Origin: Candidatus Pacearchaeota archaeon
GTDB taxonomy: Archaea; Nanobdellota; Nanobdellia; Pacearchaeales; GW2011-AR1
Direction of reading: 5' to 3'
DNA: 64,000 nucleotides
Assembly: GCA_023133415.1 (NCBI GenBank)
Contig: JAGLWM010000003.1
Span: 10,544 to 74,543 of the forward strand
The notes beneath the pieces were generated by a model. That model had not been told where the DNA came from and made no database searches. It worked only from the letters and a program-made list of their open reading frames with translations. The translations under genes were made by a program, and so were the position numbers. The first letter of the stretch is position 1, and each line of letters begins with the position of its first letter. This document shows, in pieces, positions 1 through 64,000 of this stretch.

Positions 1-697
1 TTTCATTTCTAATTACAACACAAAAAGGATTCTCCCCCATCATATAAGTTGTTGCAACAACATTTTGGTAGATATTTATCCACGCAGGAGTTTGTATTTC
101 TTTAGGCATATATCTTACTTCAGTTAATTTCAATTTCGCTCTTTTTTCTCCGACATCCTTCGCATCAAAATTATAAATTATTTTAGTTTTTACTTTTTTC
201 TTAATCCTTCTTTTGCTCCAATCATGTAAAAAATATCCTTCATATTTCACTGAAACCTCTCTCGGAATTCCTAAAACATAATTCATTTCTCCTCGTTTTG
301 ATTCATTCAGCATTTCCTCAAAAAAGGTTTTTATTCCCTTAATCCCCTCATAAACTTCTGCAATAGGTTTTTTTTCAGCCCGAGCCAACTTACTCCTTAA
401 CTCAGGAAGTTTTTTCCTAACTTCATTTTCTTCTTCATTTATTTTCTTCTTTTTCTCCTCTAAAAAATCAATTATTCTTTCTGGATCCGCCGCGTTAAAA
501 TGCTTCACATTATTTTTAACAATAGAACTAATCAATCCTTTTCTAATCAATCCTTCTAACACAGAATAAATCTTAGATATAGACACTCTGGCTTTTTGAC
601 TAATCGGACTGACTGTGCTAAATCCCAACTCAAGTAAAGCCAGATACACTCTTGCTTCTCCAGGGGTCAATCCAATTTCTTCTAAAATTTTTTCCAT
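1..697 (-). CDS. TrmB-family HTH transcriptional regulator (C-terminus runs off the window start)
   Basis: Not in the ORF track. Own translation from ATG at 695-697 gives MEKILEEIGLTPGEARVYLALLELGFSTVSPISQKARVSISKIYSVLEGLIRKGLISS... This is the same winged-helix N-terminus as the ORFs at 14563, 22211 and 60592. Confidence 0.7.
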   Translation of the reverse strand, partial: MEKILEEIGLTPGEARVYLALLELGFSTVSPISQKARVSISKIYSVLEGLIRKGLISSIVKNNVKHFNAADPERIIDFLEEKKKKINEEENEVRKKLPELRSKLARAEKKPIAEVYEGIKGIKTFFEEMLNESKRGEMNYVLGIPREVSVKYEGYFLHDWSKRRIKKKVKTKIIYNFDAKDVGEKRAKLKLTEVRYMPKEIQTPAWINIYQNVVATTYMMGENPFCVVIRNE

Positions 698-720
698 AAA
701 AACCCAGAGATTTTAAAGTA

Positions 721-759
721 TTTAAATATTCCCCCTAAGGGGGACATCACATTTAAATA
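721..759. promoter_or_regulatory. Divergent promoter candidate: two TTTAAATA boxes flanking a CCCCC-TAA-GGGGG hairpin
   Basis: TTTAAATA at 721-728 lies 24-31 nt from the minus-strand ATG at 697; a second copy is at 752-759. A perfect 5-bp stem at 731-743 sits between them. Confidence 0.3.
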
Positions 760-896
760 GTAAAATAATCTATACCTACTATAAAGTAAATACAAGATAA
801 AAAAGAAAATGGAAAACAAAAATCAGAAAAAAATTCAAACAAGAATGAGCAACTTAGTTGCGACTTTAAAGAGAGCCGAAAGGAGGTATAAATAAG

Positions 897-1403
897 ATGG
901 AAAATAAAAATAAACTTGAAAAAATGTTGGTCATAGAAGATAATGAAAATCATTTAACAGATGCTAAGAATTTTTTCAACGGAATTAAAGAAGTAGACGT
1001 GCACTATGCCACCACATTCGTAGAAGCCGAAAAGTTTCTAGGTGAATATGAACGAAATGAGAAATTTAAAGTAGATGGAGTAATAACAGATTTGTTTTTT
1101 CCAATTGATCATGAATATAGAAAAGAGATTAACGAAGGACCAAATGGATTAGTTGTTGCCGCTACTTGCCAAAGAGTAGGGATGCCTTATGTAATTTGTA
1201 CTGCAGGTTGGCACCATGGACATAAGAACAACTGGGCATGTTATATACACCGAGCAATGAATGGACCTGAAATGATTGATGGTGGAACTTATGACCGAGA
1301 CGAAAGTGAGTATGATTATACAAAAGGTGACGAGGTGGACCATAAAGATTGGAGTGAGGCTTACAGAACTTTAAAAGAAATAATCAAAAGTTCATCTAAG
1401 TAA
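897..1403 (+). CDS. Receiver (CheY-like) domain-like protein, orphan
   Basis: MLVIEDNENHL start and VDGVITDLFFP resemble the acidic pocket and phospho-acceptor Asp strand of REC domains. The rest is divergent. GGAGG lies 12 nt upstream. Confidence 0.4.
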   Translation: MENKNKLEKMLVIEDNENHLTDAKNFFNGIKEVDVHYATTFVEAEKFLGEYERNEKFKVDGVITDLFFPIDHEYRKEINEGPNGLVVAATCQRVGMPYVICTAGWHHGHKNNWACYIHRAMNGPEMIDGGTYDRDESEYDYTKGDEVDHKDWSEAYRTLKEIIKSSSK

Positions 1404-1436
1404 AATCCCCTAAAAAAAGCTGGAAGAAAATTTACA

Positions 1437-1472
1437 GGAAAGATAAAACACTCTTTCCTTTTTTTATTTTTT
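1437..1472 (+). terminator. Hairpin plus T-run after the receiver-like gene
   Basis: 7-bp stem GGAAAGA/TCTTTCC (1437-1443 with 1452-1458), 8-nt loop, then T7-A-T6. Confidence 0.45.
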
Positions 1473-1706
1473 ATATTATTTTTCCTCGCTATTCTCCACG
1501 ACCCCTTATAATTTATATTTTAATCAAACCAAACTAAAAAATTCTCCTCAACCTTTTCAAAAATTTCCTTATTCACCCTCGCTATTTTTTTCTTAATAAT
1601 ACTTTTATCGATAATAAACAAATTATTAAAATTAACTACATCTTCCCTTTATTCTATATGGGGTACAAATTCAACCAAACACTAAAATGTGCCCACATAA
1701 AATACT

Positions 1707-2744
1707 CTATTTCCACAAAACCTCAATATCATCCGTTCTCTCCCTCGGCGAAATATCAACTTTATCTAAATCCCTTTCAAAAATCCCGGCTTTATACATC
1801 TTCAACCCCAAATACCCAATCATCGCCCCATTATCAACCAACAACCCCCTATCCGGACAAAAAAACTTCGCCCCTCTCTCTTTACACATAATCTTGCACA
1901 TTTCCTGCAACCTCGAATTACAAGCGACGCCACCTCCAAGCAAAAGTTCTTTTTTCCCAGTATGCGCCAACGCCCTCTCCGCCGCCTCAACCAACATCGC
2001 AAAAATAACCTCCTGCATCGAATAAGCAATCCTCCCAAAATTCTCTCCCTTCTCAATCAAATTCCTAATCTGAGTCTGTATCCCTGAGAACGAAACATCC
2101 ATCCCTTTCACCGAGTACGACAACTCCAACAAGCCAGATTCTGACCTCTGACCTCTGATTTCTGACCTCTGATTTCTGACCTCTGACCTCTCAAATTCAA
2201 CAGCAAGCTGTTGAATTCGCGGTCCCCCCGGAAAACCCAGCCCCATATTCCGCGCAACCGTATCAATAAAATTCCCAACACCCAAATCCAACGTCTCACC
2301 AAAAACTCGAAACTTCCCACCCTCAAATGCAACAACCTGCGTATTCGCCCCACTCGCATAAAGCATCACCGGATCCTTCGCCCCAACACTCTCCCCAATA
2401 ACCAAATGCGCCACACAATGATTTACCCCAACAATAGGTACACCCAACCTTTTTGCCAATCTCTTCGCAAAAGCCATTCCCTCCAACAAACACGGAGCCA
2501 GCCCAGGAGCATTTGAAAGAGCGATCGCTTCAATTTCCTCTTCGGTAATACCCGCCTCCTTCAAAGCTTCATCATAAACTACGGGTGCAACTTCTTTATG
2601 ATGTCTTCGAACCTCAAGGGGAATCATCCCGCCTTTTTCAGTCGTATAACTATCTTTAATATTTGACAAAATTTTTCCGCCCCAATTCAAAACAGCCACT
2701 CCAAAAGTATGCGCCGTTGATTCAACTCCCAAAATGTATTTCAT
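1707..2744 (-). CDS. kae1: tRNA N6-adenosine threonylcarbamoyltransferase Kae1
   Basis: ILGVESTAHTFGVAV, NHCVAHL, KGMDVSFSG and GGGVACN motifs. Start moved to MKYILG. Carries the repeat-encoded insert RSEVRNQRSEIRGQRSESG. Confidence 0.9.
   Translation of the reverse strand: MKYILGVESTAHTFGVAVLNWGGKILSNIKDSYTTEKGGMIPLEVRRHHKEVAPVVYDEALKEAGITEEEIEAIALSNAPGLAPCLLEGMAFAKRLAKRLGVPIVGVNHCVAHLVIGESVGAKDPVMLYASGANTQVVAFEGGKFRVFGETLDLGVGNFIDTVARNMGLGFPGGPRIQQLAVEFERSEVRNQRSEIRGQRSESGLLELSYSVKGMDVSFSGIQTQIRNLIEKGENFGRIAYSMQEVIFAMLVEAAERALAHTGKKELLLGGGVACNSRLQEMCKIMCKERGAKFFCPDRGLLVDNGAMIGYLGLKMYKAGIFERDLDKVDISPRERTDDIEVLWK
2140..2190. repeat. Heptanucleotide tandem tract (TCTGACC/TCTGATT x7) in frame inside kae1
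   Basis: Units start at 2140, 2147, 2154, 2161, 2168, 2175 and 2182. An 11-bp perfect inverted repeat follows at 2194-2204 / 2207-2217. Confidence 0.85.
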
Positions 2745-2819
2745 AGAAAAAGAAACGATTCCATATTTAAAAATATTAGTTAAAAACAAAATGTGGAAGA
2801 ATGCAAAATAAATTAATAC

Positions 2820-3839
2820 CTATTTCTTTTTAGAAATTTTCTTTTTCACTTTTTTCCTCGCTACCTTTTGCAAATCTACAACCCTATCGTCTTCATCAAC
2901 AATTTCTTTTCTCAAAATTTCCTCAATAATATCTTCCATGGTAATAATTCCTACAAACTCCTTATATCTATTAAATACAATAGCTAAATGAATTCTCTCT
3001 TTAATAAACTGATTAAGAACGGAATCTAAATTTTTCTTATTAGTCACTTCTAATAAATTTGTTCTATAAATATCTTTTACTTTCGCTCCTTTCTTAACTC
3101 CGACTAAGTCTTTTGAATAAAGAATCCCGACGAGGTTATCAATTTTCTTTTTATAAATAGGGATACGAGTAAATCCTGAATCCTTAATATTTTTCAATAT
3201 CTCTTCAGTTAAGATGGCGTCTACTTCAAGTGAAAAAACAACTATTCTGGGGGTCATCACGTCTTCGACATTTTTTTTCGAAAAGGAAAGTGCACCGAGT
3301 ATTATTTTCTCTTCGTCAGAATCAATACTGGATTTTGATGAATCTTCATGAAGTCTAATAATTTCCTCTAACTCATGTCTCGACCAGATTGTTGGCATCT
3401 CCTCACCAAGTATTTTGTCTAATACTTTTGCAATTGGCCAACAAATAGGATACAAAATAAATATCAAGCCTTTAACTATCCAAACCGTTTTAGCACCGAC
3501 GGTTAAAGCATAACGAGAAACGGTTGCTTGCGGAATAATTTCTCCAAAAATAACAATAAGACCTGTAGCAATTACTCCTGCAAAAACTCCATTGGCAATA
3601 CTCCCAAGAAAAAGTGCAATAGCAGAATTCACCGCCACATTTCCCAACAATAAAGTACAAAGTAGCAAATTACCCCTTTTACGAACACTATATACTTTCT
3701 TGGCTTTTTTATCACCAAGTTTAATCTTACGCTCCAACTCTGTCTTATCTAACCCAAGTAATCCAAGTGTTAAACCTGAAAAAAGACCAGATAAAGAAAC
3801 CAAAATAATGATAATGATAATAACCCAACACTCTACCAT
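2820..3839 (-). CDS. CNNM/CorC-type transporter (DUF21 membrane domain + CBS pair)
   Basis: Hydrophobic N-terminal half, then CBS-like segments (MTPRIVVFSL..., HLAIVFNRYKEFVGIITMEDIIEEI). Confidence 0.8.
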   Translation of the reverse strand: MVECWVIIIIIILVSLSGLFSGLTLGLLGLDKTELERKIKLGDKKAKKVYSVRKRGNLLLCTLLLGNVAVNSAIALFLGSIANGVFAGVIATGLIVIFGEIIPQATVSRYALTVGAKTVWIVKGLIFILYPICWPIAKVLDKILGEEMPTIWSRHELEEIIRLHEDSSKSSIDSDEEKIILGALSFSKKNVEDVMTPRIVVFSLEVDAILTEEILKNIKDSGFTRIPIYKKKIDNLVGILYSKDLVGVKKGAKVKDIYRTNLLEVTNKKNLDSVLNQFIKERIHLAIVFNRYKEFVGIITMEDIIEEILRKEIVDEDDRVVDLQKVARKKVKKKISKKK

Positions 3840-3933
3840 TTTTTTAAAATTGTAACAAAGTTTTTAAAAGTTTAGTATTATTATCTCGCATAACATATAA
3901 ATACTATCCTCTTTTTACCCCATAAAAAATAAC

Positions 3934-4968
3934 ATGCTAAACTCAACTCAACTCCAAGAAATCCGCAACCAATTAGAAACTTCACAAAATCCACTCTTCT
4001 TCTACGACAATGACGTCGACGGGCTCTGCTCATTCCTAGTCCTACGCCGAGCACTAGACCGTGGCAAAGGCGTCGCAATAAAATCATTCCCTGAACTGAA
4101 AGCACAATACACAAAAAAAATCGATGAACTAAATCCCGACGTAATTATAATCCTAGATAAAGCCGAACTAAGCAAAGAATTCGCGGACCATGCTGAAGAA
4201 AAAGGCGTACCAATACTCTGGATAGATCACCACGAAAGCAAGACCCCGCAAGAAACAATCCAAAAAACATCTTACTACAACTCCCACCCTTCGGCCGAAC
4301 CCATCTCCTTCATAGCGCAAAAAATCTTCAACAGACCGCAAGATCTCTGGCTCGCAATAATCGGATGTATTGGAGACGTCTATACGCCAGACTTCGCAGA
4401 ACAATTCGCAGAAGAAAACCCAGACCTCCTACCAAAAAATACTGATGCCTTCACCGCACTCCAAACAACCACAATCGGCAAAATTGCAAGAATGCTAAAC
4501 TTCGGCCTGATGGACACAACAACAAACATCCTCAAACTAATCAAATATCTTTTCAAAGCCACAACCCCATACGATCTCCTCGAAGAAAACCCTTACACCA
4601 AGCAATTCCACAAACGAGTCAATCAACTCGAAGCATTCTTCCAAAAACAAATCCAAAAAGCAGAAGCACAACTAGACAAAAAATCTTCTCTTCTCTTCTT
4701 CACTTATTCAGGCAACACCTCAATGTCATCCGAAATCTCAAACCGCCTGGCATTCAATCACAAAGACAAACTCATAGTCGTTGCATTCCTCCGACCAGAA
4801 AAAGCCAATATATCAGTCCGAGGAAAAAACGCACTAAAAATAACAAAGACCGCAATAGAAAACATATTAGGAGCAACGGGCGGCGGACACGAAAAAGCAA
4901 CGGGTGCAATGGTTCCGATTTCCGATTTCGAAAAATTCAAAAGCAATATCATACAATTAACACAATAA
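3934..4968 (+). CDS. DHH/DHHA1 family phosphoesterase (RecJ/NrnA-like)
   Basis: DNDVDGLCS, IDHH and GGGHEKATGA motifs. Confidence 0.75.
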   Translation: MLNSTQLQEIRNQLETSQNPLFFYDNDVDGLCSFLVLRRALDRGKGVAIKSFPELKAQYTKKIDELNPDVIIILDKAELSKEFADHAEEKGVPILWIDHHESKTPQETIQKTSYYNSHPSAEPISFIAQKIFNRPQDLWLAIIGCIGDVYTPDFAEQFAEENPDLLPKNTDAFTALQTTTIGKIARMLNFGLMDTTTNILKLIKYLFKATTPYDLLEENPYTKQFHKRVNQLEAFFQKQIQKAEAQLDKKSSLLFFTYSGNTSMSSEISNRLAFNHKDKLIVVAFLRPEKANISVRGKNALKITKTAIENILGATGGGHEKATGAMVPISDFEKFKSNIIQLTQ

Positions 4969-5000
4969 ATACTTATAAAGAGAAATCCCCAAATAATTTC

Positions 5001-5372
5001 ATGAGTAAAAAACTTTCACTTTTAGAAAGATTAGATAATGCTCTAAGTATTACATCTTCCGAAACTGAAGAAAATCAGGTATATTCTTTACTTTATAATA
5101 TAGGCAAAAAAGCTGTAGAACATAATTATGAAACATTCTACAAAAAAATATTAAACTATCAGAGCCTCTCCCTTGCAGAAAATCCCGTAATACGAAAAAA
5201 TATTCAAAAAATTACTGCGGGCAAAGAATTAGCAAACAAATTAAAATATACCATTATCTTACCAGAAAGAAACTTAAAACATTACGGTGCAAAATATAGA
5301 CGAGCCACAAAAAAAGAATATCAATTGTTAACAAAATTTTATCAAGAAGAAAAGAATGAGAAAAATATATAA
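5001..5372 (+). CDS. Hypothetical protein
   Basis: ORF only. Overlaps the PhoH-like gene by 17 nt and has island-type low-GC composition. Confidence 0.4.
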   Translation: MSKKLSLLERLDNALSITSSETEENQVYSLLYNIGKKAVEHNYETFYKKILNYQSLSLAENPVIRKNIQKITAGKELANKLKYTIILPERNLKHYGAKYRRATKKEYQLLTKFYQEEKNEKNI

Positions 5373-6717
5373 GGTTGAATCAGACATTCTAGCTTCTGCA
5401 GGAGAAGAAGGATTAGCGCGAATAGCAGAAGATAATATTGTATATATAGATTTTAAAGAATTAGAAGAAAGAGCTACTAACACAAAAGATTCAAATTATT
5501 ACGAGCTCCGAAATGTTCTTAAATGGACTAACCAGATGATGGACGAAACACTTTATAATAAAAAACAAAACGGACAAATAATACTACCGTCTGGAGGAAT
5601 AATAAGCTGGAAAGATGTACCCGATGAAGCAGAATATATTACTCGATGTCCAGCAAAAACCTCTCAATTAAAAAGAAAAAATAAAAATGTTTCTTTTCCA
5701 GATTTTTTAAAATACACCATAACTCCATTGAAATCTGGTTTAATAAACATAAATCATAATAATCCTGACAAAATGACAATAAACGAGATCTTAGAAAAAA
5801 CAGGACTAGACTCACTATATGGACATCAATATATACTAGTTAACAATCAACTAGTTTACAAAGTACAGCAAGAATTAAAAGAACATAATTCAAGTGGAAG
5901 ATTTTCCACAACCGATAAAATTTCACTAACAAAATTTAACAGAAATGCACAAATAAAATCAGAACTACCTTTACTAAGAGCCAGAACACTCGAACAAAAA
6001 CTTTGCTGGGATCAATTAACTAGTAAAGATGTGGAATTAAGTTTTATAACGGGCGGATCTGGTTCTGGAAAAACAGTAATTGCATACGCAGCAGCAATTA
6101 ACCAAATTCTCGGGACAGAACAGAAAAGAAGCTACAATGGAATAATTTTATTCAAAACAAATGATATTATCGGAGAAGAAAATCGAAAATTGGGATTTTT
6201 GCCAGGAAATATTTTTGAAAAAACATATCAAGGAATGAAAAGTTTTGAGGACGCCCACAACCTTTGCGGAATTGATGAATTTCTTCCATTTAGAGAAATA
6301 CTCCTACATCCAAAAAAATCTATTGAGCCAGGAGCAGAATTAAGAGCCAAAGACAAAATCGGAAATCTTTATCTGCCAGCAAAAACTCCAGCAATAGAAA
6401 TAGAACACCTACAATTTGCACGGGGACGAACTTTTGAAAATAAAATCATATTCGTAGATGAAGTTCAAAATTACACGCCATTTGAAATCAAACAATTAAT
6501 GGAACGAACTGGACAAGGATGCAAAATATTTTTAGTCGGAGATCCTGAACAAGTGGACAATCCCAAATTGTCTCCAGAATTTAACGGATTAGTTTACGCA
6601 TCCAATAAATTTTATGGTAGACACCCTAGAATTTCATTTATGTATTTTGATAAAAATTTTAGATCTCAATCTGCAGAAATTATACGAAGATTCGGAGCAC
6701 CAAAAGCTTTGAATTAA
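5356..6717 (+). CDS. PhoH-like ATPase with unrecognised ~230-aa N-terminal domain
   Basis: Walker A GGSGSGKT, Walker B IIFVDEVQN and GDPEQVDN as in PhoH family. No PIN-like motif seen at the N-terminus. Confidence 0.75.
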   Translation: MRKIYKVESDILASAGEEGLARIAEDNIVYIDFKELEERATNTKDSNYYELRNVLKWTNQMMDETLYNKKQNGQIILPSGGIISWKDVPDEAEYITRCPAKTSQLKRKNKNVSFPDFLKYTITPLKSGLININHNNPDKMTINEILEKTGLDSLYGHQYILVNNQLVYKVQQELKEHNSSGRFSTTDKISLTKFNRNAQIKSELPLLRARTLEQKLCWDQLTSKDVELSFITGGSGSGKTVIAYAAAINQILGTEQKRSYNGIILFKTNDIIGEENRKLGFLPGNIFEKTYQGMKSFEDAHNLCGIDEFLPFREILLHPKKSIEPGAELRAKDKIGNLYLPAKTPAIEIEHLQFARGRTFENKIIFVDEVQNYTPFEIKQLMERTGQGCKIFLVGDPEQVDNPKLSPEFNGLVYASNKFYGRHPRISFMYFDKNFRSQSAEIIRRFGAPKALN

Positions 6718-6916
6718 ATATAAATGATAATTTAAATTTCAAAACACTTAGCTCACCAGAGATACTGTGTGAAAACCTTAAATCACCTACTGGATGGTTC
6801 TTAAGAACCTTGCCAAAACTCTTAAAAACCCAAAATCTCTCAACCTAACATGAGTTTAGCAATCCCAATCCACAGCTACTAGAAAACCTAGTCATAACTC
6901 TCAAAATTCTCTCAAA

Positions 6917-7879
6917 ATGAAAAAAGTTAAAGATTTTCTATGGAAACCCGACATGACCGTCGAAGAATTAGTCGACTCATTCGGAAATCTAGGCTACCAA
7001 GCAATCGAACTCAACGAAGCAACAAAAGTCGTCCTTAAAATGAAAAGGACAAACACAAAAATTTTCCTAACCTTCACATCAAATATGGTAACTTCCGGTC
7101 TACGCGGGCTATTCGCACAACTCTGCTCCCTCAAAATCCCAAACATCCTCATCACAACATCCGGCGCAATCGAAGAAGACATTATGAAATCTTTAGGAAT
7201 AGACTTCGAAATCTCATCCTTCCACGCAGACGACACCGCACTCCACGAAAAAGGCGAAAACAGAATCGGCAACCTGATAATACGAACCGAGTCCTACATG
7301 AAATTCGAAGACGAAATGATAAAATACCTAAACAAAGTATACCAAAAAAAGCAAAGAATCTCAACATCAGAACTACTACACGAGATAGGTATACTAATCA
7401 AAGACGAAAATTCAATCCTCCACCAAGCCGCAAAAAACAACATCCCAATCTATTGCCCCGGAATAGCCGATTCCTCATTCGGATTTCAACTTTTCATGTT
7501 CCAACAAAAAAACCCAGACTTCATCGTAGACACAATCCTCGACATGCAAAGAATAGTAACAGACCTCTCATTCGACGAAAAAAAAGGACTAATCTCTTTA
7601 GGTGGTTCAATCTCAAAACACTACGCAGTATTCGCTGCCCTCCTCTCCGGCGGCCTCGACTACGCAATCTACATGACAACATCCCATGCAACATCCGGCT
7701 CAATGTCAGGCGCAACCACACAAGAAGCAAAGTCATGGGGCAAAATCAAGGACGATGGACAAGCCGCAACAGTAAATGGAGATGTCTGCATAACATTTCC
7801 ACTATTAATAACCTCAACTCTGGATAAAATGAAAAAAGAAGGACTACTAAAAAATAACCAAGCTCATGAAAAATTATAA
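6917..7879 (+). CDS. dys: Deoxyhypusine synthase
   Basis: TSNMVTSGLRG, ITTSGAIEEDI, LGGSISKHY and EAKSWGKI motifs. Confidence 0.9.
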   Translation: MKKVKDFLWKPDMTVEELVDSFGNLGYQAIELNEATKVVLKMKRTNTKIFLTFTSNMVTSGLRGLFAQLCSLKIPNILITTSGAIEEDIMKSLGIDFEISSFHADDTALHEKGENRIGNLIIRTESYMKFEDEMIKYLNKVYQKKQRISTSELLHEIGILIKDENSILHQAAKNNIPIYCPGIADSSFGFQLFMFQQKNPDFIVDTILDMQRIVTDLSFDEKKGLISLGGSISKHYAVFAALLSGGLDYAIYMTTSHATSGSMSGATTQEAKSWGKIKDDGQAATVNGDVCITFPLLITSTLDKMKKEGLLKNNQAHEKL

Positions 7880-8234
7880 AATAACCGAATTAGAAAGTGT
7901 CGAAGAAGTGGGCTGTCTCGCCGAACAAGACATTGTCAGATGTAAAAGCTCCAAAGGAGATGATTTAGCTTTAGTAATTAAAAATACCGCTATTTCCCCT
8001 GGTGATTTTAATTTTATTGTTTTTCGAGAAATGCCTCTTGGTAGTCTAGAGTTATTTCAATATATCGGAATAAAAAAAGATCAGACTCCCCCACAATTTG
8101 ACTTAATTGATAAAAAGTTAATTTTTAAAGAAGATGGCTCTTCTTCCCCCATTTACTATCAACGAATATCTCCAGAAATTATTAAAGATAATTATAGCAA
8201 ATATGTTTCTATAATAAAAAGGCTTAAAAAATGA
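7866..8234 (+). CDS. Hypothetical protein (inserted between DHS and decarboxylase)
   Basis: ORF only, with island-type composition. Flanked by a 24-nt imperfect direct repeat at 7829-7853 / 8231-8254. Confidence 0.45.
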   Translation: MKNYKITELESVEEVGCLAEQDIVRCKSSKGDDLALVIKNTAISPGDFNFIVFREMPLGSLELFQYIGIKKDQTPPQFDLIDKKLIFKEDGSSSPIYYQRISPEIIKDNYSKYVSIIKRLKK

Positions 8235-8253
8235 AAAAAGAAGGATTGCTAAA

Positions 8254-9309
8254 ATGAACCCATATTTTTCTCTCTCAAAATCCAAACTCCTAGATCAAAT
8301 CAAAGTCCTAGAAGACTTAGGATTAAAAATCTCCTACTCATACAAAACCAACCGACAAATCGGCGACATCCTCCAAGAACTCAACATTCCTGAAAACAAA
8401 CCGACAACCGTACATTTTTCCATTCATGCAAAAAAAGAAATAAACATGATAAAAGACAAAACCAAAATTTCATTCTTTACCCAAGCAGAATCCATAGAAG
8501 AACTAAAAGAAATAATTAGCCAAGGAATTACAACCTTTGTAATCGACAATGAATTAGATCTAGAAAAAATTCTAAAAGCCACAGAAGAAACAAATATAAA
8601 AATAAATCTTTCTCTAAGAATGAAATTCCAAGAACACAGAATCGGCACCGGAAAATATTTCGTCTACGGCATGCCCTCCAAAAAAGTAAACGACCTAATC
8701 TCAAAACTAAAAAATAATCCCCAAATAAACCAACTTGGAATCCACATCCACCGAAAATCTCAAAACACATCCGAATGGGAAATCGTCGAAGAACTTCAAG
8801 ACTCCCTAACACAAGAAACACTTTCAACAATCTCAATCCTCAACCTAGGCGGCGGACTCCCTGTCCAATACAAATCCTACACAAACTCAACTCTGCCATA
8901 CATTCTCAAAAAAATATCCAATGCAAAAGAATTCCTAGATAAATATAACATCCAAACAATAATCGAACCAGGCAGATTCCTAGCAGCTCCGCCGATCAAA
9001 CTCCGCACAAACATAATCCAAATCCAAGAAAACAACATCATCCTAAACACAACAATCTACAACTGCGCCCTAGACAACGTCCTAACCGAAACAAAAATGC
9101 TCGTTAAAGAAGAAATCCCAGAAGAACAGGAAGGACAATATTATCTTCTCAAAGGAAACTCTCCAACACGAGACGACATTTTCAGATACAAAGTCAAACT
9201 AACAGACCCAAAAGTCGGAGACGAGATAACATTCATAAACGCAGGCGCCTACAATTACACAACCGATTTTTTCGGATATAAAAAACTGGAAACAAAAATA
9301 ATAGAATGA
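8254..9309 (+). CDS. PLP-dependent Orn/DAP/Arg decarboxylase (likely arginine decarboxylase)
   Basis: SYSYKTN (PLP-Lys context), LNLGGGLPVQY and IIEPGRFLAAP motifs. Overlaps the agmatinase gene. Confidence 0.75.
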   Translation: MNPYFSLSKSKLLDQIKVLEDLGLKISYSYKTNRQIGDILQELNIPENKPTTVHFSIHAKKEINMIKDKTKISFFTQAESIEELKEIISQGITTFVIDNELDLEKILKATEETNIKINLSLRMKFQEHRIGTGKYFVYGMPSKKVNDLISKLKNNPQINQLGIHIHRKSQNTSEWEIVEELQDSLTQETLSTISILNLGGGLPVQYKSYTNSTLPYILKKISNAKEFLDKYNIQTIIEPGRFLAAPPIKLRTNIIQIQENNIILNTTIYNCALDNVLTETKMLVKEEIPEEQEGQYYLLKGNSPTRDDIFRYKVKLTDPKVGDEITFINAGAYNYTTDFFGYKKLETKIIE

Positions 9310-10055
9310 AACTGTATTCAACTAATAGGATTAACGCACTAGGACTAAAAGGTCCAGAAAAAACACCACAAGAAATCACAAAATTCACAAATCACTCAAT
9401 AGAACAAATCATACTAGATAACGACAACATCCAAGAATCCCAAAACCTTCTCTATAAAAAAGCAAAACAAATCTTCAACCAAAATCAAAAATCAGTCTTC
9501 ATCGGAGGAGACCACTCAATAACATACCCAATCTTCAAGGCCTTCCAAAAGACAACACATGATCCATTCCTAATAATATTCGACGCCCACGCAGACTGCA
9601 TGCCACCAAGCCAAGAACCAACACACGAGGAATTCTTAAGAGCAATCATCGAAGACGGATTCCCTTCAGAAAAAATAATTCTAATCGGAGCAAGAAAAAT
9701 CGAACCAGAAGAACAAGAATTCCTAATAAAACACAACATAAAAATCTTCAACGAAATTCTAAATATGGAGACAGCAGCAGATTACATAACGGAAAAAGCA
9801 AACAACCATAACCTATACATCTCAATCGACATCGACGCACTCGACCCAGCCTTCGCACCAGCAGTCAACTATCCAGAACCAGCTGGACTTACATCAAAAG
9901 AATTCTTCTACATCCTAAAAAGATTACTCCATATAAAATCCCTAAAAGCCATCGACATAGTAGAAGCAGTTCCCCAAAAGGACCAAAACTATGACAACAG
10001 AACCCTACGAACAATCGCAAAAATCATTGACGAAGCCGCAAAAATTCTCAAATAA
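9306..10055 (+). CDS. speB: Agmatinase / ureohydrolase family
   Basis: GGDHSITYP, FDAHADC and SIDIDALDPAFAP metal-binding motifs. Confidence 0.8.
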   Translation: MKLYSTNRINALGLKGPEKTPQEITKFTNHSIEQIILDNDNIQESQNLLYKKAKQIFNQNQKSVFIGGDHSITYPIFKAFQKTTHDPFLIIFDAHADCMPPSQEPTHEEFLRAIIEDGFPSEKIILIGARKIEPEEQEFLIKHNIKIFNEILNMETAADYITEKANNHNLYISIDIDALDPAFAPAVNYPEPAGLTSKEFFYILKRLLHIKSLKAIDIVEAVPQKDQNYDNRTLRTIAKIIDEAAKILK

Positions 10056-10065
10056 GGACAAACCA

Positions 10066-10148
10066 CACAACATCCGACTCAAGGCACAACCACACAAGAA
10101 GCAAAGTCATGGGGCAAAATGAAAAAAGAAGAATTGCTGGACAAAAAT
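10066..10148 (+). pseudogene. Fragment duplicating the 3' end of the DHS gene
   Basis: 10087-10120 is identical to 7713-7746 (CAACCACACAAGAAGCAAAGTCATGGGGCAAAAT). It continues with ATGAAAAAAGAAGAATTGCTGG, matching 7829-7850 after an internal deletion. Confidence 0.6.
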
Positions 10149-10194
10149 TTTCATTCAATAAAAACGCCAAACAAAAAAACAATATTAAACCGAT

Positions 10195-11160
10195 TTAAAA
10201 AACATCAGGCAACATCTTAGGACCCAATTCTTTTTCAATATCAACTAATTCGTATTCAATTAAATTTTCTGCAAAAGTTTCCTTTATTTTATTAATTTCT
10301 CTTTTAAGCTCTTCAGGATGCTTATAAATTATTTGAAACATTGTATTAAATTTTCCAATATTTAATGAAAAGGCGTGCACCCTGTCTCTTTGTTTAGCAT
10401 AAACCAACAATTTATTTTGAAACAACTTAGATAAATTATTCATCTTGATATTCATTAAAGTTAAATTATACCCAATTACATCCAGATTAAGAAAAATTCT
10501 ATAACCAAGAATCATATTTTTTTCAATACGTTTTAAACGATAATTTATTGTTTCAATTTTTGATTTAACTTTGTGTGCTAATTCAACAATTTTTATATTT
10601 GCATTTTTTGCAAGAATATATAATATTTTTTTATCTAAGTCATCTAAAATAATTGGTTTGCTTTCTGTATAACTTAAGGTTTTATCGTGTTCTATTTTAC
10701 CAAAAATTTTTAATGGAAAATAATGGGTTTCAATTGGCTCAAGAATTTCATAGTCCAATAATTCGTGTTTCCATAATTCATAAAGATAAGAAATAAGTTC
10801 TAAAATATTTTTTTTGTCTTTTGTAAAAATAGAAATCATATAATCCCATTGTCCATAACAAAATATTCGCGTGAAGATTAAAATGTTTTTCAGATTATTT
10901 ATTTCAGCTAATTTTTTTATCTGAGGATTTTTCACCCTTAGTTTAATAATATAATTTTTGTCATAACCAAGTGCATGTAAATTAATTCCTGCAAGATATT
11001 TATCAATTAATCCGGATTTTTCATATTTCTTAATTCTGTATTCTGCTTGTTCTCTTGAAATTCTGCGTTTTTTCGCAATCTGAGTTATAGGAGTTCTAAA
11101 GTTATGGAAAATATAACTGAGCAATTTCTTATCAATTTTATCTAATTTTAATTCCTGCAT
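10195..11160 (-). CDS. Tandem-duplicated Lrp/AsnC-type transcriptional regulator
   Basis: Two HTH modules: DKIDKKLLSYI...ISREQAEYRIKKYEKSGLI and DDLDKKILYILAKNANIKIVELA...INYRLKRIEKN. Divergent from the peptide operon. Confidence 0.7.
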   Translation of the reverse strand: MQELKLDKIDKKLLSYIFHNFRTPITQIAKKRRISREQAEYRIKKYEKSGLIDKYLAGINLHALGYDKNYIIKLRVKNPQIKKLAEINNLKNILIFTRIFCYGQWDYMISIFTKDKKNILELISYLYELWKHELLDYEILEPIETHYFPLKIFGKIEHDKTLSYTESKPIILDDLDKKILYILAKNANIKIVELAHKVKSKIETINYRLKRIEKNMILGYRIFLNLDVIGYNLTLMNIKMNNLSKLFQNKLLVYAKQRDRVHAFSLNIGKFNTMFQIIYKHPEELKREINKIKETFAENLIEYELVDIEKELGPKMLPDVF

Positions 11161-11309
11161 ATTTTGATAAAGAGTAAGATGTTTTTAAAGTTTACTAATT
11201 AACTTAAAATTCATTATATTATTTCACTTAGTTTAGTAAAATTTAATCAAAACCTTTAATTTGGTTTAATACTTAATAATAGTAATTAAATTAAGGAGAC
11301 AAAAATAAA

Positions 11310-11525
11310 ATGGCAATAGGATGGTCAGGAAGTAGCGGAGGAGTAGGAGAAGCTTATAGGAAATTTCTTTTGATAGATGTAGAAGCAGGAATTAATAAAT
11401 ATAAATCTTTGTATGAAAATATTTCTGAACAACAAGTTGAAGCAAGGAAATTTTATCAAAAAGCAATTACTGGATTAGGGAAACTAAAACAAGAAATGAT
11501 TAAAGATTTGGAAGGGAGAGTATAA
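11310..11525 (+). CDS. Small peptide A (71 aa, Cys-free), candidate radical SAM substrate or partner
   Basis: MAIGWSGSSGGVGEAY... is a paralogue of the next ORF: 21 of the first 34 residues identical by hand alignment. AAGGAG lies upstream. Confidence 0.6.
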   Translation: MAIGWSGSSGGVGEAYRKFLLIDVEAGINKYKSLYENISEQQVEARKFYQKAITGLGKLKQEMIKDLEGRV

Positions 11526-11526
11526 G

Positions 11527-11730
11527 ATGGCAATGGGATTTTCAGGAAGTAATGCAGGAATTGGGGAAATTTATAAAAAAGTTTTGTATGTAGATGTGGA
11601 AGCAGGGATAAGAAAATATCAGGAGTTATTGCCCGAAGTTAGTGAAAATGTTAAACCTCTTTATGAAACTACAATTAAGAATTTAGAATTATTACTTTCT
11701 CAAATGCAAGAGTTTGGAGTGAGGAAATAA
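11527..11730 (+). CDS. Small peptide B (67 aa, Cys-free), paralogue of peptide A
   Basis: MAMGFSGSNAGIGEIY...DVEAGIRKY. Starts 1 nt after the stop of peptide A. Confidence 0.6.
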   Translation: MAMGFSGSNAGIGEIYKKVLYVDVEAGIRKYQELLPEVSENVKPLYETTIKNLELLLSQMQEFGVRK

Positions 11731-11731
11731 A

Positions 11732-12790
11732 ATGGCAGTAGGATTTTTAGGAAGTAACGGGGAAATAGAAAAAGGAAAGAATTTCGCAAAAGTAGATTTA
11801 TTAAACAGACCTTTAGAAGTTTCTTATTTTGTAAATAATTTATGCAATCTTAATTGTAAACATTGTTATGTTGGTTATTCTAATCCAAATGATGATTTAA
11901 GCATTCAAGAATGGAAAAATACTTTTGATGAATTAATTGATTTGGGAGCATTAACTTTTGGGAATGTTGGGAGAGAGCCGTTATTGGCTTGGGAAAAAAC
12001 AAGTGGACTCTTAAAATATTTTCAGGATAAAAAAGCGAAAAATCCAAAATTACGTTATGGATTAGTTACAAATGCCACGCTATTTAATGAAGAAAAAATA
12101 AAAAGATTAAATGAACTTAATCCTGATTATTTAGATATTAGTATAGACGGCACAGAGCAGATACATGATTTTATCAGAGGAAAAGGAAATTACCAAAGAG
12201 CTTATAAAAATCTCCAGGAAATCAAAGAAACTGCTCCAAATTTATTAAATAAAATTTTTATTAGTTATACTTTAATGCAACCAAATAAAAATACTCTTAA
12301 AGAAACAATTCAAGAAATGAACCAATTAGGAATAAATAATTTTTTGATTTCTCCTTATGTTAAAACAATTCATGATGAAGGAAATTTGGGATTAGATAAT
12401 TCGGAAATTGCAGATATTTATGAAAATATTAAAATAGGAAATACAGTTGATTTTTCAAAGACAAAAAATTTAGAGATTCTTTTAAAGTCAGATTATGATA
12501 CACAAAAAGATTTAATGGATTTATTAGTAAAAAGAAAAATAATCAATGTTGACAATTTATTAATTGATGAATACGGAGTTATTTTTAATAAAGAAGAAAA
12601 AGAAAATAATTCAAAAATAATTTTAAATTTCATTCCAATTCCAGAAACTTTAACACGGGCTATAAGAATTAGTCATGATGGATATGTTGGAGGATGTGAA
12701 GAAATGTTCCACGAAAATTACCCAGAATTAACAGTAGGAAACATAAAAGAAAAAAGTATCACAGAAATTCTAGGCAACAAAAATCCTTAA
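11732..12790 (+). CDS. Radical SAM enzyme (no SPASM/twitch cysteines)
   Basis: CX3CX2C (CNLNCKHC), GREPLL, LVTNATL and ISIDG motifs. Only one further Cys in the protein. N-terminus MAVGFLGSNGEI repeats the peptide motif. Starts 1 nt after the stop of peptide B. Confidence 0.85.
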   Translation: MAVGFLGSNGEIEKGKNFAKVDLLNRPLEVSYFVNNLCNLNCKHCYVGYSNPNDDLSIQEWKNTFDELIDLGALTFGNVGREPLLAWEKTSGLLKYFQDKKAKNPKLRYGLVTNATLFNEEKIKRLNELNPDYLDISIDGTEQIHDFIRGKGNYQRAYKNLQEIKETAPNLLNKIFISYTLMQPNKNTLKETIQEMNQLGINNFLISPYVKTIHDEGNLGLDNSEIADIYENIKIGNTVDFSKTKNLEILLKSDYDTQKDLMDLLVKRKIINVDNLLIDEYGVIFNKEEKENNSKIILNFIPIPETLTRAIRISHDGYVGGCEEMFHENYPELTVGNIKEKSITEILGNKNP

Positions 12791-12825
12791 ATATACCCCA
12801 TCTTCTTATTTGTTATAATCCTTCC

Positions 12826-13005
12826 CCGTTCCATCCTCTCAAAATCCAAACTCCTAAAACAACTCAAAATCCTCACCAACCTAAACCTCGAAATCTCCTA
12901 CTCCTACAAGTCTAACCGGCAAATTGGCAACATCTCTAAAAACCCAATGCTTCCAAAAACAACCAACACCAAATCTCTCGAGAAACCCCATTTCTCATCA
13001 ACCCC
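12826..13005 (+). pseudogene. Fragment duplicating the 5' end of the decarboxylase gene
   Basis: Translates as SLSKSKLLKQLKILTNLNLEISYSYKSNRQIGNI, versus FSLSKSKLLDQIKVLEDLGLKISYSYKTNRQIGDI at 8254 onward. There is no start codon and it decays downstream. Confidence 0.6.
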
Positions 13006-13060
13006 GCCCCTTTACTCTCAAATAAACGCAGACAAACCACACAACATTTACCTGACACCT

Positions 13061-13219
13061 CTATCCTCTAATAGTCGCAAGACTATCTTCAATAAAAAAC
13101 GTCCGCCTAGCAATCTCTGCAGCATGTCCAACGCCACACGACTCAAGCTCACGAAACATTCTCCGCGCGCGCTCTAACTTATCCATAAAAACCTCCATCT
13201 CCCATTTAATTCCCAACAT
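13061..13219 (-). CDS. Small hypothetical ORF (52 aa)
   Basis: Own translation MLGIKWEMEVFMDKLERARRMFRELESCGVGHAAEIARRTFFIEDSLATIRG. Its ATG abuts the stop of the upstream RHH-like ORF (TAAATG). Confidence 0.25.
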   Translation of the reverse strand: MLGIKWEMEVFMDKLERARRMFRELESCGVGHAAEIARRTFFIEDSLATIRG

Positions 13220-13423
13220 TTACTCATTCAACCCCACTCCCTTTTCTTCCAAAAACTTCATCACAGCACTATCAACGAAATTCCTCTTAGAAGGAAACTC
13301 CACCCGAATCTTCTTACTAGAAATATAACCCTCAATCGCCTCATCCAACCACCGACTAATCCGAACCGCCGTATCACTTCTCTTGCTCGATTGGATTACC
13401 ATAAATAAACTAATGGTTACCAA
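13220..13423 (-). CDS. Ribbon-helix-helix (CopG-like) protein, tentative
   Basis: TAVRISRWLDEAIEGYI...SKRNFVDSAVMKFLEEKG fits a strand-helix-helix pattern. Confidence 0.4.
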   Translation of the reverse strand: MVTISLFMVIQSSKRSDTAVRISRWLDEAIEGYISSKKIRVEFPSKRNFVDSAVMKFLEEKGVGLNE

Positions 13424-13503
13424 CGATATATAAATGTTTTGATTTTTAATAATATTAAATAACTTCTAGCACAGAAAACTCATTTAAATTTATCTTCTAT
13501 TAT

Positions 13504-13899
13504 TTATATAAAACCAACTATTCTTTCCAATTGTTTTATGTCGTACCTACTTCCTGCTTTTTCCCTAGCTATTTCATAAGCCCTATCTTTACAAACTTTC
13601 ATAGCTTCTTTCTCTTGACCTCTCACATCAAGCAAATTATAGTCAGGTCTAACTCTCGGATGACAATTTATATTAGGTAAAAGTAAATTTTCATTTGAAT
13701 CATAGATAGCAGGACCTTCTACTACCACAAATCTATCTTTGGGAAGTTTAGTTCCAGAAAATCCTTTAGAATAAAATACATCTCTCCCCTTAACTAAACC
13801 AAACAATCCAGTAGGCCAGTTCACTCTAAAACCGTTTTCCGCTTTGTATACTTTAACAAGTTTTTGTTTTTCCATTTTTTTTGACTTCAACCACTTCAA
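13504..13899 (-). CDS. Hypothetical protein
   Basis: ORF only. Confidence 0.45.
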   Translation of the reverse strand: MKWLKSKKMEKQKLVKVYKAENGFRVNWPTGLFGLVKGRDVFYSKGFSGTKLPKDRFVVVEGPAIYDSNENLLLPNINCHPRVRPDYNLLDVRGQEKEAMKVCKDRAYEIAREKAGSRYDIKQLERIVGFI

Positions 13900-13963
13900 T
13901 TAATTTAGGGATGACTGCGTATATTCCAGAAGATATTTTATATCCTTTAGAATCAAATTTATT

Positions 13964-14476
13964 TTATTCTTTTACAATTTCCCTAAGTTTCATTTTTTTT
14001 GTTTTTCCTACTTCAGGTACAAGGCAAAGAGTTCCCGTGAGAGTTGTTATGACAGATCCAATTAAAGTCCACCACGCATTTTTTCCCGCCTTCTCGACAG
14101 AACTAAAATACGCTTGAGATATATCATTTTCTCTCATCTCCCTAACTTCTCCTTGGAGGTTTTCTATTATTTTTGAATATCCTTTTGCAACTTCTTCTAA
14201 TAGGGGTTTAGTTGTATTCATTTGCCTTTCCAAATTCCGTGGGACGTATTTTATTTCATAACCAGCCCCATATCTAGAACGTTTTGAAAATAAATCTTCT
14301 CTTTTATCTTCAAAATATCTAATGGTTGAAACTGCATTATAATATTTTTTAACAATCTCTGGTTGTTTTTGATGGCAACTACCAATGGGTATTGCAGCAA
14401 AGATTCCTAACATTCCAAGGAGAGCTATTGAAACCCCTACACTTTCTAGTTTTTTTGTTAAGGTTTTATATCTCAT
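13964..14476 (-). CDS. Hypothetical membrane protein (N- and C-terminal TM helices)
   Basis: VGVSIALLGMLGIFAAIPIGSC near the N-terminus and WWTLIGSVITTLTGTLCLV near the C-terminus. Confidence 0.5.
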   Translation of the reverse strand: MRYKTLTKKLESVGVSIALLGMLGIFAAIPIGSCHQKQPEIVKKYYNAVSTIRYFEDKREDLFSKRSRYGAGYEIKYVPRNLERQMNTTKPLLEEVAKGYSKIIENLQGEVREMRENDISQAYFSSVEKAGKNAWWTLIGSVITTLTGTLCLVPEVGKTKKMKLREIVKE

Positions 14477-14562
14477 CTTACCCTCAAGTAAATTCTGTAT
14501 TTATATCTATGTTGTTAAATTTTTTTCACAACTTTTAAAAACCATAAATTCTTTTATAAAAT

Positions 14563-15291
14563 ATGAATACAGAAATTGTAAAAAAAACCCTTGAAGAACT
14601 TAATTTTGATAAAAAAGAAACAGAAATATATTTAGCCTTGTTGAAAATAGGCGAAACCACTGCGACAAAAATATCCCGAGAGACAAAAATAGAAAGAACT
14701 CTTGTTTATTACATCATTGAAAAATTAACTAATAGAGGTTTAGTTAATTTTAAACTGAAAAACAATGTAAAATATTATTCTTCTTCAAATCCTGAAAAAA
14801 TCTTGGAGGAAATCAAAGAAAAAGAAATTTCATTCAGAAAAATACTTCCCTATTTAGAACAAATAAAAAATCAAACGTATGAGGAGGAAATTAAGGTTGA
14901 TATTTACAAAGAGTTCGCAGGATTAAAAACCGTCACGAATGAAATATTTAAAGATAACAAAAAATTCTTTATATTAGGAGAACAAGGACAGGTTCAAATT
15001 AATTACCCAGAATATTCCGAACAATATCTTAGGAGATTAAAAGAAAATAAAATTAAAGAAAAAGTTATTGTAAGAGAAGATTTGCGAGGAAAAATCAAAA
15101 AATCAAAAAACTCGCAATTCAAATATATTTCTAAAAATTTACTAAGCCCAACAACCACCTTAATTTGCAATAATAAAATTTTAATCACAATCTGGGAAAA
15201 ACCTACATTTAATATTTTAATTACAAGTAAAAAAATCGCAGATTCATATAAAGCATATTTCAATCATTTCTGGAAAATTGCTAAAAAATAA
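14563..15291 (+). CDS. TrmB-family transcriptional regulator
   Basis: LNFDKKETEIYLALLKIGETTATKISRETKIERTLVYYIIEKLTNRGLV. Paralogue of 22211 and 60592. Confidence 0.8.
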   Translation: MNTEIVKKTLEELNFDKKETEIYLALLKIGETTATKISRETKIERTLVYYIIEKLTNRGLVNFKLKNNVKYYSSSNPEKILEEIKEKEISFRKILPYLEQIKNQTYEEEIKVDIYKEFAGLKTVTNEIFKDNKKFFILGEQGQVQINYPEYSEQYLRRLKENKIKEKVIVREDLRGKIKKSKNSQFKYISKNLLSPTTTLICNNKILITIWEKPTFNILITSKKIADSYKAYFNHFWKIAKK

Positions 15292-15332
15292 TCTTTCCCC
15301 TTCAATTCAAAATCCAGAAACACTCCCAAAAC

Positions 15333-15402
15333 AGCGCGAACTCAGAGCGCAACAAAAAACCCGAATACCGAACAGCGAAGCGCCCTAATACCAAATACCT
15401 AA
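15333..15402. repeat. Composite element: AGCGCGAACTCAGAGCGCAAC head plus 7-nt-period tract
   Basis: The head at 15333-15353 matches 44364-44384 at 20 of 21 positions. Units follow: CCGAATA CCGAACA GCGAAGC GCCCTAA TACCAAA TACCTAA. Confidence 0.6.
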
Positions 15403-15409
15403 ACAATCG

Positions 15410-15685
15410 CTACCACGCAACATTCTTCGGTTCCCGTCGAACATACTGAAAATCCTCAATCAACTCATAAATCTCAATCGAACTCTCAACCTGATCATCA
15501 AAATACCGAACCTGATACTCTCTCTCATTCTCCGGATTAAACATCTCAATAATCATCTCCTTCGTATCCCCATGATCCTGAAACAAATACTGCTTATCAA
15601 CCTTCATCTCCTTCCCATTAATAAAAAACACATCACCCTCTCCTAACTTCCTAATATCCTTCGACCGCTTCAAAATCTCAACCAT
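15410..15685 (-). CDS. Hypothetical protein
   Basis: ORF with backbone-type composition. TTTATAAA lies about 25 nt upstream on the minus strand. Confidence 0.5.
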   Translation of the reverse strand: MVEILKRSKDIRKLGEGDVFFINGKEMKVDKQYLFQDHGDTKEMIIEMFNPENEREYQVRYFDDQVESSIEIYELIEDFQYVRREPKNVAW

Positions 15686-15737
15686 AATTCAAACACATTT
15701 CCAGAATTTATAAAGATTTAGATAAACGGATTCGCCA

Positions 15738-15840
15738 AGCAATTTTGATTTTCAGCAGAAAATTTTTAAGTTAGAATTTTTGCAGTGTGCAAGCGCACAT
15801 AAAAAAATTATCACGACAAAATTTTCGCTAAAAATTAAAA
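15738..15840. repeat. Intergenic ~105-nt element, copy A (possible 3' UTR, terminator or sRNA)
   Basis: AATTTTGATT (15741), TAAGTTAGAAT (15767), hairpin TGTGC-AAGC-GCACA (15786-15799) and ATTATCACGACAAAATT (15807). Ends at the proS stop codon. Confidence 0.55.
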
Positions 15841-17295
15841 TTAATACGTCCGCCCAACATAAACCCAATACTCCGCCTTCTTCCCACAAACTAGACACTT
15901 TTTCCCCTCGACATCTCCACCATCAGAATCAACAAACAATGTCTTCAACCCAAGCATAATCTCTTTCAATCCATCTTCGCAATCCTCACTCTTACACATA
16001 GGAACACAAACCATATTCCCCTCCTTAACCAACTTCACGACCTCCTCCGCATCCTCACTCTTCTTCATCCGACTTTCCAGCAACTTCTTCGCAGCCTCAT
16101 ACAACTCATCCTGCATCTCATCAAGCAACCTAACAACCTCACTCTTCAAATCCCCAAACTTAATCTCAATCTTATCCCCCGTATTCCTCTTAACAACAAC
16201 GACCTGACCCTTCTCCAAATCCTTCGGTCCCAACTCAATCCTAAGCGGTATACCTTTCAATTCCCAACTATTAAACTTCCTCCCAGGCGAAACATCCTCC
16301 CTTAAATCAGTCAACGGAGCAAAATCCTTCAACTCCTCCTTTAACTCCTCAACCTTCGCCAAAACATCACTCTTCGAATCATCAAACAAAATCGGAACAA
16401 TCACCACCTTATTCTTCGACAACTTCGGCGGAATAACTAAGCCCTTATTATCCGAATGAATAGTAAACATCGTCCCAAGCATCCTAGTCGAAACAGCCCA
16501 AGTATTCTGATAAACAAAATCTTCCTCCCCATCCTCACGAGTAAACTTAATATCATACGCCTTCGAAAAATTCTGACCATCATAATGAAAACACGGCCCT
16601 TCGATAACCCTACCGCTATCAGTCATATAATGCAACTTCTCAGAAGAAACCGCCCCAGCAAACTTCTCCTTCTCAGTCTTAAATCCACGAACACTCGGAA
16701 GCGCCATCATCTCACTCACAACCTTCTCATACATCCCCAAAATATCATCCCCTTCAGCCTTAGCCTCCACCTCCGTAGCAAAAACACTATGCCCTTCATT
16801 CCACTGAAACTCCCTCGTCCTAAAAAACGGCACCGGATTCTTGAACTCCCACCTCACAACCGAATTCCACTGATTATACCTCATCGGCAAATCGTTATAA
16901 CTCCGAATCCATTTCGCATAACTATCATAAATAATCGCCTCACTCGTCGGCCGAATCGCTAACTTCTCACTCAACTTCTTATTCCCAGCATGCGTCACCC
17001 AAGCAACCTCCGGCACAAACCCCTCAACATGCGTCGCCTCCTTTATCAACAAACTCTCCGGAATAAACAAAGGAAAACTAACATTCTCAATCCCAGACTC
17101 CTTAAACAAATCATCCGTCACCCTAACAAACCTCTCCCAAATCCACTGCGACTTAGGACGAAAAACAATACATCCAGACACTTTCGTATAATCCGCCAAC
17201 TCGCCCTTAATTATCAACTGCTGATACCACTCGCTAAAATTATCTTCTTTCTTAACCGTCAATCCTTCCTTTGAAAGCTTCTTATCCTTACCCAT
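15841..17295 (-). CDS. proS: Prolyl-tRNA synthetase (archaeal/eukaryal type)
   Basis: FSEWYQQLI, AIRPTSE, FRTREFQWNEGH and C-terminal CLVCGKKAEYWVYVGRTY motifs. Start moved to MGKDKK. Confidence 0.9.
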   Translation of the reverse strand: MGKDKKLSKEGLTVKKEDNFSEWYQQLIIKGELADYTKVSGCIVFRPKSQWIWERFVRVTDDLFKESGIENVSFPLFIPESLLIKEATHVEGFVPEVAWVTHAGNKKLSEKLAIRPTSEAIIYDSYAKWIRSYNDLPMRYNQWNSVVRWEFKNPVPFFRTREFQWNEGHSVFATEVEAKAEGDDILGMYEKVVSEMMALPSVRGFKTEKEKFAGAVSSEKLHYMTDSGRVIEGPCFHYDGQNFSKAYDIKFTREDGEEDFVYQNTWAVSTRMLGTMFTIHSDNKGLVIPPKLSKNKVVIVPILFDDSKSDVLAKVEELKEELKDFAPLTDLREDVSPGRKFNSWELKGIPLRIELGPKDLEKGQVVVVKRNTGDKIEIKFGDLKSEVVRLLDEMQDELYEAAKKLLESRMKKSEDAEEVVKLVKEGNMVCVPMCKSEDCEDGLKEIMLGLKTLFVDSDGGDVEGKKCLVCGKKAEYWVYVGRTY

Positions 17296-17366
17296 AACAA
17301 CCAACCACAAAAAGACTATTTAAAATTAATGAGAAACCTTAAAATAACCCGTAACCAAATAAAGAC

Positions 17367-18059
17367 ATGGAACGAATCCAAAAAATCATCGCCAACTCGG
17401 GTTATTGTTCACGAAGAAAAGCCGAAGAATTAATAGAACAAGGAAAAGTAAAACTGAATAACAAAATAGCAAAACTCGGCGACAAAGCAAATCCAGAAGA
17501 CAAAATCACAATTAACGACTCCCCTCTCAAAAAATCAAACATAAAATCCTACTTCATCCTAAACAAACCAAAAGGTATCCTCGTAACAAAACACGATCCC
17601 AAAAACAGAAGAACAATTTACAATCTAAAATCAATCTCAAAAAATATCCCAACCCTAAACCATGTAGGCAGACTCGACGCAATGTCCGAAGGCCTCCTTA
17701 TCCTAACAAACGACGGCAACTTGATACAAAAACTCACTCACCCAAAACATGCCATCACAAAAACCTACCAAGTCCGAACCGAACCAATCCTCAAAAAACA
17801 AGACATCACCAATTTAAAATCAGGTATCCTCATAGACGACCGAAAATTCTACGCCACAATTTCCAACATCAAAAACAACACCTTTCATGTCTCAATCCAA
17901 GAAGGCCGAAACCGAATCATCCGCCGAGTCCTCGAAAAACTTAACTACAAAATATACCAACTCAAAAGAATCTCAATAGCAAACATAAAATTAGAAAACC
18001 TAAAGTCAGGAGAAATAAAAGAAATCTCAGAAGAAAAAATCAAGCAGTTAATTTTATAA
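17367..18059 (+). CDS. RsuA/RluB-family pseudouridine synthase with S4 domain
   Basis: IANSGYCSRRKAEELIEQGKV (S4 domain) and GRLDAMSEGLLILTNDG (catalytic Asp motif). Confidence 0.8.
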   Translation: MERIQKIIANSGYCSRRKAEELIEQGKVKLNNKIAKLGDKANPEDKITINDSPLKKSNIKSYFILNKPKGILVTKHDPKNRRTIYNLKSISKNIPTLNHVGRLDAMSEGLLILTNDGNLIQKLTHPKHAITKTYQVRTEPILKKQDITNLKSGILIDDRKFYATISNIKNNTFHVSIQEGRNRIIRRVLEKLNYKIYQLKRISIANIKLENLKSGEIKEISEEKIKQLIL

Positions 18060-18086
18060 GTTAATTCCAAGTTAATATATCACCCA

Positions 18087-18158
18087 GAGCTCGTAGTTTA
18101 ATGGATAGAATATCAGGTTTCGGCCCTGACGATGGGGGTTCGATTCCCTCCGAGCTCG
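18087..18158 (+). tRNA. tRNA-Arg (anticodon TCG)
   Basis: Hand-folded cloverleaf: acceptor GAGCTCG/CGAGCTC, anticodon stem TCAGG/CCTGA with loop TTTCGGC, T arm GGGGG-TTCGATT-CCCTC. No encoded CCA. Confidence 0.85.
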
Positions 18159-18256
18159 TAATCGAAGCCCCATGATGGGGGCGAACAATTTGCTCGAATT
18201 TTTCTGATTTCTTTTAATTCAAATTATCAGAAAAATTTTAGAGTGAATTGTGAGTA

Positions 18257-18300
18257 GATTCCCTCCGAGCTCGTAATCGAAGCCCCATGATGGGGGCGAA
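18257..18300 (+). repeat. 44-nt perfect direct repeat of the tRNA-Arg 3' end and trailer (att-like)
   Basis: 18142-18185 equals 18257-18300 (GATTCCCTCCGAGCTCGTAATCGAAGCCCCATGATGGGGGCGAA). The 71-nt spacer holds a 12-bp perfect inverted repeat at 18197-18208 / 18226-18237. Confidence 0.85.
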
Positions 18301-18422
18301 TAAAACGCTTTGAGACTAAACAATTTTATATCTTCTATTGAATAATACATCCAATAAACTTTTCGATTCTTCTAAATCAACAAAACAAAAACTTATAAAG
18401 AAAATTATATTTATAATTTATT

Positions 18423-19793
18423 ATGAAAGAAAATCATGATTTATTAAACGAAAAAGATTTAATGAATTTTGATGTTTACTTTCCTCCTTTTAGATATTGG
18501 TCAAAAAATAATTTATCGGATTCTACTCAACTAAATAATCTAATATCAAAAGAAAAAATAAATGAAGGAAATATTTACATACATTTTCCCTTCTGTCCAT
18601 TACAGTGTAAAATTTGCCCCTACCTTAAATTGACAAATGAACACATCATAGAAGTTTCAAATTTGATAATCGAAGAAATAAAATTATATGGTCAACTTTA
18701 TAAACGACAAACTAAAATTAGAAGTATACTTATTGGAGGAGGAACACCCAATTTTATACCAGAAATATTTTTTGAAAAAATGTTAACTTCTCTTAAAAAT
18801 AATTTTATGTTAGAAGATATGAAACAATTTGCTATAGAATTAAGACCCGGAATAGAATATAAAAAACATATTGAAATTTTATTGAAATTTTTTAAACCCG
18901 GAATTCTACATATTAGCTTAGGATTACAATCTTCCTACAGCGAAAAAATTAAACTCTGGAGAAAACCCGCAAAAGGGAAAGGGTTATACTATTCAAAAGA
19001 AGATATAGAAAAAATGATATTATTTCTCCATGAAAAAGAAATAAAAAATATAAATATAGATTTCATGGTTGAAAATACAAATGCATTTTTAGAAGAAAAA
19101 AATTATATAAAAAAATTGATAAAAAAATTTAATATTAATAAAATTTCGATATATACCATCTATTCAAAATTTATGGGAAGAAAATATACAAAAGAGGTTT
19201 CTCAATGGAATTTTAAAGAAGTAATTGATCTTAGAAAAGAAGAATTAAAAATTTTTAAATCATTGAATTTTAATCCCCTAATTTGGCCAATATACTTTGT
19301 CAAAAAAGGATTTAAAGCCAATCTTGAATCTTTAACTCAATTTGAAGGCAAAACACTATTTGCTATTGGACCAAGTGCAAGAGGAACGATTAGAACGAAC
19401 AATTTATTTTTAATATATGAAAACTCTAAAAATCTTACAAAATACAAAAAAAATATTTTAAATAATGAATTTCCTATTTCTTTACTTTATGAATATCCAA
19501 AAAATATTGACAAAAAAATAAGCGATAATTTAAGAGAAATATATACAAACTATAAAGAAGGCTTTTCCAGAGATGCAATAAAAGAAATTATGAAACTTGC
19601 CAAATTAGGACAGCAAGATGAGATATTAAAAAAGATACTAAAAAATTACTTTAAACAAAAACATAATAAACTGTATTTAAATACAAAAGGTCTTTATTTA
19701 ATAGATGCTGTTTATTGGGCATTATGGAAAACAATAGAAAAAGGTTTTGATATTAAAAATAAAAAATTTATCAAAATTTCCAAACTAAATTAA
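18423..19793 (+). CDS. HemN/HemW-like radical SAM protein
   Basis: HFPFCPLQCKICPY (CX3CX2C) and IGGGTPN motifs. Low-GC island composition. Confidence 0.75.
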   Translation: MKENHDLLNEKDLMNFDVYFPPFRYWSKNNLSDSTQLNNLISKEKINEGNIYIHFPFCPLQCKICPYLKLTNEHIIEVSNLIIEEIKLYGQLYKRQTKIRSILIGGGTPNFIPEIFFEKMLTSLKNNFMLEDMKQFAIELRPGIEYKKHIEILLKFFKPGILHISLGLQSSYSEKIKLWRKPAKGKGLYYSKEDIEKMILFLHEKEIKNINIDFMVENTNAFLEEKNYIKKLIKKFNINKISIYTIYSKFMGRKYTKEVSQWNFKEVIDLRKEELKIFKSLNFNPLIWPIYFVKKGFKANLESLTQFEGKTLFAIGPSARGTIRTNNLFLIYENSKNLTKYKKNILNNEFPISLLYEYPKNIDKKISDNLREIYTNYKEGFSRDAIKEIMKLAKLGQQDEILKKILKNYFKQKHNKLYLNTKGLYLIDAVYWALWKTIEKGFDIKNKKFIKISKLN

Positions 19794-19891
19794 TAATTAT
19801 TTTTAATCTTCCCCAAAAATCCTATCCATAACCGCACCGTTCCCCCGTTCCCAAACACTGCTGATAGATCGTTGAACCACCCAAGAATCAA

Positions 19892-21211
19892 TCAAGGATA
19901 AAAATATCTTTCTATCATATCTGCACAAATCCAACCCTCGTCAGTCAATTTTAATTTGTTTCTCTCTTTAGATTCCACGAAACCTAGTTTTCTAATTTTT
20001 GTCAACTTTCCTTCCACTTCTACAGTTAAATTACCAAATCTTTTTTGATATTCTTTAATATCAAGTTTTCCTTTTTGAGTTAAATTTTGGATAAGACATC
20101 TTGCTTCATTATCTCTCTTAGAAAGTTTAAATTGTTTTTCACCAGGGATTTTTTTACTTTCTACCGCCAAAGAATATTTAATTAATCCCTGTTTATTTTT
20201 AAAAAGATAATCTCCAATTTGAGATACTGCAGAAGAACCAAAACCAAGAACAAAACCTTTTCTCTGATTATTTCTTTGATCTGAAGTTGGTGCAGATTTA
20301 TATTTTTTAGACTTTGCCAAATAGTCTTTTTTAACAAAATGCAGGGGTCGAGTTTGACTATATCTTGCATCGATTAAGAAATCTCTTGCATTGGCAAACA
20401 TAGAAAGTTGTTTTTCTAAATCATTTTCATAATCTCTTAAATGAGCCGAGGGGTTAATTCTAAGATGATACAATGTAAATTCGGGAACTCCCTTCCTAAC
20501 CAATGTTCTCACATCACTCAAAAAAGAACTTTCCGTTTGGCTTGGAAGACCATATATTAAATCCATATTAAAAATAGCAATTCCAGACTCCCTCAATCGT
20601 TTAATTGCATCAAGTGATTGTTGAGAAGAATGTGCTCTACCTAATTTTTTTAATAACCTATCTTCCAAAGTTTGTGCTCCCATACTTATTCTATTAACGC
20701 CTTTTTGTAATAACAATTCAACTTTTTCAGCAGTACATGTTTCAGGACTAGTTTCAACAGTAAATGATCCCTCATTCTGTAATGGGAAACTTTGAGATAC
20801 ATAATCAATTAGTTCTCCCAGCAAATTTTTATTCAATCTTGTGGGTGTTCCACCCCCAAAATAGATACTTGCTCCGCAAGAAACCGAAGAAGATATCTTA
20901 TCCGTTCGCAAATCCATTTCTTTTTTTAAATTATCAGTATACCTTTTTTGTTCTTCAACCGATTTTCCAACATTTGTATCATAAAAACAATATGAACATC
21001 CAGAACTACAAAAAGGAATATGAACATAAATTTGAGGATAGCTTTTTGGAACATTCAACAAATTTTGATCATAGTCTTTTTTTCTAAACCTATCCCATTT
21101 TGACAGTATAGAAAGAGGATATGTATTAGCTACTTCTCCTTCAGTCATTGGTCTGGCTAATTGATTAATCTTCAATTTCTCAACCAAATTTTTCATATTT
21201 GTCGTTTTCAT
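19892..21211 (-). CDS. HemN-like radical SAM protein
   Basis: HIPFCSSGCSYC, YFGGGTPT, NRISMGAQT and NMDLIYGLP motifs. Confidence 0.8.
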   Translation of the reverse strand: MKTTNMKNLVEKLKINQLARPMTEGEVANTYPLSILSKWDRFRKKDYDQNLLNVPKSYPQIYVHIPFCSSGCSYCFYDTNVGKSVEEQKRYTDNLKKEMDLRTDKISSSVSCGASIYFGGGTPTRLNKNLLGELIDYVSQSFPLQNEGSFTVETSPETCTAEKVELLLQKGVNRISMGAQTLEDRLLKKLGRAHSSQQSLDAIKRLRESGIAIFNMDLIYGLPSQTESSFLSDVRTLVRKGVPEFTLYHLRINPSAHLRDYENDLEKQLSMFANARDFLIDARYSQTRPLHFVKKDYLAKSKKYKSAPTSDQRNNQRKGFVLGFGSSAVSQIGDYLFKNKQGLIKYSLAVESKKIPGEKQFKLSKRDNEARCLIQNLTQKGKLDIKEYQKRFGNLTVEVEGKLTKIRKLGFVESKERNKLKLTDEGWICADMIERYFYP

Positions 21212-22125
21212 TTTTCATCCTTTTCACAAACAAAAACCTTATTTCTCCAAATGTAAGGGTTGCCAAATGTTATTTTTATTTCCCCAGTATTTAGATCTTG
21301 AACTTGTCGCAATCTAGAAAGAAATTCAATATCTGTGATCGAGGAATTTGGTTTTGTCAAAAAATTATTTTCAGTTCCAATTAATTCAATTTGATTAATA
21401 TTTGCATTAGAAAGCTTCCATTTTTCTTTGGACATACCCAAAGTTATTTCCTCATAATAATTTTCAGAAGAAAGAATTCTTAATCCATTATTTTTCAACA
21501 TTTTCTCCAATTCTTTATCATGGACAACATATTTTTTATGAAATTTTTTTCCCTTTGAAATACTTTTTTCTATCTCATTTAGTATTTTAGATTTATATTC
21601 TGCTTGAAAAGGAGTCTGTTCACAAAGAGCTCCTAATACTAAAATTCCATTTTCAACTAAATAATTTGGAAGTTTTGATATTACTTCTTCATTTTCTTTT
21701 GCGTTAAAACAATGGAGAACTTTTCTCATTGAAGCAATATCATATTTTTCAGAGATCCCCATAAGAACATCGTGCTTTAAGAAACGAATCAGTTTATTCG
21801 GAATTTTTAATTTTTCAGATTCTGCTGCGACTCCCTCTAATTGTCTCGGATTAATGTCATAAACATCTAATTTGCCCTCTATCCCCAAATCCATAACTGT
21901 TCTAAGCAATGCGCATCCTACAATCCCGGAACCACCTCCGATATCCACTATTTTATATCTTTTTCTTCGATTTTGTTGGACAAATCTTCTAATCGGGTTT
22001 TGGTAATATCTTAAGTTTTGGTAATATGCACCTCCTAAAGTTTTACCAAACTCTGCCCCAGCTATTCTTTCGTGTCTTAATGTTGTCGATTCTTGTTCGC
22101 TTTTCATTTTATTAATTGTTCTCAC
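21208..22125 (-). CDS. Class I SAM-dependent methyltransferase
   Basis: Motif I IVDIGGGSGIVG. Overlaps the downstream HemN-like gene by 4 nt. Confidence 0.75.
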   Translation of the reverse strand: MRTINKMKSEQESTTLRHERIAGAEFGKTLGGAYYQNLRYYQNPIRRFVQQNRRKRYKIVDIGGGSGIVGCALLRTVMDLGIEGKLDVYDINPRQLEGVAAESEKLKIPNKLIRFLKHDVLMGISEKYDIASMRKVLHCFNAKENEEVISKLPNYLVENGILVLGALCEQTPFQAEYKSKILNEIEKSISKGKKFHKKYVVHDKELEKMLKNNGLRILSSENYYEEITLGMSKEKWKLSNANINQIELIGTENNFLTKPNSSITDIEFLSRLRQVQDLNTGEIKITFGNPYIWRNKVFVCEKDEK

Positions 22126-22210
22126 TTAATAGTAACTAAGCGTACAATATTTAAAGAATATGTGTCTATAAATAGACAACTTTATAAAGAACACAATTGT
22201 CCTATTACTT

Positions 22211-22924
22211 ATGGACAAAGAATCACTTACTAAAATTGGATTAACAAAGGCAGAATCAATTATTTATCTCTCTTTACTCAAGCTTGGAGATGTTCCTGTA
22301 AAAGATTTATCAAAGGATACAGGATTTCATAGAACCAATATTTACGACATACTGGAGCAACTCAAAGAAAAAGGACTAGTTAGTTTTTCTAAGCAAGGGA
22401 AAATTCTTTATTACAAAACTACTGACCCAAAGAATCTTCTTAATCTATTGGAAGAGAAAAAAGAAATTTTAATAAATTTAATGCCGGATTTAGATAAACT
22501 AAATAATATTAATAGAAAGAAAATAAATGTTTCAATTTTTAAAGGAAAAGAAGGAATGAAATCTGTCTTTAATGACATAAGAAGAGAAAAGGGAGAAATT
22601 TTTGGATTAGGAATCAAGGGTCAATTAAGAGATCGGCTTCCAATCTATGCTAAACAATTTTTAAGAGATTTGAAATTATCCAAGAGAAAATATTACGGAC
22701 TTTATGATAAAAAAGAAAATATCTCCCCCATTTTTACCGAAATTAGAATTCTTCCAAAGAATGTTTCAATACCCGTCGCCACACATATTTATTCTAACAA
22801 AGTTTTAATAACAATTTGGGAACCCGACCTAATTGCTATTCTTATTGAAGCCAATAAAGTAGCAGAAACTTATAAGTCGCATTTTAATCTCCTGTGGAAT
22901 ATTTCAAGAACAGTCAAACAATGA
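22211..22924 (+). CDS. TrmB-family transcriptional regulator
   Basis: IGLTKAESIIYLSLLKLGDVPVKDLSKDTGFHRTNIYDILEQLKEKGLV. Divergent from the methyltransferase operon. Confidence 0.8.
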   Translation: MDKESLTKIGLTKAESIIYLSLLKLGDVPVKDLSKDTGFHRTNIYDILEQLKEKGLVSFSKQGKILYYKTTDPKNLLNLLEEKKEILINLMPDLDKLNNINRKKINVSIFKGKEGMKSVFNDIRREKGEIFGLGIKGQLRDRLPIYAKQFLRDLKLSKRKYYGLYDKKENISPIFTEIRILPKNVSIPVATHIYSNKVLITIWEPDLIAILIEANKVAETYKSHFNLLWNISRTVKQ

Positions 22925-22961
22925 TTTTTTAAAAAAAGATTATTTCAAATAAAACTCCCCC

Positions 22962-24383
22962 TCACTCCCCAAACACCCTATCCAAAACCGCCCCTCTCTT
23001 CTCCGCCCCCAAACATTTCTGACAAACCTTCGACCCATCCAACGCCTCACCAAAATATTTCGCACTCGCTGACCCATGACATCTCAAACACGCCCTCAAA
23101 CAATTCACACATCGTTCCTCCCCAGAAACACAATCTTTTCTCATATGGTCTTTACAAACATATTTCCCACATCCAAAACACATTATAGAACAATCTTTAC
23201 AAAGCAATTTCCCACAAGCCGAGCAACTTCGCTTCAAACATTTCTTACAAAATATCTCTCCGCACTCTCCACATCTTACCAAGCAACGCTCACAATTAAT
23301 ATGTCCCGCCGAACACAAATTCAAATTAACAATCTCGCGACCACACGATTCACAAACCAACTTATTCAAAGTTTTAGTCAACGGATCATAACTCATCTTA
23401 ACAAGCCTCCCCGCTCCCCCTCCGACCACCGACCTCCGACCACCGACCTCCGATTTTAAATGTAAATTAAAACTAAATACAGGATAATAAATCACCGTCA
23501 TATTAACCAACTTGTTATCAATATTCAAACTATATTTATGCATCACATCCTTAATCGTAAACTCCTGCTCTTTCAAAATCTTATTCCTCGAATCATCATC
23601 CCCAATCTTAACAAGACCCTTCCTCAACCTATCCAACCTCGCTCCCAAAACCTTTTTCTCTTCACCATCCGCCATCCTCAAAACCAATTCAACCTCACGC
23701 ATTTTCTCAATAGCCCCAGACAAATCCCCTCCAAGCTCACTCATCAAATTCCCGTAATGCCCCCTAATTCTCCCAATTTCCCCTTCCATCTTCGCTCCCA
23801 AGGCCTCACCAATCTCCGTCGTCCTCCCCTCCAACATTCCCCTTAACGCCTCCCGCGCAACATCATAACTCTTCTCCATATGCTTACTCGAAACCTCAGC
23901 CCCTTTTCCCTCAACAACACTATAACCCGACAAATCTCCCTCAACAATTTTCCCATCATGAATATAAATCTCATTCACAACCTGTTCCGACTCATTCAAA
24001 TACTGAAACGTCGTCATAAAAGTAAACCGCGAAAAAAAGTTATTCTTATGTTTCTTCACTATATTGTCAATCTCACAATTCTTAAAACTAATCACCTTCT
24101 TTATCTCCTTAATCGGATTAACATCAAAATCAATCTTCAGCAAAGTCGTTTTTCCAACTCCCTTTAAAAACTTCGTCATCGCTGCCAACAATACACTCCC
24201 TCTCCCAACAAATTCTGCCCCACTGCTCTGACCAGAAAAACTTAAACGATAGGGCGCAACTTTTCCATACAAATCCTCAAAATTTTTCGGAACACTTTCC
24301 ACTACTAAAACATCACCATCTTTGAAAATATTACATTTCAAATTCTCAAAAAACTCAATCGTAAACTTCTCAATTTGTTCCAT
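22962..24383 (-). CDS. CxxC-rich multi-zinc-ribbon protein, last gene of the SNF2 unit
   Basis: The C-terminal ~110 aa contain at least 10 CxxC pairs (CESCG, CERCLVRCGECG, CKKCLKRSCSACG, CKDCSIMCFGCG, CVNCLRACLRCHG, CQKCLG). I do not recognise the N-terminal domain. Confidence 0.6.
   Translation of the reverse strand: MEQIEKFTIEFFENLKCNIFKDGDVLVVESVPKNFEDLYGKVAPYRLSFSGQSSGAEFVGRGSVLLAAMTKFLKGVGKTTLLKIDFDVNPIKEIKKVISFKNCEIDNIVKKHKNNFFSRFTFMTTFQYLNESEQVVNEIYIHDGKIVEGDLSGYSVVEGKGAEVSSKHMEKSYDVAREALRGMLEGRTTEIGEALGAKMEGEIGRIRGHYGNLMSELGGDLSGAIEKMREVELVLRMADGEEKKVLGARLDRLRKGLVKIGDDDSRNKILKEQEFTIKDVMHKYSLNIDNKLVNMTVIYYPVFSFNLHLKSEVGGRRSVVGGGAGRLVKMSYDPLTKTLNKLVCESCGREIVNLNLCSAGHINCERCLVRCGECGEIFCKKCLKRSCSACGKLLCKDCSIMCFGCGKYVCKDHMRKDCVSGEERCVNCLRACLRCHGSASAKYFGEALDGSKVCQKCLGAEKRGAVLDRVFGE
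23409..23455. repeat. Heptanucleotide tract (CGACCAC/CGACCTC) in frame in the zinc-ribbon gene
   Basis: Units at 23423, 23430, 23437 and 23444, with degenerate flanks. Encodes SEVGGRRSVVGGGAGR. Confidence 0.75.
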
Positions 24384-24473
24384 TAAAAATAATCAAAAAG
24401 AGGGTTTAAAGGAATTATTGTAATAAAAACTAGATAATTATACAAATTAAATTCAAACCTTAAAAATTCCTTA

Positions 24474-24944
24474 TTATTCTAACGAAGACAATCCTCTTGC
24501 CTTCCTATATAAATTAACCACATTAATTCCCTTTTTCGTTAATCCCTTATTCAAAATTCCGCCACCAGCAGATTCCCCACTTCTAAAATATTCCGAAAGC
24601 CCAAACTGCACATCCGGGGTCTTTACCTCTTCCCCATAAATAGTCGCTCCCATACCTCTATTTCTCTTACTATTTAACTCTCTAATCATATCAGAAACTT
24701 CAACATAAAGCCCATCTTCAAAAAACTCTTGCTTAACAGCATCAAACCCCTTTTCTTCCATTTCTTCTATCATACACCCCAAATTTTCCTTAAATTGTTT
24801 ATCAATAACCGAAGAAAATATCCCAGATAAAACTTCATAATTTGAACTAATCAAATCGCAGAAACAAGAAACTACTTTCTTGTCACTATTTCTCTCATCA
24901 TCAATCATCAAATATCTTCTTTTAAGAACGTCCTCTATCGCCAT
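24474..24944 (-). CDS. Hypothetical protein (middle gene of the SNF2 unit)
   Basis: ORF only, same strand and backbone composition as its neighbours. Confidence 0.5.
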   Translation of the reverse strand: MAIEDVLKRRYLMIDDERNSDKKVVSCFCDLISSNYEVLSGIFSSVIDKQFKENLGCMIEEMEEKGFDAVKQEFFEDGLYVEVSDMIRELNSKRNRGMGATIYGEEVKTPDVQFGLSEYFRSGESAGGGILNKGLTKKGINVVNLYRKARGLSSLE

Positions 24945-25016
24945 AAACGAATGAGCAACTTATTATTTTTAAATATTGTGCAACTCAATCATACAAATCA
25001 AATCCAAACCTCAAAA

Positions 25017-26810
25017 TTAATCCTTATCCAAAAAATTACTATTCAATTCCTTCTCTCCCTCATACTCCTCCATCCCCCTCGAAATCTCCTCCGCAATCTC
25101 CCCAACACCTCTCGCAAAAAAATCCAAATTCCCCTTCCCCTCAATAAACGACGCCATCAACTTCTCTTCAATCTTATTCCTCCCACTCTTCCCCTCCCCA
25201 TCCAACCCAAGATTAAACAAAATAATCGGCAACTCCCCAATCACCAAACCAACGCAACACATCTTATTAATAATCAAATCAACGACGTGCTCCTCCATCG
25301 TCCCCTTCGTCGCAAATGAATAAATATACATATCCCTCTCCTGCCCAATCCTATCCAACCTCCCAATCCTCTGCTCAACTGACATCGGATTCCACGGCAA
25401 ATCATAATTAATTAAATTCCGACAAAACTGAAAATTCAACCCCTCCGCCCCCGTATCCGTCGAAATCAAAATATCCGCGTCGCCTCTCTTAAAACTCTCA
25501 ATCCTCCGTGACTTCTCCTCACGATCAAACCCTCCCATAAACTCAATAATCCTAAGCTTTTCTTCCGACTCATGTAATTTCTCAACAATATATTTCAACG
25601 TCGTCGGATGTCGCGTATAAATCAAAATCTTCTCATCAGCACTTCTGGCCCGAATTTCCTTAACCAAAGAAACCAACTTCTCAATTTTCGAATCCCTATC
25701 TAACTTCACATAATCATCCAAAATTCCCTGCGCAAAATCTTTAGTCCCGTCACTATAAACTTCACTTTCAACAATCTTCGTCAAACTCTCAACCGCACTT
25801 CGACTCGAACTCGTCACCTTCGGCAAAATCGCAAACACAATCAACGCTCCATTAATCTCGCTCCCGTCCTTCCTAAAATAATTCTCCCTCAACAACCTAA
25901 CCGTATTCTCATAAATCTTCTTCTCCTGCTCACTCATCTCAACCGTCACAATCTTAGGAATACGCGCCCTATACTCAATCCCAGTCTCATCCCGCCGCCT
26001 CCGAACCATCACTTCCTCCAACTTAGCCTTCAACTCCGCCGGATTCAGCGGATGCCTTTTATTCCCACGAAACAAAAACTTCTTCCGAAACTCCTTCATC
26101 GTCCCAAGATGCCCCCTCTTTAAAATATGCAACAAATTATACAACTCCAACAAATCATTCTGAAACGGCGTCGCAGTCAACAACAAAAACCTCTTCTTCC
26201 TCAACCTATCGACAAACTTCCACCTCACCGTATTCCGCTCCTTCAACTTATGCGCCTCATCGACAATCACCAAATCCCAAGACACGCCGTGCGCCGCCCC
26301 ATGACGAAACCTCTGAATCTTCCTATCAAAAATCTTCACCCTATCAATCGACGCCACAACAAAATCATACCTCTCCCAATCCTCAACCGATTCAACAATA
26401 TGAAAATCCAACTCAAACTTATCCATCATCTCTTGCCTCCACTGATCAACCAAACTCGGCGGTGCCAAAATCACAACCTTCTTCAAAAAACCCCGAACCA
26501 CACCCTCCTTAATCACCATCCCAGTCGTAATCGTCTTCCCCAACCCAACCTCATCCGCCAACAACGCAGTCGCATTCAAATCCCGCAACAACTTCAACGC
26601 ACCCTCACGCTGATAAGGCAAATCATAAGTCAAATTCTTTTCAACCATCCCATATGAAATCAACTCATCAATCTCAGAATCCGAAACAATCTCCTTTGCA
26701 TCCATCTGCAACTTAAACAACTCCGACGAATCAAAACTCCCACTCTCAATATCCCCAAATAACTCACCCGCATCATCCTCAAAACTCTCATTAACTATTA
26801 TCTCTGCCAT
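25017..26810 (-). CDS. SNF2-family helicase/ATPase
   Basis: LADEVGLGKT, VIVDEAHKLK, LLLTATPFQN, STDTGAEGLNFQ and QRIGRLDRIGQ motifs. Start moved to MAEIIVN. Confidence 0.85.
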   Translation of the reverse strand: MAEIIVNESFEDDAGELFGDIESGSFDSSELFKLQMDAKEIVSDSEIDELISYGMVEKNLTYDLPYQREGALKLLRDLNATALLADEVGLGKTITTGMVIKEGVVRGFLKKVVILAPPSLVDQWRQEMMDKFELDFHIVESVEDWERYDFVVASIDRVKIFDRKIQRFRHGAAHGVSWDLVIVDEAHKLKERNTVRWKFVDRLRKKRFLLLTATPFQNDLLELYNLLHILKRGHLGTMKEFRKKFLFRGNKRHPLNPAELKAKLEEVMVRRRRDETGIEYRARIPKIVTVEMSEQEKKIYENTVRLLRENYFRKDGSEINGALIVFAILPKVTSSSRSAVESLTKIVESEVYSDGTKDFAQGILDDYVKLDRDSKIEKLVSLVKEIRARSADEKILIYTRHPTTLKYIVEKLHESEEKLRIIEFMGGFDREEKSRRIESFKRGDADILISTDTGAEGLNFQFCRNLINYDLPWNPMSVEQRIGRLDRIGQERDMYIYSFATKGTMEEHVVDLIINKMCCVGLVIGELPIILFNLGLDGEGKSGRNKIEEKLMASFIEGKGNLDFFARGVGEIAEEISRGMEEYEGEKELNSNFLDKD

Positions 26811-26902
26811 CTTCACAATCAAATCAAAAACCCAGCTCTTTAAGAATATTCTTATCCCAAAACAATTAAAAACAAAATCCCCCAAATAAATTAGGTGACA
26901 AA

Positions 26903-27592
26903 ATGTTAAATTATCAATATAGTTATTTGATTGGAGTAGGAATCTTTTTTATTATTTGGCTTGCGCTATTCTTGTATAGAAAAAAATTTAGAAAAGAAAT
27001 GTTAACAATGAGTATTATTATAGCTCCACTAGGTCCAATTTCTCAACTTTTTTATCTTAGAGATTATTGGAATCCAATTTATCTTCTGACTATTTTCAAC
27101 ATAGGAATAGAGGATATTCTGTTTAGTTTTTTAATTGGAGGAATTGCATCCGTCATTTATGAAGAATTTTTTATTAAAAAATTTAAAAGAACAAAAAAAG
27201 AATCAGGCAATAATGTAATTATATTAGCCATAATAGGAATGGTATTCTTCATTGTTTTAAATCTAATTTTTAAAATAAATTCTATTTATGCCAGTTCAAT
27301 TGGTTTTCTAATTATTGCTTCGGTAATTTTATTCAAAAGAAAAGACTTAATAAAAAATGCAATAGTAAGTGGAATTTTGGTAACTTTTATTATGTTTATT
27401 TTCTATTCAATTTATACTACAATCTTTCCTAATATCATACAAGACTGGTGGCAATTGGAAAAAATATCTAGAATTTTGATTCTAGGAATTCCAATTGAAG
27501 AATTACTTTGGGGATTTACATGGGGATTTTTAGCGGGTCCATTATATGAGTTTTGGCAAGGCAAAAGGGAGGTAGAAGAAATCTATGAATAA
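26903..27592 (+). CDS. Polytopic membrane protein with lycopene-cyclase-domain-like motifs
   Basis: Two hPhE[DE] motifs (IGIEDILF, IPIEELLW) in a hydrophobic protein, as in CrtYc/CrtYd domains. Tentative. Confidence 0.45.
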   Translation: MLNYQYSYLIGVGIFFIIWLALFLYRKKFRKEMLTMSIIIAPLGPISQLFYLRDYWNPIYLLTIFNIGIEDILFSFLIGGIASVIYEEFFIKKFKRTKKESGNNVIILAIIGMVFFIVLNLIFKINSIYASSIGFLIIASVILFKRKDLIKNAIVSGILVTFIMFIFYSIYTTIFPNIIQDWWQLEKISRILILGIPIEELLWGFTWGFLAGPLYEFWQGKREVEEIYE

Positions 27593-28700
27593 AAAATTCT
27601 GGGCAACAACCTTCACGCTAACAGGCACAATCATCGGAGCCGGAATCCTCGGTCTCCCATACGTCTTCGCAAAATCCGGTTTCCTAATCGGCGTTTTCTG
27701 GCTAATCATCATCGGAGCCATCATGCTCTTTGTGAACCTGACCCTAGCAGAAATAACTCTTCGCACAAGAGGCAAACACCAACTCACGGGCTACGCAGAA
27801 AAATACCTCGGAATCTGGGGCAAACGCCTTATGTTCTCAGCCGTCCTCTTCGGAATCTACTCCGCCCTTCTCGCCTACCTTATCGGAGAAGGTCAATCCC
27901 TATCAAAACTAATACCGGGCAACACATCTCCAATTTTCTTCGCAGTATTTTTCTGGATCATCATGACGCTCCTCTTAAGACGAGGACTCAAAGGCTTAAA
28001 GCGAGTTGAAACATGGGGCGTCATAGCAGTCGTCATAATCATCTTCGGCATCTTCATAAAGTTCGTTCCCTTAATCCACGCAGGCCACCTTACAGCATTC
28101 GACACACAAAACTTCACTCTGCCAATCGGAGTCATATTGTTCGCCCTTCTTGGCTTTACTTCAATTCCCGAACTACGAAAAGAAATCAGAGGACAGGAAT
28201 ATCTCTTCAAAAAAGCAGTCATAATCGGCTCAATCCTTCCAGTAATCCTCTACATCATCTTCTCCGCAACCTTCGTCGGCGTCCTCGGAAAACAAATCAC
28301 CCAAATCGCAACCCTCTCATTCGGCCCACTAATCACAATCCTCGGTATCTTCACAATGTTCACCTCTTACTTTGTCCTCTCGTACTCCCTCCGATCCACA
28401 TTCAAATACGACTTCAAACTTTCCAAAAACAAAAACTTCTTTTTAACCTCTCTAATCCCACTCGCCCTCTACATCCTAACAACCCAATTCGAAATCGTAA
28501 CATTCACACTCATCCTAGGAATCGGCGGTGTCATCTCCGGCGGATTAACTGGCGGTCTAATTCTCCTCATAGCAAAACAATCCAAATCCTCAAAACGAAG
28601 CAATAAAGAACCAGAAATCCGAATGCCAATTAACTGGCCAATCATAATCATCATATCAACCCTATTCGCAACAGGCATCGTCCTCGAGCTCATGCACTGA
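27585..28700 (+). CDS. Amino-acid permease (Aa_trans / Trp-Tyr permease-like)
   Basis: About 11 hydrophobic segments and an N-terminal GTIIGAGILGLPYVFAKSG. Confidence 0.75.
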   Translation: MNKKFWATTFTLTGTIIGAGILGLPYVFAKSGFLIGVFWLIIIGAIMLFVNLTLAEITLRTRGKHQLTGYAEKYLGIWGKRLMFSAVLFGIYSALLAYLIGEGQSLSKLIPGNTSPIFFAVFFWIIMTLLLRRGLKGLKRVETWGVIAVVIIIFGIFIKFVPLIHAGHLTAFDTQNFTLPIGVILFALLGFTSIPELRKEIRGQEYLFKKAVIIGSILPVILYIIFSATFVGVLGKQITQIATLSFGPLITILGIFTMFTSYFVLSYSLRSTFKYDFKLSKNKNFFLTSLIPLALYILTTQFEIVTFTLILGIGGVISGGLTGGLILLIAKQSKSSKRSNKEPEIRMPINWPIIIIISTLFATGIVLELMH

Positions 28701-28826
28701 ACATCACTCAAAGACACACCGCCAAATCAAACTAAAGACTTAAATACCCTTCCAATCTTTTAATTTAAAGAACGAGAACACAAATGAATATTCTATTAAA
28801 ATTACTAAATAACACAGGAGGAAAAT

Positions 28827-29321
28827 ATGAAATTATATGTAGGAAATTTACCATGGTCGGTTGATGAAAGTAAGCTAAAAGAAATCTTCTCTTCATTCGG
28901 GAACATCACAGAAGCTGTTTTAATCAAAGACAAATTTTCAGGCAGATCTAAAGGATTCGGATTCATAACTTTCGAAAATGATGAGGAAGCTCAAAAAGCA
29001 ATCTCTGAAATGCACGAAAAAGATGTTGAGGGACGACCTCTAACAGTAAGCGAGGCAAAACCAATGGTTCCACGAGATAACGCTCCACGAGCAAAATATT
29101 CAAGTGAAAGCTCAGAAGCGCCAATCGCGAACCCAGCTGAAATAGTTAACGAAAACTCTGAAACTGAAACGACAGAAGAAGAAATCGAAACAGTTGAAGA
29201 AGCAAAGGAAAATGCTAATTCAGACGAACCAGCAACTGAAGAAGCAACTGAAGCAGAAGAATCCAGCGAATCAGAAGAGATCGCTGAAGAGGAAGCTGAA
29301 AAGAAAACTAAACCTGAATAA
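28827..29321 (+). CDS. RRM-domain RNA-binding protein with acidic tail
   Basis: RNP-2 LYVGNL and RNP-1 KGFGFITF motifs, with an E/S/T-rich C-terminal half. AGGAGG lies 5 nt upstream of the ATG. Confidence 0.8.
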   Translation: MKLYVGNLPWSVDESKLKEIFSSFGNITEAVLIKDKFSGRSKGFGFITFENDEEAQKAISEMHEKDVEGRPLTVSEAKPMVPRDNAPRAKYSSESSEAPIANPAEIVNENSETETTEEEIETVEEAKENANSDEPATEEATEAEESSESEEIAEEEAEKKTKPE

Positions 29322-29396
29322 GCCCAAATAAACTTAAATTAATTTTTTTTATTAAATCTTAAATAAATTTAAATAATGCCCCTCTCATAATATAAC

Positions 29397-30734
29397 ATGG
29401 AAAAAAGAGGGGCAACAATATTTTTACTAATTTCACTAATTTCACTTCTCCAGGTAAGTGCAATAAGTCTCTGCGAAAACGAAGTTAATAAAACTAATAT
29501 CGAAATAATAAAAATAACGAACGATCAAAACAAATGGATATGGACAACAGGAGACGAAGTAGAAGTCAACGTAGAAGTAGAAAACAAAAATTACTCCCAA
29601 AGAAATTTCAAAATAGAACTATTTTTCTATGATGAAGATGAGCAACTCGAAGAAAACCTAACACAAAACGAATACTTAACAAAAATAGTAAACCTAAACA
29701 AAACAGAAACACAAATAGTAAACTTTACTTTCAAAATAAACGACATACCAACTAACACATACTTCCTTTACGCAAGACTAACAGACGAAAACAACGAATC
29801 AATTTGCACAAGTCTCAAAGCCGAAACAGAAGATAATAAAATTAATATAACACTAATAAGAGAAGAAAGACTAGTCACCATAAGAAAAATCACCGGTCCC
29901 ACAATAATAACACCAGGCTCACACGCAGAATACACAGTCGAAATAATAAACCTCGGTAACAGAAAAGAAGACCGAGTTCTAGCAATAATATATAACGCAA
30001 ACTTCGGGCTAAGAGAAGAAAAAGAAATACTAAATTTAGAAATCGAACAAACCAAAAACGTAACATTTGATCTAACCATTCCAGAAAACATCACAACCAC
30101 ACAAGAAACAATCCTTTTCGGAATAGAATTCAACTATAATAACAAAACCGAACGCTACCAAAAAGAATCCGAAAAAAACAAAATCTTCATACTAGAAATA
30201 ACCCCCCTACTCCTAAACAAAACATTAGAACAACAAAACCAGTCAGAGCAACAAAACCAATCCCAGCCAACAACAATCCAAAATAATTCCAACTCTGACC
30301 TATCACTTCCAGACCTTCCATATCTCTGGATAATCATAGCCGTCGTCCTGATAATCGCAATAATCACTGCAATCTTCTTTTTCCTCATAAAAAGAAAAAT
30401 ACCACAAACCACAGACAAACAGTTGCCAAAAAATAAGGTCAATGAATACCTAAAAAGAATAAACATCAAAACACAAAAAGAACCCCAAATCCCTAAGATT
30501 CCCAGCCTTCCAGACAAACCTTCCGAAAATTACATCGCGAACACCAATATCCCTCAGACTTCTCAAAATCCTCCTCAACCGCCTCGTTACTCGGCACATC
30601 CCGAAGCAACTTCTTCATCCCCAAAACCGATTCCCGCAAAACCTGCCTCACCTCCTCCAGCCTCTCCGAATCAACCTCAAACGAATCAACCTTCCCCTCA
30701 GTCCCCAAACCCAAATAAAACATCTTCGCCGTAA
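29397..30734 (+). CDS. Secreted or membrane-anchored surface protein (CARDB-like repeats, many N-x-S/T sequons)
   Basis: Signal peptide, two beta-sandwich-like regions, TM helix LWIIIAVVLIIAIITAIFFFLI and a P/Q/S-rich tail. The tail is antisense to the next gene. Confidence 0.6.
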   Translation: MEKRGATIFLLISLISLLQVSAISLCENEVNKTNIEIIKITNDQNKWIWTTGDEVEVNVEVENKNYSQRNFKIELFFYDEDEQLEENLTQNEYLTKIVNLNKTETQIVNFTFKINDIPTNTYFLYARLTDENNESICTSLKAETEDNKINITLIREERLVTIRKITGPTIITPGSHAEYTVEIINLGNRKEDRVLAIIYNANFGLREEKEILNLEIEQTKNVTFDLTIPENITTTQETILFGIEFNYNNKTERYQKESEKNKIFILEITPLLLNKTLEQQNQSEQQNQSQPTTIQNNSNSDLSLPDLPYLWIIIAVVLIIAIITAIFFFLIKRKIPQTTDKQLPKNKVNEYLKRINIKTQKEPQIPKIPSLPDKPSENYIANTNIPQTSQNPPQPPRYSAHPEATSSSPKPIPAKPASPPPASPNQPQTNQPSPQSPNPNKTSSP

Positions 30735-31413
30735 TATTTTCAGCCGGTATACCAAACTTCTCCGCAACATAAAGCGCATACAAACCCAACTGCAACTCAT
30801 AATCAGCCTTTCTCTCACCCCCAGTCTTCCAATCATACAGAATAACCTTATTCCCAACCCTCATCGCAAAATCTATACTAAGGTATACCTGTGTACCCTC
30901 AAAATCAAAACTCAAAAAATCCTCCAACGTAATCCAATCCTCAACCGGCGTTTGCCGAATCTCCATAAAAATATCCGAATTAAAAAAATTAGTCAAACAA
31001 GTCTCCGCCTTCTTCATCAACTCACCTCTCTCCTCATCACTAATATCAATCCCATACTCATCCTCAAAAAACCGATGCGCCTTACTCATAAAACCCGTAT
31101 ACTCTTTCAACCTCGAAATCTCAAAATCCGAATCAAACCTTTTTCTCAAAATCGCCAACGCATGACTTAAACTGATATCTTCACCAACCCGAAACTTTCT
31201 CAAAACAAACTCAATCACCTCATGAACAATGCTCCCAACCCAAACCTCCTTCGTCGCCAACTTCTTCAAATAATAAATTCGCTTAACCCTATCATCCTCC
31301 GCCGCAATCCACCCATTCCAAAACCCATAATGATTAAAAAAATACTTCCGCCGACACTCTTTAAACAAACCATCCCGCGATTTCGACCACGAAAACTCAT
31401 TTCTAAAAACCAT
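30493..31413 (-). CDS. PD-(D/E)XK nuclease with Cas4-like Fe-S cysteines
   Basis: N-terminal Cys (FKECRRKY), LSIDF...ILYDWKTG core, LQLGLYALY (QxxxY) and C-terminal CSRCNFRKVC. Confidence 0.7.
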   Translation of the reverse strand: MVFRNEFSWSKSRDGLFKECRRKYFFNHYGFWNGWIAAEDDRVKRIYYLKKLATKEVWVGSIVHEVIEFVLRKFRVGEDISLSHALAILRKRFDSDFEISRLKEYTGFMSKAHRFFEDEYGIDISDEERGELMKKAETCLTNFFNSDIFMEIRQTPVEDWITLEDFLSFDFEGTQVYLSIDFAMRVGNKVILYDWKTGGERKADYELQLGLYALYVAEKFGIPAENITAKMFYLGLGTEGKVDSFEVDSERLEEVRQVLRESVLGMKKLLRDVPSNEAVEEDFEKSEGYWCSRCNFRKVCLEGWES

Positions 31414-31452
31414 TCTTAACCAAAGAATCCCAAACTTATAATACTTCTTATC

Positions 31453-31617
31453 CTATCCCAGTCTCCTAATCAAAACACCCAAGGCAAAAAGAATCAAAAC
31501 CGCAGGAATCCAAGGAAAATCAAAATGATAAGAAATCCAACCTATCTCCTTCCCAAACCAAATCACACCAAAAATCAAAACAACACTCCAAAAAACCGAT
31601 AACTCTTTTCTTCCCAT
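31453..31617 (-). CDS. Small 2-TM membrane protein (54 aa)
   Basis: Own translation MGRKELSVFWSVVLIFGVIWFGKEIGWISYHFDFPWIPAVLILFALGVLIRRLG. TTTTATAAA lies about 25 nt upstream on the minus strand. Confidence 0.4.
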   Translation of the reverse strand: MGRKELSVFWSVVLIFGVIWFGKEIGWISYHFDFPWIPAVLILFALGVLIRRLG

Positions 31618-31693
31618 ACAACACAATAGAAATCAAACTTTATAAAATAATCGCTACCACCAACCTTTTATACTCCATTTTCCAAATAAACCT

Positions 31694-31933
31694 ATGGCAA
31701 AAACAAAAAAAAGCGATGCAGAAATCGACATTAAAATTAAAAACGTCGATAAACTAGTTAAAGCAGAAAAAATGAGATATCAACACTCCGGCCACTTCTG
31801 GATCTTCGGCTCAGCACTCGCAATGATTCTTTCCTACGAAAGAAGCGCATCAATCTTATGGACAATCCTCCACGGAATCTTCAGCTGGTTCTATATTCTT
31901 TTTAGAGCAATGCAAACTTGGGGCTGGTTTTAA
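31694..31933 (+). CDS. Small membrane protein
   Basis: Two hydrophobic segments (FWIFGSALAMILS, ILHGIFSWFYILF). Confidence 0.45.
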   Translation: MAKTKKSDAEIDIKIKNVDKLVKAEKMRYQHSGHFWIFGSALAMILSYERSASILWTILHGIFSWFYILFRAMQTWGWF

Positions 31934-32017
31934 TTAATATAATTTCTTGAACTTCCCACACAACTCCAAATCTAGACCTTACTAAACCAACGCGACACCA
32001 CATCTGAAGGACTTGGG

Positions 32018-32046
32018 GCGCGAACTAGCGCACTAAGCGCGCACAA
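32018..32046. repeat. GCGCGAACT-type motif, third variant copy
   Basis: GGCGCGAACTAGCGCACTAAGCGCGCACAA lies just 3' of gatB and is related to the heads at 15333 and 44364. Confidence 0.4.
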
Positions 32047-32061
32047 TACTCACTTCCTATC

Positions 32062-33477
32062 TTATTCGCCTTCAATCAAACCCCTCATAACCTCAGTCAC
32101 AATCTTAAAATCAGCCCGCCTCTCAGACAACCTCATCACCGCCCCAATCAAATAATTCAACGACGCATCCTTCCCAGATTTATATTCCTCAACAACATGC
32201 GCATTCTCATCAATCACCTGCTGACACAAATTCTCAACTGCCTCTCTTGAAATACTCCCAATCTCCTCCTCATGATCCTTCAAACTAAAACTCTTCGGCA
32301 CAAAATCATTCATAATCTGCTTCGCCTTCAAAACTGTAATCTCTTTCTTCTCAACCGCTCTAATCAACTCCCCCAAATGCTCAGGCAAAATCTCAACATC
32401 CTCATCCTCAAGCGTCTTCTTATTATAATTCAAAACCCTCAACAACTCAATCGTCACCCAACTCATATTCTTCTTCACATCAATCCCAAACTCAACCAAT
32501 TTTTCAAAAAACTCAACCAATTCCAAATTCCTCGTCAAAATCTTCGCATCCTTTTCACCAACCTCATACTTCTTCAACAACCTCTCCAACTTAACCTCAG
32601 GCATCTCCGGCATCTCTTTCTTTATCTCACTAACCATCTTCTTATCAATTTTCATCACAGGCAAATCCGGATCAGGAATAAACCGATAATCACTCGCACC
32701 CTCCTTTGACCGCATCTTCACCGTCTTTCCTAACTTCTCATCAAACGCCAACGTATCTCGCTTCTGTTCAATCCCCTTCTCAAAATTCTCAACCTGCCGC
32801 GCAATCTCATAATCAATCGCCTTCCTAATCTTCTCCAAACTATTCAAATTCTTCATCTCAACCCTCTCGCCATAAGTCGAAACATTCACATCAACCTTAA
32901 TCCCAGCATTCTTTCGCACCGCCTTAATATAACTCAAACTTAAAACCAGACCTTTCAACCACTCAATAACCTGTTCCGAATTACTAAACTCTGGCTCCGT
33001 CACAATCTCGACCAAGGGCAAACCACTCCGATTATAATTAATTCGCCCCGTCTCAGGATTCCATTGCGCAGGATCCTCTTCAAGATGCAACTCAGTCAAA
33101 TTAATTCCTTTAAATTTCCCCCCAACAGCATTCGTCGTCGCGTGCGCCCCGGAAATCGTCGTCTGATACCCCTTCGGATTATCTGCCCAATCATAATGCT
33201 TCCTCTGCCAAATCAAATTATCATAATTAATCCTAGACCTAGAAACCAACGCAATCTGTACCATCTTTTTCACAGCCTCAACATTCGGCGCCATCGGTTT
33301 CGACCCCGGCGTCCCCGTACAAATCGGACAAATCCTAGAATTAGGCATATCTTCCGACCCTCCGACCACCAAACCCCGATCACCCGAAACCAGACACATA
33401 CAAAATAATTTCTCCCGAGTATCAAGATACCCATGAATTTCCAAACCAATCTTCACCGGAAATGTTTTTTCTGCCAT
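32062..33477 (-). CDS. gatB: Asp/Glu-tRNA amidotransferase subunit B
   Basis: FPVKIGLEIHGYL, LHLEEDPAQW and NRSGLPLVEIVTEPEF motifs, with a helical C-terminal tail domain. Confidence 0.9.
   Translation of the reverse strand: MAEKTFPVKIGLEIHGYLDTREKLFCMCLVSGDRGLVVGGSEDMPNSRICPICTGTPGSKPMAPNVEAVKKMVQIALVSRSRINYDNLIWQRKHYDWADNPKGYQTTISGAHATTNAVGGKFKGINLTELHLEEDPAQWNPETGRINYNRSGLPLVEIVTEPEFSNSEQVIEWLKGLVLSLSYIKAVRKNAGIKVDVNVSTYGERVEMKNLNSLEKIRKAIDYEIARQVENFEKGIEQKRDTLAFDEKLGKTVKMRSKEGASDYRFIPDPDLPVMKIDKKMVSEIKKEMPEMPEVKLERLLKKYEVGEKDAKILTRNLELVEFFEKLVEFGIDVKKNMSWVTIELLRVLNYNKKTLEDEDVEILPEHLGELIRAVEKKEITVLKAKQIMNDFVPKSFSLKDHEEEIGSISREAVENLCQQVIDENAHVVEEYKSGKDASLNYLIGAVMRLSERRADFKIVTEVMRGLIEGE
33354..33391. 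repeat. Degenerate CGAC-type tract inside gatB
   Basis: CCGACCCTCCGACCACCAAACCCCGATCACCCGAAACC encodes part of the extended loop SGDRGLVVGGSE. CGA spacing is 8, 14 and 8 nt rather than a clean 7. Confidence 0.35.
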
Positions 33478-33930
33478 ACCCAACTTTAGAACTCCTCATT
33501 TATTAATCTAACTAACCAAACCGATAAACAGATACTATATTTTTTATTTTAATCCGTATTCGCTTAAAAAAATTAATAACCCTAATCATCATCAAAAATT
33601 CGAATTAAAATATCCTCTCCATTTATTGTATTAATATCTTACAGCATTTTGCCCAACAATCTCCATCGTTCCTGTCAAAAGAATTACCCAAATGGACGAA
33701 CCAGCAACACAGGAACCAGACACTCTTTTTTATAAATAATTTGTATCCGCGTTTAATGTTTCACCCGAACGAGACACGCCATTCCTATCAACCTCAGAAC
33801 AATCGAATTCTATCACCATCCGCCCTTGAACAAGGAAAATTTTCATAAAAAGTAATCGCTCAACGCGTGATTGCCCTTTTTTAGTACTTCGTTTCTAGTT
33901 AGATCCGAAAATTAAACTTTACTCTTATAC

Positions 33931-35205
33931 TTAAATACATACGGCCTCAACATAATAATACTTATTATAATAACCTGGATAATTAGCCTGAAATTCTCCA
34001 GTACATTTATCTAACCCATCTCGCTTGACTAAAAACCACCATGTATAACTGTTAAGACTCTCACTATTCATCATAATAGTATACCAAAATGTACCATCTT
34101 GGTAATTAGGATAGCCTGAATAAGGATCATGCGACCAACCACAATTTATTACTGTTTTACCTGCGGGACAAATAGCACTAACAGTTGTAAGTTGGTTATA
34201 TTTAGCATAAACTCGATTATACACTCTACTTACAGTGTTACTATTAGCGCAATCCCAATTATCAGATCCCGATTTCTTTAATATCTGCCCGGTTGAGCAG
34301 ATGGCTCCATCCGGCATTAATTCGCCATAAAAAAGCACATCGTCGTCGGCTCTGATATCGGTCGTTGCCCTCAAGTTGCCGGCGATATCTAATTTATAGC
34401 TTGGTGTGGAATCTCCGATGCCAACATTCCCGGAATTATAATAAACATTTGTCCCGCTTTTTGTCCAGACAGAAGTCCCACTCGACGGACAATTCGTCCC
34501 ATCTTTACGGCAAACCTTGTTACCATCCGCTCCACCACCAGAATAAAGACCTCCATCAGCCCTTAGATGTTTGTTAATGTAAACTGGCTTACTACCATAA
34601 CTTCTAATCCAAGTAGAATCAGACATATACCACCCCCCGCCGTAGGATTGACTATACCATCCCGTTTTACCACTTGTTCGGAGCCATGAATCAACAAGGA
34701 GACTATCCTTAATCCTCACATGTCCATTGTCAGCACTTCCGTCATTCTTAATACCATTACGAGCCATAATTGTATTCTTAAAATATGGCGTACCGCCAGA
34801 AACATAGAGGCCATTAGGAATTACAATATATGAACCGCCACTATAAATATATGGATTAGCTGCCGACAATTTTAAACTCCCATTGACTTCTAATTTTTGA
34901 ATTGGACTACTTATCCCAATCCCAACATTCCCAGAAGTATAATAAACATTTGTTCCGGTTTTTGTCCAGACAGAACTTTCGCCGACACCCGCATCAACAC
35001 AACTCCAACCACTTCCGCTCCATCCCAAAACCTGTCCATCGCTGCAACCACTCGGAGGAGCAACTTGAGTTATCAAATGCCCCGGATTTGGAGCAACTCC
35101 AGGCGTCAAAGCATAAACCGCAACCGTCGACAAAACCACTAATCCAATCACAATAAAAACATAAAACAACTTATTCGACAAATTAACCTGAACTCTCTTC
35201 ACCAT
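33931..35205 (-). CDS. Surface protein with tail-fibre-like repeats
   Basis: N-terminal TM helix and two copies of VWTK[TS]GTNVYY[TN]SGNVGIG (DNA repeat about 34419-34478 and 34919-34978). Cys-rich C-terminal domain. Confidence 0.6.
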   Translation of the reverse strand: MVKRVQVNLSNKLFYVFIVIGLVVLSTVAVYALTPGVAPNPGHLITQVAPPSGCSDGQVLGWSGSGWSCVDAGVGESSVWTKTGTNVYYTSGNVGIGISSPIQKLEVNGSLKLSAANPYIYSGGSYIVIPNGLYVSGGTPYFKNTIMARNGIKNDGSADNGHVRIKDSLLVDSWLRTSGKTGWYSQSYGGGWYMSDSTWIRSYGSKPVYINKHLRADGGLYSGGGADGNKVCRKDGTNCPSSGTSVWTKSGTNVYYNSGNVGIGDSTPSYKLDIAGNLRATTDIRADDDVLFYGELMPDGAICSTGQILKKSGSDNWDCANSNTVSRVYNRVYAKYNQLTTVSAICPAGKTVINCGWSHDPYSGYPNYQDGTFWYTIMMNSESLNSYTWWFLVKRDGLDKCTGEFQANYPGYYNKYYYVEAVCI

Positions 35206-35254
35206 ACAAACTAATAATAACCATTATTTATAAATATTTGTGGCTACACAAGTT

Positions 35255-35542
35255 TTACTCAGCCTGAGGAGCCTGCTGTAAACATTCCACATCAATTATA
35301 TTCACTGTCTGATTATCCACAAATACCGACACCGCTTCACAACTACTAGATACTTTTTGAATTACTTGAAGCACTGCACTCTTATATCCATAATCAGCTC
35401 CCTCCTGAAAAACACTCAACTCTCGGGCAGACTTGGCCTCAAAATATTTATCAACAGCGATATATCCAACCGCAAAAATCAAAAGACCAACTAAAATCCA
35501 AAAATACATTTTTTGTTTATTTCTCATCTTCAAACTCACCAT
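35255..35542 (-). CDS. Small membrane-anchored protein
   Basis: One TM helix (YFWILVGLLIFAVGYIAV). Lies upstream of the surface-protein gene. Confidence 0.45.
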   Translation of the reverse strand: MVSLKMRNKQKMYFWILVGLLIFAVGYIAVDKYFEAKSARELSVFQEGADYGYKSAVLQVIQKVSSSCEAVSVFVDNQTVNIIDVECLQQAPQAE

Positions 35543-35614
35543 AACAAATACACTAATACATTATTTATAAATATTGTTCCAAACATTTTTATATCTTCCC
35601 GAACTATTTATTAT

Positions 35615-36877
35615 ATGAAAACAAAAACTTTCCAACCCGGAGACAAAATCAAAATCCAAACAAAATCAAAATCATGGGAAGGCTACATACTACAATCCCA
35701 CGACCCAGAAATCATTCTCCTAAAACTAAAATCCGGCTACAATATAGGACTCCGCGAATCCGAAATCCTAGACGCAACAATCATAAAATCAACCGATAAG
35801 CGAAACAACACAAAGCTAGTCTCGCAGCGAAACGATCTACAATTGCCAAAAGTGGCAATTGTCATAACCGGAGGCACCATTTCATCTCGACTTGATCCAA
35901 AATCAGGAGGAGTAATACCAACCGACAAGGGAGAAATACTGAACATAGCACCAGACCTCAAAAAAATCTGCAATCCAATAATAGTCAATCCTTTCACAAA
36001 ATTCTCCGAAAATATGTCATATAAAGACTGGAAAGCAATAACGGAAACCTGCAAAAAATTCATAGAAGACAAAACAATATCTGGCATAATAATAACACAC
36101 GGAACCGACTTCCTCCACTACACAGCCGCAGCACTCGCATTCTTCATCCAAAATCTTAACAAACCAATAGCACTAACCTACTCCCAGCGATCCATCGACA
36201 GAGCCTCAACTGACGCCGCCCTAAACCTGCTCTGCGCAGCAAAATACGCAACCTCCGACATCGCAGAAATAGCATTAATAGGACACGAAACCACTTCCGA
36301 CGATACATGCATCGCAATGCCAGCAACAAAAGTAAGAAAAATGCACACCTCCAAAAGAGATGCCTTCAAGATAATCAACGATTCGCCTATCGCAAGAATC
36401 ACAAAAGACAACATAAAAATTCTAAAAGAATTCAACGCAAGAAATAACAATACACCAAAATTCGATACAAAATTCGAAGAAAAAGTAACCCTAATAAAAA
36501 TTCACCCAGGACAAGATCCATCAATAATAGACTTCTATCAATCTCAAGGCTACAAAGGAATAATTTTAGAAGTCACAGGAATAGGACAGGTCCCAACTAA
36601 AGATGCAAAATTCAACTGGCTCCCAAAAATAAAAAAAGCCATATCCTCAGGAATGACAATCTGCGCGACAGCACAAACAATAAACGGAAGACTAAACCCT
36701 AACGTCTATACCGCCGGACGAGACCTCCAAAAAACCGGAATAATCTTCCTAAAAGACATGCTCTCCGAAACCGCTTTGATTAAATTAAGCTGGGTTTTGG
36801 GACACAAACAATGGAACAAAAAAAAGAAAATGTTGGAAAAAATTTCCAACGAATTCAACGATAAAATAATAAAATAA
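35615..36877 (+). CDS. gatD: Glu-tRNA(Gln) amidotransferase subunit D
   Basis: Asparaginase-like TGGTISSR and ITHGTD motifs after a small N-terminal domain. Start moved to MKTKTF. Confidence 0.9.
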   Translation: MKTKTFQPGDKIKIQTKSKSWEGYILQSHDPEIILLKLKSGYNIGLRESEILDATIIKSTDKRNNTKLVSQRNDLQLPKVAIVITGGTISSRLDPKSGGVIPTDKGEILNIAPDLKKICNPIIVNPFTKFSENMSYKDWKAITETCKKFIEDKTISGIIITHGTDFLHYTAAALAFFIQNLNKPIALTYSQRSIDRASTDAALNLLCAAKYATSDIAEIALIGHETTSDDTCIAMPATKVRKMHTSKRDAFKIINDSPIARITKDNIKILKEFNARNNNTPKFDTKFEEKVTLIKIHPGQDPSIIDFYQSQGYKGIILEVTGIGQVPTKDAKFNWLPKIKKAISSGMTICATAQTINGRLNPNVYTAGRDLQKTGIIFLKDMLSETALIKLSWVLGHKQWNKKKKMLEKISNEFNDKIIK

Positions 36878-36879
36878 GA

Positions 36880-37152
36880 TTATCTCTTAGAAACTTCCCA
36901 GCTAATCGGATATTTTCTAGCCACAAAATTGTAAATCACAATCCCAACCAAAACAAACAAATATCCAGCAATTCCACCAACAATCGGAGCTACAACAAAA
37001 GCCGAAACCGCAGTAACCTGTACGCCATAAGAAACTAATAATTCAACCCGTGCAGTCCACTGTAAAATTCCAACAACCAAATACATAATCAGCGACAAAA
37101 CTCCAAAAATCACAGCCGAATTATAATCAATCTTTGTTAACTTCATATTCAC
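36880..37152 (-). CDS. Small membrane protein
   Basis: Three hydrophobic segments. ORF only. Confidence 0.45.
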   Translation of the reverse strand: MNMKLTKIDYNSAVIFGVLSLIMYLVVGILQWTARVELLVSYGVQVTAVSAFVVAPIVGGIAGYLFVLVGIVIYNFVARKYPISWEVSKR

Positions 37153-37208
37153 CTCCTTGCAATATCAAAGAAAACAACTTATTTAAACCTTCACTCGTTT
37201 ACTTCCTT

Positions 37209-38642
37209 ATGAAACACGATTACAAAAAAATTGGATTGAAATCTGGCTTAGAAATTCATCAACAATTAGACACCCACAAACTCTTTTGCTCTTGCCCATC
37301 AATCCTCCGACAAGACAAACCCCAATACGAAATCCAAAGAACACTCAATCCAGTCATAGGAGAAACCGGCGAAATAGACACAGCAGTCGCACACGAAGCA
37401 AGCCAAAATAAAAACTTCATCTATCAGGTTTACGACACAAACTGCCTCGTCGAATTAGACGAAGAACCACCCCACACAATCAACCAAGAAGCCACAAAAA
37501 TAACACTCCAAATCGCACACCTTCTAAACTGCAAAATATTCCCAGTCACCCAAGTCATGCGAAAAACTGTAATCGACGGCTCAAACACCTCAGGCTTCCA
37601 ACGAACAGCGCTAATTGCCCACGATGGCTACGTAGAAATATCTTCAGGCAAAAAAATCGCAATCGACTATCTCATGCTAGAAGAAGACTCCGCCCGAAAA
37701 GTCACCGACCACCGACCTGCGACCTGCGACCTACAACCTGCGACCTGCGACCTGCGACCAATTTTCAAATTGGATCGCTTAGGCATCCCCTTAGTTGAAA
37801 TCACAACCGGCCCACATCTGCACAGCCCAGACGAAATCAAAGAAGCCGCACTAAAAATCGGAGAAATCCTACGAGCCTGCAAAGTCAAACGAGGTATCGG
37901 AACAATCCGTCAAGATGTCAACATCTCAATCAAAGACAGTAAACGAGTCGAAATCAAAGGCTTCCAAAATCCAAAAATGATGCAAAAAACGATAGACATA
38001 GAAATAACAAGACAGCAAAAATGCATCAAAGAAAAATCCTGCAAAAACGAAGTTCGAAACGCTCTCCCCGACGGAACAACAGAATTTCTCCGACCGATGC
38101 CAGGCGCAGCGCGAATGTATCCTGAAACCGATCACCCTCTACTGAAAATCACTCGCGACCTAATCAATGAAACAAAAAAGAACCTCCCAAAACTAGCCTC
38201 CGAAAATACCTCCTACCTCCAAAAATTCGGCCTCAACCCAGAACTAATCAAGCTAATCCTAAAACAAAACAAACTAGAAGATTTCAAAACCCTAACCCAC
38301 GAACACAATAACCCAAACCTCATAGCCAAAATGCTAACCCTTTTTCAATCCAAGAAAGAAAAAATCTCAACCGATAAACTAGAAGAAATCCTAGAAAAAA
38401 TCTCCAAAAAAGAAATCCACGAAACTGATGTAAAAACAATAATGCAAAAAATCTCCCAAGGAATCTCCCTAAAAGAAGCTATGGAAAAACCAAGCATAGA
38501 CCTAAAATCCGAAGCCCAAAAAATTCTAAAGGAAAAACCCGGACTAACTCAAGGTGCATATATGGGATTAATTATGGGCAAATTTAACGGACAAGTTTCT
38601 GGGAAAGAGGTTATGGAAGTTTTGAGAGAATTATGTAGTTAA
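37209..38642 (+). CDS. gatE: Glu-tRNA(Gln) amidotransferase subunit E
   Basis: GLKSGLEIHQQL, LEEDSARK and LDRLGIPLVEITTGP motifs. Start moved to MKHDYKK. Carries the repeat insert TDHRPATCDLQPATCDLRP. Confidence 0.9.
   Translation: MKHDYKKIGLKSGLEIHQQLDTHKLFCSCPSILRQDKPQYEIQRTLNPVIGETGEIDTAVAHEASQNKNFIYQVYDTNCLVELDEEPPHTINQEATKITLQIAHLLNCKIFPVTQVMRKTVIDGSNTSGFQRTALIAHDGYVEISSGKKIAIDYLMLEEDSARKVTDHRPATCDLQPATCDLRPIFKLDRLGIPLVEITTGPHLHSPDEIKEAALKIGEILRACKVKRGIGTIRQDVNISIKDSKRVEIKGFQNPKMMQKTIDIEITRQQKCIKEKSCKNEVRNALPDGTTEFLRPMPGAARMYPETDHPLLKITRDLINETKKNLPKLASENTSYLQKFGLNPELIKLILKQNKLEDFKTLTHEHNNPNLIAKMLTLFQSKKEKISTDKLEEILEKISKKEIHETDVKTIMQKISQGISLKEAMEKPSIDLKSEAQKILKEKPGLTQGAYMGLIMGKFNGQVSGKEVMEVLRELCS
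37706..37761. repeat. Heptanucleotide tandem tract (CGACCNN x8) in frame inside gatE
   Basis: Units at 37706, 37713, 37720, 37727, 37734, 37741, 37748 and 37755. The palindrome CCAATTT-TC-AAATTGG at 37758-37773 overlaps the end. Confidence 0.85.
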
Positions 38643-39253
38643 TCTTTTATAACAAATAATTCTCTTATTTTTAAAGCTGTATAAATAATTGCTTTTTCTC
38701 TTGAAGTTATCTTTGTCTTCCGAAAATTTGCATATCTTAACTTTAAACTTCTTTCCAAATTTTTTACTTTTTGTAAATCGGCATTTTCAAAATCTACATT
38801 GCCAAGATATGTTTCATCAAAATTCGCACCCTCAAGCTTTGCGCCTCTAAGCTTTGCACTCGTAAGATCTGCATTTTTAAAGTTTACATTGCCAAGATAT
38901 GTTTCATCAAAATTCGCACCCTCAAGCTTTGCACTCGTAAAATTCGCACCCTCAAGCTTTGCATCCCAAAAATATACCCATTCAAGATTCGCACCCTCAA
39001 AATTCACACTCTTTCCTTGAGTATGAGGCAAATATAATCCTCGTGCTTGAATATATTTAAATTCAGAATTATTAATAATAAAAGGATTTAACTTAAAATC
39101 TTCTTTTTTAAGATAATTCCGCATTTCTTCGAATCTTTCATTACCGCTTAAATTAAAACCTGTTTCTAATTCAATTCCAGAAAAGTCCCTTTCTCCTTCT
39201 ATGGTTTTCTTTACAAATTCCTCCCCTCGCATTTGTTTAAGTTTTGTTACCAC
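38639..39253 (-). CDS. Pentapeptide-repeat protein
   Basis: A[ND]LxGANF-type repeats. A 48-nt DNA unit is repeated at 38795-38842 and 38885-38932. Confidence 0.8.
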   Translation of the reverse strand: MVTKLKQMRGEEFVKKTIEGERDFSGIELETGFNLSGNERFEEMRNYLKKEDFKLNPFIINNSEFKYIQARGLYLPHTQGKSVNFEGANLEWVYFWDAKLEGANFTSAKLEGANFDETYLGNVNFKNADLTSAKLRGAKLEGANFDETYLGNVDFENADLQKVKNLERSLKLRYANFRKTKITSREKAIIYTALKIRELFVIKD

Positions 39254-39325
39254 ATTTTATACAAGAAAAAAAGCTTTATAAATTTTTCTAGTTGTTGCTA
39301 TTATTCAATTAATACGAACATTCTC

Positions 39326-39526
39326 CTACTTCAAAAATCCATCAACCACCCAAACCATCAAAAAACCCATCACAGCACCAACAACCCCCACAACAACCAA
39401 ACTATTAGAACCCGAAACCGCACCAAGCCCACCGCCAATAGCCCCGCCAATAGCACCAAGCCAAAACTCTCGCTTTCTCATGACCCAATAACAAAAAAAC
39501 AATTTATAAAACTTTCTCGACATCAA
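39326..39526 (-). CDS. Small Gly-rich membrane protein
   Basis: GAIGGAIGGGLGAVSG followed by a hydrophobic segment. Overlaps the upstream ORF by 4 nt. Confidence 0.35.
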   Translation of the reverse strand: MMSRKFYKLFFCYWVMRKREFWLGAIGGAIGGGLGAVSGSNSLVVVGVVGAVMGFLMVWVVDGFLK

Positions 39527-39759
39527 GAATTCTCACCCAACTCCTTCAACCTCTTAATATGCGCCTCCGCAATCGCCTCAATATTCCGCAACATCTTAAC
39601 CAGCTCGTTCCTCTCCGCCATCAATGTCCTCAATGCTCCCCTATGAAACCCCACTTCGGTATCCTGCGATACAGGAACACTCTTTTCCGAAACCTCATTA
39701 GACTTCGCAGAATCAATCGCACTCTCCAAATCTTCAACATCCATAATAAATAATAACAA
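39523..39759 (-). CDS. Hypothetical protein
   Basis: ORF only. Confidence 0.4.
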   Translation of the reverse strand: MLLFIMDVEDLESAIDSAKSNEVSEKSVPVSQDTEVGFHRGALRTLMAERNELVKMLRNIEAIAEAHIKRLKELGENS

Positions 39760-39889
39760 TCTCCCTATAAAAACATTCCCACAATTCTAACTCCGTTGAA
39801 AAAATCAAATAAATAAAGACTCATCACCATCAATATTCGACTAAAAACTTATTCTACTCTTTGCAAATCTAAAAAAAAGATTCCTGAAA

Positions 39890-41302
39890 TTAACCGCATC
39901 CCTCGTCGACCACCCCATCGCAATCCTCGTCAATTCCGTTTCCGCAAATTTCAGTTGCGTTTGGATGGACGCTTGAATTAGTATCGTCGCAGTCAAAATT
40001 CGGGTCTGTTGTGTCGCATGTTCCGTCGCACGAGCCAAGCAAAGGCAGCGGGTCGCCGTCAGCTCCCCAACAGCCAAAATTGTTGTACCAGTTTGTGTAT
40101 TCTGTTAAATCCATTGAAACCATAAATGACATTGAGGTAATAGCCAAAGGATTATACGGTTCAAATCTAAGCAATTTAACATAAAGCCATTCTCCATTAG
40201 AATTGTCGCTCCAAAATGCAAGCACATTAGTCATTCCTCCGTGATTTATTCGTATCAAATCCTGATCTCTTAAACTCGCGAGAGAAGTTCCAGTAGACAT
40301 GCCTCTATCATACATAGGGGCAAAATCTTCACCTGAATGACCTGTAGGATAATTCTCCTGAGGAGGCAATCCTAAACGCGCCACTGTTACATACTTATAG
40401 TGATTAGGAAACCAAATTGTAAGGGATGTTTGTACATTTCCCGGCGGGATATAAAAACGAAAAAAAGGTTCGCTTGTTATACTGTCTACATGAACACCAT
40501 AGCTGTCATAACCGGTGTATCCCGAGTAATAATTAGTCATTATAGTTGAACCAGGAACTGCAAAATCTGGATTTTGACATACTACATTTTCCGGCGTGTA
40601 AATATCCTGATAAGTTGTTTCGCCAGTGCGACGCTCCTCAAACTGATAATAAGAAATATAATCCTCTGGCTGCCCGTTAACCCCATTATTCACCGGCGGA
40701 GACGTGCCAACATCAGTCCCCGGATACCCGTCTCCGTCTTGGTCAGTGCAACCGTCCACATCACCCGGTCCGCACCCCTCATCAACCTCCCCGTCGCAAT
40801 CGTCATCAATTCCGTTCCCGCAAATTTCAGGCGTACAATTAATCAATGCCACTTCTAGCAAGGGAATTGGGTCATCGTAACAGATAAATAGTTTTTTTGA
40901 AGATGTCTTATTTATCGCTGGACAAATTTCAATTTTATCAGAAAGACTGATATCCCCCAGATTAACCTCCTGCCTAATTGATTTTCCAGCAAGAACAGTC
41001 ATATTAATCTTGATAATTTCAGAATCTCCACCAAAATATTTTTTAATTTCAAACGCATTAATATCAATATTTCCCTTATTAACAATTTCTAAAACACTCC
41101 CGTTATTATCCAATATAGCATTAAAATTAACAGAAGAGCATATTTTATTAACAGATAGTTCAGAACCTCCTGCTTGATCATCAACAAATGCACGTGCCCA
41201 TAAAAAAATCATAATTGCTAAAATAATAACTACCAGGATTAATAAAACACTTGCGATAACAGGTGAAAGACCTTTTTTGCAAAAATAATCTTTCTTTCTC
41301 AT
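39890..41302 (-). CDS. Pilin-like (class III signal peptide) surface protein with CGNGIDxDCDG motifs
   Basis: KKGLSPVIASVLLILVVIILAI N-terminus and two CGNGID[DE]DCDG[EV]VDEGCG motifs. Confidence 0.65.
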   Translation of the reverse strand: MRKKDYFCKKGLSPVIASVLLILVVIILAIMIFLWARAFVDDQAGGSELSVNKICSSVNFNAILDNNGSVLEIVNKGNIDINAFEIKKYFGGDSEIIKINMTVLAGKSIRQEVNLGDISLSDKIEICPAINKTSSKKLFICYDDPIPLLEVALINCTPEICGNGIDDDCDGEVDEGCGPGDVDGCTDQDGDGYPGTDVGTSPPVNNGVNGQPEDYISYYQFEERRTGETTYQDIYTPENVVCQNPDFAVPGSTIMTNYYSGYTGYDSYGVHVDSITSEPFFRFYIPPGNVQTSLTIWFPNHYKYVTVARLGLPPQENYPTGHSGEDFAPMYDRGMSTGTSLASLRDQDLIRINHGGMTNVLAFWSDNSNGEWLYVKLLRFEPYNPLAITSMSFMVSMDLTEYTNWYNNFGCWGADGDPLPLLGSCDGTCDTTDPNFDCDDTNSSVHPNATEICGNGIDEDCDGVVDEGCG

Positions 41303-41471
41303 AATCTTAACAACAATATTTTCTATTTAAATACTTATATTCCATTTCACACAATACGAATCCTATAAAAACATTACCTCCCTTATATGTCTTGACAGAT
41401 GCCATCTAGGCAGGAGGTACACCCCTGGATGTCCCCACAATTCTTATAAACCCAAAACCATTTCCAACAAC

Positions 41472-42758
41472 ATGCAACGAACCCTAATCAAAGACGCATT
41501 CGAGAAAACAGACCAAGTTCTTCTAAAAGGCTGGGTCCACGAAACACGAGACCTCAAAAAAGTCAGATTCCTAATCTTAAAAGACATTTCCGGCAGAATT
41601 CAAGTAACGGGTATCCAAAACAAAACCGACGAAAAAACATTTGAACTCCTAGACAACCTAAACCGAGAATCTGTTGTCCAAGTCATCGGAACACTAAAAG
41701 AATGTGCCCAAGCCCCAAACGGAAAAGAACTAATCCCAGAATCAATCGAAATAATCGCAAAAGCAAAAAACCCACTCCCAATCGACGCATCCGACTATTC
41801 CAAAACAGAACTTCCACTAAGATTAGACAACAGGTTCCTCGATTTACATTCCACAAGAACCCAAGCCATCTTTAAAATTCAATCCACAATCGGCGCCTCA
41901 TTCATTGAATACTTCACAAATAAAGGCTTCATCTACGCGCACACCCCCTCACTCATAGCCGCAAGCTCTGAAGGCGGAACAGAATTATTCAAAGCAAAAT
42001 ATTTCGAAAAAGAAGTCTTCCTCGCGCAATCCCCACAACTCTACAAACAAATGATAGCATGCTCAATGGAAAATATGGTAACAATCACACCAGTCTGGCG
42101 AGCAGAAAAACACAATACTGTCCGACACTTAAACGAATGCCGACAAATGGATATCGAAATGGCTTTCACTGATGCGAAAACAGTCCTAGAAGAAATGGGT
42201 TCATGCATCCAATATATAGTAAAACAAGTAATCAAAAAAAACTCCGAAGAATTAGAAGTCTTAAAATTGAAACTAGAAATCCCAAAAACAAAATACCTAA
42301 CATTCGCAGAAACAAAAGAACTCCTAGAAAAAAACGGAATCAAAATCCCAGATGACGACTTAACAGGAGAAGCAGAGAAAAAACTCAACGAACTATTCCC
42401 AAATACTCTAACTTTTGTAACCGATTGGCCAATGAAAGGAAAACCGTTCTACATTATGCCAAAAGACGAAGACCCAAACGCCGAACTAAGCGAAGGCTTC
42501 GATGCAATCTACAAAGGAATGGAAATCAGCTCCGGCGGACAACGAATCCACATACCAGAACTCCTAGAAAAACGATTAAAAGCAAACAACCTCGACCCAA
42601 AAGATTTCAAATCATACATAGACAGCTTCAGATTCGGAGCGCCACCTCACTCAGGCTGGTCAATCGGAATCGAACGATTCACACAAGTCCTACTCGAAAT
42701 CTCAAATGTCAGGGAAGTCTGCATGTTCCCACGAGACCGAGAAAGAATCACACCATAA
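41472..42758 (+). CDS. aspS: Aspartyl-tRNA synthetase (archaeal type)
   Basis: GWVHETRDLKKVRFLILKD (OB fold), PVWRAEKH, GMEISSGGQR and GAPPHSGWSIGIERF motifs. Confidence 0.9.
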   Translation: MQRTLIKDAFEKTDQVLLKGWVHETRDLKKVRFLILKDISGRIQVTGIQNKTDEKTFELLDNLNRESVVQVIGTLKECAQAPNGKELIPESIEIIAKAKNPLPIDASDYSKTELPLRLDNRFLDLHSTRTQAIFKIQSTIGASFIEYFTNKGFIYAHTPSLIAASSEGGTELFKAKYFEKEVFLAQSPQLYKQMIACSMENMVTITPVWRAEKHNTVRHLNECRQMDIEMAFTDAKTVLEEMGSCIQYIVKQVIKKNSEELEVLKLKLEIPKTKYLTFAETKELLEKNGIKIPDDDLTGEAEKKLNELFPNTLTFVTDWPMKGKPFYIMPKDEDPNAELSEGFDAIYKGMEISSGGQRIHIPELLEKRLKANNLDPKDFKSYIDSFRFGAPPHSGWSIGIERFTQVLLEISNVREVCMFPRDRERITP

Positions 42759-42759
42759 A

Positions 42760-43164
42760 TTATTTCAACAAATTATAAACTTCTTTAACGTCAATACTCT
42801 CATCTGGCTTTCCATGAAACCATAAATCCAGCTCATCATTTCCATATCTCGCAACCACATGATAATGCAAATGAAAAACACTCTGCTGAGCATCCTTCCC
42901 AGACGCATTAATAATATTCACTCCTGTGGCTCCAAGTTTATCCCTACAAAGAAAAGCCATTTTCTTACAAACAATACTAATTTTTTCTAATACTTCATCT
43001 GAAGTTTCAAAAATATTTTCATAATGTTTCTTGGGCACAACTAAAATATGTCCCTTTGAAACCGGACTAACATCTAAAAATGCTCTAACTATTTCATCTT
43101 CATACAAGGTATACGACTCAATCTCACCCATAGCAATCTTACAAAAAATACAATCCTCATTCAT
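42760..43164 (-). CDS. HIT-family hydrolase
   Basis: CIFCKI, HILVVPKKH and histidine triad HLHYHVV. Start moved to MNEDC. Confidence 0.85.
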   Translation of the reverse strand: MNEDCIFCKIAMGEIESYTLYEDEIVRAFLDVSPVSKGHILVVPKKHYENIFETSDEVLEKISIVCKKMAFLCRDKLGATGVNIINASGKDAQQSVFHLHYHVVARYGNDELDLWFHGKPDESIDVKEVYNLLK

Positions 43165-43214
43165 ACAAGAAACAACAACCCCAAATTTATAAACTCTCTC
43201 CTCCAACTCCTTTC

Positions 43215-43508
43215 ATGAAATCAACAATCCAACCAACAACCGCAAAAATCTCCGATTTTTGCTGGCACGAAGTCACCAAAGAAGAAAAACAGCAAATCAA
43301 ACAAGAGACAAAATCCCTCCTAAATGAATTTGCCTCAAAGCTCTCCAAAATCAAAGCCCCAGAAAAACACTATAAAAACAGAATGGGGACACGAGAAGAA
43401 GGCGACGGCTGGAAAACCGACGAAGAATTCCAAAGCACAACATTCGCAAACGCACCATTCATAGAAGATAATTTTCTAGTAGCAGAAAAAGGAGCATGGA
43501 AAAAATGA
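43215..43508 (+). CDS. gatC: Probable amidotransferase subunit C
   Basis: Size and pattern fit GatC (VTKEEKQQIKQ...LLNEF..., then TREEGD...FANAPFIEDNFLVAEK). Located upstream of gatA. Confidence 0.5.
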   Translation: MKSTIQPTTAKISDFCWHEVTKEEKQQIKQETKSLLNEFASKLSKIKAPEKHYKNRMGTREEGDGWKTDEEFQSTTFANAPFIEDNFLVAEKGAWKK

Positions 43509-44353
43509 ACAATACAATAATTCCAGATCAAGACAAACTGGAACAAATAAAAAAGAGATTCCAAAAACAAGGATCAGGATCAATCCACATCCTAACCGAC
43601 TTCGACAGAACTCTAACCCACTCACAAACAGCTGAAGGGAAAAATATTCCATCAATGATTTCTATATTAAGAAATGGAAACTATCTTACGAAAGGATACG
43701 CAAAACGAGCTCATGCCCTTTTTGATAAATACCATCCGATAGAAATTGACTCAAATATTCCAATCTACGAAAAAAAACAAGCCATGAAAGAATGGTGGAC
43801 ATCACACTTCAAATTACTAATAGAATCAGAACTGGAAAAAAAAGATCTTGAAGCAATCGTAAATACAGGAATAATAAGACTGCGTGACGGAACAAAAGAA
43901 TTATTCGATTATCTCCGCCAAAAACAAATCCCTATAGCAATAATGTCATCCAGTGGAGTCGGAAATGCAATCCAAATGTTTCTAGAAAAAGAAGGAATAT
44001 ATTCTAACAATGTTCATATAATCACAAACATCTACAGCTTCGACAACAACGGAAAAGCAACAAATGTTTCTGAACCAATAATCCACATCATGAACAAAGA
44101 CGAAACAGCAATCCATGATCACCCAGAAATTTACGACAAAATAAGGGACAGAAAAAATGTAATTCTTCTAGGAGACAGCCTAGGCGACATTGGAATGATA
44201 ACTGGATTCGACTACAATAATATTCTCAAAATCGGCTTTCTAAATCCTGGAGAAGAACAAAATGAATCAGAATACAAAAAAAACTTTGACCTAATAATAA
44301 CAAATGACTCACATATCAAACCAATAAATAAAATAATCCAAAACATAAAATGA
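43496..44353 (+). CDS. HAD-superfamily pyrimidine 5'-nucleotidase-like (UMPH-1 type)
   Basis: Motif I DFDRTLT and LGDSLGDIGM. Overall layout resembles cytosolic 5'-nucleotidase III. Confidence 0.65.
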   Translation: MEKMNNTIIPDQDKLEQIKKRFQKQGSGSIHILTDFDRTLTHSQTAEGKNIPSMISILRNGNYLTKGYAKRAHALFDKYHPIEIDSNIPIYEKKQAMKEWWTSHFKLLIESELEKKDLEAIVNTGIIRLRDGTKELFDYLRQKQIPIAIMSSSGVGNAIQMFLEKEGIYSNNVHIITNIYSFDNNGKATNVSEPIIHIMNKDETAIHDHPEIYDKIRDRKNVILLGDSLGDIGMITGFDYNNILKIGFLNPGEEQNESEYKKNFDLIITNDSHIKPINKIIQNIK

Positions 44354-45762
44354 ATAAAAGACAAGCGCGAACTAAGAGCGCAACAAATTCGACCACCGAC
44401 AATCGACAATCGACAACCGACAAATTTGTAACTCTAAAAACCAAACTCCGACAAATCCAACAAGGAAAGCTAACCGCCCTAGAAAACCTAATGCACTTCT
44501 CAAAAAAAATCGCAACACCCGAAACCGAAGACCTAAACATCTTCCTCTCCCTAAACGAAGATGCAATCGAACAAGCAAAACAAATAGATAAACGAATAAA
44601 AGAAAACAAGGCAGGTAAACTCGCCGGACTCTGCTTCGCAATCAAAGCAAACATCTCCGCAAAACACCAAACAATATCCTGCGCGTCCAAAACCCTCGAA
44701 AACTACACCGCCCCATTCAATGCAACCGTGATAAACAAACTCCTAGCTGAAGACGCAATCCTACTCGGCATCCTAAATATGGACGAATTCGCGCTAGGCT
44801 CCTCAGGGGAAACCTCGGCATTCGGACCAACAAAAAACCCAACTAACCCAGAACTAATACCAGGCGGAACATCTTCAGGACCAGCAGCAGCAATAGCAGC
44901 CAACCTAGCCGATTTCACACTAGGCTCCGACACAGGAGGCTCAATCCGAAACCCCGCCTCGCACTGCGGAATCACAGGCCTAAAACCAACATACGGCGCA
45001 GTCTCAAGATACGGACTACTAGACGCCGCAATGTCCTTTGACACAATCGGACCAATGACAAAAACTCCAGAAGACGCCAGATTAATATTCAACATAATCA
45101 AAGGACAAGACAACTTCGACCAAACCACCACCGACTACCGAGGGTCTACCCCAGACTCACCGAAAGGCGCAATCGGGCTAGTAAATATAAAAAAATTCGC
45201 CGACGAAAGAATAGCAAACCTAATCGAAAAACAAGCCAAAGAAATAGCAAAACAACACAACTGGACAATAAAAAAAATAGACCTACCTCTAGACATAGCA
45301 CTAGAAACATTCTACATAATAAACTACACAGAATTCTTTTCAAGTTCACGAAAATACGATGGAAGAAGATTCGGCAAAAAAATCGAAGACTCCGCAGGAC
45401 CAGAAGTGCTCCGAAGAATTATCGGTGGCTCCGAAATCACAAAAGCAGAACATGACGGAAAATTCTACCGCGAAGCCCTAAAAGCCAGAAACCACATAAA
45501 ACTCCAATTCAAAAAGATATTTGAAGAAGTCGATGCAATAATTCTACCAACATCACCAAAACTCCCGCACAAAATCGGAGAAACAATAACAGTAGAAGAA
45601 ATGTACGCATACGACGTAACAACAGTGCTAGCAAACATAGCCGGCCTCCCAGCAATATCAATCCCAGCAGGACAAATAGATAACAAAAACGTCGGACTCC
45701 AAATCATGGTCCCACACTTTCAAGAAGAATTAATTTTCAAACTAGCAAAGGATTTTGAGTAA
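44350..45762 (+). CDS. gatA: Asp/Glu-tRNA amidotransferase subunit A
   Basis: Amidase signature GGTSSGPAAAIA and GSDTGGSIRNPASHCG. The first 25 codons are repeat-derived. Confidence 0.9.
   Translation: MNKRQARTKSATNSTTDNRQSTTDKFVTLKTKLRQIQQGKLTALENLMHFSKKIATPETEDLNIFLSLNEDAIEQAKQIDKRIKENKAGKLAGLCFAIKANISAKHQTISCASKTLENYTAPFNATVINKLLAEDAILLGILNMDEFALGSSGETSAFGPTKNPTNPELIPGGTSSGPAAAIAANLADFTLGSDTGGSIRNPASHCGITGLKPTYGAVSRYGLLDAAMSFDTIGPMTKTPEDARLIFNIIKGQDNFDQTTTDYRGSTPDSPKGAIGLVNIKKFADERIANLIEKQAKEIAKQHNWTIKKIDLPLDIALETFYIINYTEFFSSSRKYDGRRFGKKIEDSAGPEVLRRIIGGSEITKAEHDGKFYREALKARNHIKLQFKKIFEEVDAIILPTSPKLPHKIGETITVEEMYAYDVTTVLANIAGLPAISIPAGQIDNKNVGLQIMVPHFQEELIFKLAKDFE
44364..44424. repeat. Composite element: AGCGCGAACTAAGAGCGCAAC head plus CGACNNN x5 tract
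   Basis: Head at 44364-44384. Units at 44390, 44397, 44404, 44411 and 44418. Palindrome ACAAATTTGT at 44420-44429. Confidence 0.75.
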
Positions 45763-45763
45763 A

Positions 45764-46237
45764 TTATCTGGGTCTTAAATTGTCTTCAAAATAATTTTCA
45801 GCTTTTGACAAATCCCCTGAATTAATCAATTCGTCTTCTGGAAACTTTTTATTTATTTGCATACCTATTATTTTCCCTATCTGTTCTTCAATTAAATGCC
45901 TATACGCTTCCCCTAATGTCATGCTTGAACTTAATTCTGAATAATCAACTGGTGAGCCAATCTTTATTACTCCTTCATTCTCCTCTTTAATTATCTGATT
46001 TTCTAATCCGCTATTTATTAATTCAGAAATTTGTTTTTGTTTATCCTTTCCCACTAATTGATAATGTAAATCATAAAAATCGCCCCATGTTAATTTCAAA
46101 CTTTCCGCAGAGTCTAAGGTTGCTTTTAACGTTTTGTCATAATTTGAATCACAAACTCCATGACAGTTATTTGCAAACACATTTTCCATAGCACTATATA
46201 ACGTGGTTAATACTCTTAATTTTTGCATTTGTCCCAT
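45764..46237 (-). CDS. Hypothetical protein
   Basis: ORF only, low-GC island composition. Confidence 0.45.
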   Translation of the reverse strand: MGQMQKLRVLTTLYSAMENVFANNCHGVCDSNYDKTLKATLDSAESLKLTWGDFYDLHYQLVGKDKQKQISELINSGLENQIIKEENEGVIKIGSPVDYSELSSSMTLGEAYRHLIEEQIGKIIGMQINKKFPEDELINSGDLSKAENYFEDNLRPR

Positions 46238-46340
46238 TTAATTAAAATTCTTTCTATGTATAAAAACATTTATGTTTTCTATTATAATTATTAAAAACTC
46301 AAACAGCAACATTTATCAATCCAAAATCACCTAAACTAAA

Positions 46341-47342
46341 ATGCCAAAAATAACATTCAATCAAGCAAAAAAATTCCTAGACAACATCACAAAAAAAGAC
46401 AAAGTCGCAATCATCCATCACGACGACGGAGACGGCTTCTGCTCCGGAATCCTATTCTACGACCACTGCATCTCCCGCGGCGCAACCGTCAAAACATTCC
46501 CTTACAGTCTCTCCAAAACTTCCCTTAAAACCCTTCCCTTAAAACCCTTCAACAAAATAATCATAACCGACATCTCAACAAAAGCAATCCGGGAAGAAAT
46601 CGAATTCATAAAACACAAACAAATCTTCCTAACCGACCACCATCCAAAATTCCCACTCCCAAAAAAAATCCTTCAACTCATAACAACCGACCAAGGCTAC
46701 ATCCCATCATCCAGAACAACCTACGAATTAACAAGGCAAAAAAAATGGCTAGCCCTAATTGGAACAATCTCAGACTCAGCTAACCTCTATAAAGAAAACA
46801 CCAAATTCATAAACGACTTTCTAAAAGAACAAAACATAACCCTCGAAGAATTCAAAAAAAATTACGTCTACCCATTATCAAATACAATAACATATTTCAA
46901 AGATACCCCACAAAAAATCTTCCCAATCCTCAGTAAACTAACTTCCCTAAAAAAAATACTCAAACTCAAAAAATACTCAAAAGAAATCGAAAAAGAAATC
47001 GAAAAATTCGCCAAACAATACGAAACCAAAAAAGAAGAATTCAACGATATTTCATTTTTCCAATATAAGCCAAAATTCTCAATCAGCACACCATTAATCA
47101 ACGTCATCACAACAAAATACCCCGAAAAAATCCACATCTTATTATCCCAAAAAGGAGATAAAATCAACATCTCCACCCGTGATCAATCAGAAAAAATTGG
47201 AGTAAACAAACTTCTAGAAAAAGCAACAAAAAATTTAGAAAACGCAAAATCCGGCGGTCATCCGCGAGCCTCAGGCGGCCAAATCCAGAAAAAAGATTTA
47301 GAAAAATTCAAACAAAACATTAAGAATCTAATAAAAAAATAA
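46341..47342 (+). CDS. DHH/DHHA1 family phosphoesterase (second paralogue)
   Basis: HHDDGDGFCSG, TDHH and SGGHPRASGG motifs. Confidence 0.7.
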   Translation: MPKITFNQAKKFLDNITKKDKVAIIHHDDGDGFCSGILFYDHCISRGATVKTFPYSLSKTSLKTLPLKPFNKIIITDISTKAIREEIEFIKHKQIFLTDHHPKFPLPKKILQLITTDQGYIPSSRTTYELTRQKKWLALIGTISDSANLYKENTKFINDFLKEQNITLEEFKKNYVYPLSNTITYFKDTPQKIFPILSKLTSLKKILKLKKYSKEIEKEIEKFAKQYETKKEEFNDISFFQYKPKFSISTPLINVITTKYPEKIHILLSQKGDKINISTRDQSEKIGVNKLLEKATKNLENAKSGGHPRASGGQIQKKDLEKFKQNIKNLIKK

Positions 47343-47433
47343 CTTCCAAATTACACATATTCTTTTAAACAAAACCCTCTCTTTATTATTGACAAATTTC
47401 ATTTATTGAAAGGAGGTATAAAGAAAAGAGAAA

Positions 47434-48513
47434 ATGCCATTAGATTTTGCAAAAGAAGCAATACAAACTGCAGAAGCAAATTCAATCAATTTCGACGAAC
47501 TTAGAGCAGGAAAAGCCTCGATCAAAGTTTTCGGATGCGGAGGATGCGGATGTAACATGGCGACCTGGCTATTCAACAAAGGTATCAACGGCGCAACAAT
47601 TTTCGGAATAAACACCGATGCGCTACATCTATCCATCACAAAAGCTGACGAGAAGCTCCTAATAGGAAAAGAGCTGACCCGAGGACTAGGATGCGGAGGA
47701 TACCCTAAGAAAGGAAGAGAAGCAGCAAAGGAGTCTCTCACCGACCTGAAGAAATCCGTAGCGAATTCGGATATGGTTTTCGTTCTGGCTGGTATGGGAG
47801 GCGGATCTGGAACAGGATCTATCCCAGTAGTTGCACAACTCGCAAAAGAAGCAGGCGCAGTAGTTATTGCAGTTGTAACAATGCCCTTCGAGGCAGAAAA
47901 AGCAAGAATCGACAAAGCAGAGTTTGGACTACAAGAACTTCGAGAAACAGTCGACACAGTAATCGTTCTAGATAACAATCGACTAGTAGACATCGCAGGT
48001 CAGCTACCAATGGAACAAGCTTTCGCAGTAGCAAACGAGTTAGTCTCCACAATGATTAAAGGAATCGTAGAATGTATTACAATCCCTTCCCTGATCAACC
48101 TAGACTACGCCGATGTATCATCCATTATGAGAAATGGAGACGTCGCAGTAATCGGAATAGGTGAGGACAACTCCAACGCACGAGTGGACGCCGCAGTACA
48201 ACAAGCACTAACGCACCCACTTCTCGACGTGGACTACATGGGCGCAACCGGCGCACTAATCCATATCACATGCGGACCCGATATGAAGCTAGAAGAATTC
48301 GACAGTATTGGACGACTGGTAACTGAGAATCTATCTCCAGAAGCACAAGTCATCATCGGTGCACGAGTTAACAAAGAATTCCAAGGAAGAGTAAGAGTCA
48401 TAACAATTATGACCGGAGTAAAATCTCCTTACATCCTAGGAAAAAACTCAAATCGATTCGACCAAGAAGACACAGTAAGCGTCAACGAACTCGGACTTGA
48501 TGATTTAAGCTAA
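47434..48513 (+). CDS. ftsZ: Cell division protein FtsZ
   Basis: GCGGCGCN, GMGGGSGTGS (tubulin signature) and VVTMPF motifs. Confidence 0.9.
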   Translation: MPLDFAKEAIQTAEANSINFDELRAGKASIKVFGCGGCGCNMATWLFNKGINGATIFGINTDALHLSITKADEKLLIGKELTRGLGCGGYPKKGREAAKESLTDLKKSVANSDMVFVLAGMGGGSGTGSIPVVAQLAKEAGAVVIAVVTMPFEAEKARIDKAEFGLQELRETVDTVIVLDNNRLVDIAGQLPMEQAFAVANELVSTMIKGIVECITIPSLINLDYADVSSIMRNGDVAVIGIGEDNSNARVDAAVQQALTHPLLDVDYMGATGALIHITCGPDMKLEEFDSIGRLVTENLSPEAQVIIGARVNKEFQGRVRVITIMTGVKSPYILGKNSNRFDQEDTVSVNELGLDDLS

Positions 48514-48541
48514 ACAAAAACCAACTTTTTATTTTATTTTT

Positions 48542-48568
48542 AATCCCTCGCCCAAAAGGCGAGGATTA
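48542..48568. terminator. Hairpin between convergent ftsZ and nitroreductase genes
   Basis: Stem CCTCGCC/GGCGAGG (48546-48552 with 48558-48564), loop CAAAA, T-rich flanks on both sides. Confidence 0.4.
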
Positions 48569-48619
48569 TAATTCTTTTATCTTATATTTACAAAATTATA
48601 ACAACCCCATTTGAAGTTT

Positions 48620-49201
48620 TCAAACAGACTCTCGCCTAAGCTTCGTCTGCAACTTCATCTCCTCCTGCCCATACTTCCCAAAAAACAAGATATTCTCCAA
48701 CTTCACATTCCTGACCCTAGATTTGAGATCTGCCAAGCGACCAGCCTTAATCCTTCTTCCCACAGGAAAAATCCCCTCAATCTTTACACCCTCCGGAATC
48801 TCCAAAATCCTACGAACCTGCTCATCTACAAAATACCAAACCCAACTAGTCACCAACTTCTCCTCCTCTAACGCCAACAAAAAATTCTCAATCGCCGCCC
48901 CGACATGCTGCCTAGCATACATCTCACCCCGCTCTCCATAACTCCGAATCAAACTCTTATCATCACTCACAACAACCACAACAGTCCTCGCCTTCCTGAT
49001 AAAACTTTGCTGACTAGCATCCGCCAATCTCTTAATTACCTTCTCATCACTAACCAAAATAAACCGCGCAGAAAAATGATTCCCCGCCATCGGAGCAAAC
49101 CGCGCAGCATCAATCGCCCGAACAATCTTCCTCCAATCCGGCTTCTTCGAATCATATCTTTTCACATCCGCCCGCTTCTCAATTACATCCCTCAACTTCA
49201 T
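48620..49201 (-). CDS. Nitroreductase-family protein
   Basis: RADVKRYDSKKPDWRKIVRAIDAARFAPMAGN and the overall size fit the nitroreductase fold. Start moved to MKLRDV. Confidence 0.7.
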   Translation of the reverse strand: MKLRDVIEKRADVKRYDSKKPDWRKIVRAIDAARFAPMAGNHFSARFILVSDEKVIKRLADASQQSFIRKARTVVVVVSDDKSLIRSYGERGEMYARQHVGAAIENFLLALEEEKLVTSWVWYFVDEQVRRILEIPEGVKIEGIFPVGRRIKAGRLADLKSRVRNVKLENILFFGKYGQEEMKLQTKLRRESV

Positions 49202-49241
49202 AATCCAATCACACAAAAGAACTTTATAAAATTAGCGGGAA

Positions 49242-50180
49242 TTAGTCATAAGACAAAACTTTCTCAAAAGCCATCTTATAATTTTTAGCACAATTCCCAA
49301 TATACAAATCTTCTCTCGGAAACTCATAACTACTCTTCCTCTCCATACACCTATGTAACGAATCAGCAACCTCTCGAGAGTCTATAAAAGGAATATCTTT
49401 ATCACAAAGAGGTTCAAAAGAAAGAACATCTTCCAAAACAACTTCTCCAGAACCCTTAACCAACTCCTTAGTTCCCCCACTTTCAGCACAAATAACTGGC
49501 AACTCCGAAACTAAAGCCTCAATAACAGAATTTGGACAAGAATCATTATAAGCCAAATGAATAAAATAATCGGCACTAGAATAATATTTAGACAAAGCAG
49601 AAGGAGAAATTTCACCCAAATAATTAACATTATCTAAATCAGATTTCATATCAGGAGCACCCAAAACAATCAATTCAGAATTAGGAATATTCGAAAAACG
49701 AAATCCCTCGACAATTGAATCAAGCCGCTTATCAGGTCTCCATCTGGCAGAACACAAAAAAGTCACCTTGTCATTACCATTATTTTCTTTTCGAAACTCG
49801 CACGAATCCGCACCATTAGGAATCACAAAACTCATCTTTCCCACTTTACCTAAGTACCTATTAACCATAGCTTTACTGAACTTACTCTGATAAATAACGG
49901 CATCTACCTCTCTCCGAGTTTCACCTATACTTGAATTCTTCTCATTATAATCCACATCTAAATTATGATAAATTCCATCAAGTCTCTGAATTATTTTTGC
50001 ACCACCCCCCCTAGAATACTCAATATTAGAGTCTCTAATAAACGCCAAAAGAATATCATGTCTATCCTGTCTCCCAACAATATCAACGCCTATCTTCTCC
50101 AATTCCCCCGCAAGCCTCCTAGCAAAAATAACCGGACCAATATTCGCAGAATTTTCCAACATATTAATACAAACCTTCAT
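49242..50180 (-). CDS. Glycosyltransferase (GT4-like)
   Basis: C-terminal NDSCPNSVIEALVSELPVICAESGGTKELV resembles the GT-B EX7E region. Start moved to MKVCIN. Confidence 0.65.
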   Translation of the reverse strand: MKVCINMLENSANIGPVIFARRLAGELEKIGVDIVGRQDRHDILLAFIRDSNIEYSRGGGAKIIQRLDGIYHNLDVDYNEKNSSIGETRREVDAVIYQSKFSKAMVNRYLGKVGKMSFVIPNGADSCEFRKENNGNDKVTFLCSARWRPDKRLDSIVEGFRFSNIPNSELIVLGAPDMKSDLDNVNYLGEISPSALSKYYSSADYFIHLAYNDSCPNSVIEALVSELPVICAESGGTKELVKGSGEVVLEDVLSFEPLCDKDIPFIDSREVADSLHRCMERKSSYEFPREDLYIGNCAKNYKMAFEKVLSYD

Positions 50181-50964
50181 TTTTCTCCCTAGCTGTCCAA
50201 TCATAATAATTATAACCCTCACTTGTAAAATAACTATGTTTGACATTTCCAACATCAACACCAATCGACCTTAAACGATTAGATAAAAATTTAGAAATAG
50301 TAGTTTTTATTTCAGAAGCTCTAACATTAGACATATTAGAAGGATGCCACCTATATTTATAAAGAACTTCATTGTTTCTCTTTATCCTCTTCCCACCCAA
50401 ATTAATTGAAGCTTTTATAACGTGATCCCAATCCTCAACACAAAACATCCCTGAATCAAAACCTCCAATTTCATCATGTAGTTCTCTCTCAAAACATTTC
50501 AAATGACCAACAAAATTATAATGAAACAAATCTTTCATAGAAAATTCCTGATTCGGCCTATTACAAATAAATTTACCATTTTCATCTATTCTATCATGCA
50601 CAGAATATGAATATTTAACTTCTGGATTCTCAGAAAAAAAATCCAAACTTTTCTCCAATGCGTTAGGAACAAGTATATCATCCGAATCAAGAAGAGCAAT
50701 ATAGTTACCACCAGAAATATCTATAGCATTATTCCTAGAAATAGCAATGCCAGAATTTTTTGAATTTTTAAAAACGGTAACATTAGATTTCCCACGCCCC
50801 CAATTCCTAGCAATTTCATATGAGCCATCACCTGAGCCATCATCAATAATAACAACCTCATATTTATCTTCAGAAAGCGTTTGCGCACTCACAGAATTAA
50901 GAGTCTCATTAAGATATGATGCAGTATTATAAACTGGCACAATTACACTAATCTCAGGAACCAT
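50164..50964 (-). CDS. Family 2 glycosyltransferase
   Basis: ISVIVPVYNTASYLNETL, VVIIDDGSGDGS and LLDSDD motifs. Confidence 0.85.
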   Translation of the reverse strand: MVPEISVIVPVYNTASYLNETLNSVSAQTLSEDKYEVVIIDDGSGDGSYEIARNWGRGKSNVTVFKNSKNSGIAISRNNAIDISGGNYIALLDSDDILVPNALEKSLDFFSENPEVKYSYSVHDRIDENGKFICNRPNQEFSMKDLFHYNFVGHLKCFERELHDEIGGFDSGMFCVEDWDHVIKASINLGGKRIKRNNEVLYKYRWHPSNMSNVRASEIKTTISKFLSNRLRSIGVDVGNVKHSYFTSEGYNYYDWTAREKNEGLY

Positions 50965-50965
50965 T

Positions 50966-52126
50966 TCAAATTACTTGCTTAAAAACAGAAAGATATTCTT
51001 CGAGAATATTATCTGGAGAATGTTTAATTGACACCTTCGAAAAACCTTTCTCAGAAAAACTTCTCCTAAGCTTCTCACTCTCTTTTAAGCTGATCACTTT
51101 ATCCTCAAGATCCTCTATATTACCAGGTTCAAACAACAGTCCTTCGTCTCCCACAGACTCACTTATCCCTCCAACATTCGATCCAATAACCGGTTTCCCA
51201 CAAGCCATAGCTTCAAGAATTGTCAAAGGATTTCCTTCGTGTTTAGAGGGCAAAATAAAACAATCCATAGAATTGTAAGCATCCAATAACTCCTCGCCCT
51301 TCTTTTTCCCAATAAAATGAAAATGTTCTTCAGCCCCTATTTTTTTTACTCTTTGTTCAGTAGCCAACCTTTCCTCCCCATCTCCAACCATCAAGAAATG
51401 CATATTATGCAACAACCCTCCCTGCTTAAGACTCTCGGCCAAATAAGTAAAATGGTAAACTTGCTTAATCGGAGCAAAATTTGAAACATGCCCCACAACA
51501 AATGCGGTATTTGGAATTCCCAGCTCCGATCTCAAACCAGATTCTTTCGGATAAAATTCGCTGGAATTTACAAAATTAGGAATTATTTCCCCCTCTTTTA
51601 TAACTCCAAGTTCTTCTTCCGCGATTTTTTGAAGCTCTTTGGAAACATACGTCAAGGCATTTGCGCTATTAAGAGACAAACTTAAAATTGGACCAATATT
51701 TGGCTTCTTTCCATTAGTATGAATATCGCTTCCATGCCCCGTAACAACATAAGGCAAATGTTTCCCTTCTAATTTTCTTTGTTCCCTGGCAAGATATGCA
51801 GCAGCAGCGTGAGGAATAGCATAATTAGCATGAACCACATCTAAATCATATTTCTTATCAACATTACAAAGTTCAGAAGCAAGAGTCCAAACATATGGTT
51901 CATTCTTCATGCAAGGATAATCTATTTTTCTAACTTTATGAAGCCGAACTCCTAACTCTTGCATATGATCTGGATTCGTATCAGTATCATAGCCAATATA
52001 ATGAACCTCATTACCCCTTCGGGCAAGATGTTCTCCAAGCTTAGCAGTAATAATTCCACTTCCTCCCAAATGAGGATAATAAAACGAAAGTATTCCTATT
52101 TTTAATTTTTCTTTTCTGCAATTCAT
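50966..52126 (-). CDS. Family 4 glycosyltransferase, BshA-like
   Basis: KIGILSFYYPHLGGSGIITAKLGEHLARRGNEVHYI and LPSKHEGNPLTILEAMACGKPVIGSNVGGI motifs. Confidence 0.8.
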   Translation of the reverse strand: MNCRKEKLKIGILSFYYPHLGGSGIITAKLGEHLARRGNEVHYIGYDTDTNPDHMQELGVRLHKVRKIDYPCMKNEPYVWTLASELCNVDKKYDLDVVHANYAIPHAAAAYLAREQRKLEGKHLPYVVTGHGSDIHTNGKKPNIGPILSLSLNSANALTYVSKELQKIAEEELGVIKEGEIIPNFVNSSEFYPKESGLRSELGIPNTAFVVGHVSNFAPIKQVYHFTYLAESLKQGGLLHNMHFLMVGDGEERLATEQRVKKIGAEEHFHFIGKKKGEELLDAYNSMDCFILPSKHEGNPLTILEAMACGKPVIGSNVGGISESVGDEGLLFEPGNIEDLEDKVISLKESEKLRRSFSEKGFSKVSIKHSPDNILEEYLSVFKQVI

Positions 52127-52412
52127 TTCAATATTTCTCCATTATTCTAAAGAACCCAGCCGCCCAAATTCTTACTTTTAAACTTTTCTAATTTCAACAT
52201 CAGAATACAAAAAAATAACAAGGTTTCTTTATAAGCTTTATGCCCAATTCCATAATAACAACACCTTTCTAAGCAAATTCCAGCAAAACAAAGCATGGAC
52301 AAAATCTCCAGAAAATAAAACTTTCACTCACTCTAAAATTTTCATGTATTTATTCTCTTATTAAAAAAATTCAAACAAATTATTCACCTCCGACATCGTC
52401 GGTTCAAGTAAA

Positions 52413-52485
52413 ACGTCCGGAAGAGGACTCGAACCTCCGACATCACGGTTAACAGCCGTGCGCTCTACCTGCTGAGCTATCCGGA
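52413..52485 (-). tRNA. tRNA-Asn (anticodon GTT)
   Basis: The reverse complement GTCCGGATAGCTCAGCAGGTAGAGCGCACGGCTGTTAACCGTGATGTCGGAGGTTCGAGTCCTCTTCCGGACG folds as a cloverleaf: 7-bp acceptor stem and anticodon loop CTGTTAA. Confidence 0.85.
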
Positions 52486-52564
52486 CACATCAACTAAAAA
52501 TTTAAATCATTTTTAAAACTATTTATTCGACTCTTCCCACTCCCCAATGCCCACTTCTACCCAA

Positions 52565-52606
52565 CCCCTAATACCAAATCCCTAATACCTATCCCCAATC
52601 CCTTCC
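52565..52606. repeat. 7-nt-period C-rich tract (CCCCTAA TACCAAA TCCCTAA TACCTAT CCCCAAT ...)
   Basis: 52566-52585 matches 15383-15402 at 19 of 20 positions. Overlaps the last codons of the KH-protein gene. Confidence 0.45.
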
Positions 52607-53151
52607 CTCAACCCCAAATCCTCATCCATCTTATTAATCTTCGAACCCTGCCTCTCTAAAAACCCAAATACATTCCCATGCTTCGACCCACTAATCAAAC
52701 TCTCAATCCCCTGGATCGTCATAGCCAAATGATCAGCATCGACAATCACTCCGACATCATTCCCACTAATCACAATCGCAGCCCCAGTCAACTTCTCAAT
52801 CGTCTGACGAGCCCTACCCTCTCGCCCAATAATCCGCGACCTCACATCCTTCAAATTCTTCCGCCGTGTATGCTCCTTCACCTCAATAAATTCCAAAACA
52901 AAATCTTCATTCAACAACAACAACGCATCATCAATATCAAACCCAAAATCAACCGCATGAAGGACCTTTTCAACTAAAAACTCATTTAACTCATTCCCTT
53001 TAACGGTAATAATTCCGACCCTCGCCCCCTTATTCCGCAATTTGGGGTGTGCAGAACTGCGCCCAAACCCAATCTGAACCTTAACCTTATTCTCAATTAC
53101 AGGCACAGCCCTCTTAACTCTCCGCATATTCGAAATCAAAACACTTCTCAT
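52582..53151 (-). CDS. KH-domain RNA-binding protein (aDim2/Pno1-like)
   Basis: IIGREGRARQTIEKLTGAAIVISG and ...QGIESLISGSKHGNVFGFLE. Start moved to MRSVLI. Confidence 0.7.
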   Translation of the reverse strand: MRSVLISNMRRVKRAVPVIENKVKVQIGFGRSSAHPKLRNKGARVGIITVKGNELNEFLVEKVLHAVDFGFDIDDALLLLNEDFVLEFIEVKEHTRRKNLKDVRSRIIGREGRARQTIEKLTGAAIVISGNDVGVIVDADHLAMTIQGIESLISGSKHGNVFGFLERQGSKINKMDEDLGLREGIGDRY

Positions 53152-53408
53152 ATTACAACAAATAGAAAGAAGTTTATAAAATTGTGGATTCCTGCCAAGA
53201 AAACATTGCTCTTTCAACTTTATTCATTTTCAAAATGATCACATCCCACTCTTACCATGATTATCATTACTATTCACCCACCCTTTCTTCCGAAAAAACT
53301 TTTACATAAATAATACACCTGCTTACCAGAAAATCAAGTTATGCCGAATTTAAAAAATTAAAACTAACTTTTGTTAAATATGAATTATGAAGAAAATAAT
53401 TCAAACAT

Positions 53409-53633
53409 TTATCTTCGAGAACGAGTATTCCAACATCCCTTCATTTCTTCTATTGTTGCATATACTTCCGGAAATTGTTCGCTAAACTCTTTTTCTGACA
53501 TTAATGAATACATTTCATCAAGTACTTTCCATGCATCTCTCGCTAGCATTGAATCATCAAATGAAAGTGCTATGCCCATATTCTCACGAAAAGTCCCATA
53601 ATTCATTATTATTTTTTCAATATCTTTTTCCAT
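53409..53633 (-). CDS. Hypothetical protein
   Basis: ORF only, low-GC island composition. Confidence 0.4.
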   Translation of the reverse strand: MEKDIEKIIMNYGTFRENMGIALSFDDSMLARDAWKVLDEMYSLMSEKEFSEQFPEVYATIEEMKGCWNTRSRR

Positions 53634-53710
53634 AATTTCTTATGTATTCAAAACTTTATAAACTTTTTCACCCTGTTACTATTTTACGATAACTTCAATT
53701 TTCTAAATCC

Positions 53711-53815
53711 CACAAATTTTGATTCTTTCTGGATTCAGACGAGGCGGACGAACTTGTGACGTATTTACATACGCGAGAGTTTGTCCAACGAAGTATCAAC
53801 CAGAAAGAATCGAAA
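53711..53815. repeat. Intergenic ~105-nt element, copy C
   Basis: AATTTTGATT (53715), 12-bp outer inverted repeat 53721-53732 / 53800-53811 and central hairpin CGTAT-TTAC-ATACG (53760-53773). Ends at the aIF-1A stop codon. Confidence 0.5.
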
Positions 53816-54172
53816 TTAAAATTCTGATTCGTCGGTAGTCAACTTCCCCATCTGCTTCAACTTCGTAACCTGATTCGGCGTATACTTATACAAAACATCT
53901 CCCTTATTATCGTCAAACTCCCACGGCTCAATAATTATCGCATCTCCCTCTCTCAACCAAAGCCCTCTTCTCTTCCGCCCCGGCACCCTACAATTCCGCG
54001 TCTTCCCATCCATACATGAAACCATCATCCGACTCGCCCCACATCTCTGTGCAATAATCCCAATAACTTCACGACCCCTCGGCAACTTCACACGAACAAC
54101 CTTCTCCTCGCCACCAATAAAAACCTTAGCCTTATTCGGCTTCGACTTATCCTTAAACTTTCCAAATGCCAT
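53816..54172 (-). CDS. eif1a: Translation initiation factor aIF-1A
   Basis: GIIAQRCGASRMMVSCMDGKTRNCRVPGRKRRGLWLREGDAIIIEPW. Confidence 0.9.
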   Translation of the reverse strand: MAFGKFKDKSKPNKAKVFIGGEEKVVRVKLPRGREVIGIIAQRCGASRMMVSCMDGKTRNCRVPGRKRRGLWLREGDAIIIEPWEFDDNKGDVLYKYTPNQVTKLKQMGKLTTDESEF

Positions 54173-54249
54173 ATATTAAAATAAAAATCTTCCTATATAA
54201 AACTACCTCAAAAACAAAATTACCAATTCCCAGCACCCATAACAACCCT

Positions 54250-54354
54250 CAAACAATTTTGATTATTTCTAATTAATTTCTAAGTTAGAATCGCCGCCGC
54301 GTACAAACGTACGCAAGAAGATTATAACGACAAAATTAACAGAGAGAATGGAAA
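54250..54354. repeat. Intergenic ~105-nt element, copy B
   Basis: AATTTTGATT (54255), TAAGTTAGAAT (54281), hairpin GCGTAC-AAAC-GTACGC (54299-54314) and ATTATAACGACAAAATT (54321). Internal spacing matches copy A. Confidence 0.55.
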
Positions 54355-54666
54355 TTAAAGTAAAACTAAAGCAACAGGAATCCCATCCACTCTCATAATC
54401 CCCTCATCCTTCACAATTCCCAACTCCTTCGCAATCCCAACCGACCTCTCCCCAACAAAATTAAACGTCGCATCCTCATTTACACATCTCGCGATCTCAT
54501 CTCGAGCCTCATCCTCGCTCATGTCCTTCCCCTTAAAAAATTCTCCCGAAACATCCAAAACCCTCCTCCCATCCACAAGTTTACGTCCAAACACATTCGA
54601 ATCACAAACCGCAACAACCCACCGATACGACTCATGAACCTTCAATAATATACCACTCATAACCAA
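54355..54666 (-). CDS. DUF424-like archaeal protein
   Basis: LLKVHESYRWVVAVCDSNVFGRKL...FNFVGERSVGIAKELGIV fits my recollection of the family. TTG start. Confidence 0.55.
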   Translation of the reverse strand: MVMSGILLKVHESYRWVVAVCDSNVFGRKLVDGRRVLDVSGEFFKGKDMSEDEARDEIARCVNEDATFNFVGERSVGIAKELGIVKDEGIMRVDGIPVALVLL

Positions 54667-54761
54667 CTACCTCAAAATCACTTTAAAAAACTAACCAAAA
54701 AAAGAAAAAAAGCGCGGACAAACCGCGCAATGTTCTACTGCCGACTACCTACTAAAAAATC

Positions 54762-54956
54762 CTAATAGGATTTTTTCGCCTCGCCCTCAGCCACAGCCTT
54801 CTCAGCATTATCCTTCGACATAATCCTACACATACCGCATCCACAAACAGAACACTTCCCCTTTGCCATAAAACCGCCACGCGAAGTCTTCGTCATTTCA
54901 ACATCCTTCATGGACTTATTCTCTTTGCATCTCATACATCTTCCTTCAATTGTCAT
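54762..54956 (-). CDS. Small zinc-ribbon protein
   Basis: CMRC ... CSVCGCGMC arrangement in 64 aa. Confidence 0.5.
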   Translation of the reverse strand: MTIEGRCMRCKENKSMKDVEMTKTSRGGFMAKGKCSVCGCGMCRIMSKDNAEKAVAEGEAKKSY

Positions 54957-55056
54957 TTTTTTCCTCCTTCTACATTTAGTTTCTTCAATTTTATTTCTTT
55001 ATATAAGCAAAAATTTGCTTACCAAGCCCCGCTAATAACACAACCATCAGCGACAC

Positions 55057-55458
55057 TCAAATTTTATGCACCTCATTCTTTGCGCCACAGGCCAAACACC
55101 GAACAAACAACTTTCCACCCTCCTCACTCAACTCGGTATCCGGCTTCCCACACTTAGTACAAATCACATACTGCCTCGCATATTTCTCAATCTTCGCATT
55201 AACATTCTTACTCGACAATTTCCTCGACAATATCAACCGCTCTCCTCTAATCTCCCCCTGAATCCCAAGCTCCTTACTCAAAAACTTCAATAAATGCTCC
55301 GGCTTTCTTCTCAAACAAGCAACCACCTTCCCAAAATTCGTAATCACCGTCCGAACACCCTCATGATGCCCCATAACCTTCAAAACCTCAAATCTCTCAC
55401 TCTCCTCACTAACCTCAACTTCCTCATACGCTGAATCCAACATCTCCTCATAATTCAT
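55057..55458 (-). CDS. eif2b: Translation initiation factor aIF-2 beta
   Basis: YEEMLDSAY, TVITNFGKVVACLRRKPEHLLKFLSKELG and C-terminal CTKCGKPDT...CLACGA motifs. Confidence 0.9.
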   Translation of the reverse strand: MNYEEMLDSAYEEVEVSEESERFEVLKVMGHHEGVRTVITNFGKVVACLRRKPEHLLKFLSKELGIQGEIRGERLILSRKLSSKNVNAKIEKYARQYVICTKCGKPDTELSEEGGKLFVRCLACGAKNEVHKI

Positions 55459-55571
55459 AAAAACTATACACAAAAACCCTTTATAAAAATGTCCACACGC
55501 ACAAAACCACCAAAAAACTTATAAAACCAAAAAACCTCGACTTAATATAAATTCTAGATCATAGATTTAAA

Positions 55572-56234
55572 ATGGACGAAAATTTGAAAAAAAACATATT
55601 ATCAACTGGAACAAGCCTAGTTGGAATAGTATGCAAAGACGGGATAGTCATGGCAGGAGATCGAAAAACAACTGCGGGTGGCCAAATAGTAATGAGCAAG
55701 AACACACAAAAAGTATGCCCAATAAACGACTATCTAGTAATTTCCGGAACGGGAACCTCGTCGGACATAGAAGTTGCAAAGAAACTAATTCGAGCACAAC
55801 TCAAACTAAAAGAACTACGAGACAAAAAAAGAGCAACGGTAAAAGAAGCTGCAAATCTAATCGCCGCCTCAAATTATAGAAATAGCAGACAGCCTGCAAT
55901 GATACCATTTATAGCAGGACTAATGGTAGGAGGATTCAACGAAAATGGAACAGCAGAACTATATTCTGTAGAACCGGCAGGAAGCACAATGAAAATAGAA
56001 GATTTCGACGCAAATTTTTCCTCAGGGATGCCTTATATCTTAGGACTCCTAGAAAAAATGTACAAAAAAGGACTAACAATAGAAGAAGGAATAAACCTAG
56101 CAATCGATGCAATAAAATCCTCCTCAGAAAGAGACACAGCATCAGGTCAAGGTATAGACGTATTTACAATCACTTCCGACGGCATCAGACACGTAGCAAA
56201 ACAAAAAGTAGAAACAGTCTACAAAGAACACTAA
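55572..56234 (+). CDS. psmB: Proteasome subunit beta
   Basis: Short propeptide, then TGTSLVGIVCKDGIVMAGDRKTT. Confidence 0.9.
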   Translation: MDENLKKNILSTGTSLVGIVCKDGIVMAGDRKTTAGGQIVMSKNTQKVCPINDYLVISGTGTSSDIEVAKKLIRAQLKLKELRDKKRATVKEAANLIAASNYRNSRQPAMIPFIAGLMVGGFNENGTAELYSVEPAGSTMKIEDFDANFSSGMPYILGLLEKMYKKGLTIEEGINLAIDAIKSSSERDTASGQGIDVFTITSDGIRHVAKQKVETVYKEH

Positions 56235-56255
56235 TCACTCAATTATATTCACAAA

Positions 56256-58145
56256 ATGGCAGATATTCTAAAGACAATTGAAGACTCTTTACCGCGAGGT
56301 ATAGTAAACTCAACTATATTCGAAGGAGCAAACATTGTAGTCTACACAACCGACACCGCATTCTTCAAAAACGGCGACCCCAAAATCAAGGAAATCGTTA
56401 ACACTATCAAAAAACGAATCGAACTCAGAGCCGACAAAAAACTCCTCCTCTCACAAGAAGAAACCGAGCAAAAAATAAGACAAATCATCCCACGAGAAGC
56501 CGAAATCACAAAAATCATCTTCGACCCACAACGAAGTATCGTCATAATCGAAGCAAAAAAACCAGGACTCGCAATCGGGAAAGGCGGCTCTCTTCTTAGA
56601 GAAGCAAAAATAAACACATTATGGACTCCCCAAGTCCAACGAAGCGCCGCGATTAAATCCAAAATCACAGACAAAGTCCGAGAAGTCCTCTATATGGACA
56701 ACTCCTACCGTAAAAAATTCTTAAATAATATCGGAGAAAAAATCTACAAAAAATGGAACCCAGAAAAAATGGAAGAATGGGTCAGAATAACAGCGCTAGG
56801 AGGCGCAAGACAAGTAGGACGAAGCTGTTTTCTACTACAAACTCCAATATCGAAAATCTTAATTGATTGCGGAATCGACGTATCCTCAACCGGCAAGGAT
56901 AAATACCCATACCTCGAAGCACCAGAACTCGACCTCTCAATAATCGACGCAGTAATCCTATCCCACGCACATCTCGACCACTCCGGACTAATTCCATACC
57001 TCTACAAAATGGGATACAACGGACCAGTTTATATGACAGCCCCAACACGAGATATCTCAGCCCTAATGGCACTCGACTTTATCGGCGTAGCATACAAACA
57101 AGCCGCGGCTCCACTCTTCAAATCCTCAGACGTCCGAAACATGGTAAAACACTCAATCACACTAAACTATCAAGAAGTCACCGACATCACGCCAGACATC
57201 CGAATCACACTCTACAACGCCGGTCACACACTAGGCTCCTCTATGATCCACTTCAACATCGGAAACGGTTTACACAATTACGTCTACTCCGGAGACATCA
57301 AATTCGGAAAATCCCGATCCCTCGAATCCGCAGCATCCTATTTCCCACGACTAGAAACCCTACAACTAGAAGCAACCTATGGAGGAAAAGACAACAACTA
57401 CCCGCCACGAAAAGAATCAGAAGAAGTCTTAATCAATTTCGTAAATGGAGTAATCTCTGGAGGCGGAAAAGTCCTACTGCCAGAACTAGGAACCGGTCAC
57501 GCTCAGGAAAAAATGTTAATCCTAGAAGATGCGATGCGAACAGGAAAAATCCCAAGAGTCCCAATCTACATCGACGGAATGATCTGGGATATCAATGCAA
57601 TCCACACGGCATATCCAGACTTCCTATCCAACACACTCAGAGCAAACATCTTCGCAGACAAAAACCCATTCACATCAAAAGCCTTCAGCCAAGTAGGATC
57701 CCCACAAGAAAGAAAAAACGTAATCGAAGGCGGCCCATGTATAATCATAGCAACTTCAGGAATGCTTGTGGGAGGCGCATCCGTAGAATATTTAAAAGAA
57801 TTTGCAAGTTCCCCCACAAACGGACTTTGCCTATCCTGTTATCAGCCACCAGGCGGCCTAGGACGACAACTCAAAGAAGGAGTCAAAGAAATAAAATTCG
57901 ATGTAAACGGAAAATCCGAAATGGTCCAAGTCAGATTAAAATTCATTTCAATAGACGGATTTTCCGGACACTCCTCGAGAAACGAACTAATGGCATTTGT
58001 AAATAACATCAACCCAAAACCAAGAAAAATAATCATAAATCACGGCGAACAATCAAAATGCCTAGACCTTGCTTCGTCCATCTACAAATCCCAACGAATA
58101 GAAACAACGGTTCCAAAGAATTTGGAAACTATAAGGTTGAGATAA
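56256..58145 (+). CDS. aCPSF1-type beta-CASP ribonuclease with N-terminal KH domains
   Basis: KPGLAIGKGGS (KH domain), HAHLDHSG and the metallo-beta-lactamase/beta-CASP layout. Confidence 0.9.
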   Translation: MADILKTIEDSLPRGIVNSTIFEGANIVVYTTDTAFFKNGDPKIKEIVNTIKKRIELRADKKLLLSQEETEQKIRQIIPREAEITKIIFDPQRSIVIIEAKKPGLAIGKGGSLLREAKINTLWTPQVQRSAAIKSKITDKVREVLYMDNSYRKKFLNNIGEKIYKKWNPEKMEEWVRITALGGARQVGRSCFLLQTPISKILIDCGIDVSSTGKDKYPYLEAPELDLSIIDAVILSHAHLDHSGLIPYLYKMGYNGPVYMTAPTRDISALMALDFIGVAYKQAAAPLFKSSDVRNMVKHSITLNYQEVTDITPDIRITLYNAGHTLGSSMIHFNIGNGLHNYVYSGDIKFGKSRSLESAASYFPRLETLQLEATYGGKDNNYPPRKESEEVLINFVNGVISGGGKVLLPELGTGHAQEKMLILEDAMRTGKIPRVPIYIDGMIWDINAIHTAYPDFLSNTLRANIFADKNPFTSKAFSQVGSPQERKNVIEGGPCIIIATSGMLVGGASVEYLKEFASSPTNGLCLSCYQPPGGLGRQLKEGVKEIKFDVNGKSEMVQVRLKFISIDGFSGHSSRNELMAFVNNINPKPRKIIINHGEQSKCLDLASSIYKSQRIETTVPKNLETIRLR

Positions 58146-58220
58146 AAATATTGAGGAAAATTGTTAACAATCACTCAAATACTGCAAAACTTATTAAAAC
58201 TCATTAAATTCTATATTATT

Positions 58221-58613
58221 ATGAAGATATTTGTTCTACGATTACACCCCAAACAAGATTTGAAAAATGAATTAATCAAGCTTACCAAAAAAAACAATAT
58301 TCAAGCCGGATTTATTCTAACTTGTGTTGGCTCATTGAACAGAGCAACCCTCAGGATGGCAGATAAAAATGTCAAAGATTTTGAAGAAAAATTTGAAATC
58401 GTTTCACTTGTTGGAACTCTCTCTCAAGAAGGTGTTCATCTGCATATTTCACTTTCAAACAAAAACGGTAATACGATTGGCGGTCATCTTAAAAAAAATT
58501 GCCCCATTCATACTACTGCTGAAATAGTGATTGGCGAACTTAATAATATTAAGTTCTCAAGAAAATTCGATAAGCAAACAAAATTCAAGGAATTGGTTAT
58601 TTCTAAAAAATAA
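58221..58613 (+). CDS. PPC/DUF296 domain protein
   Basis: VLRLHPKQDL...GFILTCVGSLNRATL...IVSLVGTL...VHLHISLSN..GNTIGGHL pattern. Start moved to MKIFVL. Confidence 0.6.
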   Translation: MKIFVLRLHPKQDLKNELIKLTKKNNIQAGFILTCVGSLNRATLRMADKNVKDFEEKFEIVSLVGTLSQEGVHLHISLSNKNGNTIGGHLKKNCPIHTTAEIVIGELNNIKFSRKFDKQTKFKELVISKK

Positions 58614-58713
58614 ATAGTGCCCTACGTCACCTTCGCTACTTGGATATGTTTTTGCCATTAAATAGCCTCCCACCCCTAAAGTCTTAAATACCACACTCCA
58701 ATCTAACTAACAG

Positions 58714-58923
58714 GTGAATATGAAAAAAAGATCAAATCATATAAAAAAAGCATCATTAACATTATTAATCGCATTTGCAATTATAAGTTTCTGGCGAGGA
58801 ATCTGGGGCATAATGGACATTTATCTATTCCCAAAAAATTTACTATTAAGTTTTATATCTTCAATATTAATCGGTATCATTATAGTATACTCAACTAAAC
58901 ATACACTGAAATCGCTAATATGA
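58714..58923 (+). CDS. Small 2-TM membrane protein
   Basis: Two hydrophobic segments. ORF only. Confidence 0.4.
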   Translation: MNMKKRSNHIKKASLTLLIAFAIISFWRGIWGIMDIYLFPKNLLLSFISSILIGIIIVYSTKHTLKSLI

Positions 58924-59005
58924 AAAAAAAATTAAATCAAAACAAAGTTTTGGAAAATAAGTTTTCTACTTGCGAGAAATTTCTTTTTCTAAAAGAAAGA
59001 AATCA

Positions 59006-59950
59006 ATGAAACACAAACTTTCCATAACTCTACTCCTCTTAACAATGTTTCTAGCAACGCAGGCAATTGGTCTCTTCGTAATCAACACCTACGCCCCTCA
59101 ATCCATAATCGACCCCAAGACGGGAGAAATAACCACAATTCAAAACGACCTCCCATTCGGACTCGAAACCCCAGAAGACGAACCAACCTCAACCTTTTTC
59201 TCAATCGTCCTCTCATTCGCCCTGGCCATCATCACAATCCTAATCCTAATAAAATATAAATGGAAAATGATAATTCGACTCTGGTTTTTCTTCGTCATAG
59301 CCCTAGCTCTTGCAATCTCAATCAATGCAATCCTAAAATTGACAACCCTCACAAACATTTCCCTAATCGCCCTAGCAATCGCAATCCCACTTTCCTTCCT
59401 AAAAATCTTCCGCCCAAACGTCTACATCCATAACACAACCGAACTCCTAATCTATCCCGGCATCGCAGCAGTCTTCGTCCCAATCCTGACTCCATACTCA
59501 ATCATCGCCCTTCTAATCCTCATTTCAATCTACGACGCATGGGCAGTCTGGAAATCAGGCGTAATGCAAAAAATGGCAAAATTCCAAATGGATGAATTAA
59601 AAATATTTGGCGGCTTTTTAGTTCCCTCCGCATCCAAATCCGTCAAAAAACAAATCGAAAAAATAAAAATAAAATATAAAAATAAAAAAATACCAAAATC
59701 AGTCAAAAATAAAAAATTCAAAATCAATATAGCAATCCTCGGAGGCGGCGACGTCATCTTTCCAATAATCACAGCCGGAGTCTTCATGAGGGCATACAGT
59801 ATTACACCCGCTCTTTTCATAATTTTCGGAAGCCTCATCGGACTTCTCTCAATTTTCCTCTTTTCCAAAAAAGGTAAAGCATATCCAGCAATGCCCTACA
59901 TCACAACCGGAATCTTCGCAGGACTCCTCCTCTGGAAACTATTTTTTTAA
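59006..59950 (+). CDS. Presenilin / signal-peptide-peptidase-like intramembrane aspartyl protease (A22)
   Basis: YD (SIYDAWAV), GxGD (LGGGDVIFP) and PAL-like (YPAMPY) motifs in a polytopic protein. Confidence 0.7.
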   Translation: MKHKLSITLLLLTMFLATQAIGLFVINTYAPQSIIDPKTGEITTIQNDLPFGLETPEDEPTSTFFSIVLSFALAIITILILIKYKWKMIIRLWFFFVIALALAISINAILKLTTLTNISLIALAIAIPLSFLKIFRPNVYIHNTTELLIYPGIAAVFVPILTPYSIIALLILISIYDAWAVWKSGVMQKMAKFQMDELKIFGGFLVPSASKSVKKQIEKIKIKYKNKKIPKSVKNKKFKINIAILGGGDVIFPIITAGVFMRAYSITPALFIIFGSLIGLLSIFLFSKKGKAYPAMPYITTGIFAGLLLWKLFF

Positions 59951-60411
59951 GAAAACTTTTTTTTCACAGAATCTGGATTAGAAATAACAATATCGTATTT
60001 CCCCGCAATATGCCTATAAAAATTAGGATTATAAATACCAACACTCAAATCAAGATCTCTATTTAAGAAAATTTTAGATAAACGCTGGGGATTCTCCCTC
60101 AAAAGACAACTCCTTCCATTAAAAGGCTCAAACCTCTCCCATGCACAATGAAACAATTGTAAAGAATATGAAAATTGAGACTCGCTCTTCAAATCCTCAA
60201 AAAAACTTTTACATGGAGCGCCTCCGTGACAACCAGCCGCCAAACCTCTAATATTAAAATAATCACCAAGCTCCCTAATCAAATAAGATTTTCCACTATT
60301 TGGCAACCCATAAATACCTACCAAAATCGGCCGCTCAACTATACCCTCGACAGCCCTTATAATTTCACTTTTCCCTTTCTCAAATTCCAAAGCTTGACCA
60401 ACTCCCATCAA
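59947..60411 (-). CDS. P-loop NTPase-like protein
   Basis: Walker A-like GLPNSGKS. Low-GC island composition. Confidence 0.45.
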   Translation of the reverse strand: MMGVGQALEFEKGKSEIIRAVEGIVERPILVGIYGLPNSGKSYLIRELGDYFNIRGLAAGCHGGAPCKSFFEDLKSESQFSYSLQLFHCAWERFEPFNGRSCLLRENPQRLSKIFLNRDLDLSVGIYNPNFYRHIAGKYDIVISNPDSVKKKFS

Positions 60412-60591
60412 TAAATCACACCCATAATAACATACTCAATATCCCCAAACCGAATCTTCCTATCTCCAATTTATATTGCATAAAACACAATCAAAAATAT
60501 CTTATTTAAACTTTCTCATTGTAACCCCTATAAAAAGATAACATAATCCAAACATTTATAAAAGAAATTATAATTCTATAGTAACAATAAA

Positions 60592-61386
60592 ATGATAGTA
60601 AAAACAGAATTAATCAAAAAACTGAAAGGATATTTCGATCTGAATATCTATGAAACAAAAGTATGGCTTGCCCTACTCTCTAAAGGAATTTCCTCCGCAG
60701 GAGAAATCGCCGAAATCTCATCCGTACCAAGATCCCGAACTTATGATGTTTTAGAATCTTTAGACAAACGAGGCTTCGTAATCCAAAAACTCGGCAAACC
60801 AGTAAAATATATCGCAGTGAGACCAGAAATTGTAATTGAAAAACTAAAAAACAACACAACCAAACACGCCGAAGAAAAAATCAAAACACTTTCCACACTA
60901 AAAGACACAACCGAATACAAAGAGCTCCAAGAACTCCACAAAACTGGAATCGAACCAATCAAAAACCACGAACTATCAACTTCAATCAAAGGACGATCCA
61001 ACTTATACCTTCAAATGAAAGCCATTATGGAAACAGCATCCCAGACAATCCATTTAACATCCTCCGCATTCGAGCTAACAAAAAAACAAAAAATGTTCAA
61101 AGACGTATTTGCAAAATTAAAGAAAAGAAATGTAGACATCAAAGTAATGATTGGAGACAACGAAGAAGAAGCAAAAAAGTTATCCAAAAAACTAAAAATA
61201 AAAATTAGGTCCCGTCCAATTCACGCACGATTCGTAATAGTAGACAAGACAGAATTAATCTTCACAATCAAACCAACAAACGTCCACGAGGACTTCGACT
61301 ATGGTGTCTGGATAAATTCCCCATTCTTCACAAATTCCCTAGCTTACATGTTCGAGATGGCATGGAAAAATAACCAGAATGAGTAA
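60592..61386 (+). CDS. TrmB-family transcriptional regulator
   Basis: LNIYETKVWLALLSKGISSAGEIAEISSVPRSRTYDVLESLDKRGFV plus a TrmB C-terminal-type domain. Confidence 0.8.
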   Translation: MIVKTELIKKLKGYFDLNIYETKVWLALLSKGISSAGEIAEISSVPRSRTYDVLESLDKRGFVIQKLGKPVKYIAVRPEIVIEKLKNNTTKHAEEKIKTLSTLKDTTEYKELQELHKTGIEPIKNHELSTSIKGRSNLYLQMKAIMETASQTIHLTSSAFELTKKQKMFKDVFAKLKKRNVDIKVMIGDNEEEAKKLSKKLKIKIRSRPIHARFVIVDKTELIFTIKPTNVHEDFDYGVWINSPFFTNSLAYMFEMAWKNNQNE

Positions 61387-61964
61387 CGCAAAATTCGAAA
61401 GAAGTCTAATCATTGGAGGATTCGATCCATTTCACGAAGGACACGAACACCTCTTAAAAATATCTCGGAATTATTCCAAATTAACCGATGTTTATATCGG
61501 AGCCAAAAAAAGAAAAAATAGACTCCCCCGAAATGTCAGAGCAAAATCCGTAGAAAGCATCATAAAAGACAATAATTGGGATAACCAAGTAAAAGTAATA
61601 GATACCGGAAAATATATGGACTTAAACACTAACAAATATTCTTTGTTTATATACGGATCAGATTTCTTAAATTTCCTTTCATTAAATACCTCTTCAAGAG
61701 GCAAAAAAAATAAAAGATTCTTATAAAAATTACTATCTTTCATTTCCAAACATATTAATTATAAACAGAGATAAAATGCCACTGAAGCAAGAAGTAAGAC
61801 AAAAATTAACTGGACATACAAATATAATCAATTTACAAGGATATACAAATATTTCGGGAACCCAAATAAGAAAAGCATATAAAAATGGGAAAGATATTAG
61901 CAAAATGGTTTCCGAGAATGTGTGGGAAATTATAAAAGATTATGCTCGTGTATTTAATAATTGA
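61379..61964 (+). pseudogene. Cytidylyltransferase-fold adenylyltransferase (NMNAT/NadD-like) split by a frameshift at an A8 run
   Basis: ORF 61379-61726 carries GGFDPFHEGHEHLL (HxGH). ORF 61776-61964 carries ISGTQIRK (ISxTxIR). The downstream frame is open from 61686. Removing one A from A8 at 61703-61710 fuses them. Confidence 0.6.
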
Positions 61965-62020
61965 ATAAACCAGCCTCCTCCAACCACAATTAATTTAAAT
62001 CAAATAATATCTATAATTCT

Positions 62021-62329
62021 ATGGCTATAGAAAAATTCACATTTTATGCAGATACCATAAAAGAGATAAATTGGATAATTAAACATTTAAAAAAATTGCC
62101 GAGAAAAACATTAAAATCTCTTGAATCCCTTACCTCTACAAAAAACATAGGAATAGATTCTCCAGTATCAGTAAAAAACCTGATACGCATATATCCTCTT
62201 AGTGGAGAAATTAGAGAATTTGACAGCCCCGCAGAAAGCAATGATTATTCAACCGGAACAAGATTTAAACATAAGGGAATAGAATATTGTATTTTCAAAC
62301 AACTCCCTCCTTGGTTAAAAAAATATTAA
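62021..62329 (+). CDS. Hypothetical protein
   Basis: ORF only, low-GC island composition. Confidence 0.4.
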   Translation: MAIEKFTFYADTIKEINWIIKHLKKLPRKTLKSLESLTSTKNIGIDSPVSVKNLIRIYPLSGEIREFDSPAESNDYSTGTRFKHKGIEYCIFKQLPPWLKKY

Positions 62330-63634
62330 TCAAAAATCCCTAATCCTCATTCCCGCCCCCATCTCCCTCTCAACTTTCTTAACCAACTTAAACACCTCGA
62401 CAATCCCGCTCTTATCTCTAACCCACCAAAAGCCCTTCTTTTTAAAAACCCTGTCCCCTTTCGCCCTTCTAAATTTCTTAATCGCATCCCCCAATCCAAC
62501 TGACGGACCCCTAACCTCAATTTCCAATTTCTCCTCAACAACCAAATATCCCTTCGCCCTCTGCCCGCCCAAATAATCAAACTCCTTCATCAAAACCTTC
62601 TGCTGCTTCCGAGTCAACTCTCTGGCAAAAAAATCCAAAAGTTTCTTCATCTTCGTCCCAGCAATATCACCCTCCTGTCTGTCTGTCCTCAAATTAATCT
62701 CGACGAATCTTGCCTTATTCTTAACAGCAAACTTCTTCATCCCCTCAACATCAATCTCCCTCTTCTTAAAAAACTCCAACGACGATGATTTTAGAAATTC
62801 CCTAGCAACATCAGCAAATTTTCCAAAAGTCTCAAATCCCAAACCAGCAGTCACATTCCTAAACTTATAAGTCGGATCAATCAAAACAACGGGACACTGC
62901 AACTTCGAACTATTCAACTCTCTCAAAACCTCTCCTTTATTCCTAAAATACATTAACGGATCAATAACAACCTGCTCATCCCCCTTGACCCGACCACCGA
63001 CCACCGACCACCGACCACCGACCACCGACTTTCGACCACCGACTTTCGTCATCCCCTTCAAAAATTTAACAAACCCCCCAAAATAAATAACCAAAATCTC
63101 CAATGAATACCCACTAAAACCATGCATATAACTCTCCGCCCCATAACAACGATTCGCCCGACAAAACGCTTTCGCCAACTTTATCTCATCGGCAATCTCC
63201 GGATTCTTTTTTACCTCTCCACCAATATATTTGACATGACTCAAAGAAACATCCGTCACATTTTCCGCCAATTCGGGATCTTTATTCTTCACAACCGGAA
63301 TCACTTCCAACAAAACGCCATCACAAACAATCTGAAAATAATCCCGCGACCCATGCACTTTTTTCAAAACACCAGGTAAATCAATTTTCTTCAAAACCTT
63401 CTCCAACCCCAAAATATCCTCCGAATAATCGAACACAACAAAAATATCAACATCCTGCCGTCCCAATCTCCGAACCATCGTCCCCTTCGCCAAACTACCC
63501 CCAATATACGCCCTCAGACCTCGCTCCTTCAACTTTTTAATCAAATCGTTAGCAACACGCCGAAATCCTGAAACCTCACTCCCAGAAAGCGAAATCCTCT
63601 TTAATTCATTTCCCAAAAGCTCCTTCATATTCAT
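62330..63634 (-). CDS. cca: CCA-adding enzyme (archaeal class I tRNA nucleotidyltransferase)
   Basis: GSLAKGTMVRRLGRQDVDIFVVF and the overall archaeal CCA layout. Start moved to MNMKELL. Carries the repeat insert GGRKSVVGGRWSVVGGRVKG. Confidence 0.85.
   Translation of the reverse strand: MNMKELLGNELKRISLSGSEVSGFRRVANDLIKKLKERGLRAYIGGSLAKGTMVRRLGRQDVDIFVVFDYSEDILGLEKVLKKIDLPGVLKKVHGSRDYFQIVCDGVLLEVIPVVKNKDPELAENVTDVSLSHVKYIGGEVKKNPEIADEIKLAKAFCRANRCYGAESYMHGFSGYSLEILVIYFGGFVKFLKGMTKVGGRKSVVGGRWSVVGGRVKGDEQVVIDPLMYFRNKGEVLRELNSSKLQCPVVLIDPTYKFRNVTAGLGFETFGKFADVAREFLKSSSLEFFKKREIDVEGMKKFAVKNKARFVEINLRTDRQEGDIAGTKMKKLLDFFARELTRKQQKVLMKEFDYLGGQRAKGYLVVEEKLEIEVRGPSVGLGDAIKKFRRAKGDRVFKKKGFWWVRDKSGIVEVFKLVKKVEREMGAGMRIRDF
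62984..63053. repeat. Heptanucleotide tandem tract (CGACCAC x5, then CGACTTT/CGACCAC) in frame inside cca
   Basis: Units at 62991, 62998, 63005, 63012, 63019, 63026, 63033 and 63040, with degenerate units on both flanks. Confidence 0.85.
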
Positions 63635-63701
63635 AATAAAAAAATACAAATACATTATATAAAATTACCTTAAAACGTAACAAAAACCAACCTAATGCTC
63701 A

Positions 63702-64000
63702 TCATAAACCTTCAATATCAATCAAATATTTCCCCTCGCTCACCTTAAACACAATCGGCTTTCGATTCATCAAACTCACAATATCAATTTCAAACTGCCC
63801 CGGCTTCAAAACCCGAACACTCTCCAAATCCAAAATCACCGGCTTAGCCTCATCCTCAATTTTCAAAATACTTCGAACATCCTCCTCAACCCTCTTCTTA
63901 TCAATCGTATTAAATTCTGGAATCGGCTCCTCTTTAGATTTTTTAATTCTCTCAACCTGGTCATCCCTAATATAGAAAAAAAAGTTCCCACCACAACTAC
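63702..64000 (-). CDS. Hypothetical protein (N-terminus off window)
   Basis: Own translation, open to the window end: ...RDDQVERIKKSKEEPIPEFNTIDKKRVEEDVRSILKIEDEAKPVILDLESVRVLKPGQFEIDIVSLMNRKPIVFKVSEGKYLIDIEGL, with stop at 63702-63704. Confidence 0.4.
   Translation of the reverse strand, partial: SCGGNFFFYIRDDQVERIKKSKEEPIPEFNTIDKKRVEEDVRSILKIEDEAKPVILDLESVRVLKPGQFEIDIVSLMNRKPIVFKVSEGKYLIDIEGL

Follow-up and report, generated by a model that had tools for sequence, protein, structure and literature searches.

The DNA of a Pacearchaeota-like DPANN archaeon, a small-genome host of symbiotic type, contains a family of tandem tracts with a period of 7 nt, most of them in frame within housekeeping genes. 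We think it probable that these tracts are heptanucleotide microsatellites with a slippage-driven cycle of growth, homogenisation and decay, and that they are kept only where they remain in frame in tolerant loops. The tracts were studied in a window of 64,000 nt, the whole stretch of DNA that was analysed, together with neighbouring parts of its contig and contigs of related organisms.

A lag-match scan of the window detected strong tandem arrays at periods 7, 14, 21 and 28 only, plus one 30-nt array that sits in a pentapeptide-repeat gene. One hundred Markov-3 simulations, scanned at periods 2 to 30, produced no strong array, and relaxed thresholds left the period-7 outcome unchanged. TRF and the scan thus bear out an earlier note on this DNA, which had described the tract family from the sequence alone. 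A search for (CCGACCA)x3 with at most 3 mismatches returned 8 matches, every one on the + strand, against none in 100 shuffles. High-skew relatives (~394 kb) held 9 arrays of at least three period-7 units where 0.2 were expected, and low-skew relatives (~382 kb) held one period-7 array. Period 7 is the sole over-represented short period in the window and in its high-skew relatives.

Five tracts of the window are strong (kae1, a Cys-rich ORF, gatE, gatA and cca), the gatB tract is decayed, and two tracts at gene ends are weak; the + strand is C-rich at each of them regardless of the strand of the host gene, and all are given here as + strand sequence. The kae1 tract (2140..2191; TCTGACC/TCTGATT, ~7.4 units, TRF score 76) is in frame in a gene on the − strand (1707-2744) and encodes RSEVRNQRSEIRGQRSE. 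It aligns with a gap in P. abyssi Kae1 (2ivn), and the segment is 15 aa (45 nt) longer than the modal 28 aa of 120 orthologues. The tract at 23409..23455 is built of CCGACCA/CCGACCT units, for which TRF calls CCGACCA at 23422-23453 and a 14-nt period at 23419-23453 with 100% matches. It encodes SEVGGRRSVVGGG in frame within a − strand ORF (22962-24383) that the earlier note had called a zinc-ribbon gene; the in-frame position stands, and the ORF is a Cys-rich one of 473 aa with no Pfam match. In gatB (32062-33477, − strand) the in-frame tract (33354..33391; CCGACCC TCCGACC ACCAAAC CCCGATC ...) lies in the loop between CxC and CPxC and is a 9-aa insert relative to A. aeolicus GatB (3h0l); its sequence is decayed, in agreement with its earlier description as degenerate.

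Two host genes lie on the + strand. The gatE tract (37703..37761) starts with CGACCAC and continues with CGACCTG variants for ~8 units (TRF: 37703-37759, CGACCTG, 6.7 copies, score 80); it is in frame within 37209-38642, encodes DHRPATCDLQPATCDLRP, falls in a gap relative to GatE 2d6f and amounts to a net insert of 39 nt relative to close orthologues. The gatA tract (44389..44424) consists of CGACCAC followed by CGACAAT/CGACAAC, 5 units in all (TRF: 44389-44423, TCGACAA, 5.0 copies). It encodes STTDNRQSTTD in a 26-aa N-terminal extension of the gene at 44350-45762; relatives begin at MTLKTKL, directly after the tract position, and the amidase domain begins at residue 59.

The longest tract lies in cca (62984..63053) and comprises five perfect CCGACCA units followed by CGACTTT/CGACCAC, ~9-10 units in total (TRF: 62990-63043, CCGACCA, 7.7 copies, score 87). 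It is in frame in the − strand gene at 62330-63634, encodes GGRKSVVGGRWSVVGGR, lengthens by 69 nt a segment of 36 nt in ~45 orthologous loci, and occupies a gap of CCA 1r89. In the AF2 model residues 202-218, between helix 188-199 and strand 222-224, have pLDDT <50 while the rest is confident; the inserted peptide is probably a disordered loop. Orthologues read AAAGTTCGG (K-V-R) at this site where the window reads AAAGTCGG-TGGTCG..., a plausible seed for the array as judged from these sequences. The translations of the window contain the 7-aa-period peptides that had been reported, PATCDLQPATCDLRP among them. Alignments to the solved homologues of Kae1, GatE, GatB and CCA place the inserts in gaps; for kae1, gatB and gatE the earlier note had anticipated this, expecting homologues to have short connectors there.

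Both remaining tracts are weak. The one at 15361..15402, between convergent gene ends, has three imperfect CCGAATA-like units followed by the 14-mer CCCTAATACCAAAT and drew no TRF call. The other, at 52558..52608, is G-free with a 7/13/14-nt periodicity (CCCTAAT/ACCAAAT; TRF periods 14, 13 and 7 with 64-88% matches, the period-7 call at 52560-52602 being at 64%) and overlaps the 3′ end of a − strand KH-domain gene (52582-53151; weak PF21800 match, 22.8 bits, under the curated cut-off of 27). Because of the CCGAATA-like units and the 14-mer, which recurs exactly at 52566-52579, these tracts belong in part to another unit type. Outside the window the contig also carries (CCGACCA)x5 at window coordinate −3642 and (CCGAATA)x5 at −857; both tracts are strong, have the polarity of those in the window and are gene-end or intergenic. 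The earlier description of the tracts as embedded in genes therefore applies to six of its eight, whose hosts include the five housekeeping genes it had named (those for Kae1, GatB, GatE, amidase/GatA and the CCA-adding enzyme), and not to the two strong and two weak intergenic or gene-end tracts. Tract density is ~2-4 times higher between genes than within them, which fits a frame filter.

The tracts lie in DNA with an extreme strand asymmetry. Over 1..64000 the + strand contains 36.8% A, 26.6% T, 24.3% C and 12.3% G, giving a GC skew of −0.33. The asymmetry holds between genes (intergenic skew −0.38) and in genes of either orientation (GC3 skew on the coding strand −0.58 for + genes and +0.73 for − genes); in the 82 kb of the contig that were examined, it goes with the strand of the chromosome and not with that of the gene. 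About 30 related contigs have a like asymmetry; in these, cca lies on the G-rich strand and gatE on the C-rich one. A comparable whole-chromosome G/C disparity is described for the UBA1400 order of CPR bacteria, where long stretches of one strand have ~30% C and ~15% G and both strands carry genes, a magnitude that matches the 24% C and 12% G here; that system is bacterial, and its description reports no heptamer tracts (PMC7143001).

Tract polarity is uniform across the window, probably because this asymmetry is. Moreover, 67% of background + strand heptamers with at least four G+C already have more C than G, so that compositional polarity alone is weak evidence for a special process. The strand polarity that the earlier note had emphasised is thus real as uniform C-richness, and is mostly a local expression of an asymmetry it had not noticed. 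What exceeds background is a GAC core that the tracts share on the C-rich strand. It is found in 7 of 8 tracts of the contig, where 5 of 8 contain the identical unit CCGACCA, and in ~2/3 of distinct units across the clade. In cca, kae1 and gatE it occurs in 9/10, 4/9 and 8/15 words, respectively, and never in the reverse orientation; in the background the GAC:GTC orientation is 56:44, and GAC is present in only 6.4% of heptamers. The rule has exceptions: in contig L227 the C-rich strand shows GTC in three TCTGTCC tracts, and many units of relatives lack GTC/GAC (e.g. CACACCC, CCTACCA, CTCCCAA). Arrays of the same heptamers, (TGGTCGG)n and (GAAGTCG)n, were likewise found in unrelated high-GC contigs that have no skew.

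Random seeds and base composition do not predict the recurrent CCGACCA or the GAC/GTC bias, and the high G+C of the units (43-71%, in a genome of 37%) calls for a further assumption, such as that slipped intermediates of 7 nt survive only if they are stable. The bias in the orientation of the core could come from a strand- and sequence-specific generator tied to lagging-strand priming, in which repeated priming, or realignment of short primers or flaps inside a nascent array, adds units. On this view lagging-strand synthesis would copy the G/T-rich strand, arrays would promote their own growth, units would be near primer length, and polarity would be fixed relative to fork direction. GTC, the form of the core on the G-rich strand, belongs to the (A/G)-T-(A/C) start class of NEQ395, the monomeric primase of Nanoarchaeum equitans (likewise a DPANN archaeon), which begins primers across from the central T and ends them at ~9 nt (PMC10250227), and tract density accompanies the high-skew clade. 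However, NEQ395 uses GTC least well among its four sites (ATA > GTA > ATC > GTC) and the primers are ~9 nt long, not 7 (PMC10250227); units such as TCTGTCC and those without GTC/GAC do not conform; and heptamer SSRs are dominant also in bacteria, whose primases are DnaG (PMC4679880). The template assignment comes solely by analogy with the G/T-richness pattern of bacterial replication skew, and no primase was found among the window proteins scanned. We therefore regard priming as a doubtful, though the strongest, competitor to slippage.

Slippage is favoured by the turnover of arrays at orthologous loops. At the gatE site, where the window has CGACCTG, L229 has (CCGACAA)4 with an identical GTCACCGAC start, L225 has (CACACCC)4, and L226 and L227 retain decayed period-7 remnants. 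The gatB loop of relatives contains other G-rich, period-7-like sequence, with a different unit in L227; the kae1 loop of different orthologues holds GGRWSVV, EFGVRSS or KSEIRNQ tracts; and cca has several hot spots, its orthologue L152 carrying four tracts. Most orthologues of cca, gatE and kae1 lack inserts and have the baseline length (405-412, 461-462 and 327-331 aa, respectively). Compared across relatives, this turnover resembles that of microsatellites that are born, evolve in concert and decay. The net inserts of 69 nt (cca), 45 nt (kae1) and 39 nt (gatE) are each a multiple of 3 and none of 21; they are not whole units, so their histories are complex, and the earlier proposal that only three-unit steps are tolerated is unsupported. 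The one independent contig pair of a single species (L227/L228) was 100% identical, with no copy-number polymorphism, and no protein more than 90% identical to one of the window's was found in any other organism. As copy-number polymorphism was not observed, we infer slippage rather than see it. It also faces the objection that single-unit events should be the commonest, and would be lethal in these essential genes, yet their tracts reach 5-10 units.

The same turnover makes it improbable that the tracts are functional polar DNA signals, by analogy with KOPS, Chi or iterons, bound by a protein of chromosome organisation, recombination or replication and tolerated in genes. Their uniform orientation on the chromosome strand and the genome-favoured CCGACCA at five loci would suit such a role, and cyanobacteria, Xanthomonas and Beggiatoaceae likewise have genome-specific heptamers (PMC4679880, PMC4692102). 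Nevertheless, neither positions nor unit sequences are conserved in relatives at 70-83% protein identity, many arrays are in decay, and the arrays are unevenly spaced along the contig. Isolated copies of the motif are only weakly enriched (CGAC 249 against 176 expected; GTCG 99 against 73.5), without notable enrichment or polarity beyond composition.

Selection of the inserts at the protein level, whether as linkers (flexible or charged) or as loops for interaction, has, in our view, a slightly smaller chance still. It would account for the preserved frame and for inserts recurring at identical loops of several proteins. However, one DNA family gives wholly unrelated peptides in + and − genes of the window, and across the clade the cca and kae1 tracts, on the G-rich strand, encode G/R/S/V/W-type peptides where those of gatE, on the C-rich strand, are of T/D/N/R/Q/P type. 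The low-confidence cca loop, the absence of inserts from most cca, gatE and kae1 orthologues and the intergenic tracts of the same kind also speak against it, and the hot spots are shared with unrelated insert types, indicating tolerance, not demand. The earlier argument for a DNA-level origin thus holds in the window and the clade alike; under slippage, the peptide is probably a by-product of a DNA-level process and depends wholly on gene orientation.

Least probable of all, and very unlikely, are mobile or templated insertions (miniature elements, break-repair fillers) and assembly artefacts: an 8-11-nt direct repeat (TCATCCCC) borders the cca tract on both sides and relatives carry a separate family of palindrome-containing, in-frame mini-inserts in the same loops, but hairpins (both strands checked) and terminal repeats are absent, other tracts lack flanking duplications, units differ within orthologous arrays, proteins and tracts are the same in two or three assemblies of the host genome, analogous in-frame tracts occur in many independent metagenomes, and an artefact, a possibility the earlier note had raised, would break the frame that is kept.

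Elements of this behaviour are known from other systems. Rickettsia palindromic elements, mobile in-frame inserts of ~100-150 bp with a conserved palindromic sequence, are likewise short DNA-level inserts tolerated in surface loops of housekeeping proteins, whereas the tracts are unstructured tandem heptamers. Separately, a family of inserts resembling these elements seems to be present in relatives of the host. NeuO of E. coli K1 has, like the genes here, a heptanucleotide VNTR within its ORF that is read in all three frames, three units giving a 7-aa repeat, and a full-length protein results only if the frame is preserved. Its gene, a dispensable one for surface modification, is used as a contingency switch. 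The product is described as a phase-variable O-acetyltransferase (PMC13001214). The hosts here encode Kae1, the CCA-adding enzyme, GatB, GatE and GatA, in which an off state should be lethal, and the earlier distinction from classical contingency loci is upheld.

The heptamers of Calothrix, known as STRR, and of Xanthomonas, Nostoc and Beggiatoaceae resemble the tracts in having one or few favoured units in short arrays at many loci, with single-base relatives of the unit rarely tandem. Those families (Xanthomonas GGGAATC, Nostoc GGGGA(T/C)T and Calothrix, PMC4692102; Beggiatoaceae TAACTGA, PMC4679880) are 89-93% intergenic and placed relative to ORFs with no leading/lagging preference (PMC4692102), whereas the tracts lie inside ORFs, blind to gene orientation and bound to the chromosome strand. 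Heptanucleotide dominance among prokaryotic long SSRs is already known: as summarised in later work, heptanucleotides are the commonest class in most SSR-rich prokaryotes, for which a ~7-nt polymerase footprint has been proposed as the cause (Mrazek 2007 via PMC4679880; PMC4692102). The LSSRs so described (Mrazek, Guo & Shah 2007) are, like the tracts, head-to-tail 7-nt arrays far beyond chance length, with 7 nt favoured among 5-11 nt, lineage-specific abundance and presumed slippage. They are, by those accounts, bacterial, largely from large genomes and largely intergenic, non-triplet units avoiding coding sequence; the tracts instead belong to a DPANN archaeon with a small genome, most of those listed are in frame in ORFs, and unit composition is locked to the strand asymmetry.

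Slippage would thus operate as follows. Arrays would start from short local seeds and grow at replication by slipped-strand mispairing in a 7-nt register, after which, as the orthologous loops indicate, different variant units sweep and homogenise them in different lineages before point mutation brings decay. The units are richer in G+C than the genome and take on the character of their strand, C and A predominating on the C-rich strand and G and T on its complement; most of those in the window's genome have a CGAC core (GTCG on the G-rich strand). Since ~87% of the DNA is coding, most births would land in genes; persistence there would require a net length that is a multiple of 3, all three read frames free of stops, and a tolerant surface loop or terminus. 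The tracts look like by-products of slippage that are not selected for function, their composition following the difference between the strands, and that add floppy loops to the proteins that carry them.

The family of tandem heptanucleotide tracts described in the earlier note was recovered with TRF, with an independent lag-match scan and against third-order Markov simulations. TRF reported a period of 7 for tracts in kae1 (2140-2191; TCTGACC, 7.4 copies), gatE (37703-37759; CGACCTG, 6.7 copies), gatA (44389-44423; TCGACAA, 5 copies) and cca (62990-63043; CCGACCA, 7.7 copies) and for a weak tract at a gene end (52560-52602), and it detected CCGACCA at 23422-23453 in a Cys-rich ORF, where a perfect 14-nt period runs from 23419. 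The tract in gatB is decayed, as had been stated; that at 15361-15402 is weaker than had been stated and was absent from the TRF output. In the lag-match scan of the window (periods 2-30), strong arrays occurred at periods 7, 14, 21 and 28 only, bar one 30-nt array, and 100 third-order Markov simulations produced zero strong arrays at any of these periods; relaxed thresholds left the picture of period-7 arrays unchanged. Three copies of CCGACCA with at most 3 mismatches were matched 8 times, on the + strand every time, against 0 in 100 shuffles. When the window was pooled with 45 high-skew related loci (489 kb), exact runs were observed 23 times at period 7 (0.67 expected), 29 times at period 6 (3.3 expected) and 3 times at period 8 (0.67 expected). 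Two more strong tracts, (CCGACCA)5 at window coordinate -3642 and (CCGAATA)5 at -857, were present in a further 18 kb of the contig; both share the polarity of the others, and each is intergenic or at a gene end. Of the eight tracts of the earlier note, six are ORF-internal, and tract density is approximately 2-4 times greater between genes than within them.

The exceptional 30-nt array lies within a pentapeptide-repeat gene. The nested 15-, 30- and 90-nt repeats at 38777-39009 belong to ORF 38639-39232 (-), and because this encodes a pentapeptide-repeat protein (Pfam PF00805) they represent ordinary codon-level repetition unrelated to the heptamers. An exact 14-mer, CCCTAATACCAAAT, is common to the tract at 15361-15402 (15383-15396) and to 52566-52579, both at gene ends, and these two tracts are partly of another unit type. 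The reverse strand of the 14-mer, ATTTGGTATTAGGG, includes the telomere-like hexamer TTAGGG, and a (GGGATTT)n tract akin to it lies at 14819-14842 of the related contig L136; it may be a 3′-end or terminator-associated motif.

The hosts were confirmed as Kae1, GatB, GatE, a GatA-type amidase and the CCA-adding enzyme, and the cited peptides with a 7-aa period were found in the translations. What had been called a zinc-ribbon gene is Cys-rich but is a 473-aa ORF without any Pfam family. The proposal that the inserts occupy short connectors of homologues held for all four proteins compared, each insert coinciding with a gap of a solved structure: P. abyssi 2ivn for Kae1, 2d6f for GatE, A. aeolicus 3h0l for GatB (+9 aa) and A. 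fulgidus 1r89 for the CCA-adding enzyme. When the cca protein was modelled with AlphaFold2 (38 orthologues; mean pLDDT 82), the tract residues (202-218) were placed between helix 188-199 and strand 222-224, with pLDDT <50 and without secondary structure. The gatA tract sits in a 26-aa N-terminal extension; gatA relatives begin at MTLKTKL directly after the tract, and that ATG is gone in the window. Since the same loops also take unrelated insert types among relatives, these hot spots reflect tolerance, not targeting.

Two amidotransferase systems are encoded in the window, GatD/GatE (35615-36877, 37209-38642) and GatA/GatB (44350-45762, 32062-33477). GatE is only 477 aa long, its close orthologues all being equally short (461-462 aa), and is without the ~130-aa insertion domain of M. 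thermautotrophicus GatE (2d6f residues ~265-394). A 424-aa ORF at 33931-35205 (-) matches the N-terminal constant region of bacterial shufflon proteins (PF04917, E 3.6e-10), a match unexpected for an archaeon.

The earlier note had reasoned that only steps of three units would be tolerated in essential genes. This rule was not borne out: the net inserts relative to close orthologues are 69 nt in cca, 45 nt in kae1 and 39 nt in gatE, all multiples of 3 and none of 21 or 7. The frame is conserved, rather than whole triplets of units. Single-unit slips in essential genes would presumably be lethal, and arrays could possibly have grown through rare multi-unit events, through compensating small indels, or under polyploidy that sheltered frameshifted copies. 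The contrast with classical contingency loci stands, as the hosts are housekeeping genes (Kae1, CCA-adding enzyme, GatB, GatE, GatA) and not dispensable surface, antigen or restriction-modification genes.

The + strand of the window consists of 36.8% A, 26.6% T, 24.3% C and 12.3% G, with a GC skew of -0.33 overall and no positive value across sixteen 4-kb bins. Gene orientation is near even (41 on + and 45 on -, in 82 kb). On the coding strand, GC3 skew is -0.58 for + genes and +0.73 for - genes, and intergenic GC skew is -0.38; these third-position and intergenic values indicate that the asymmetry is a property of the chromosome strand and not of transcription. It is therefore visible in the proteins, which are rich in T/P/Q/N/I/K from one strand and in G/V/E/R/F from the other. 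The asymmetry is common to about 30 related contigs (loci L121-L163 and L225-L232). Among 80 metagenomic loci with a cca orthologue, nearly all those of at least ~55% identity carry cca on the G-rich strand at a skew of 0.25-0.5, whereas the more distant relatives are without such skew; for gatE, the orthologues are located on the C-rich strand (skew -0.29 to -0.37). The names given to homologues place the organism among DPANN archaea of the Pacearchaeota/Nanoarchaeota type. A clean GC-skew switch, sought as a test of a polarity flip, was absent from every locus fetched, and the distance from gatE to cca in a 546-kb relative is only ~35 kb, as in the window. Within the window, a local reversal at 10745-12744 (~+0.24 on the + strand) surrounds a radical-SAM gene (11732-12790, +) and an HTH gene (10195-11160, -), and may be a recent inversion or acquired DNA. 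We found no report in the literature of extreme G/C skew in Pacearchaeota or these archaea; a comparable disparity is described for CPR bacteria of the order UBA1400 (PMC7143001).

Tracts of one DNA polarity do reside in genes of both orientations, as had been claimed, but this polarity is mainly an expression of the strand asymmetry, which had been overlooked. Because C exceeds G in 67% of + strand background heptamers with at least 4 G+C (G exceeds C in 15%), the uniform compositional polarity of the eight tracts is only mildly surprising. Two features exceed a composition effect, namely the shared GAC core and the G+C content of the units. On the C-rich strand, GAC occurs in 7 of 8 tracts of the contig, mostly as CGAC, and the identical unit CCGACCA in 5; GAC is contained in 6.4% of background heptamers, at a GAC:GTC ratio of 56:44. 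The units have 43-71% G+C, compared with 37% for the genome. Two selective origins were rejected. Stop-codon avoidance is too weak a filter to lie behind the shared core, as ~64% of random heptamers on the + strand are stop-free in all frames (calculated from the window composition). Hydrophilicity selection does not account for the GAC/GTC orientation, as W/V-rich inserts, GGRWSVV among them, are tolerated by genes on the G-rich strand.

For each of cca, kae1 and gatE, 120 orthologues were scanned for exact 8-aa words having a heptamer reading. For cca (G-rich strand) there were 10 distinct matches once a duplicate of the window protein was set aside, with GTC on the coding strand in 9 and GAC in 0. 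For kae1 (G-rich strand) GTC was present in 4 of 9 matches and GAC in 0, one orthologue carrying GGRWSVV at the loop of the window's tract. For gatE (C-rich strand) all 15 matches, in 14 proteins, had more C than G, with GAC in 8 and GTC in 0. Tracts were confirmed at the DNA level in the related loci L227, with (CGACCAG)4 and (GCGACAA)4, L229, with (CCGACAA)4, and L225, with (CACACCC)4; L152 has four arrays, (GAAGTCG)n and (GAAGTCC)n, in a single cca gene. High-skew relatives (394 kb) held 9 arrays of at least 3 units where 0.2 were expected, against a single one in low-skew relatives (382 kb) and 4-5 in the 64 kb of the window. Exceptions to the core are three TCTGTCC arrays in L227, which place GTC on the C-rich strand, and G-free units in several relatives (CCTACCA, CTCCCAA, CCCCTAA). 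The GTC/GAC core is a tendency, not a law; that unit composition follows the strand is the robust rule.

Orthologous loops showed turnover of the units. The gatE loop following LEEDSAR reads GTCACCGAC-CACCGACCTG... in the window and GTCACCGAC-AACCGACAA... in L229, is occupied by (CACACCC)4 in L225, and retains a decayed 7-nt periodicity alone in L226 (CAAACAA CCAGCAA CCACGAA) and L227. The CxC...CPxC loop of gatB behaves in the same way, with different units or decay among relatives. At the cca site, an invariant 36-nt segment is present in ~45 orthologous loci, often as AAAGTTCGG; the window has AAAGTCGG and then the array, which suggests growth from a local seed. Length polymorphism was looked for but not seen: a cluster look-up returned the same genome only, and L227 and L228 were 100% identical.

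We consider it probable that the tracts are slippage-type heptanucleotide microsatellites, filtered by frame and by loop tolerance, whose polarity derives mainly from the strand asymmetry. In such a slippage-driven life cycle, arrays would be born, different variants would be homogenised in different lineages, and the arrays would then decay; this is how slippage arrays behave, and a mobile element or conserved signal would not act so. The earlier interpretation is partly supported: it is retained for a DNA-level origin, for the loops and for the housekeeping hosts, but the three-unit rule lacks support, and compositional polarity by itself is weak evidence of a special process.

The tracts could instead be the product of a replication-coupled, strand- and sequence-specific generator, which in this clade would place G+C-rich heptamer arrays, their core reading GTC on the G/T-rich strand, wherever the chromosome tolerates them; this is the main rival explanation, and we regard it as unlikely. 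A candidate agent would be a monomeric primase of the Nanoarchaeum type, through priming or flap processing at R-T-M triplets of the lagging-strand template. In Nanoarchaeum equitans (DPANN), the monomeric primase starts primers at template (A/G)-T-(A/C), GTC included (PMC10250227), and the G/T-rich strand, on which the core reads GTC, would by bacterial analogy be the lagging-strand template. However, GTC is the weakest among the four sites of this enzyme, and its primers are ~9 nt long (PMC10250227). The 7-nt preference is common to bacteria with DnaG primases, and the core exceptions, the TCTGTCC arrays of L227, speak against a generator specific for sequence.

That the tracts are functional polar DNA signals is improbable. 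Dispersed single copies of CGAC and GTCG occur at 1.4 and 1.35 times the Markov expectation, a weak enrichment alike in both orientations, with no KOPS- or Chi-like strand bias beyond composition, and array units turn over and decay. Protein-level selection of the inserts likewise has a low probability, given that most orthologues are insert-free (baseline 405-412 aa for cca, 461-462 for gatE and 327-331 for kae1), that the loops take unrelated inserts and that the cca insert is modelled with such low confidence. Mobile elements or artefacts are a similarly poor explanation: no hairpins or cruciforms were found on either strand (DNA folding z-scores -1.9 to +2.8, MFE no lower than -3.2 kcal/mol), and flanking (target-site) duplications are not general among the tracts, which does not fit an RPE/MITE-like palindromic mini-element. 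A direct repeat of 8-11 nt (TCATCCCC) flanks the cca tract alone. Nor are the tracts assembly artefacts, since two or three assemblies give the same sequence for the proteins that carry them.

A second family of in-frame inserts occupies the same cca and kae1 loops in relatives. Its DNA ends are like GTGTACCC...GGGCAA(A/G)G around short internal palindromes, its peptides include RNSVPSKLGTKVPSSSGKG, AARGIPSRMGTSDKVPFSSGK and GHQTGVPLGVGLPGSTSDGAK, and by sequence it looks like an RPE/MITE-like mini-element. Members lie in the related contigs L136 (10256-10320, 10487-10520, 10934-10990), L138 (399-460) and L153 (603-640) and in the Kae1 orthologues P0250, P0251, P0281 and P0295; none came up when the window and its 18-kb extensions were searched with a regular expression.

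Heptamer arrays as a kind are already known, since heptamer SSRs have been described, and the same heptamers found, in other prokaryotes and in viral contigs. According to Mrazek et al. (2007), as summarised in PMC4679880, no class of long SSR outnumbers the heptanucleotides in most prokaryotic genomes that are rich in SSRs, slippage in a 7-nt register is proposed to be favoured by a polymerase contact of ~7 nt, and non-triplet units are noted as avoiding coding regions. The tracts resemble these repeats in having head-to-tail 7-nt units beyond chance and a predominant period of 7, but do not avoid coding sequence, as the ORF-internal majority (6 of 8) attests. Genome-specific heptamers of Xanthomonas (GGGAATC), Nostoc (GGGGAYT), Calothrix and Beggiatoaceae (TAACTGA) are ~90% intergenic and are placed relative to ORFs, without leading/lagging preference (PMC4692102, PMC4679880). 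The recurrence of a favoured heptamer, CCGACCA, is shared with the Xanthomonas, Nostoc and Beggiatoaceae families; residence inside genes of both orientations with a single DNA polarity is not. A scan of genome contigs for four CGACNNN units followed by CGAC gave, among the matches listed, mostly high-GC unrelated bacteria (median GC 0.65, mean skew ~0) and no DPANN genome, which shows that arrays of this type are widespread. Scans of viral contigs for (CCGACCA)3 and (CGACTTC)3 matched only unrelated contigs (GC 41-72%), with skews within ±0.15 bar L207 (+0.30) and L215 (-0.21); these two are opposite in sign relative to the tract, and the viral contigs have no bearing on polarity. Among the matches listed, the very heptamers found in this clade are thus also arrayed in bacterial and viral contigs that are unrelated, high in GC and free of skew. 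Long arrays were seen in the unrelated contigs L204/L211 and L209/L213 (IMG/VR 638276033_000001 and 2595698803_000001; ~150 kb, GC 0.59-0.63), each with two (TGGTCGG)16-19 arrays in opposite orientations at two places.

Heptamer tracts in Pacearchaeota were not found reported in the literature. What is new is the DPANN host, the clade-wide in-frame residence in housekeeping genes, the locking of composition to an extreme strand asymmetry, and the GTC/GAC core bias. The tracts clearly exemplify how mutation drives insertions into essential proteins: essential genes would be expected to purge non-triplet microsatellites, which here repeatedly colonise the same loops of GatB, GatE, Kae1 and the CCA-adding enzyme. 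Throughout a DPANN clade they form a natural record of such insertions, which depend on orientation and are read in all three frames. Together with the strand-dependent amino-acid composition, the inserts will distort DPANN alignments, phylogenies and structure predictions. They accompany a strand asymmetry equal in strength to the most extreme bacterial cases, which raises the question of whether replication is unidirectional or involves very long single-stranded exposure. Should the core bias prove to depend on replication, the tracts would serve as markers of fork direction, and perhaps of the specificity of the primase, in uncultivable organisms; and if a generator does write them, the asymmetric replication behind the G/C disparity would also keep making new protein loops in essential genes.

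Follow-up and report, generated by a model that had tools for sequence, protein, structure and literature searches.

A conserved N-terminal tail shared by a radical SAM enzyme family and small adjacent proteins in a DPANN archaeal cassette

Introduction

The mycofactocin (MftA/MftC) and PQQ (PqqA/PqqE) systems each combine, across phyla, a short peptide of very high conservation with a radical SAM enzyme dedicated to it. They also include SPASM clusters, an RRE partner (MftB, PqqD) and tailoring or peptidase genes further downstream. Borosins of the OphMA type comprise a SAM methyltransferase fused to its own C-terminal core peptide, for which release by a protease is known. Fused versions coexist with split ones, in which enzyme and peptide are separate. 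In glycyl-radical enzymes, a radical SAM activase acts on the Gly of an RVxG[FYW] motif located near the C-terminus, inside the barrel. The small spare-part protein GrcA/YfiD carries a second copy of the radical motif found at the terminus of a larger protein. Proteusin epimerases of the PoyD type contain only the radical SAM cluster and one strictly conserved Cys that serves as H-atom donor, and both proteusin and epipeptide epimerases (PoyD, YydG/EpeE) act on peptides and do not need the leader (PMC8326336).

Here, a cassette is described whose radical SAM enzyme and two small proteins begin with the same tail. It lies in a window of 64 kb, i.e. the whole stretch of DNA that was analysed. 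The host is a tiny symbiotic archaeon. As in the mycofactocin and PQQ systems, a very conserved short peptide is paired across phyla with one radical SAM family. Unlike these systems, the cassette has no SPASM clusters, no RRE partner and no tailoring or peptidase genes. Similar to borosins, the enzyme carries its putative own substrate as a terminal extension, and split and fused forms both exist; different from borosins, it belongs to the radical SAM class and its tail is N-terminal. The tail segment A-[ILVM]-G-[FWLI]-S is comparable to RVxG[FYW] in that a Gly is placed between a hydrophobic and an aromatic residue, and the small proteins duplicate, like GrcA/YfiD, a terminal motif of a larger protein. 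In contrast to glycyl-radical enzymes, this tail is N-terminal, lacks Arg, is predicted to be disordered and is borne by the activase-like enzyme itself. The tail motif strings were not found in the literature searched. Publications on radical SAM enzymes with SIR2 or on radical SAM RiPPs from DPANN archaea yielded only unrelated systems, Ophion and HXS.

Organization of the cassette

Three genes on the + strand follow each other with 1-nt gaps, as the initial annotation had described: pepA (11310-11525) for a 71 aa tail-carrier protein of subtype A, pepB (11527-11730) for a 67 aa tail-carrier protein of subtype B ('..VKPLY..'), and the gene for a 352 aa radical SAM enzyme of an uncharacterised family (11732-12790). 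The pepA stop codon (11523-11525) is separated by G 11526 from the pepB ATG at 11527, and the pepB stop codon (11728-11730) by A 11731 from the ATG of the enzyme at 11732. The purine-rich sites reported upstream of the three starts are present, too: AAGGAGA (11293-11299) for pepA, GGGAGA (11514-11519) for pepB and GGAGTGAGG (11716-11724) for the enzyme. pepA and pepB are predicted to be translationally coupled to the enzyme gene.

A tandem (two-repeat) Lrp/AsnC-type regulator is encoded divergently on the - strand (10195-11160), 149 nt upstream of pepA, and its duplicated nature is borne out by two HTH_AsnC-type/HTH_24 matches in Pfam. Its best PDB sequence matches are archaeal Lrp/FFRP regulators, and phmmer aligns residues 3-122 to full-length archaeal Lrp structures. 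For PF01037, the C-terminal RAM/ACT-like ligand domain, Pfam gave no match, and no NCBIfam model reaches its cutoff. Upstream sequence is available for 11 archaeal loci, and all 11 have an Lrp homologue located divergently upstream of the radical SAM gene. The protein is read as the putative transcriptional regulator of the cassette. In L103, the Lrp-type regulator is split into two genes. A TrmB-like regulator was also considered as cassette member, but identity among its homologues is low (26-37%) and their placement is loose, so that it was treated as generic. The intergenic region of 149 nt (11161-11309, GC 0.161) presumably harbours promoters and operators. It contains a direct repeat, TACTAATTAACTTAA (11193-11207 and 11280-11294), and an inverted repeat (11185-11198 and 11233-11246). 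As operators, these repeats are not separable from chance at 16% GC.

The cassette is compositionally foreign and patchily distributed. To its left, a fragment of a deoxyhypusine synthase gene is found on the + strand (10059-10130; residues 253-280; 57% identity over 28 aa in tblastn), the intact copy of which is located at 6917-7879. To its right, the + strand carries a fragment of a PLP decarboxylase gene (12836-12958; residues 7-47; 61% identity over 41 aa in tblastn, E = 4.5e-10), with the intact gene at 8254-9309. In locus L010, whose radical SAM enzyme is 86% identical, an intact homologue of the same PLP decarboxylase gene directly follows the enzyme gene. By sequence comparison, the two fragments are interpreted as the left and right scars of cassette acquisition, and Lrp-type regulator, pepA, pepB and radical SAM enzyme as a horizontally mobile four-gene module.

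The radical SAM enzyme

The assignment of the third gene to the radical SAM superfamily is supported by a CxxxCxxC motif (C38, C42, C45; coding 11843-11866, + strand) and by a score of 73.1 bits against Pfam Radical_SAM (PF04055; E = 3.9e-20), which is above the gathering threshold of 29.5. The enzyme contains Cys at positions 38, 42, 45 and 322 and no others. C38, C42 and C45 are invariant in 71 homologues. C322 (coding 12695-12697, + strand), located inside DGYVGGC, is the sole invariant Cys outside the SAM motif in the family and is kept in a sister family at 25% identity. Residues 308-349 yield a partial match to Pfam SPASM (24.9 bits, cutoff 21.5). The Cys ligands of auxiliary [4Fe-4S] clusters (CX9-15GX4C ... 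CX2CX5CX3C) are absent: only C322 is left in a G-x4-C remnant. As one Cys outside the SAM cluster is all that exists, an auxiliary Fe-S cluster is not possible. The earlier statement that the enzyme has no SPASM or twitch auxiliary-cluster motif is correct for the cluster ligands, with the correction that a part of the domain is present. The C-terminal domain is SPASM-derived in fold and does not bind a cluster.

None of the curated NCBIfam cutoffs is reached. Among the 25 families listed, all of which score far below cutoff, PapB is the best (75.8 vs 340 bits); the equivalogs compared include PapB, WgkB, NirJ, AhbC/D, SCIFF, MftC and HxsB. This places the enzyme outside the characterised housekeeping families. 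No epimerase family is among the NCBIfam matches, and no specific sequence kinship to PoyD/YydG was detected. Neither the enzyme nor the scanned neighbours in the window match PqqD/RRE in Pfam; with only ~27 residues ahead of the radical SAM core, the enzyme has no room for an RRE.

The AF2 model of the enzyme has a mean pLDDT of 90.6, with residues 1-13 below 50. In Foldseek, the nearest structures are CteB, SkfB and SuiB (5wgg, 6efn, 5v1t) with TMq values (TM-scores normalised to query length) between 0.58 and 0.67. The best PDB sequence matches are also peptide-modifying radical SAM enzymes (CteB/SkfB/SuiB/anSME/PapB group). With CteB, SkfB, SuiB/StrB, anSME and PapB, the enzyme shares CxxxCxxC and a C-terminal SPASM-like beta-hairpin with the G-x4-C remnant. 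In both cases, small peptide genes are located beside the enzyme gene. In contrast to the SPASM/twitch enzymes, the family described here lacks the auxiliary-cluster Cys residues, and its putative substrate is fused to the enzyme in most members. Viperin, DesII and BlsE, which act on nucleotide or sugar substrates, are structurally nearly as close.

The N-terminal tail

At DNA level, the first 12 codons of the enzyme gene resemble those of pepA and pepB, as the initial annotation had pointed out. The encoded tail comprises 12 residues with the pattern MA-x-G-Φ-S-G-S-N-G-G-[IV] on enzymes and peptides. On the + strand of the window, it is specified as MAIGWSGSSGGV in pepA (coding 11310-11345), as MAMGFSGSNAGI in pepB (coding 11527-11562) and in degenerate form as MAVGFLGSNGEI in the enzyme gene (coding 11732-11767). 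A regular expression for the motif, applied to all six frames of the window, matches these three starts only.

Of 120 enzyme homologues, which come from DPANN archaea, CPR bacteria and diverse anaerobic bacteria, 111 carry the tail. An enzyme that shares a tag with neighbouring peptides had been regarded as unusual; this tag is the hallmark of an uncharacterised radical SAM family and not peculiar to the locus in the window. Substitutions are rare at G4, S6, G7, S8 and G11. At position 5, enzymes have F, W, L or I; the peptides have F, W, I or L, and one of them (L006) has Y. Since this position is not always aromatic, the C-C or C-O crosslink at a conserved aromatic residue that had been envisaged cannot be the conserved chemistry. 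The distance between tail and cluster motif varies from 25 to 74 residues across homologues. Tandem tails, which resemble multi-core precursors, are found both on enzymes (P0027, P0171) and on peptides (P0121-P0123, P0155, P0169, P0172, L090). The motif is confined to the N-termini of radical SAM enzymes and small carrier proteins. For at least one apparently tail-less homologue, P0076, the start was mis-called, since the matching L020 has the tail.

Across loci, the tail codons for Gly, Ala, Ser, Leu and Ile vary synonymously. This means, selection acts on the protein level, and an RNA-level cause of the shared 5' ends was rejected. An Rfam search over 9500-15500 yielded no match beyond a sub-threshold snoRNA. 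In the AF2 models of the enzyme and PepA, the tail is predicted to be disordered, a geometry that resembles a tether.

The small tail-carrier proteins

PepA and PepB had been described as paralogous, Cys-free and largely helical after the head, and all three properties hold. A residue-by-residue count gives 21 identities among the first 34 residues (42% identity overall), and neither protein contains Cys. For PepA, AF2 predicts disorder for residues 1-9, followed by a helical hairpin (H10-36/H43-68) with a pLDDT of ~98. A fold search with the peptide model retrieved generic helical hairpins only (best E = 0.65). Pfam and NCBIfam searches with the peptides gave no match, and Pfam Gly_radical (PF01228) matches neither the peptides nor the enzyme at E <= 0.1. 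The dN/dS ratios are 0.36 for pepA (compared with L100) and 0.30-0.35 for pepB. These values point to purifying selection, as would be expected if the small ORFs were functional. By these comparisons, pepA and pepB are real genes that recur in other DPANN archaea.

Free peptides were found 35 times among 5.8 billion proteins and in 29 clusters among 1.84 billion. They are a DPANN-only addition to a wider enzyme family. Tail-bearing small ORFs adjoin the radical SAM gene in the window and in L004, L006, L012-L014, L033, L090-L099 and L100-L103. They are always packed against the enzyme gene, in most loci with a spacing of 0-2 nt. As in RiPP loci, precursor-type peptide genes are conserved beside a putative modifying enzyme.

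Complementarity of tails in cis and in trans

The enzyme tail is lost or damaged in six of 14 peptide-bearing lineages and in none of 18 peptide-less loci (Fisher p = 0.003, phylogeny uncorrected; ~32 partly related lineages from metagenomes); the latter all have an intact enzyme tail. Every enzyme with an absent or damaged tail is accompanied by an adjacent tail-bearing small ORF. In L033/L099, the enzyme tail is absent, and two peptides are encoded upstream. In L102, where it is also absent, a 36 aa ORF (MAMGLSGSNGGIK...) is located 1 nt downstream. L103 has a truncated enzyme tail and two peptides upstream. In L013, L096 and the window, the enzyme tail carries substitutions at invariant positions, in the window S6L and G11E at two near-invariant ones. 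The PepA and PepB tails are better copies than that of the window enzyme, yet each varies at the more tolerant positions 9-10. Since the enzyme tail has decayed and better copies are available, alignments indicate that PepA and PepB are probably the working tail carriers in the window. As the tail is always supplied either in cis or in trans, the catalytic domain can be considered to require it as a partner, and the tail most likely serves as substrate.

Possible functions of the tail

Our leading interpretation, to which we assign about an even chance of being right, is that the catalytic domain requires the tail as peptide partner and most probably acts on it as substrate. The tail would be offered either tethered in cis or in trans on small helical-hairpin proteins within a mobile cassette. 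The single [4Fe-4S]/SAM site would generate a 5'-deoxyadenosyl radical. The Gly/Ser-rich tail would be threaded into the active site and lose a hydrogen from one of its residues to this radical. C322 could complete a redox-neutral reaction, e.g. an epimerisation from L to D of the kind known from PoyD or YydG, or else the radical might persist on a glycine. Conservation and disorder of the tail, its complementarity in cis and in trans, the relationship in fold and the mobility of the cassette are shown by the data; entry of the tail into the active site, its modification and the nature of this modification are inferred. In favour of a substrate are, furthermore, the tandem tails, the structural kinship to peptide-modifying enzymes, the purifying selection on closely packed peptides and, by parsimony, the radical SAM core as sole companion of the tail in all genomic contexts. 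The single invariant non-cluster Cys matches the pattern of PoyD-type proteusin epimerases and was counted in favour of peptide modification. In contrast to epimerases, most invariant residues of the tail are Gly, which is achiral. The monomer AF2 model of the enzyme left the tail undocked, which speaks neither for nor against binding in the active site. Several points are difficult to reconcile with a substrate tail: An enzyme molecule that modifies itself in cis could form no more than one product, which is unusual. No DPANN cassette examined encodes a protease or an exporter for product release. RiPP cores are typically not conserved across domains to the extreme degree seen for the tail. 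Furthermore, the complementarity rests on partly related lineages, and viperin, DesII and BlsE are almost as close in structure as the peptide-modifying enzymes.

The bacterial gene context can be read in a different way. Bacterial homologues are located in islands with an Opp-like (importer-type) ABC transporter and a SIR2_2 protein, and sister-family homologues are likewise found beside importers and SIR2 in defence-island-like surroundings. A substrate tail leaves this context unexplained, and it could point to a small molecule or an imported substrate. It would be compatible with a pseudo-substrate or antitoxin-like role, in which the tail auto-inhibits the active site, the free peptides inhibit in trans and the true substrate is something different, e.g. 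a nucleotide, a sugar nucleotide or an imported peptide. If an otherwise harmful enzyme needed constant restraint, one would equally expect a tail to be always present, in cis or in trans. The layout with small coupled ORFs upstream of an enzyme on a mobile, compositionally foreign cassette resembles toxin-antitoxin modules, and viperin-like enzymes are near structural neighbours. Nevertheless, we regard such inhibition as unlikely. If over 90% of the enzymes bore a permanently attached inhibitor, a trigger would be required, and no signal or release mechanism is evident. Tails in tandem and multiple peptide paralogues would rather be expected of substrates. PADLOC reports only generic pVip similarity for the enzyme (47 bits), nothing for the peptides and no system-specific defence model. 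Neither enzyme homologues nor the tail pattern are found on IMG/VR viral contigs, and viral origin or mimicry was rejected on these grounds.

That the tail is a docking or assembly tag, as the initial annotation had offered as alternative, is improbable. Such a tag would bring enzyme and small proteins together at a common third partner or compartment, or let them assemble homotypically in a strand-like manner. A short, disordered, Gly/Ser/Asn-rich motif common to adjacent gene products would suit this role, tandem copies could increase avidity, and the ABC transporter and SIR2_2 of the bacterial operons are candidate partners. However, no partner recurs throughout the DPANN, CPR and bacterial contexts, and the 64-kb window encodes no ABC or SIR2 homologue. 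Only the radical SAM core accompanies the tail in every one of the three contexts, and this universal partnership makes docking elsewhere less likely. Tail-less enzymes with tailed peptides (L033/L099, L102) could neither be co-targeted nor pair homotypically. Moreover, the motif is found only at the N-termini of two protein types.

With a similarly low probability, the enzyme may install a persistent modification on a detachable tail, be it its own or that of the spare-part carriers. This modification could be a glycyl-type radical, with an invariant tail Gly and C322 forming a Gly-radical/Cys-thiyl pair. Alternatively, a peptide-derived cofactor or signal might arise, and the released Gly/Ser-rich product would be re-imported by the dedicated Opp-like transporter of bacterial relatives. 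If true, DPANN archaea and CPR bacteria, both ultra-small symbionts, would share with anaerobic bacteria a hitherto undescribed class of self-charging radical enzymes or of peptide-derived cofactors or signals.

Slightly more doubtful still is a classical exported RiPP, in which PepA and PepB would be precursors with leader and core that acquire a crosslink at the aromatic residue and are then released to form a natural product. From the maturase layout proposed initially, the conserved pairing of small ORFs with the radical SAM gene and the maturase-like fold have stood: the closest structures are RiPP maturases, as are the best NCBIfam matches PapB and WgkB, though far below cutoff. The other features expected of such a system have not. 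Position 5 of the tail is not always aromatic, and the motif is located at the extreme N-terminus without a leader. The remainder of the peptide is modelled as a confidently folded hairpin. No DPANN locus encodes an RRE, a protease or a transporter, and the enzyme lacks the auxiliary-cluster Cys residues used by the crosslinking relatives of known structure and function, CteB, SkfB, SuiB and anSME. In addition, the supposed core is hyper-conserved across domains instead of variable.

A housekeeping tetrapyrrole pathway, composed of an AhbC/AhbD/NirJ-like radical SAM enzyme and an AhbA/B- or NirDL-like (Lrp-fold) siroheme decarboxylase, is effectively refuted: NirJ, AhbC and AhbD are among the NCBIfam matches of the enzyme and AhbA and AhbB among those of the Lrp-like protein, but none of the scores comes near its curated cutoff (NirJ 73 vs 515, AhbD 62.5 vs 500, AhbB 26.5 vs 125), the Lrp-like protein is closer to true regulators in its PDB matches and divergently transcribed, the cassette is mobile and patchy, and the bacterial gene context is unrelated to haem synthesis.

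Conclusions and perspectives

We know of no earlier radical SAM family that carries its own substrate peptide. If the tail is a substrate, this family would be the first, with natural split and fused versions. It would also provide a ready-made system for the engagement of a peptide by a radical SAM enzyme without RRE or auxiliary clusters. The complementarity in cis and in trans yields a clean and cheap experimental prediction. The bacterial six-gene island with Opp-like transporter, SIR2 and radical SAM enzyme is unstudied and could be a new defence or signalling system. The family is among the few accessory modules common to DPANN archaea, CPR bacteria and free-living anaerobes. Since it moves horizontally, it probably has an ecological function, for example in conflict, signalling or protection, and not one in core metabolism.

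Locus architecture and enzyme family

As stated in the initial annotation, three plus-strand ORFs with 1-nt spacers, each preceded by a purine-rich site, encode two small proteins, PepA (11310-11525, 71 aa) and PepB (11527-11730, 67 aa), and the radical SAM enzyme rSAM (11732-12790, 352 aa). A two-repeat Lrp/AsnC-type regulator gene (Pfam; 10195-11160) is transcribed divergently, 149 nt from pepA. These four genes are designated the cassette. The proposed paralogy of PepA and PepB was confirmed by a count on the translations (21 of the first 34 residues identical, 42% identity overall), and both indeed lack Cys. rSAM matches PF04055 with 73 bits and has Cys only at positions 38, 42, 45 and 322. 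The initial annotation saw no SPASM or twitch auxiliary-cluster motif in it. This holds for the cluster ligands, but Pfam still matches a partial SPASM domain (residues 308-349, 24.9 bits vs a cutoff of 21.5). The match marks the C-terminal domain as a SPASM derivative that has lost its cluster ligands.

More than 260 rSAM homologues, all from metagenome-assembled sequence and 38-58% identical to the window enzyme, were found in DPANN archaea, CPR/Patescibacteria and anaerobic bacteria (e.g. Brocadia, Scalindua, Desulfobacteraceae, Rhodothermaceae, Magnetococcales and Methyloglobulus). With one genome per species, the family is present in only ~24 of 185,579 species. rSAM reaches the curated cutoff of no named NCBIfam family (best: PapB, 76 bits vs 340), and no curated family of Pfam, NCBIfam or PADLOC covers rSAM, pepA or pepB. 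Within the literature collection searched, the motif strings occurred in no paper. A housekeeping role of the Ahb/NirJ type was rejected on scores. The rSAM core is modelled confidently by AlphaFold2 (mean pLDDT 90.6, 71-sequence alignment). In Foldseek, it is closest to the peptide-modifying enzymes CteB (5wgg), SkfB (6efn) and SuiB (5v1t), with TM-scores normalised to query length of 0.58-0.67; viperins and anSME rank after them. The sole invariant non-cluster Cys of the family is C322 in the motif DGYVGGC. A sister family (~25% identity; loci L034 7887-12624, L036 7821-12427 and L037 7842-12467) retains a single C-terminal Cys equivalent to C322 and has its own conserved N-terminal tail, MPxxSIxNGxTG.

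A common N-terminal tail on enzyme and small proteins

PepA, PepB and rSAM begin with versions of one 12-residue tail, and a six-frame search of the whole window with a regular expression for this N-terminus matches only the starts of these three. The strict motif MA-x-G-[FLWI]-S-G-S-N-G-G-[IV] opens 111 of 120 rSAM homologues. Five of the nine exceptions carry near-variants; of the others, at least one, protein P0076, has a mis-called start, since in locus L020 this protein is encoded with its tail. The motif codons differ synonymously from locus to locus, so it is the peptide that is under selection rather than an RNA element. Residues 1-13 of rSAM have a pLDDT below 50 and are predicted by AlphaFold2 to be a disordered tail. 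Depending on the homologue, 25 to 74 residues separate the tail from the cluster motif, as expected for a tether. Tandem tails occur on two enzymes (P0027, P0171) and on several peptides (P0121-P0123, P0155, P0169, P0172 and in L090). They keep an internal Met-Ala, for which in-frame fusion between neighbouring tail-bearing genes would be the simplest explanation.

The PepA/PepB family is confined to DPANN archaea: 35 matches were found in 5.8 billion proteins, and an exhaustive HMM search of 1.84 billion representatives gave 29 clusters. Two subtypes can be distinguished, A-like (..EEQ.E.R.FY..AI.GL) and B-like (..VKPLY..). Their homology to the rSAM N-terminus reaches to about residue 25 and ends with a conserved Asp and, after it, a hydrophobic residue. 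In the AlphaFold2 model of PepA, a disordered tail (1-9) is followed by a helical hairpin (H10-36 and H43-68, pLDDT ~98); a structural search with this model found no significant relative of the fold. In comparisons with relatives that have an 81-84% identical rSAM, pepA shows a dN/dS of 0.36, pepB of 0.30-0.35 and rSAM of 0.19-0.22; for the regulator it is 0.10 (against the 90% identical L100 orthologue). By these values, pepA and pepB are genuine genes under purifying selection. All family members recovered with flanks adjoin an rSAM gene of the same family, usually at 0-2 nt.

The tail is present in cis or in trans

The key result is that tail-less enzymes have an adjacent tail-bearing small ORF. 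In L033 and L099, the enzyme carries an unrelated extension in place of the tail, and two peptides are encoded upstream. The L103 enzyme (P0025), also preceded by two peptides, has a tail cut down to MALGLSGQ. In L104 (P0018) the enzyme lacks the tail, and an upstream ORF, cut by the contig edge, stops 13 nt before its start. The L102 enzyme (P0090) is truly without a tail, since a stop codon lies just upstream; here a 36-aa ORF beginning with MAMGLSGSNGGIKSS... starts 1 nt past the rSAM stop. The product of this ORF (L102 3477-3587; MAMGLSGSNGGIKSSNIRRISFEEIQDLKKNLIVNK) has no hairpin domain, and it is the only case seen in which the tail carrier follows the enzyme.

Near-invariant tail positions are substituted only in peptide-bearing loci, namely the window, L013 and L096. 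The window enzyme carries S6L and G11E, where position 6 is Ser in 109 and position 11 Gly in 106 of 111 enzymes. Its close relatives P0002, P0003 and P0005 retain both residues, so this decay is recent. Tails are intact in all 18 peptide-less loci. With phylogeny ignored, a lost or damaged enzyme tail is found in 6 of 14 peptide-bearing vs 0 of 18 peptide-less lineages (Fisher p = 0.003).

Genomic contexts and mobility

In DPANN archaea, a divergent Lrp-type regulator is followed by zero to three tail-bearing small ORFs and rSAM; the regulator is present in 11/11 loci with upstream sequence. In L103 (1012-1962) it is not a tandem fusion but is encoded by two single-domain genes (154 and 128 aa), which suggests that the two-repeat form was born by gene fusion or split later. 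CPR loci have a divergent wHTH (TrmB-like) regulator and rSAM, and peptides are absent. In the other bacteria, all ten loci with upstream sequence contain genes for an ABC ATPase (oligo_HPY), SBP_bac_5, two permeases, SIR2_2 and rSAM, again without peptides. These six genes are co-directional in nine loci; the exception is L032, where those for the ATPase and the SBP are found downstream, on the other strand. The island, whose permeases belong to BPD_transp_1, closes with the tail-bearing rSAM (L002 2690-9089; also L016-L018, L020, L021, L023, L024, L030 and L032) and matches no known system in PADLOC. The L002 island has transposases on either side. Immediately after the sister rSAM gene come an SBP_bac_5 gene and two permease-like ORFs, amid restriction-modification, helicase and toxin-antitoxin-like genes (including methylase-helicase and UvrD-like helicase). 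The rSAM core with its tail is the only element common to the DPANN, CPR and other bacterial contexts.

In the cassette (10195-12790), GC content is 0.24-0.28 and GC skew +0.1, compared with a mean GC of 0.367 and strongly negative skew in the window. It is bordered on the left by a 3' fragment of a deoxyhypusine synthase gene (10059-10130; intact copy 6917-7879) and on the right by a 5' fragment of a PLP-decarboxylase gene (12836-12958; intact copy 8254-9309). Both intact genes sit just upstream of the cassette, and the short, pseudogene-like fragments look like a scar left when the cassette was acquired through recombination with a donor locus. In L010 (rSAM 86% identical), an intact decarboxylase gene lies directly 3' of rSAM. 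In relatives with 81-84% identical rSAM, the cassette occupies different genomic positions. In L100 (2995-4462), the regulator has a phage-type integrase gene and an HNH/recombinase gene as its immediate neighbours, consistent with a mobile module. L101 has another regulator allele (35% identical) and an unrelated ORF in place of pepA. Together, sites, arrangements, scars and composition indicate that the module moves and recombines as a unit.

Plus-strand GC skew is unusually strongly negative almost throughout the window (1-64000; -0.2 to -0.6 in 2-kb bins), and is near zero or positive only in the bins 10001-12000 (cassette region) and 18001-20000. A second low-GC block (0.27; 18423-22125) contains two paralogous tail-less radical SAM genes (18423-19793, plus strand, 456 aa; 19892-21211, minus strand, 439 aa) and a methyltransferase gene (21208-22125, minus strand). 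A TrmB-like regulator is encoded at 14563-15291, downstream of the cassette at a distance of 1.8 kb. Its distant homologues, with 26-37% identity, adjoin the cassette in L014 and L019; in the CPR locus L022 they are found divergently upstream of rSAM. This regulator probably belongs to a generic family. By visual similarity of its translation to that of 14563-15291, ORF 22211-22924 may be another TrmB-like regulator. Three minus-strand ORFs (13220-14476) that separate the right scar from the TrmB-like gene encode 67 aa (weak RHH-like match), 131 aa and 170 aa; GC is below average (0.30) over 13220-15300.

Possible functions of the tail

We interpret the tail as a partner that the catalytic domain cannot do without, supplied in cis or in trans. 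Since no other protein co-occurs universally, its receptor is most simply the rSAM core itself. Our favoured reading, at about even odds, is that the tail serves rSAM as substrate, tethered in most lineages and in DPANN archaea also, or instead, carried by hairpin proteins like PepA and PepB.

The main rival, which we consider unlikely, is that the tail acts as an auto-inhibitory pseudo-substrate and the peptides as antitoxin-like inhibitors of an enzyme whose real substrate is a different one. This proposal is in keeping with the mobile, defence-island-like surroundings and with an importer and SIR2 as partners. If it is true, the phenotype of a tail deletion would be opposite to that under the substrate reading. 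It is improbable that the tail serves to dock onto a third partner, as a conserved partner is absent and some enzymes lost the tail while their peptides kept it. A classical exported RiPP is a very improbable explanation: leader, RRE, protease and exporter are lacking, and the core is not variable.

The aromatic crosslinking envisaged in the initial annotation is disfavoured, because every invariant tail residue is either Gly or Ser and an aliphatic residue can stand at position 5. SPASM chemistry of the CteB, SkfB, SuiB or anSME type is disfavoured by the absence of auxiliary-cluster Cys. Proteusin radical SAM epimerases have the SAM cluster only and one strictly conserved Cys, which gives back an H atom after C-alpha abstraction; the leader is not needed for activity (PMC8326336). 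The rSAM family likewise has only the SAM cluster and one strictly conserved Cys. By this analogy, a redox-neutral reaction of the proteusin-epimerase type would be our preferred guess, held with low confidence. A persistent glycyl-type radical would be a more exotic alternative; the Pfam Gly_radical test was negative. rSAM is best called a peptide-associated radical SAM enzyme, whose enzyme-borne, detachable tail is unprecedented.
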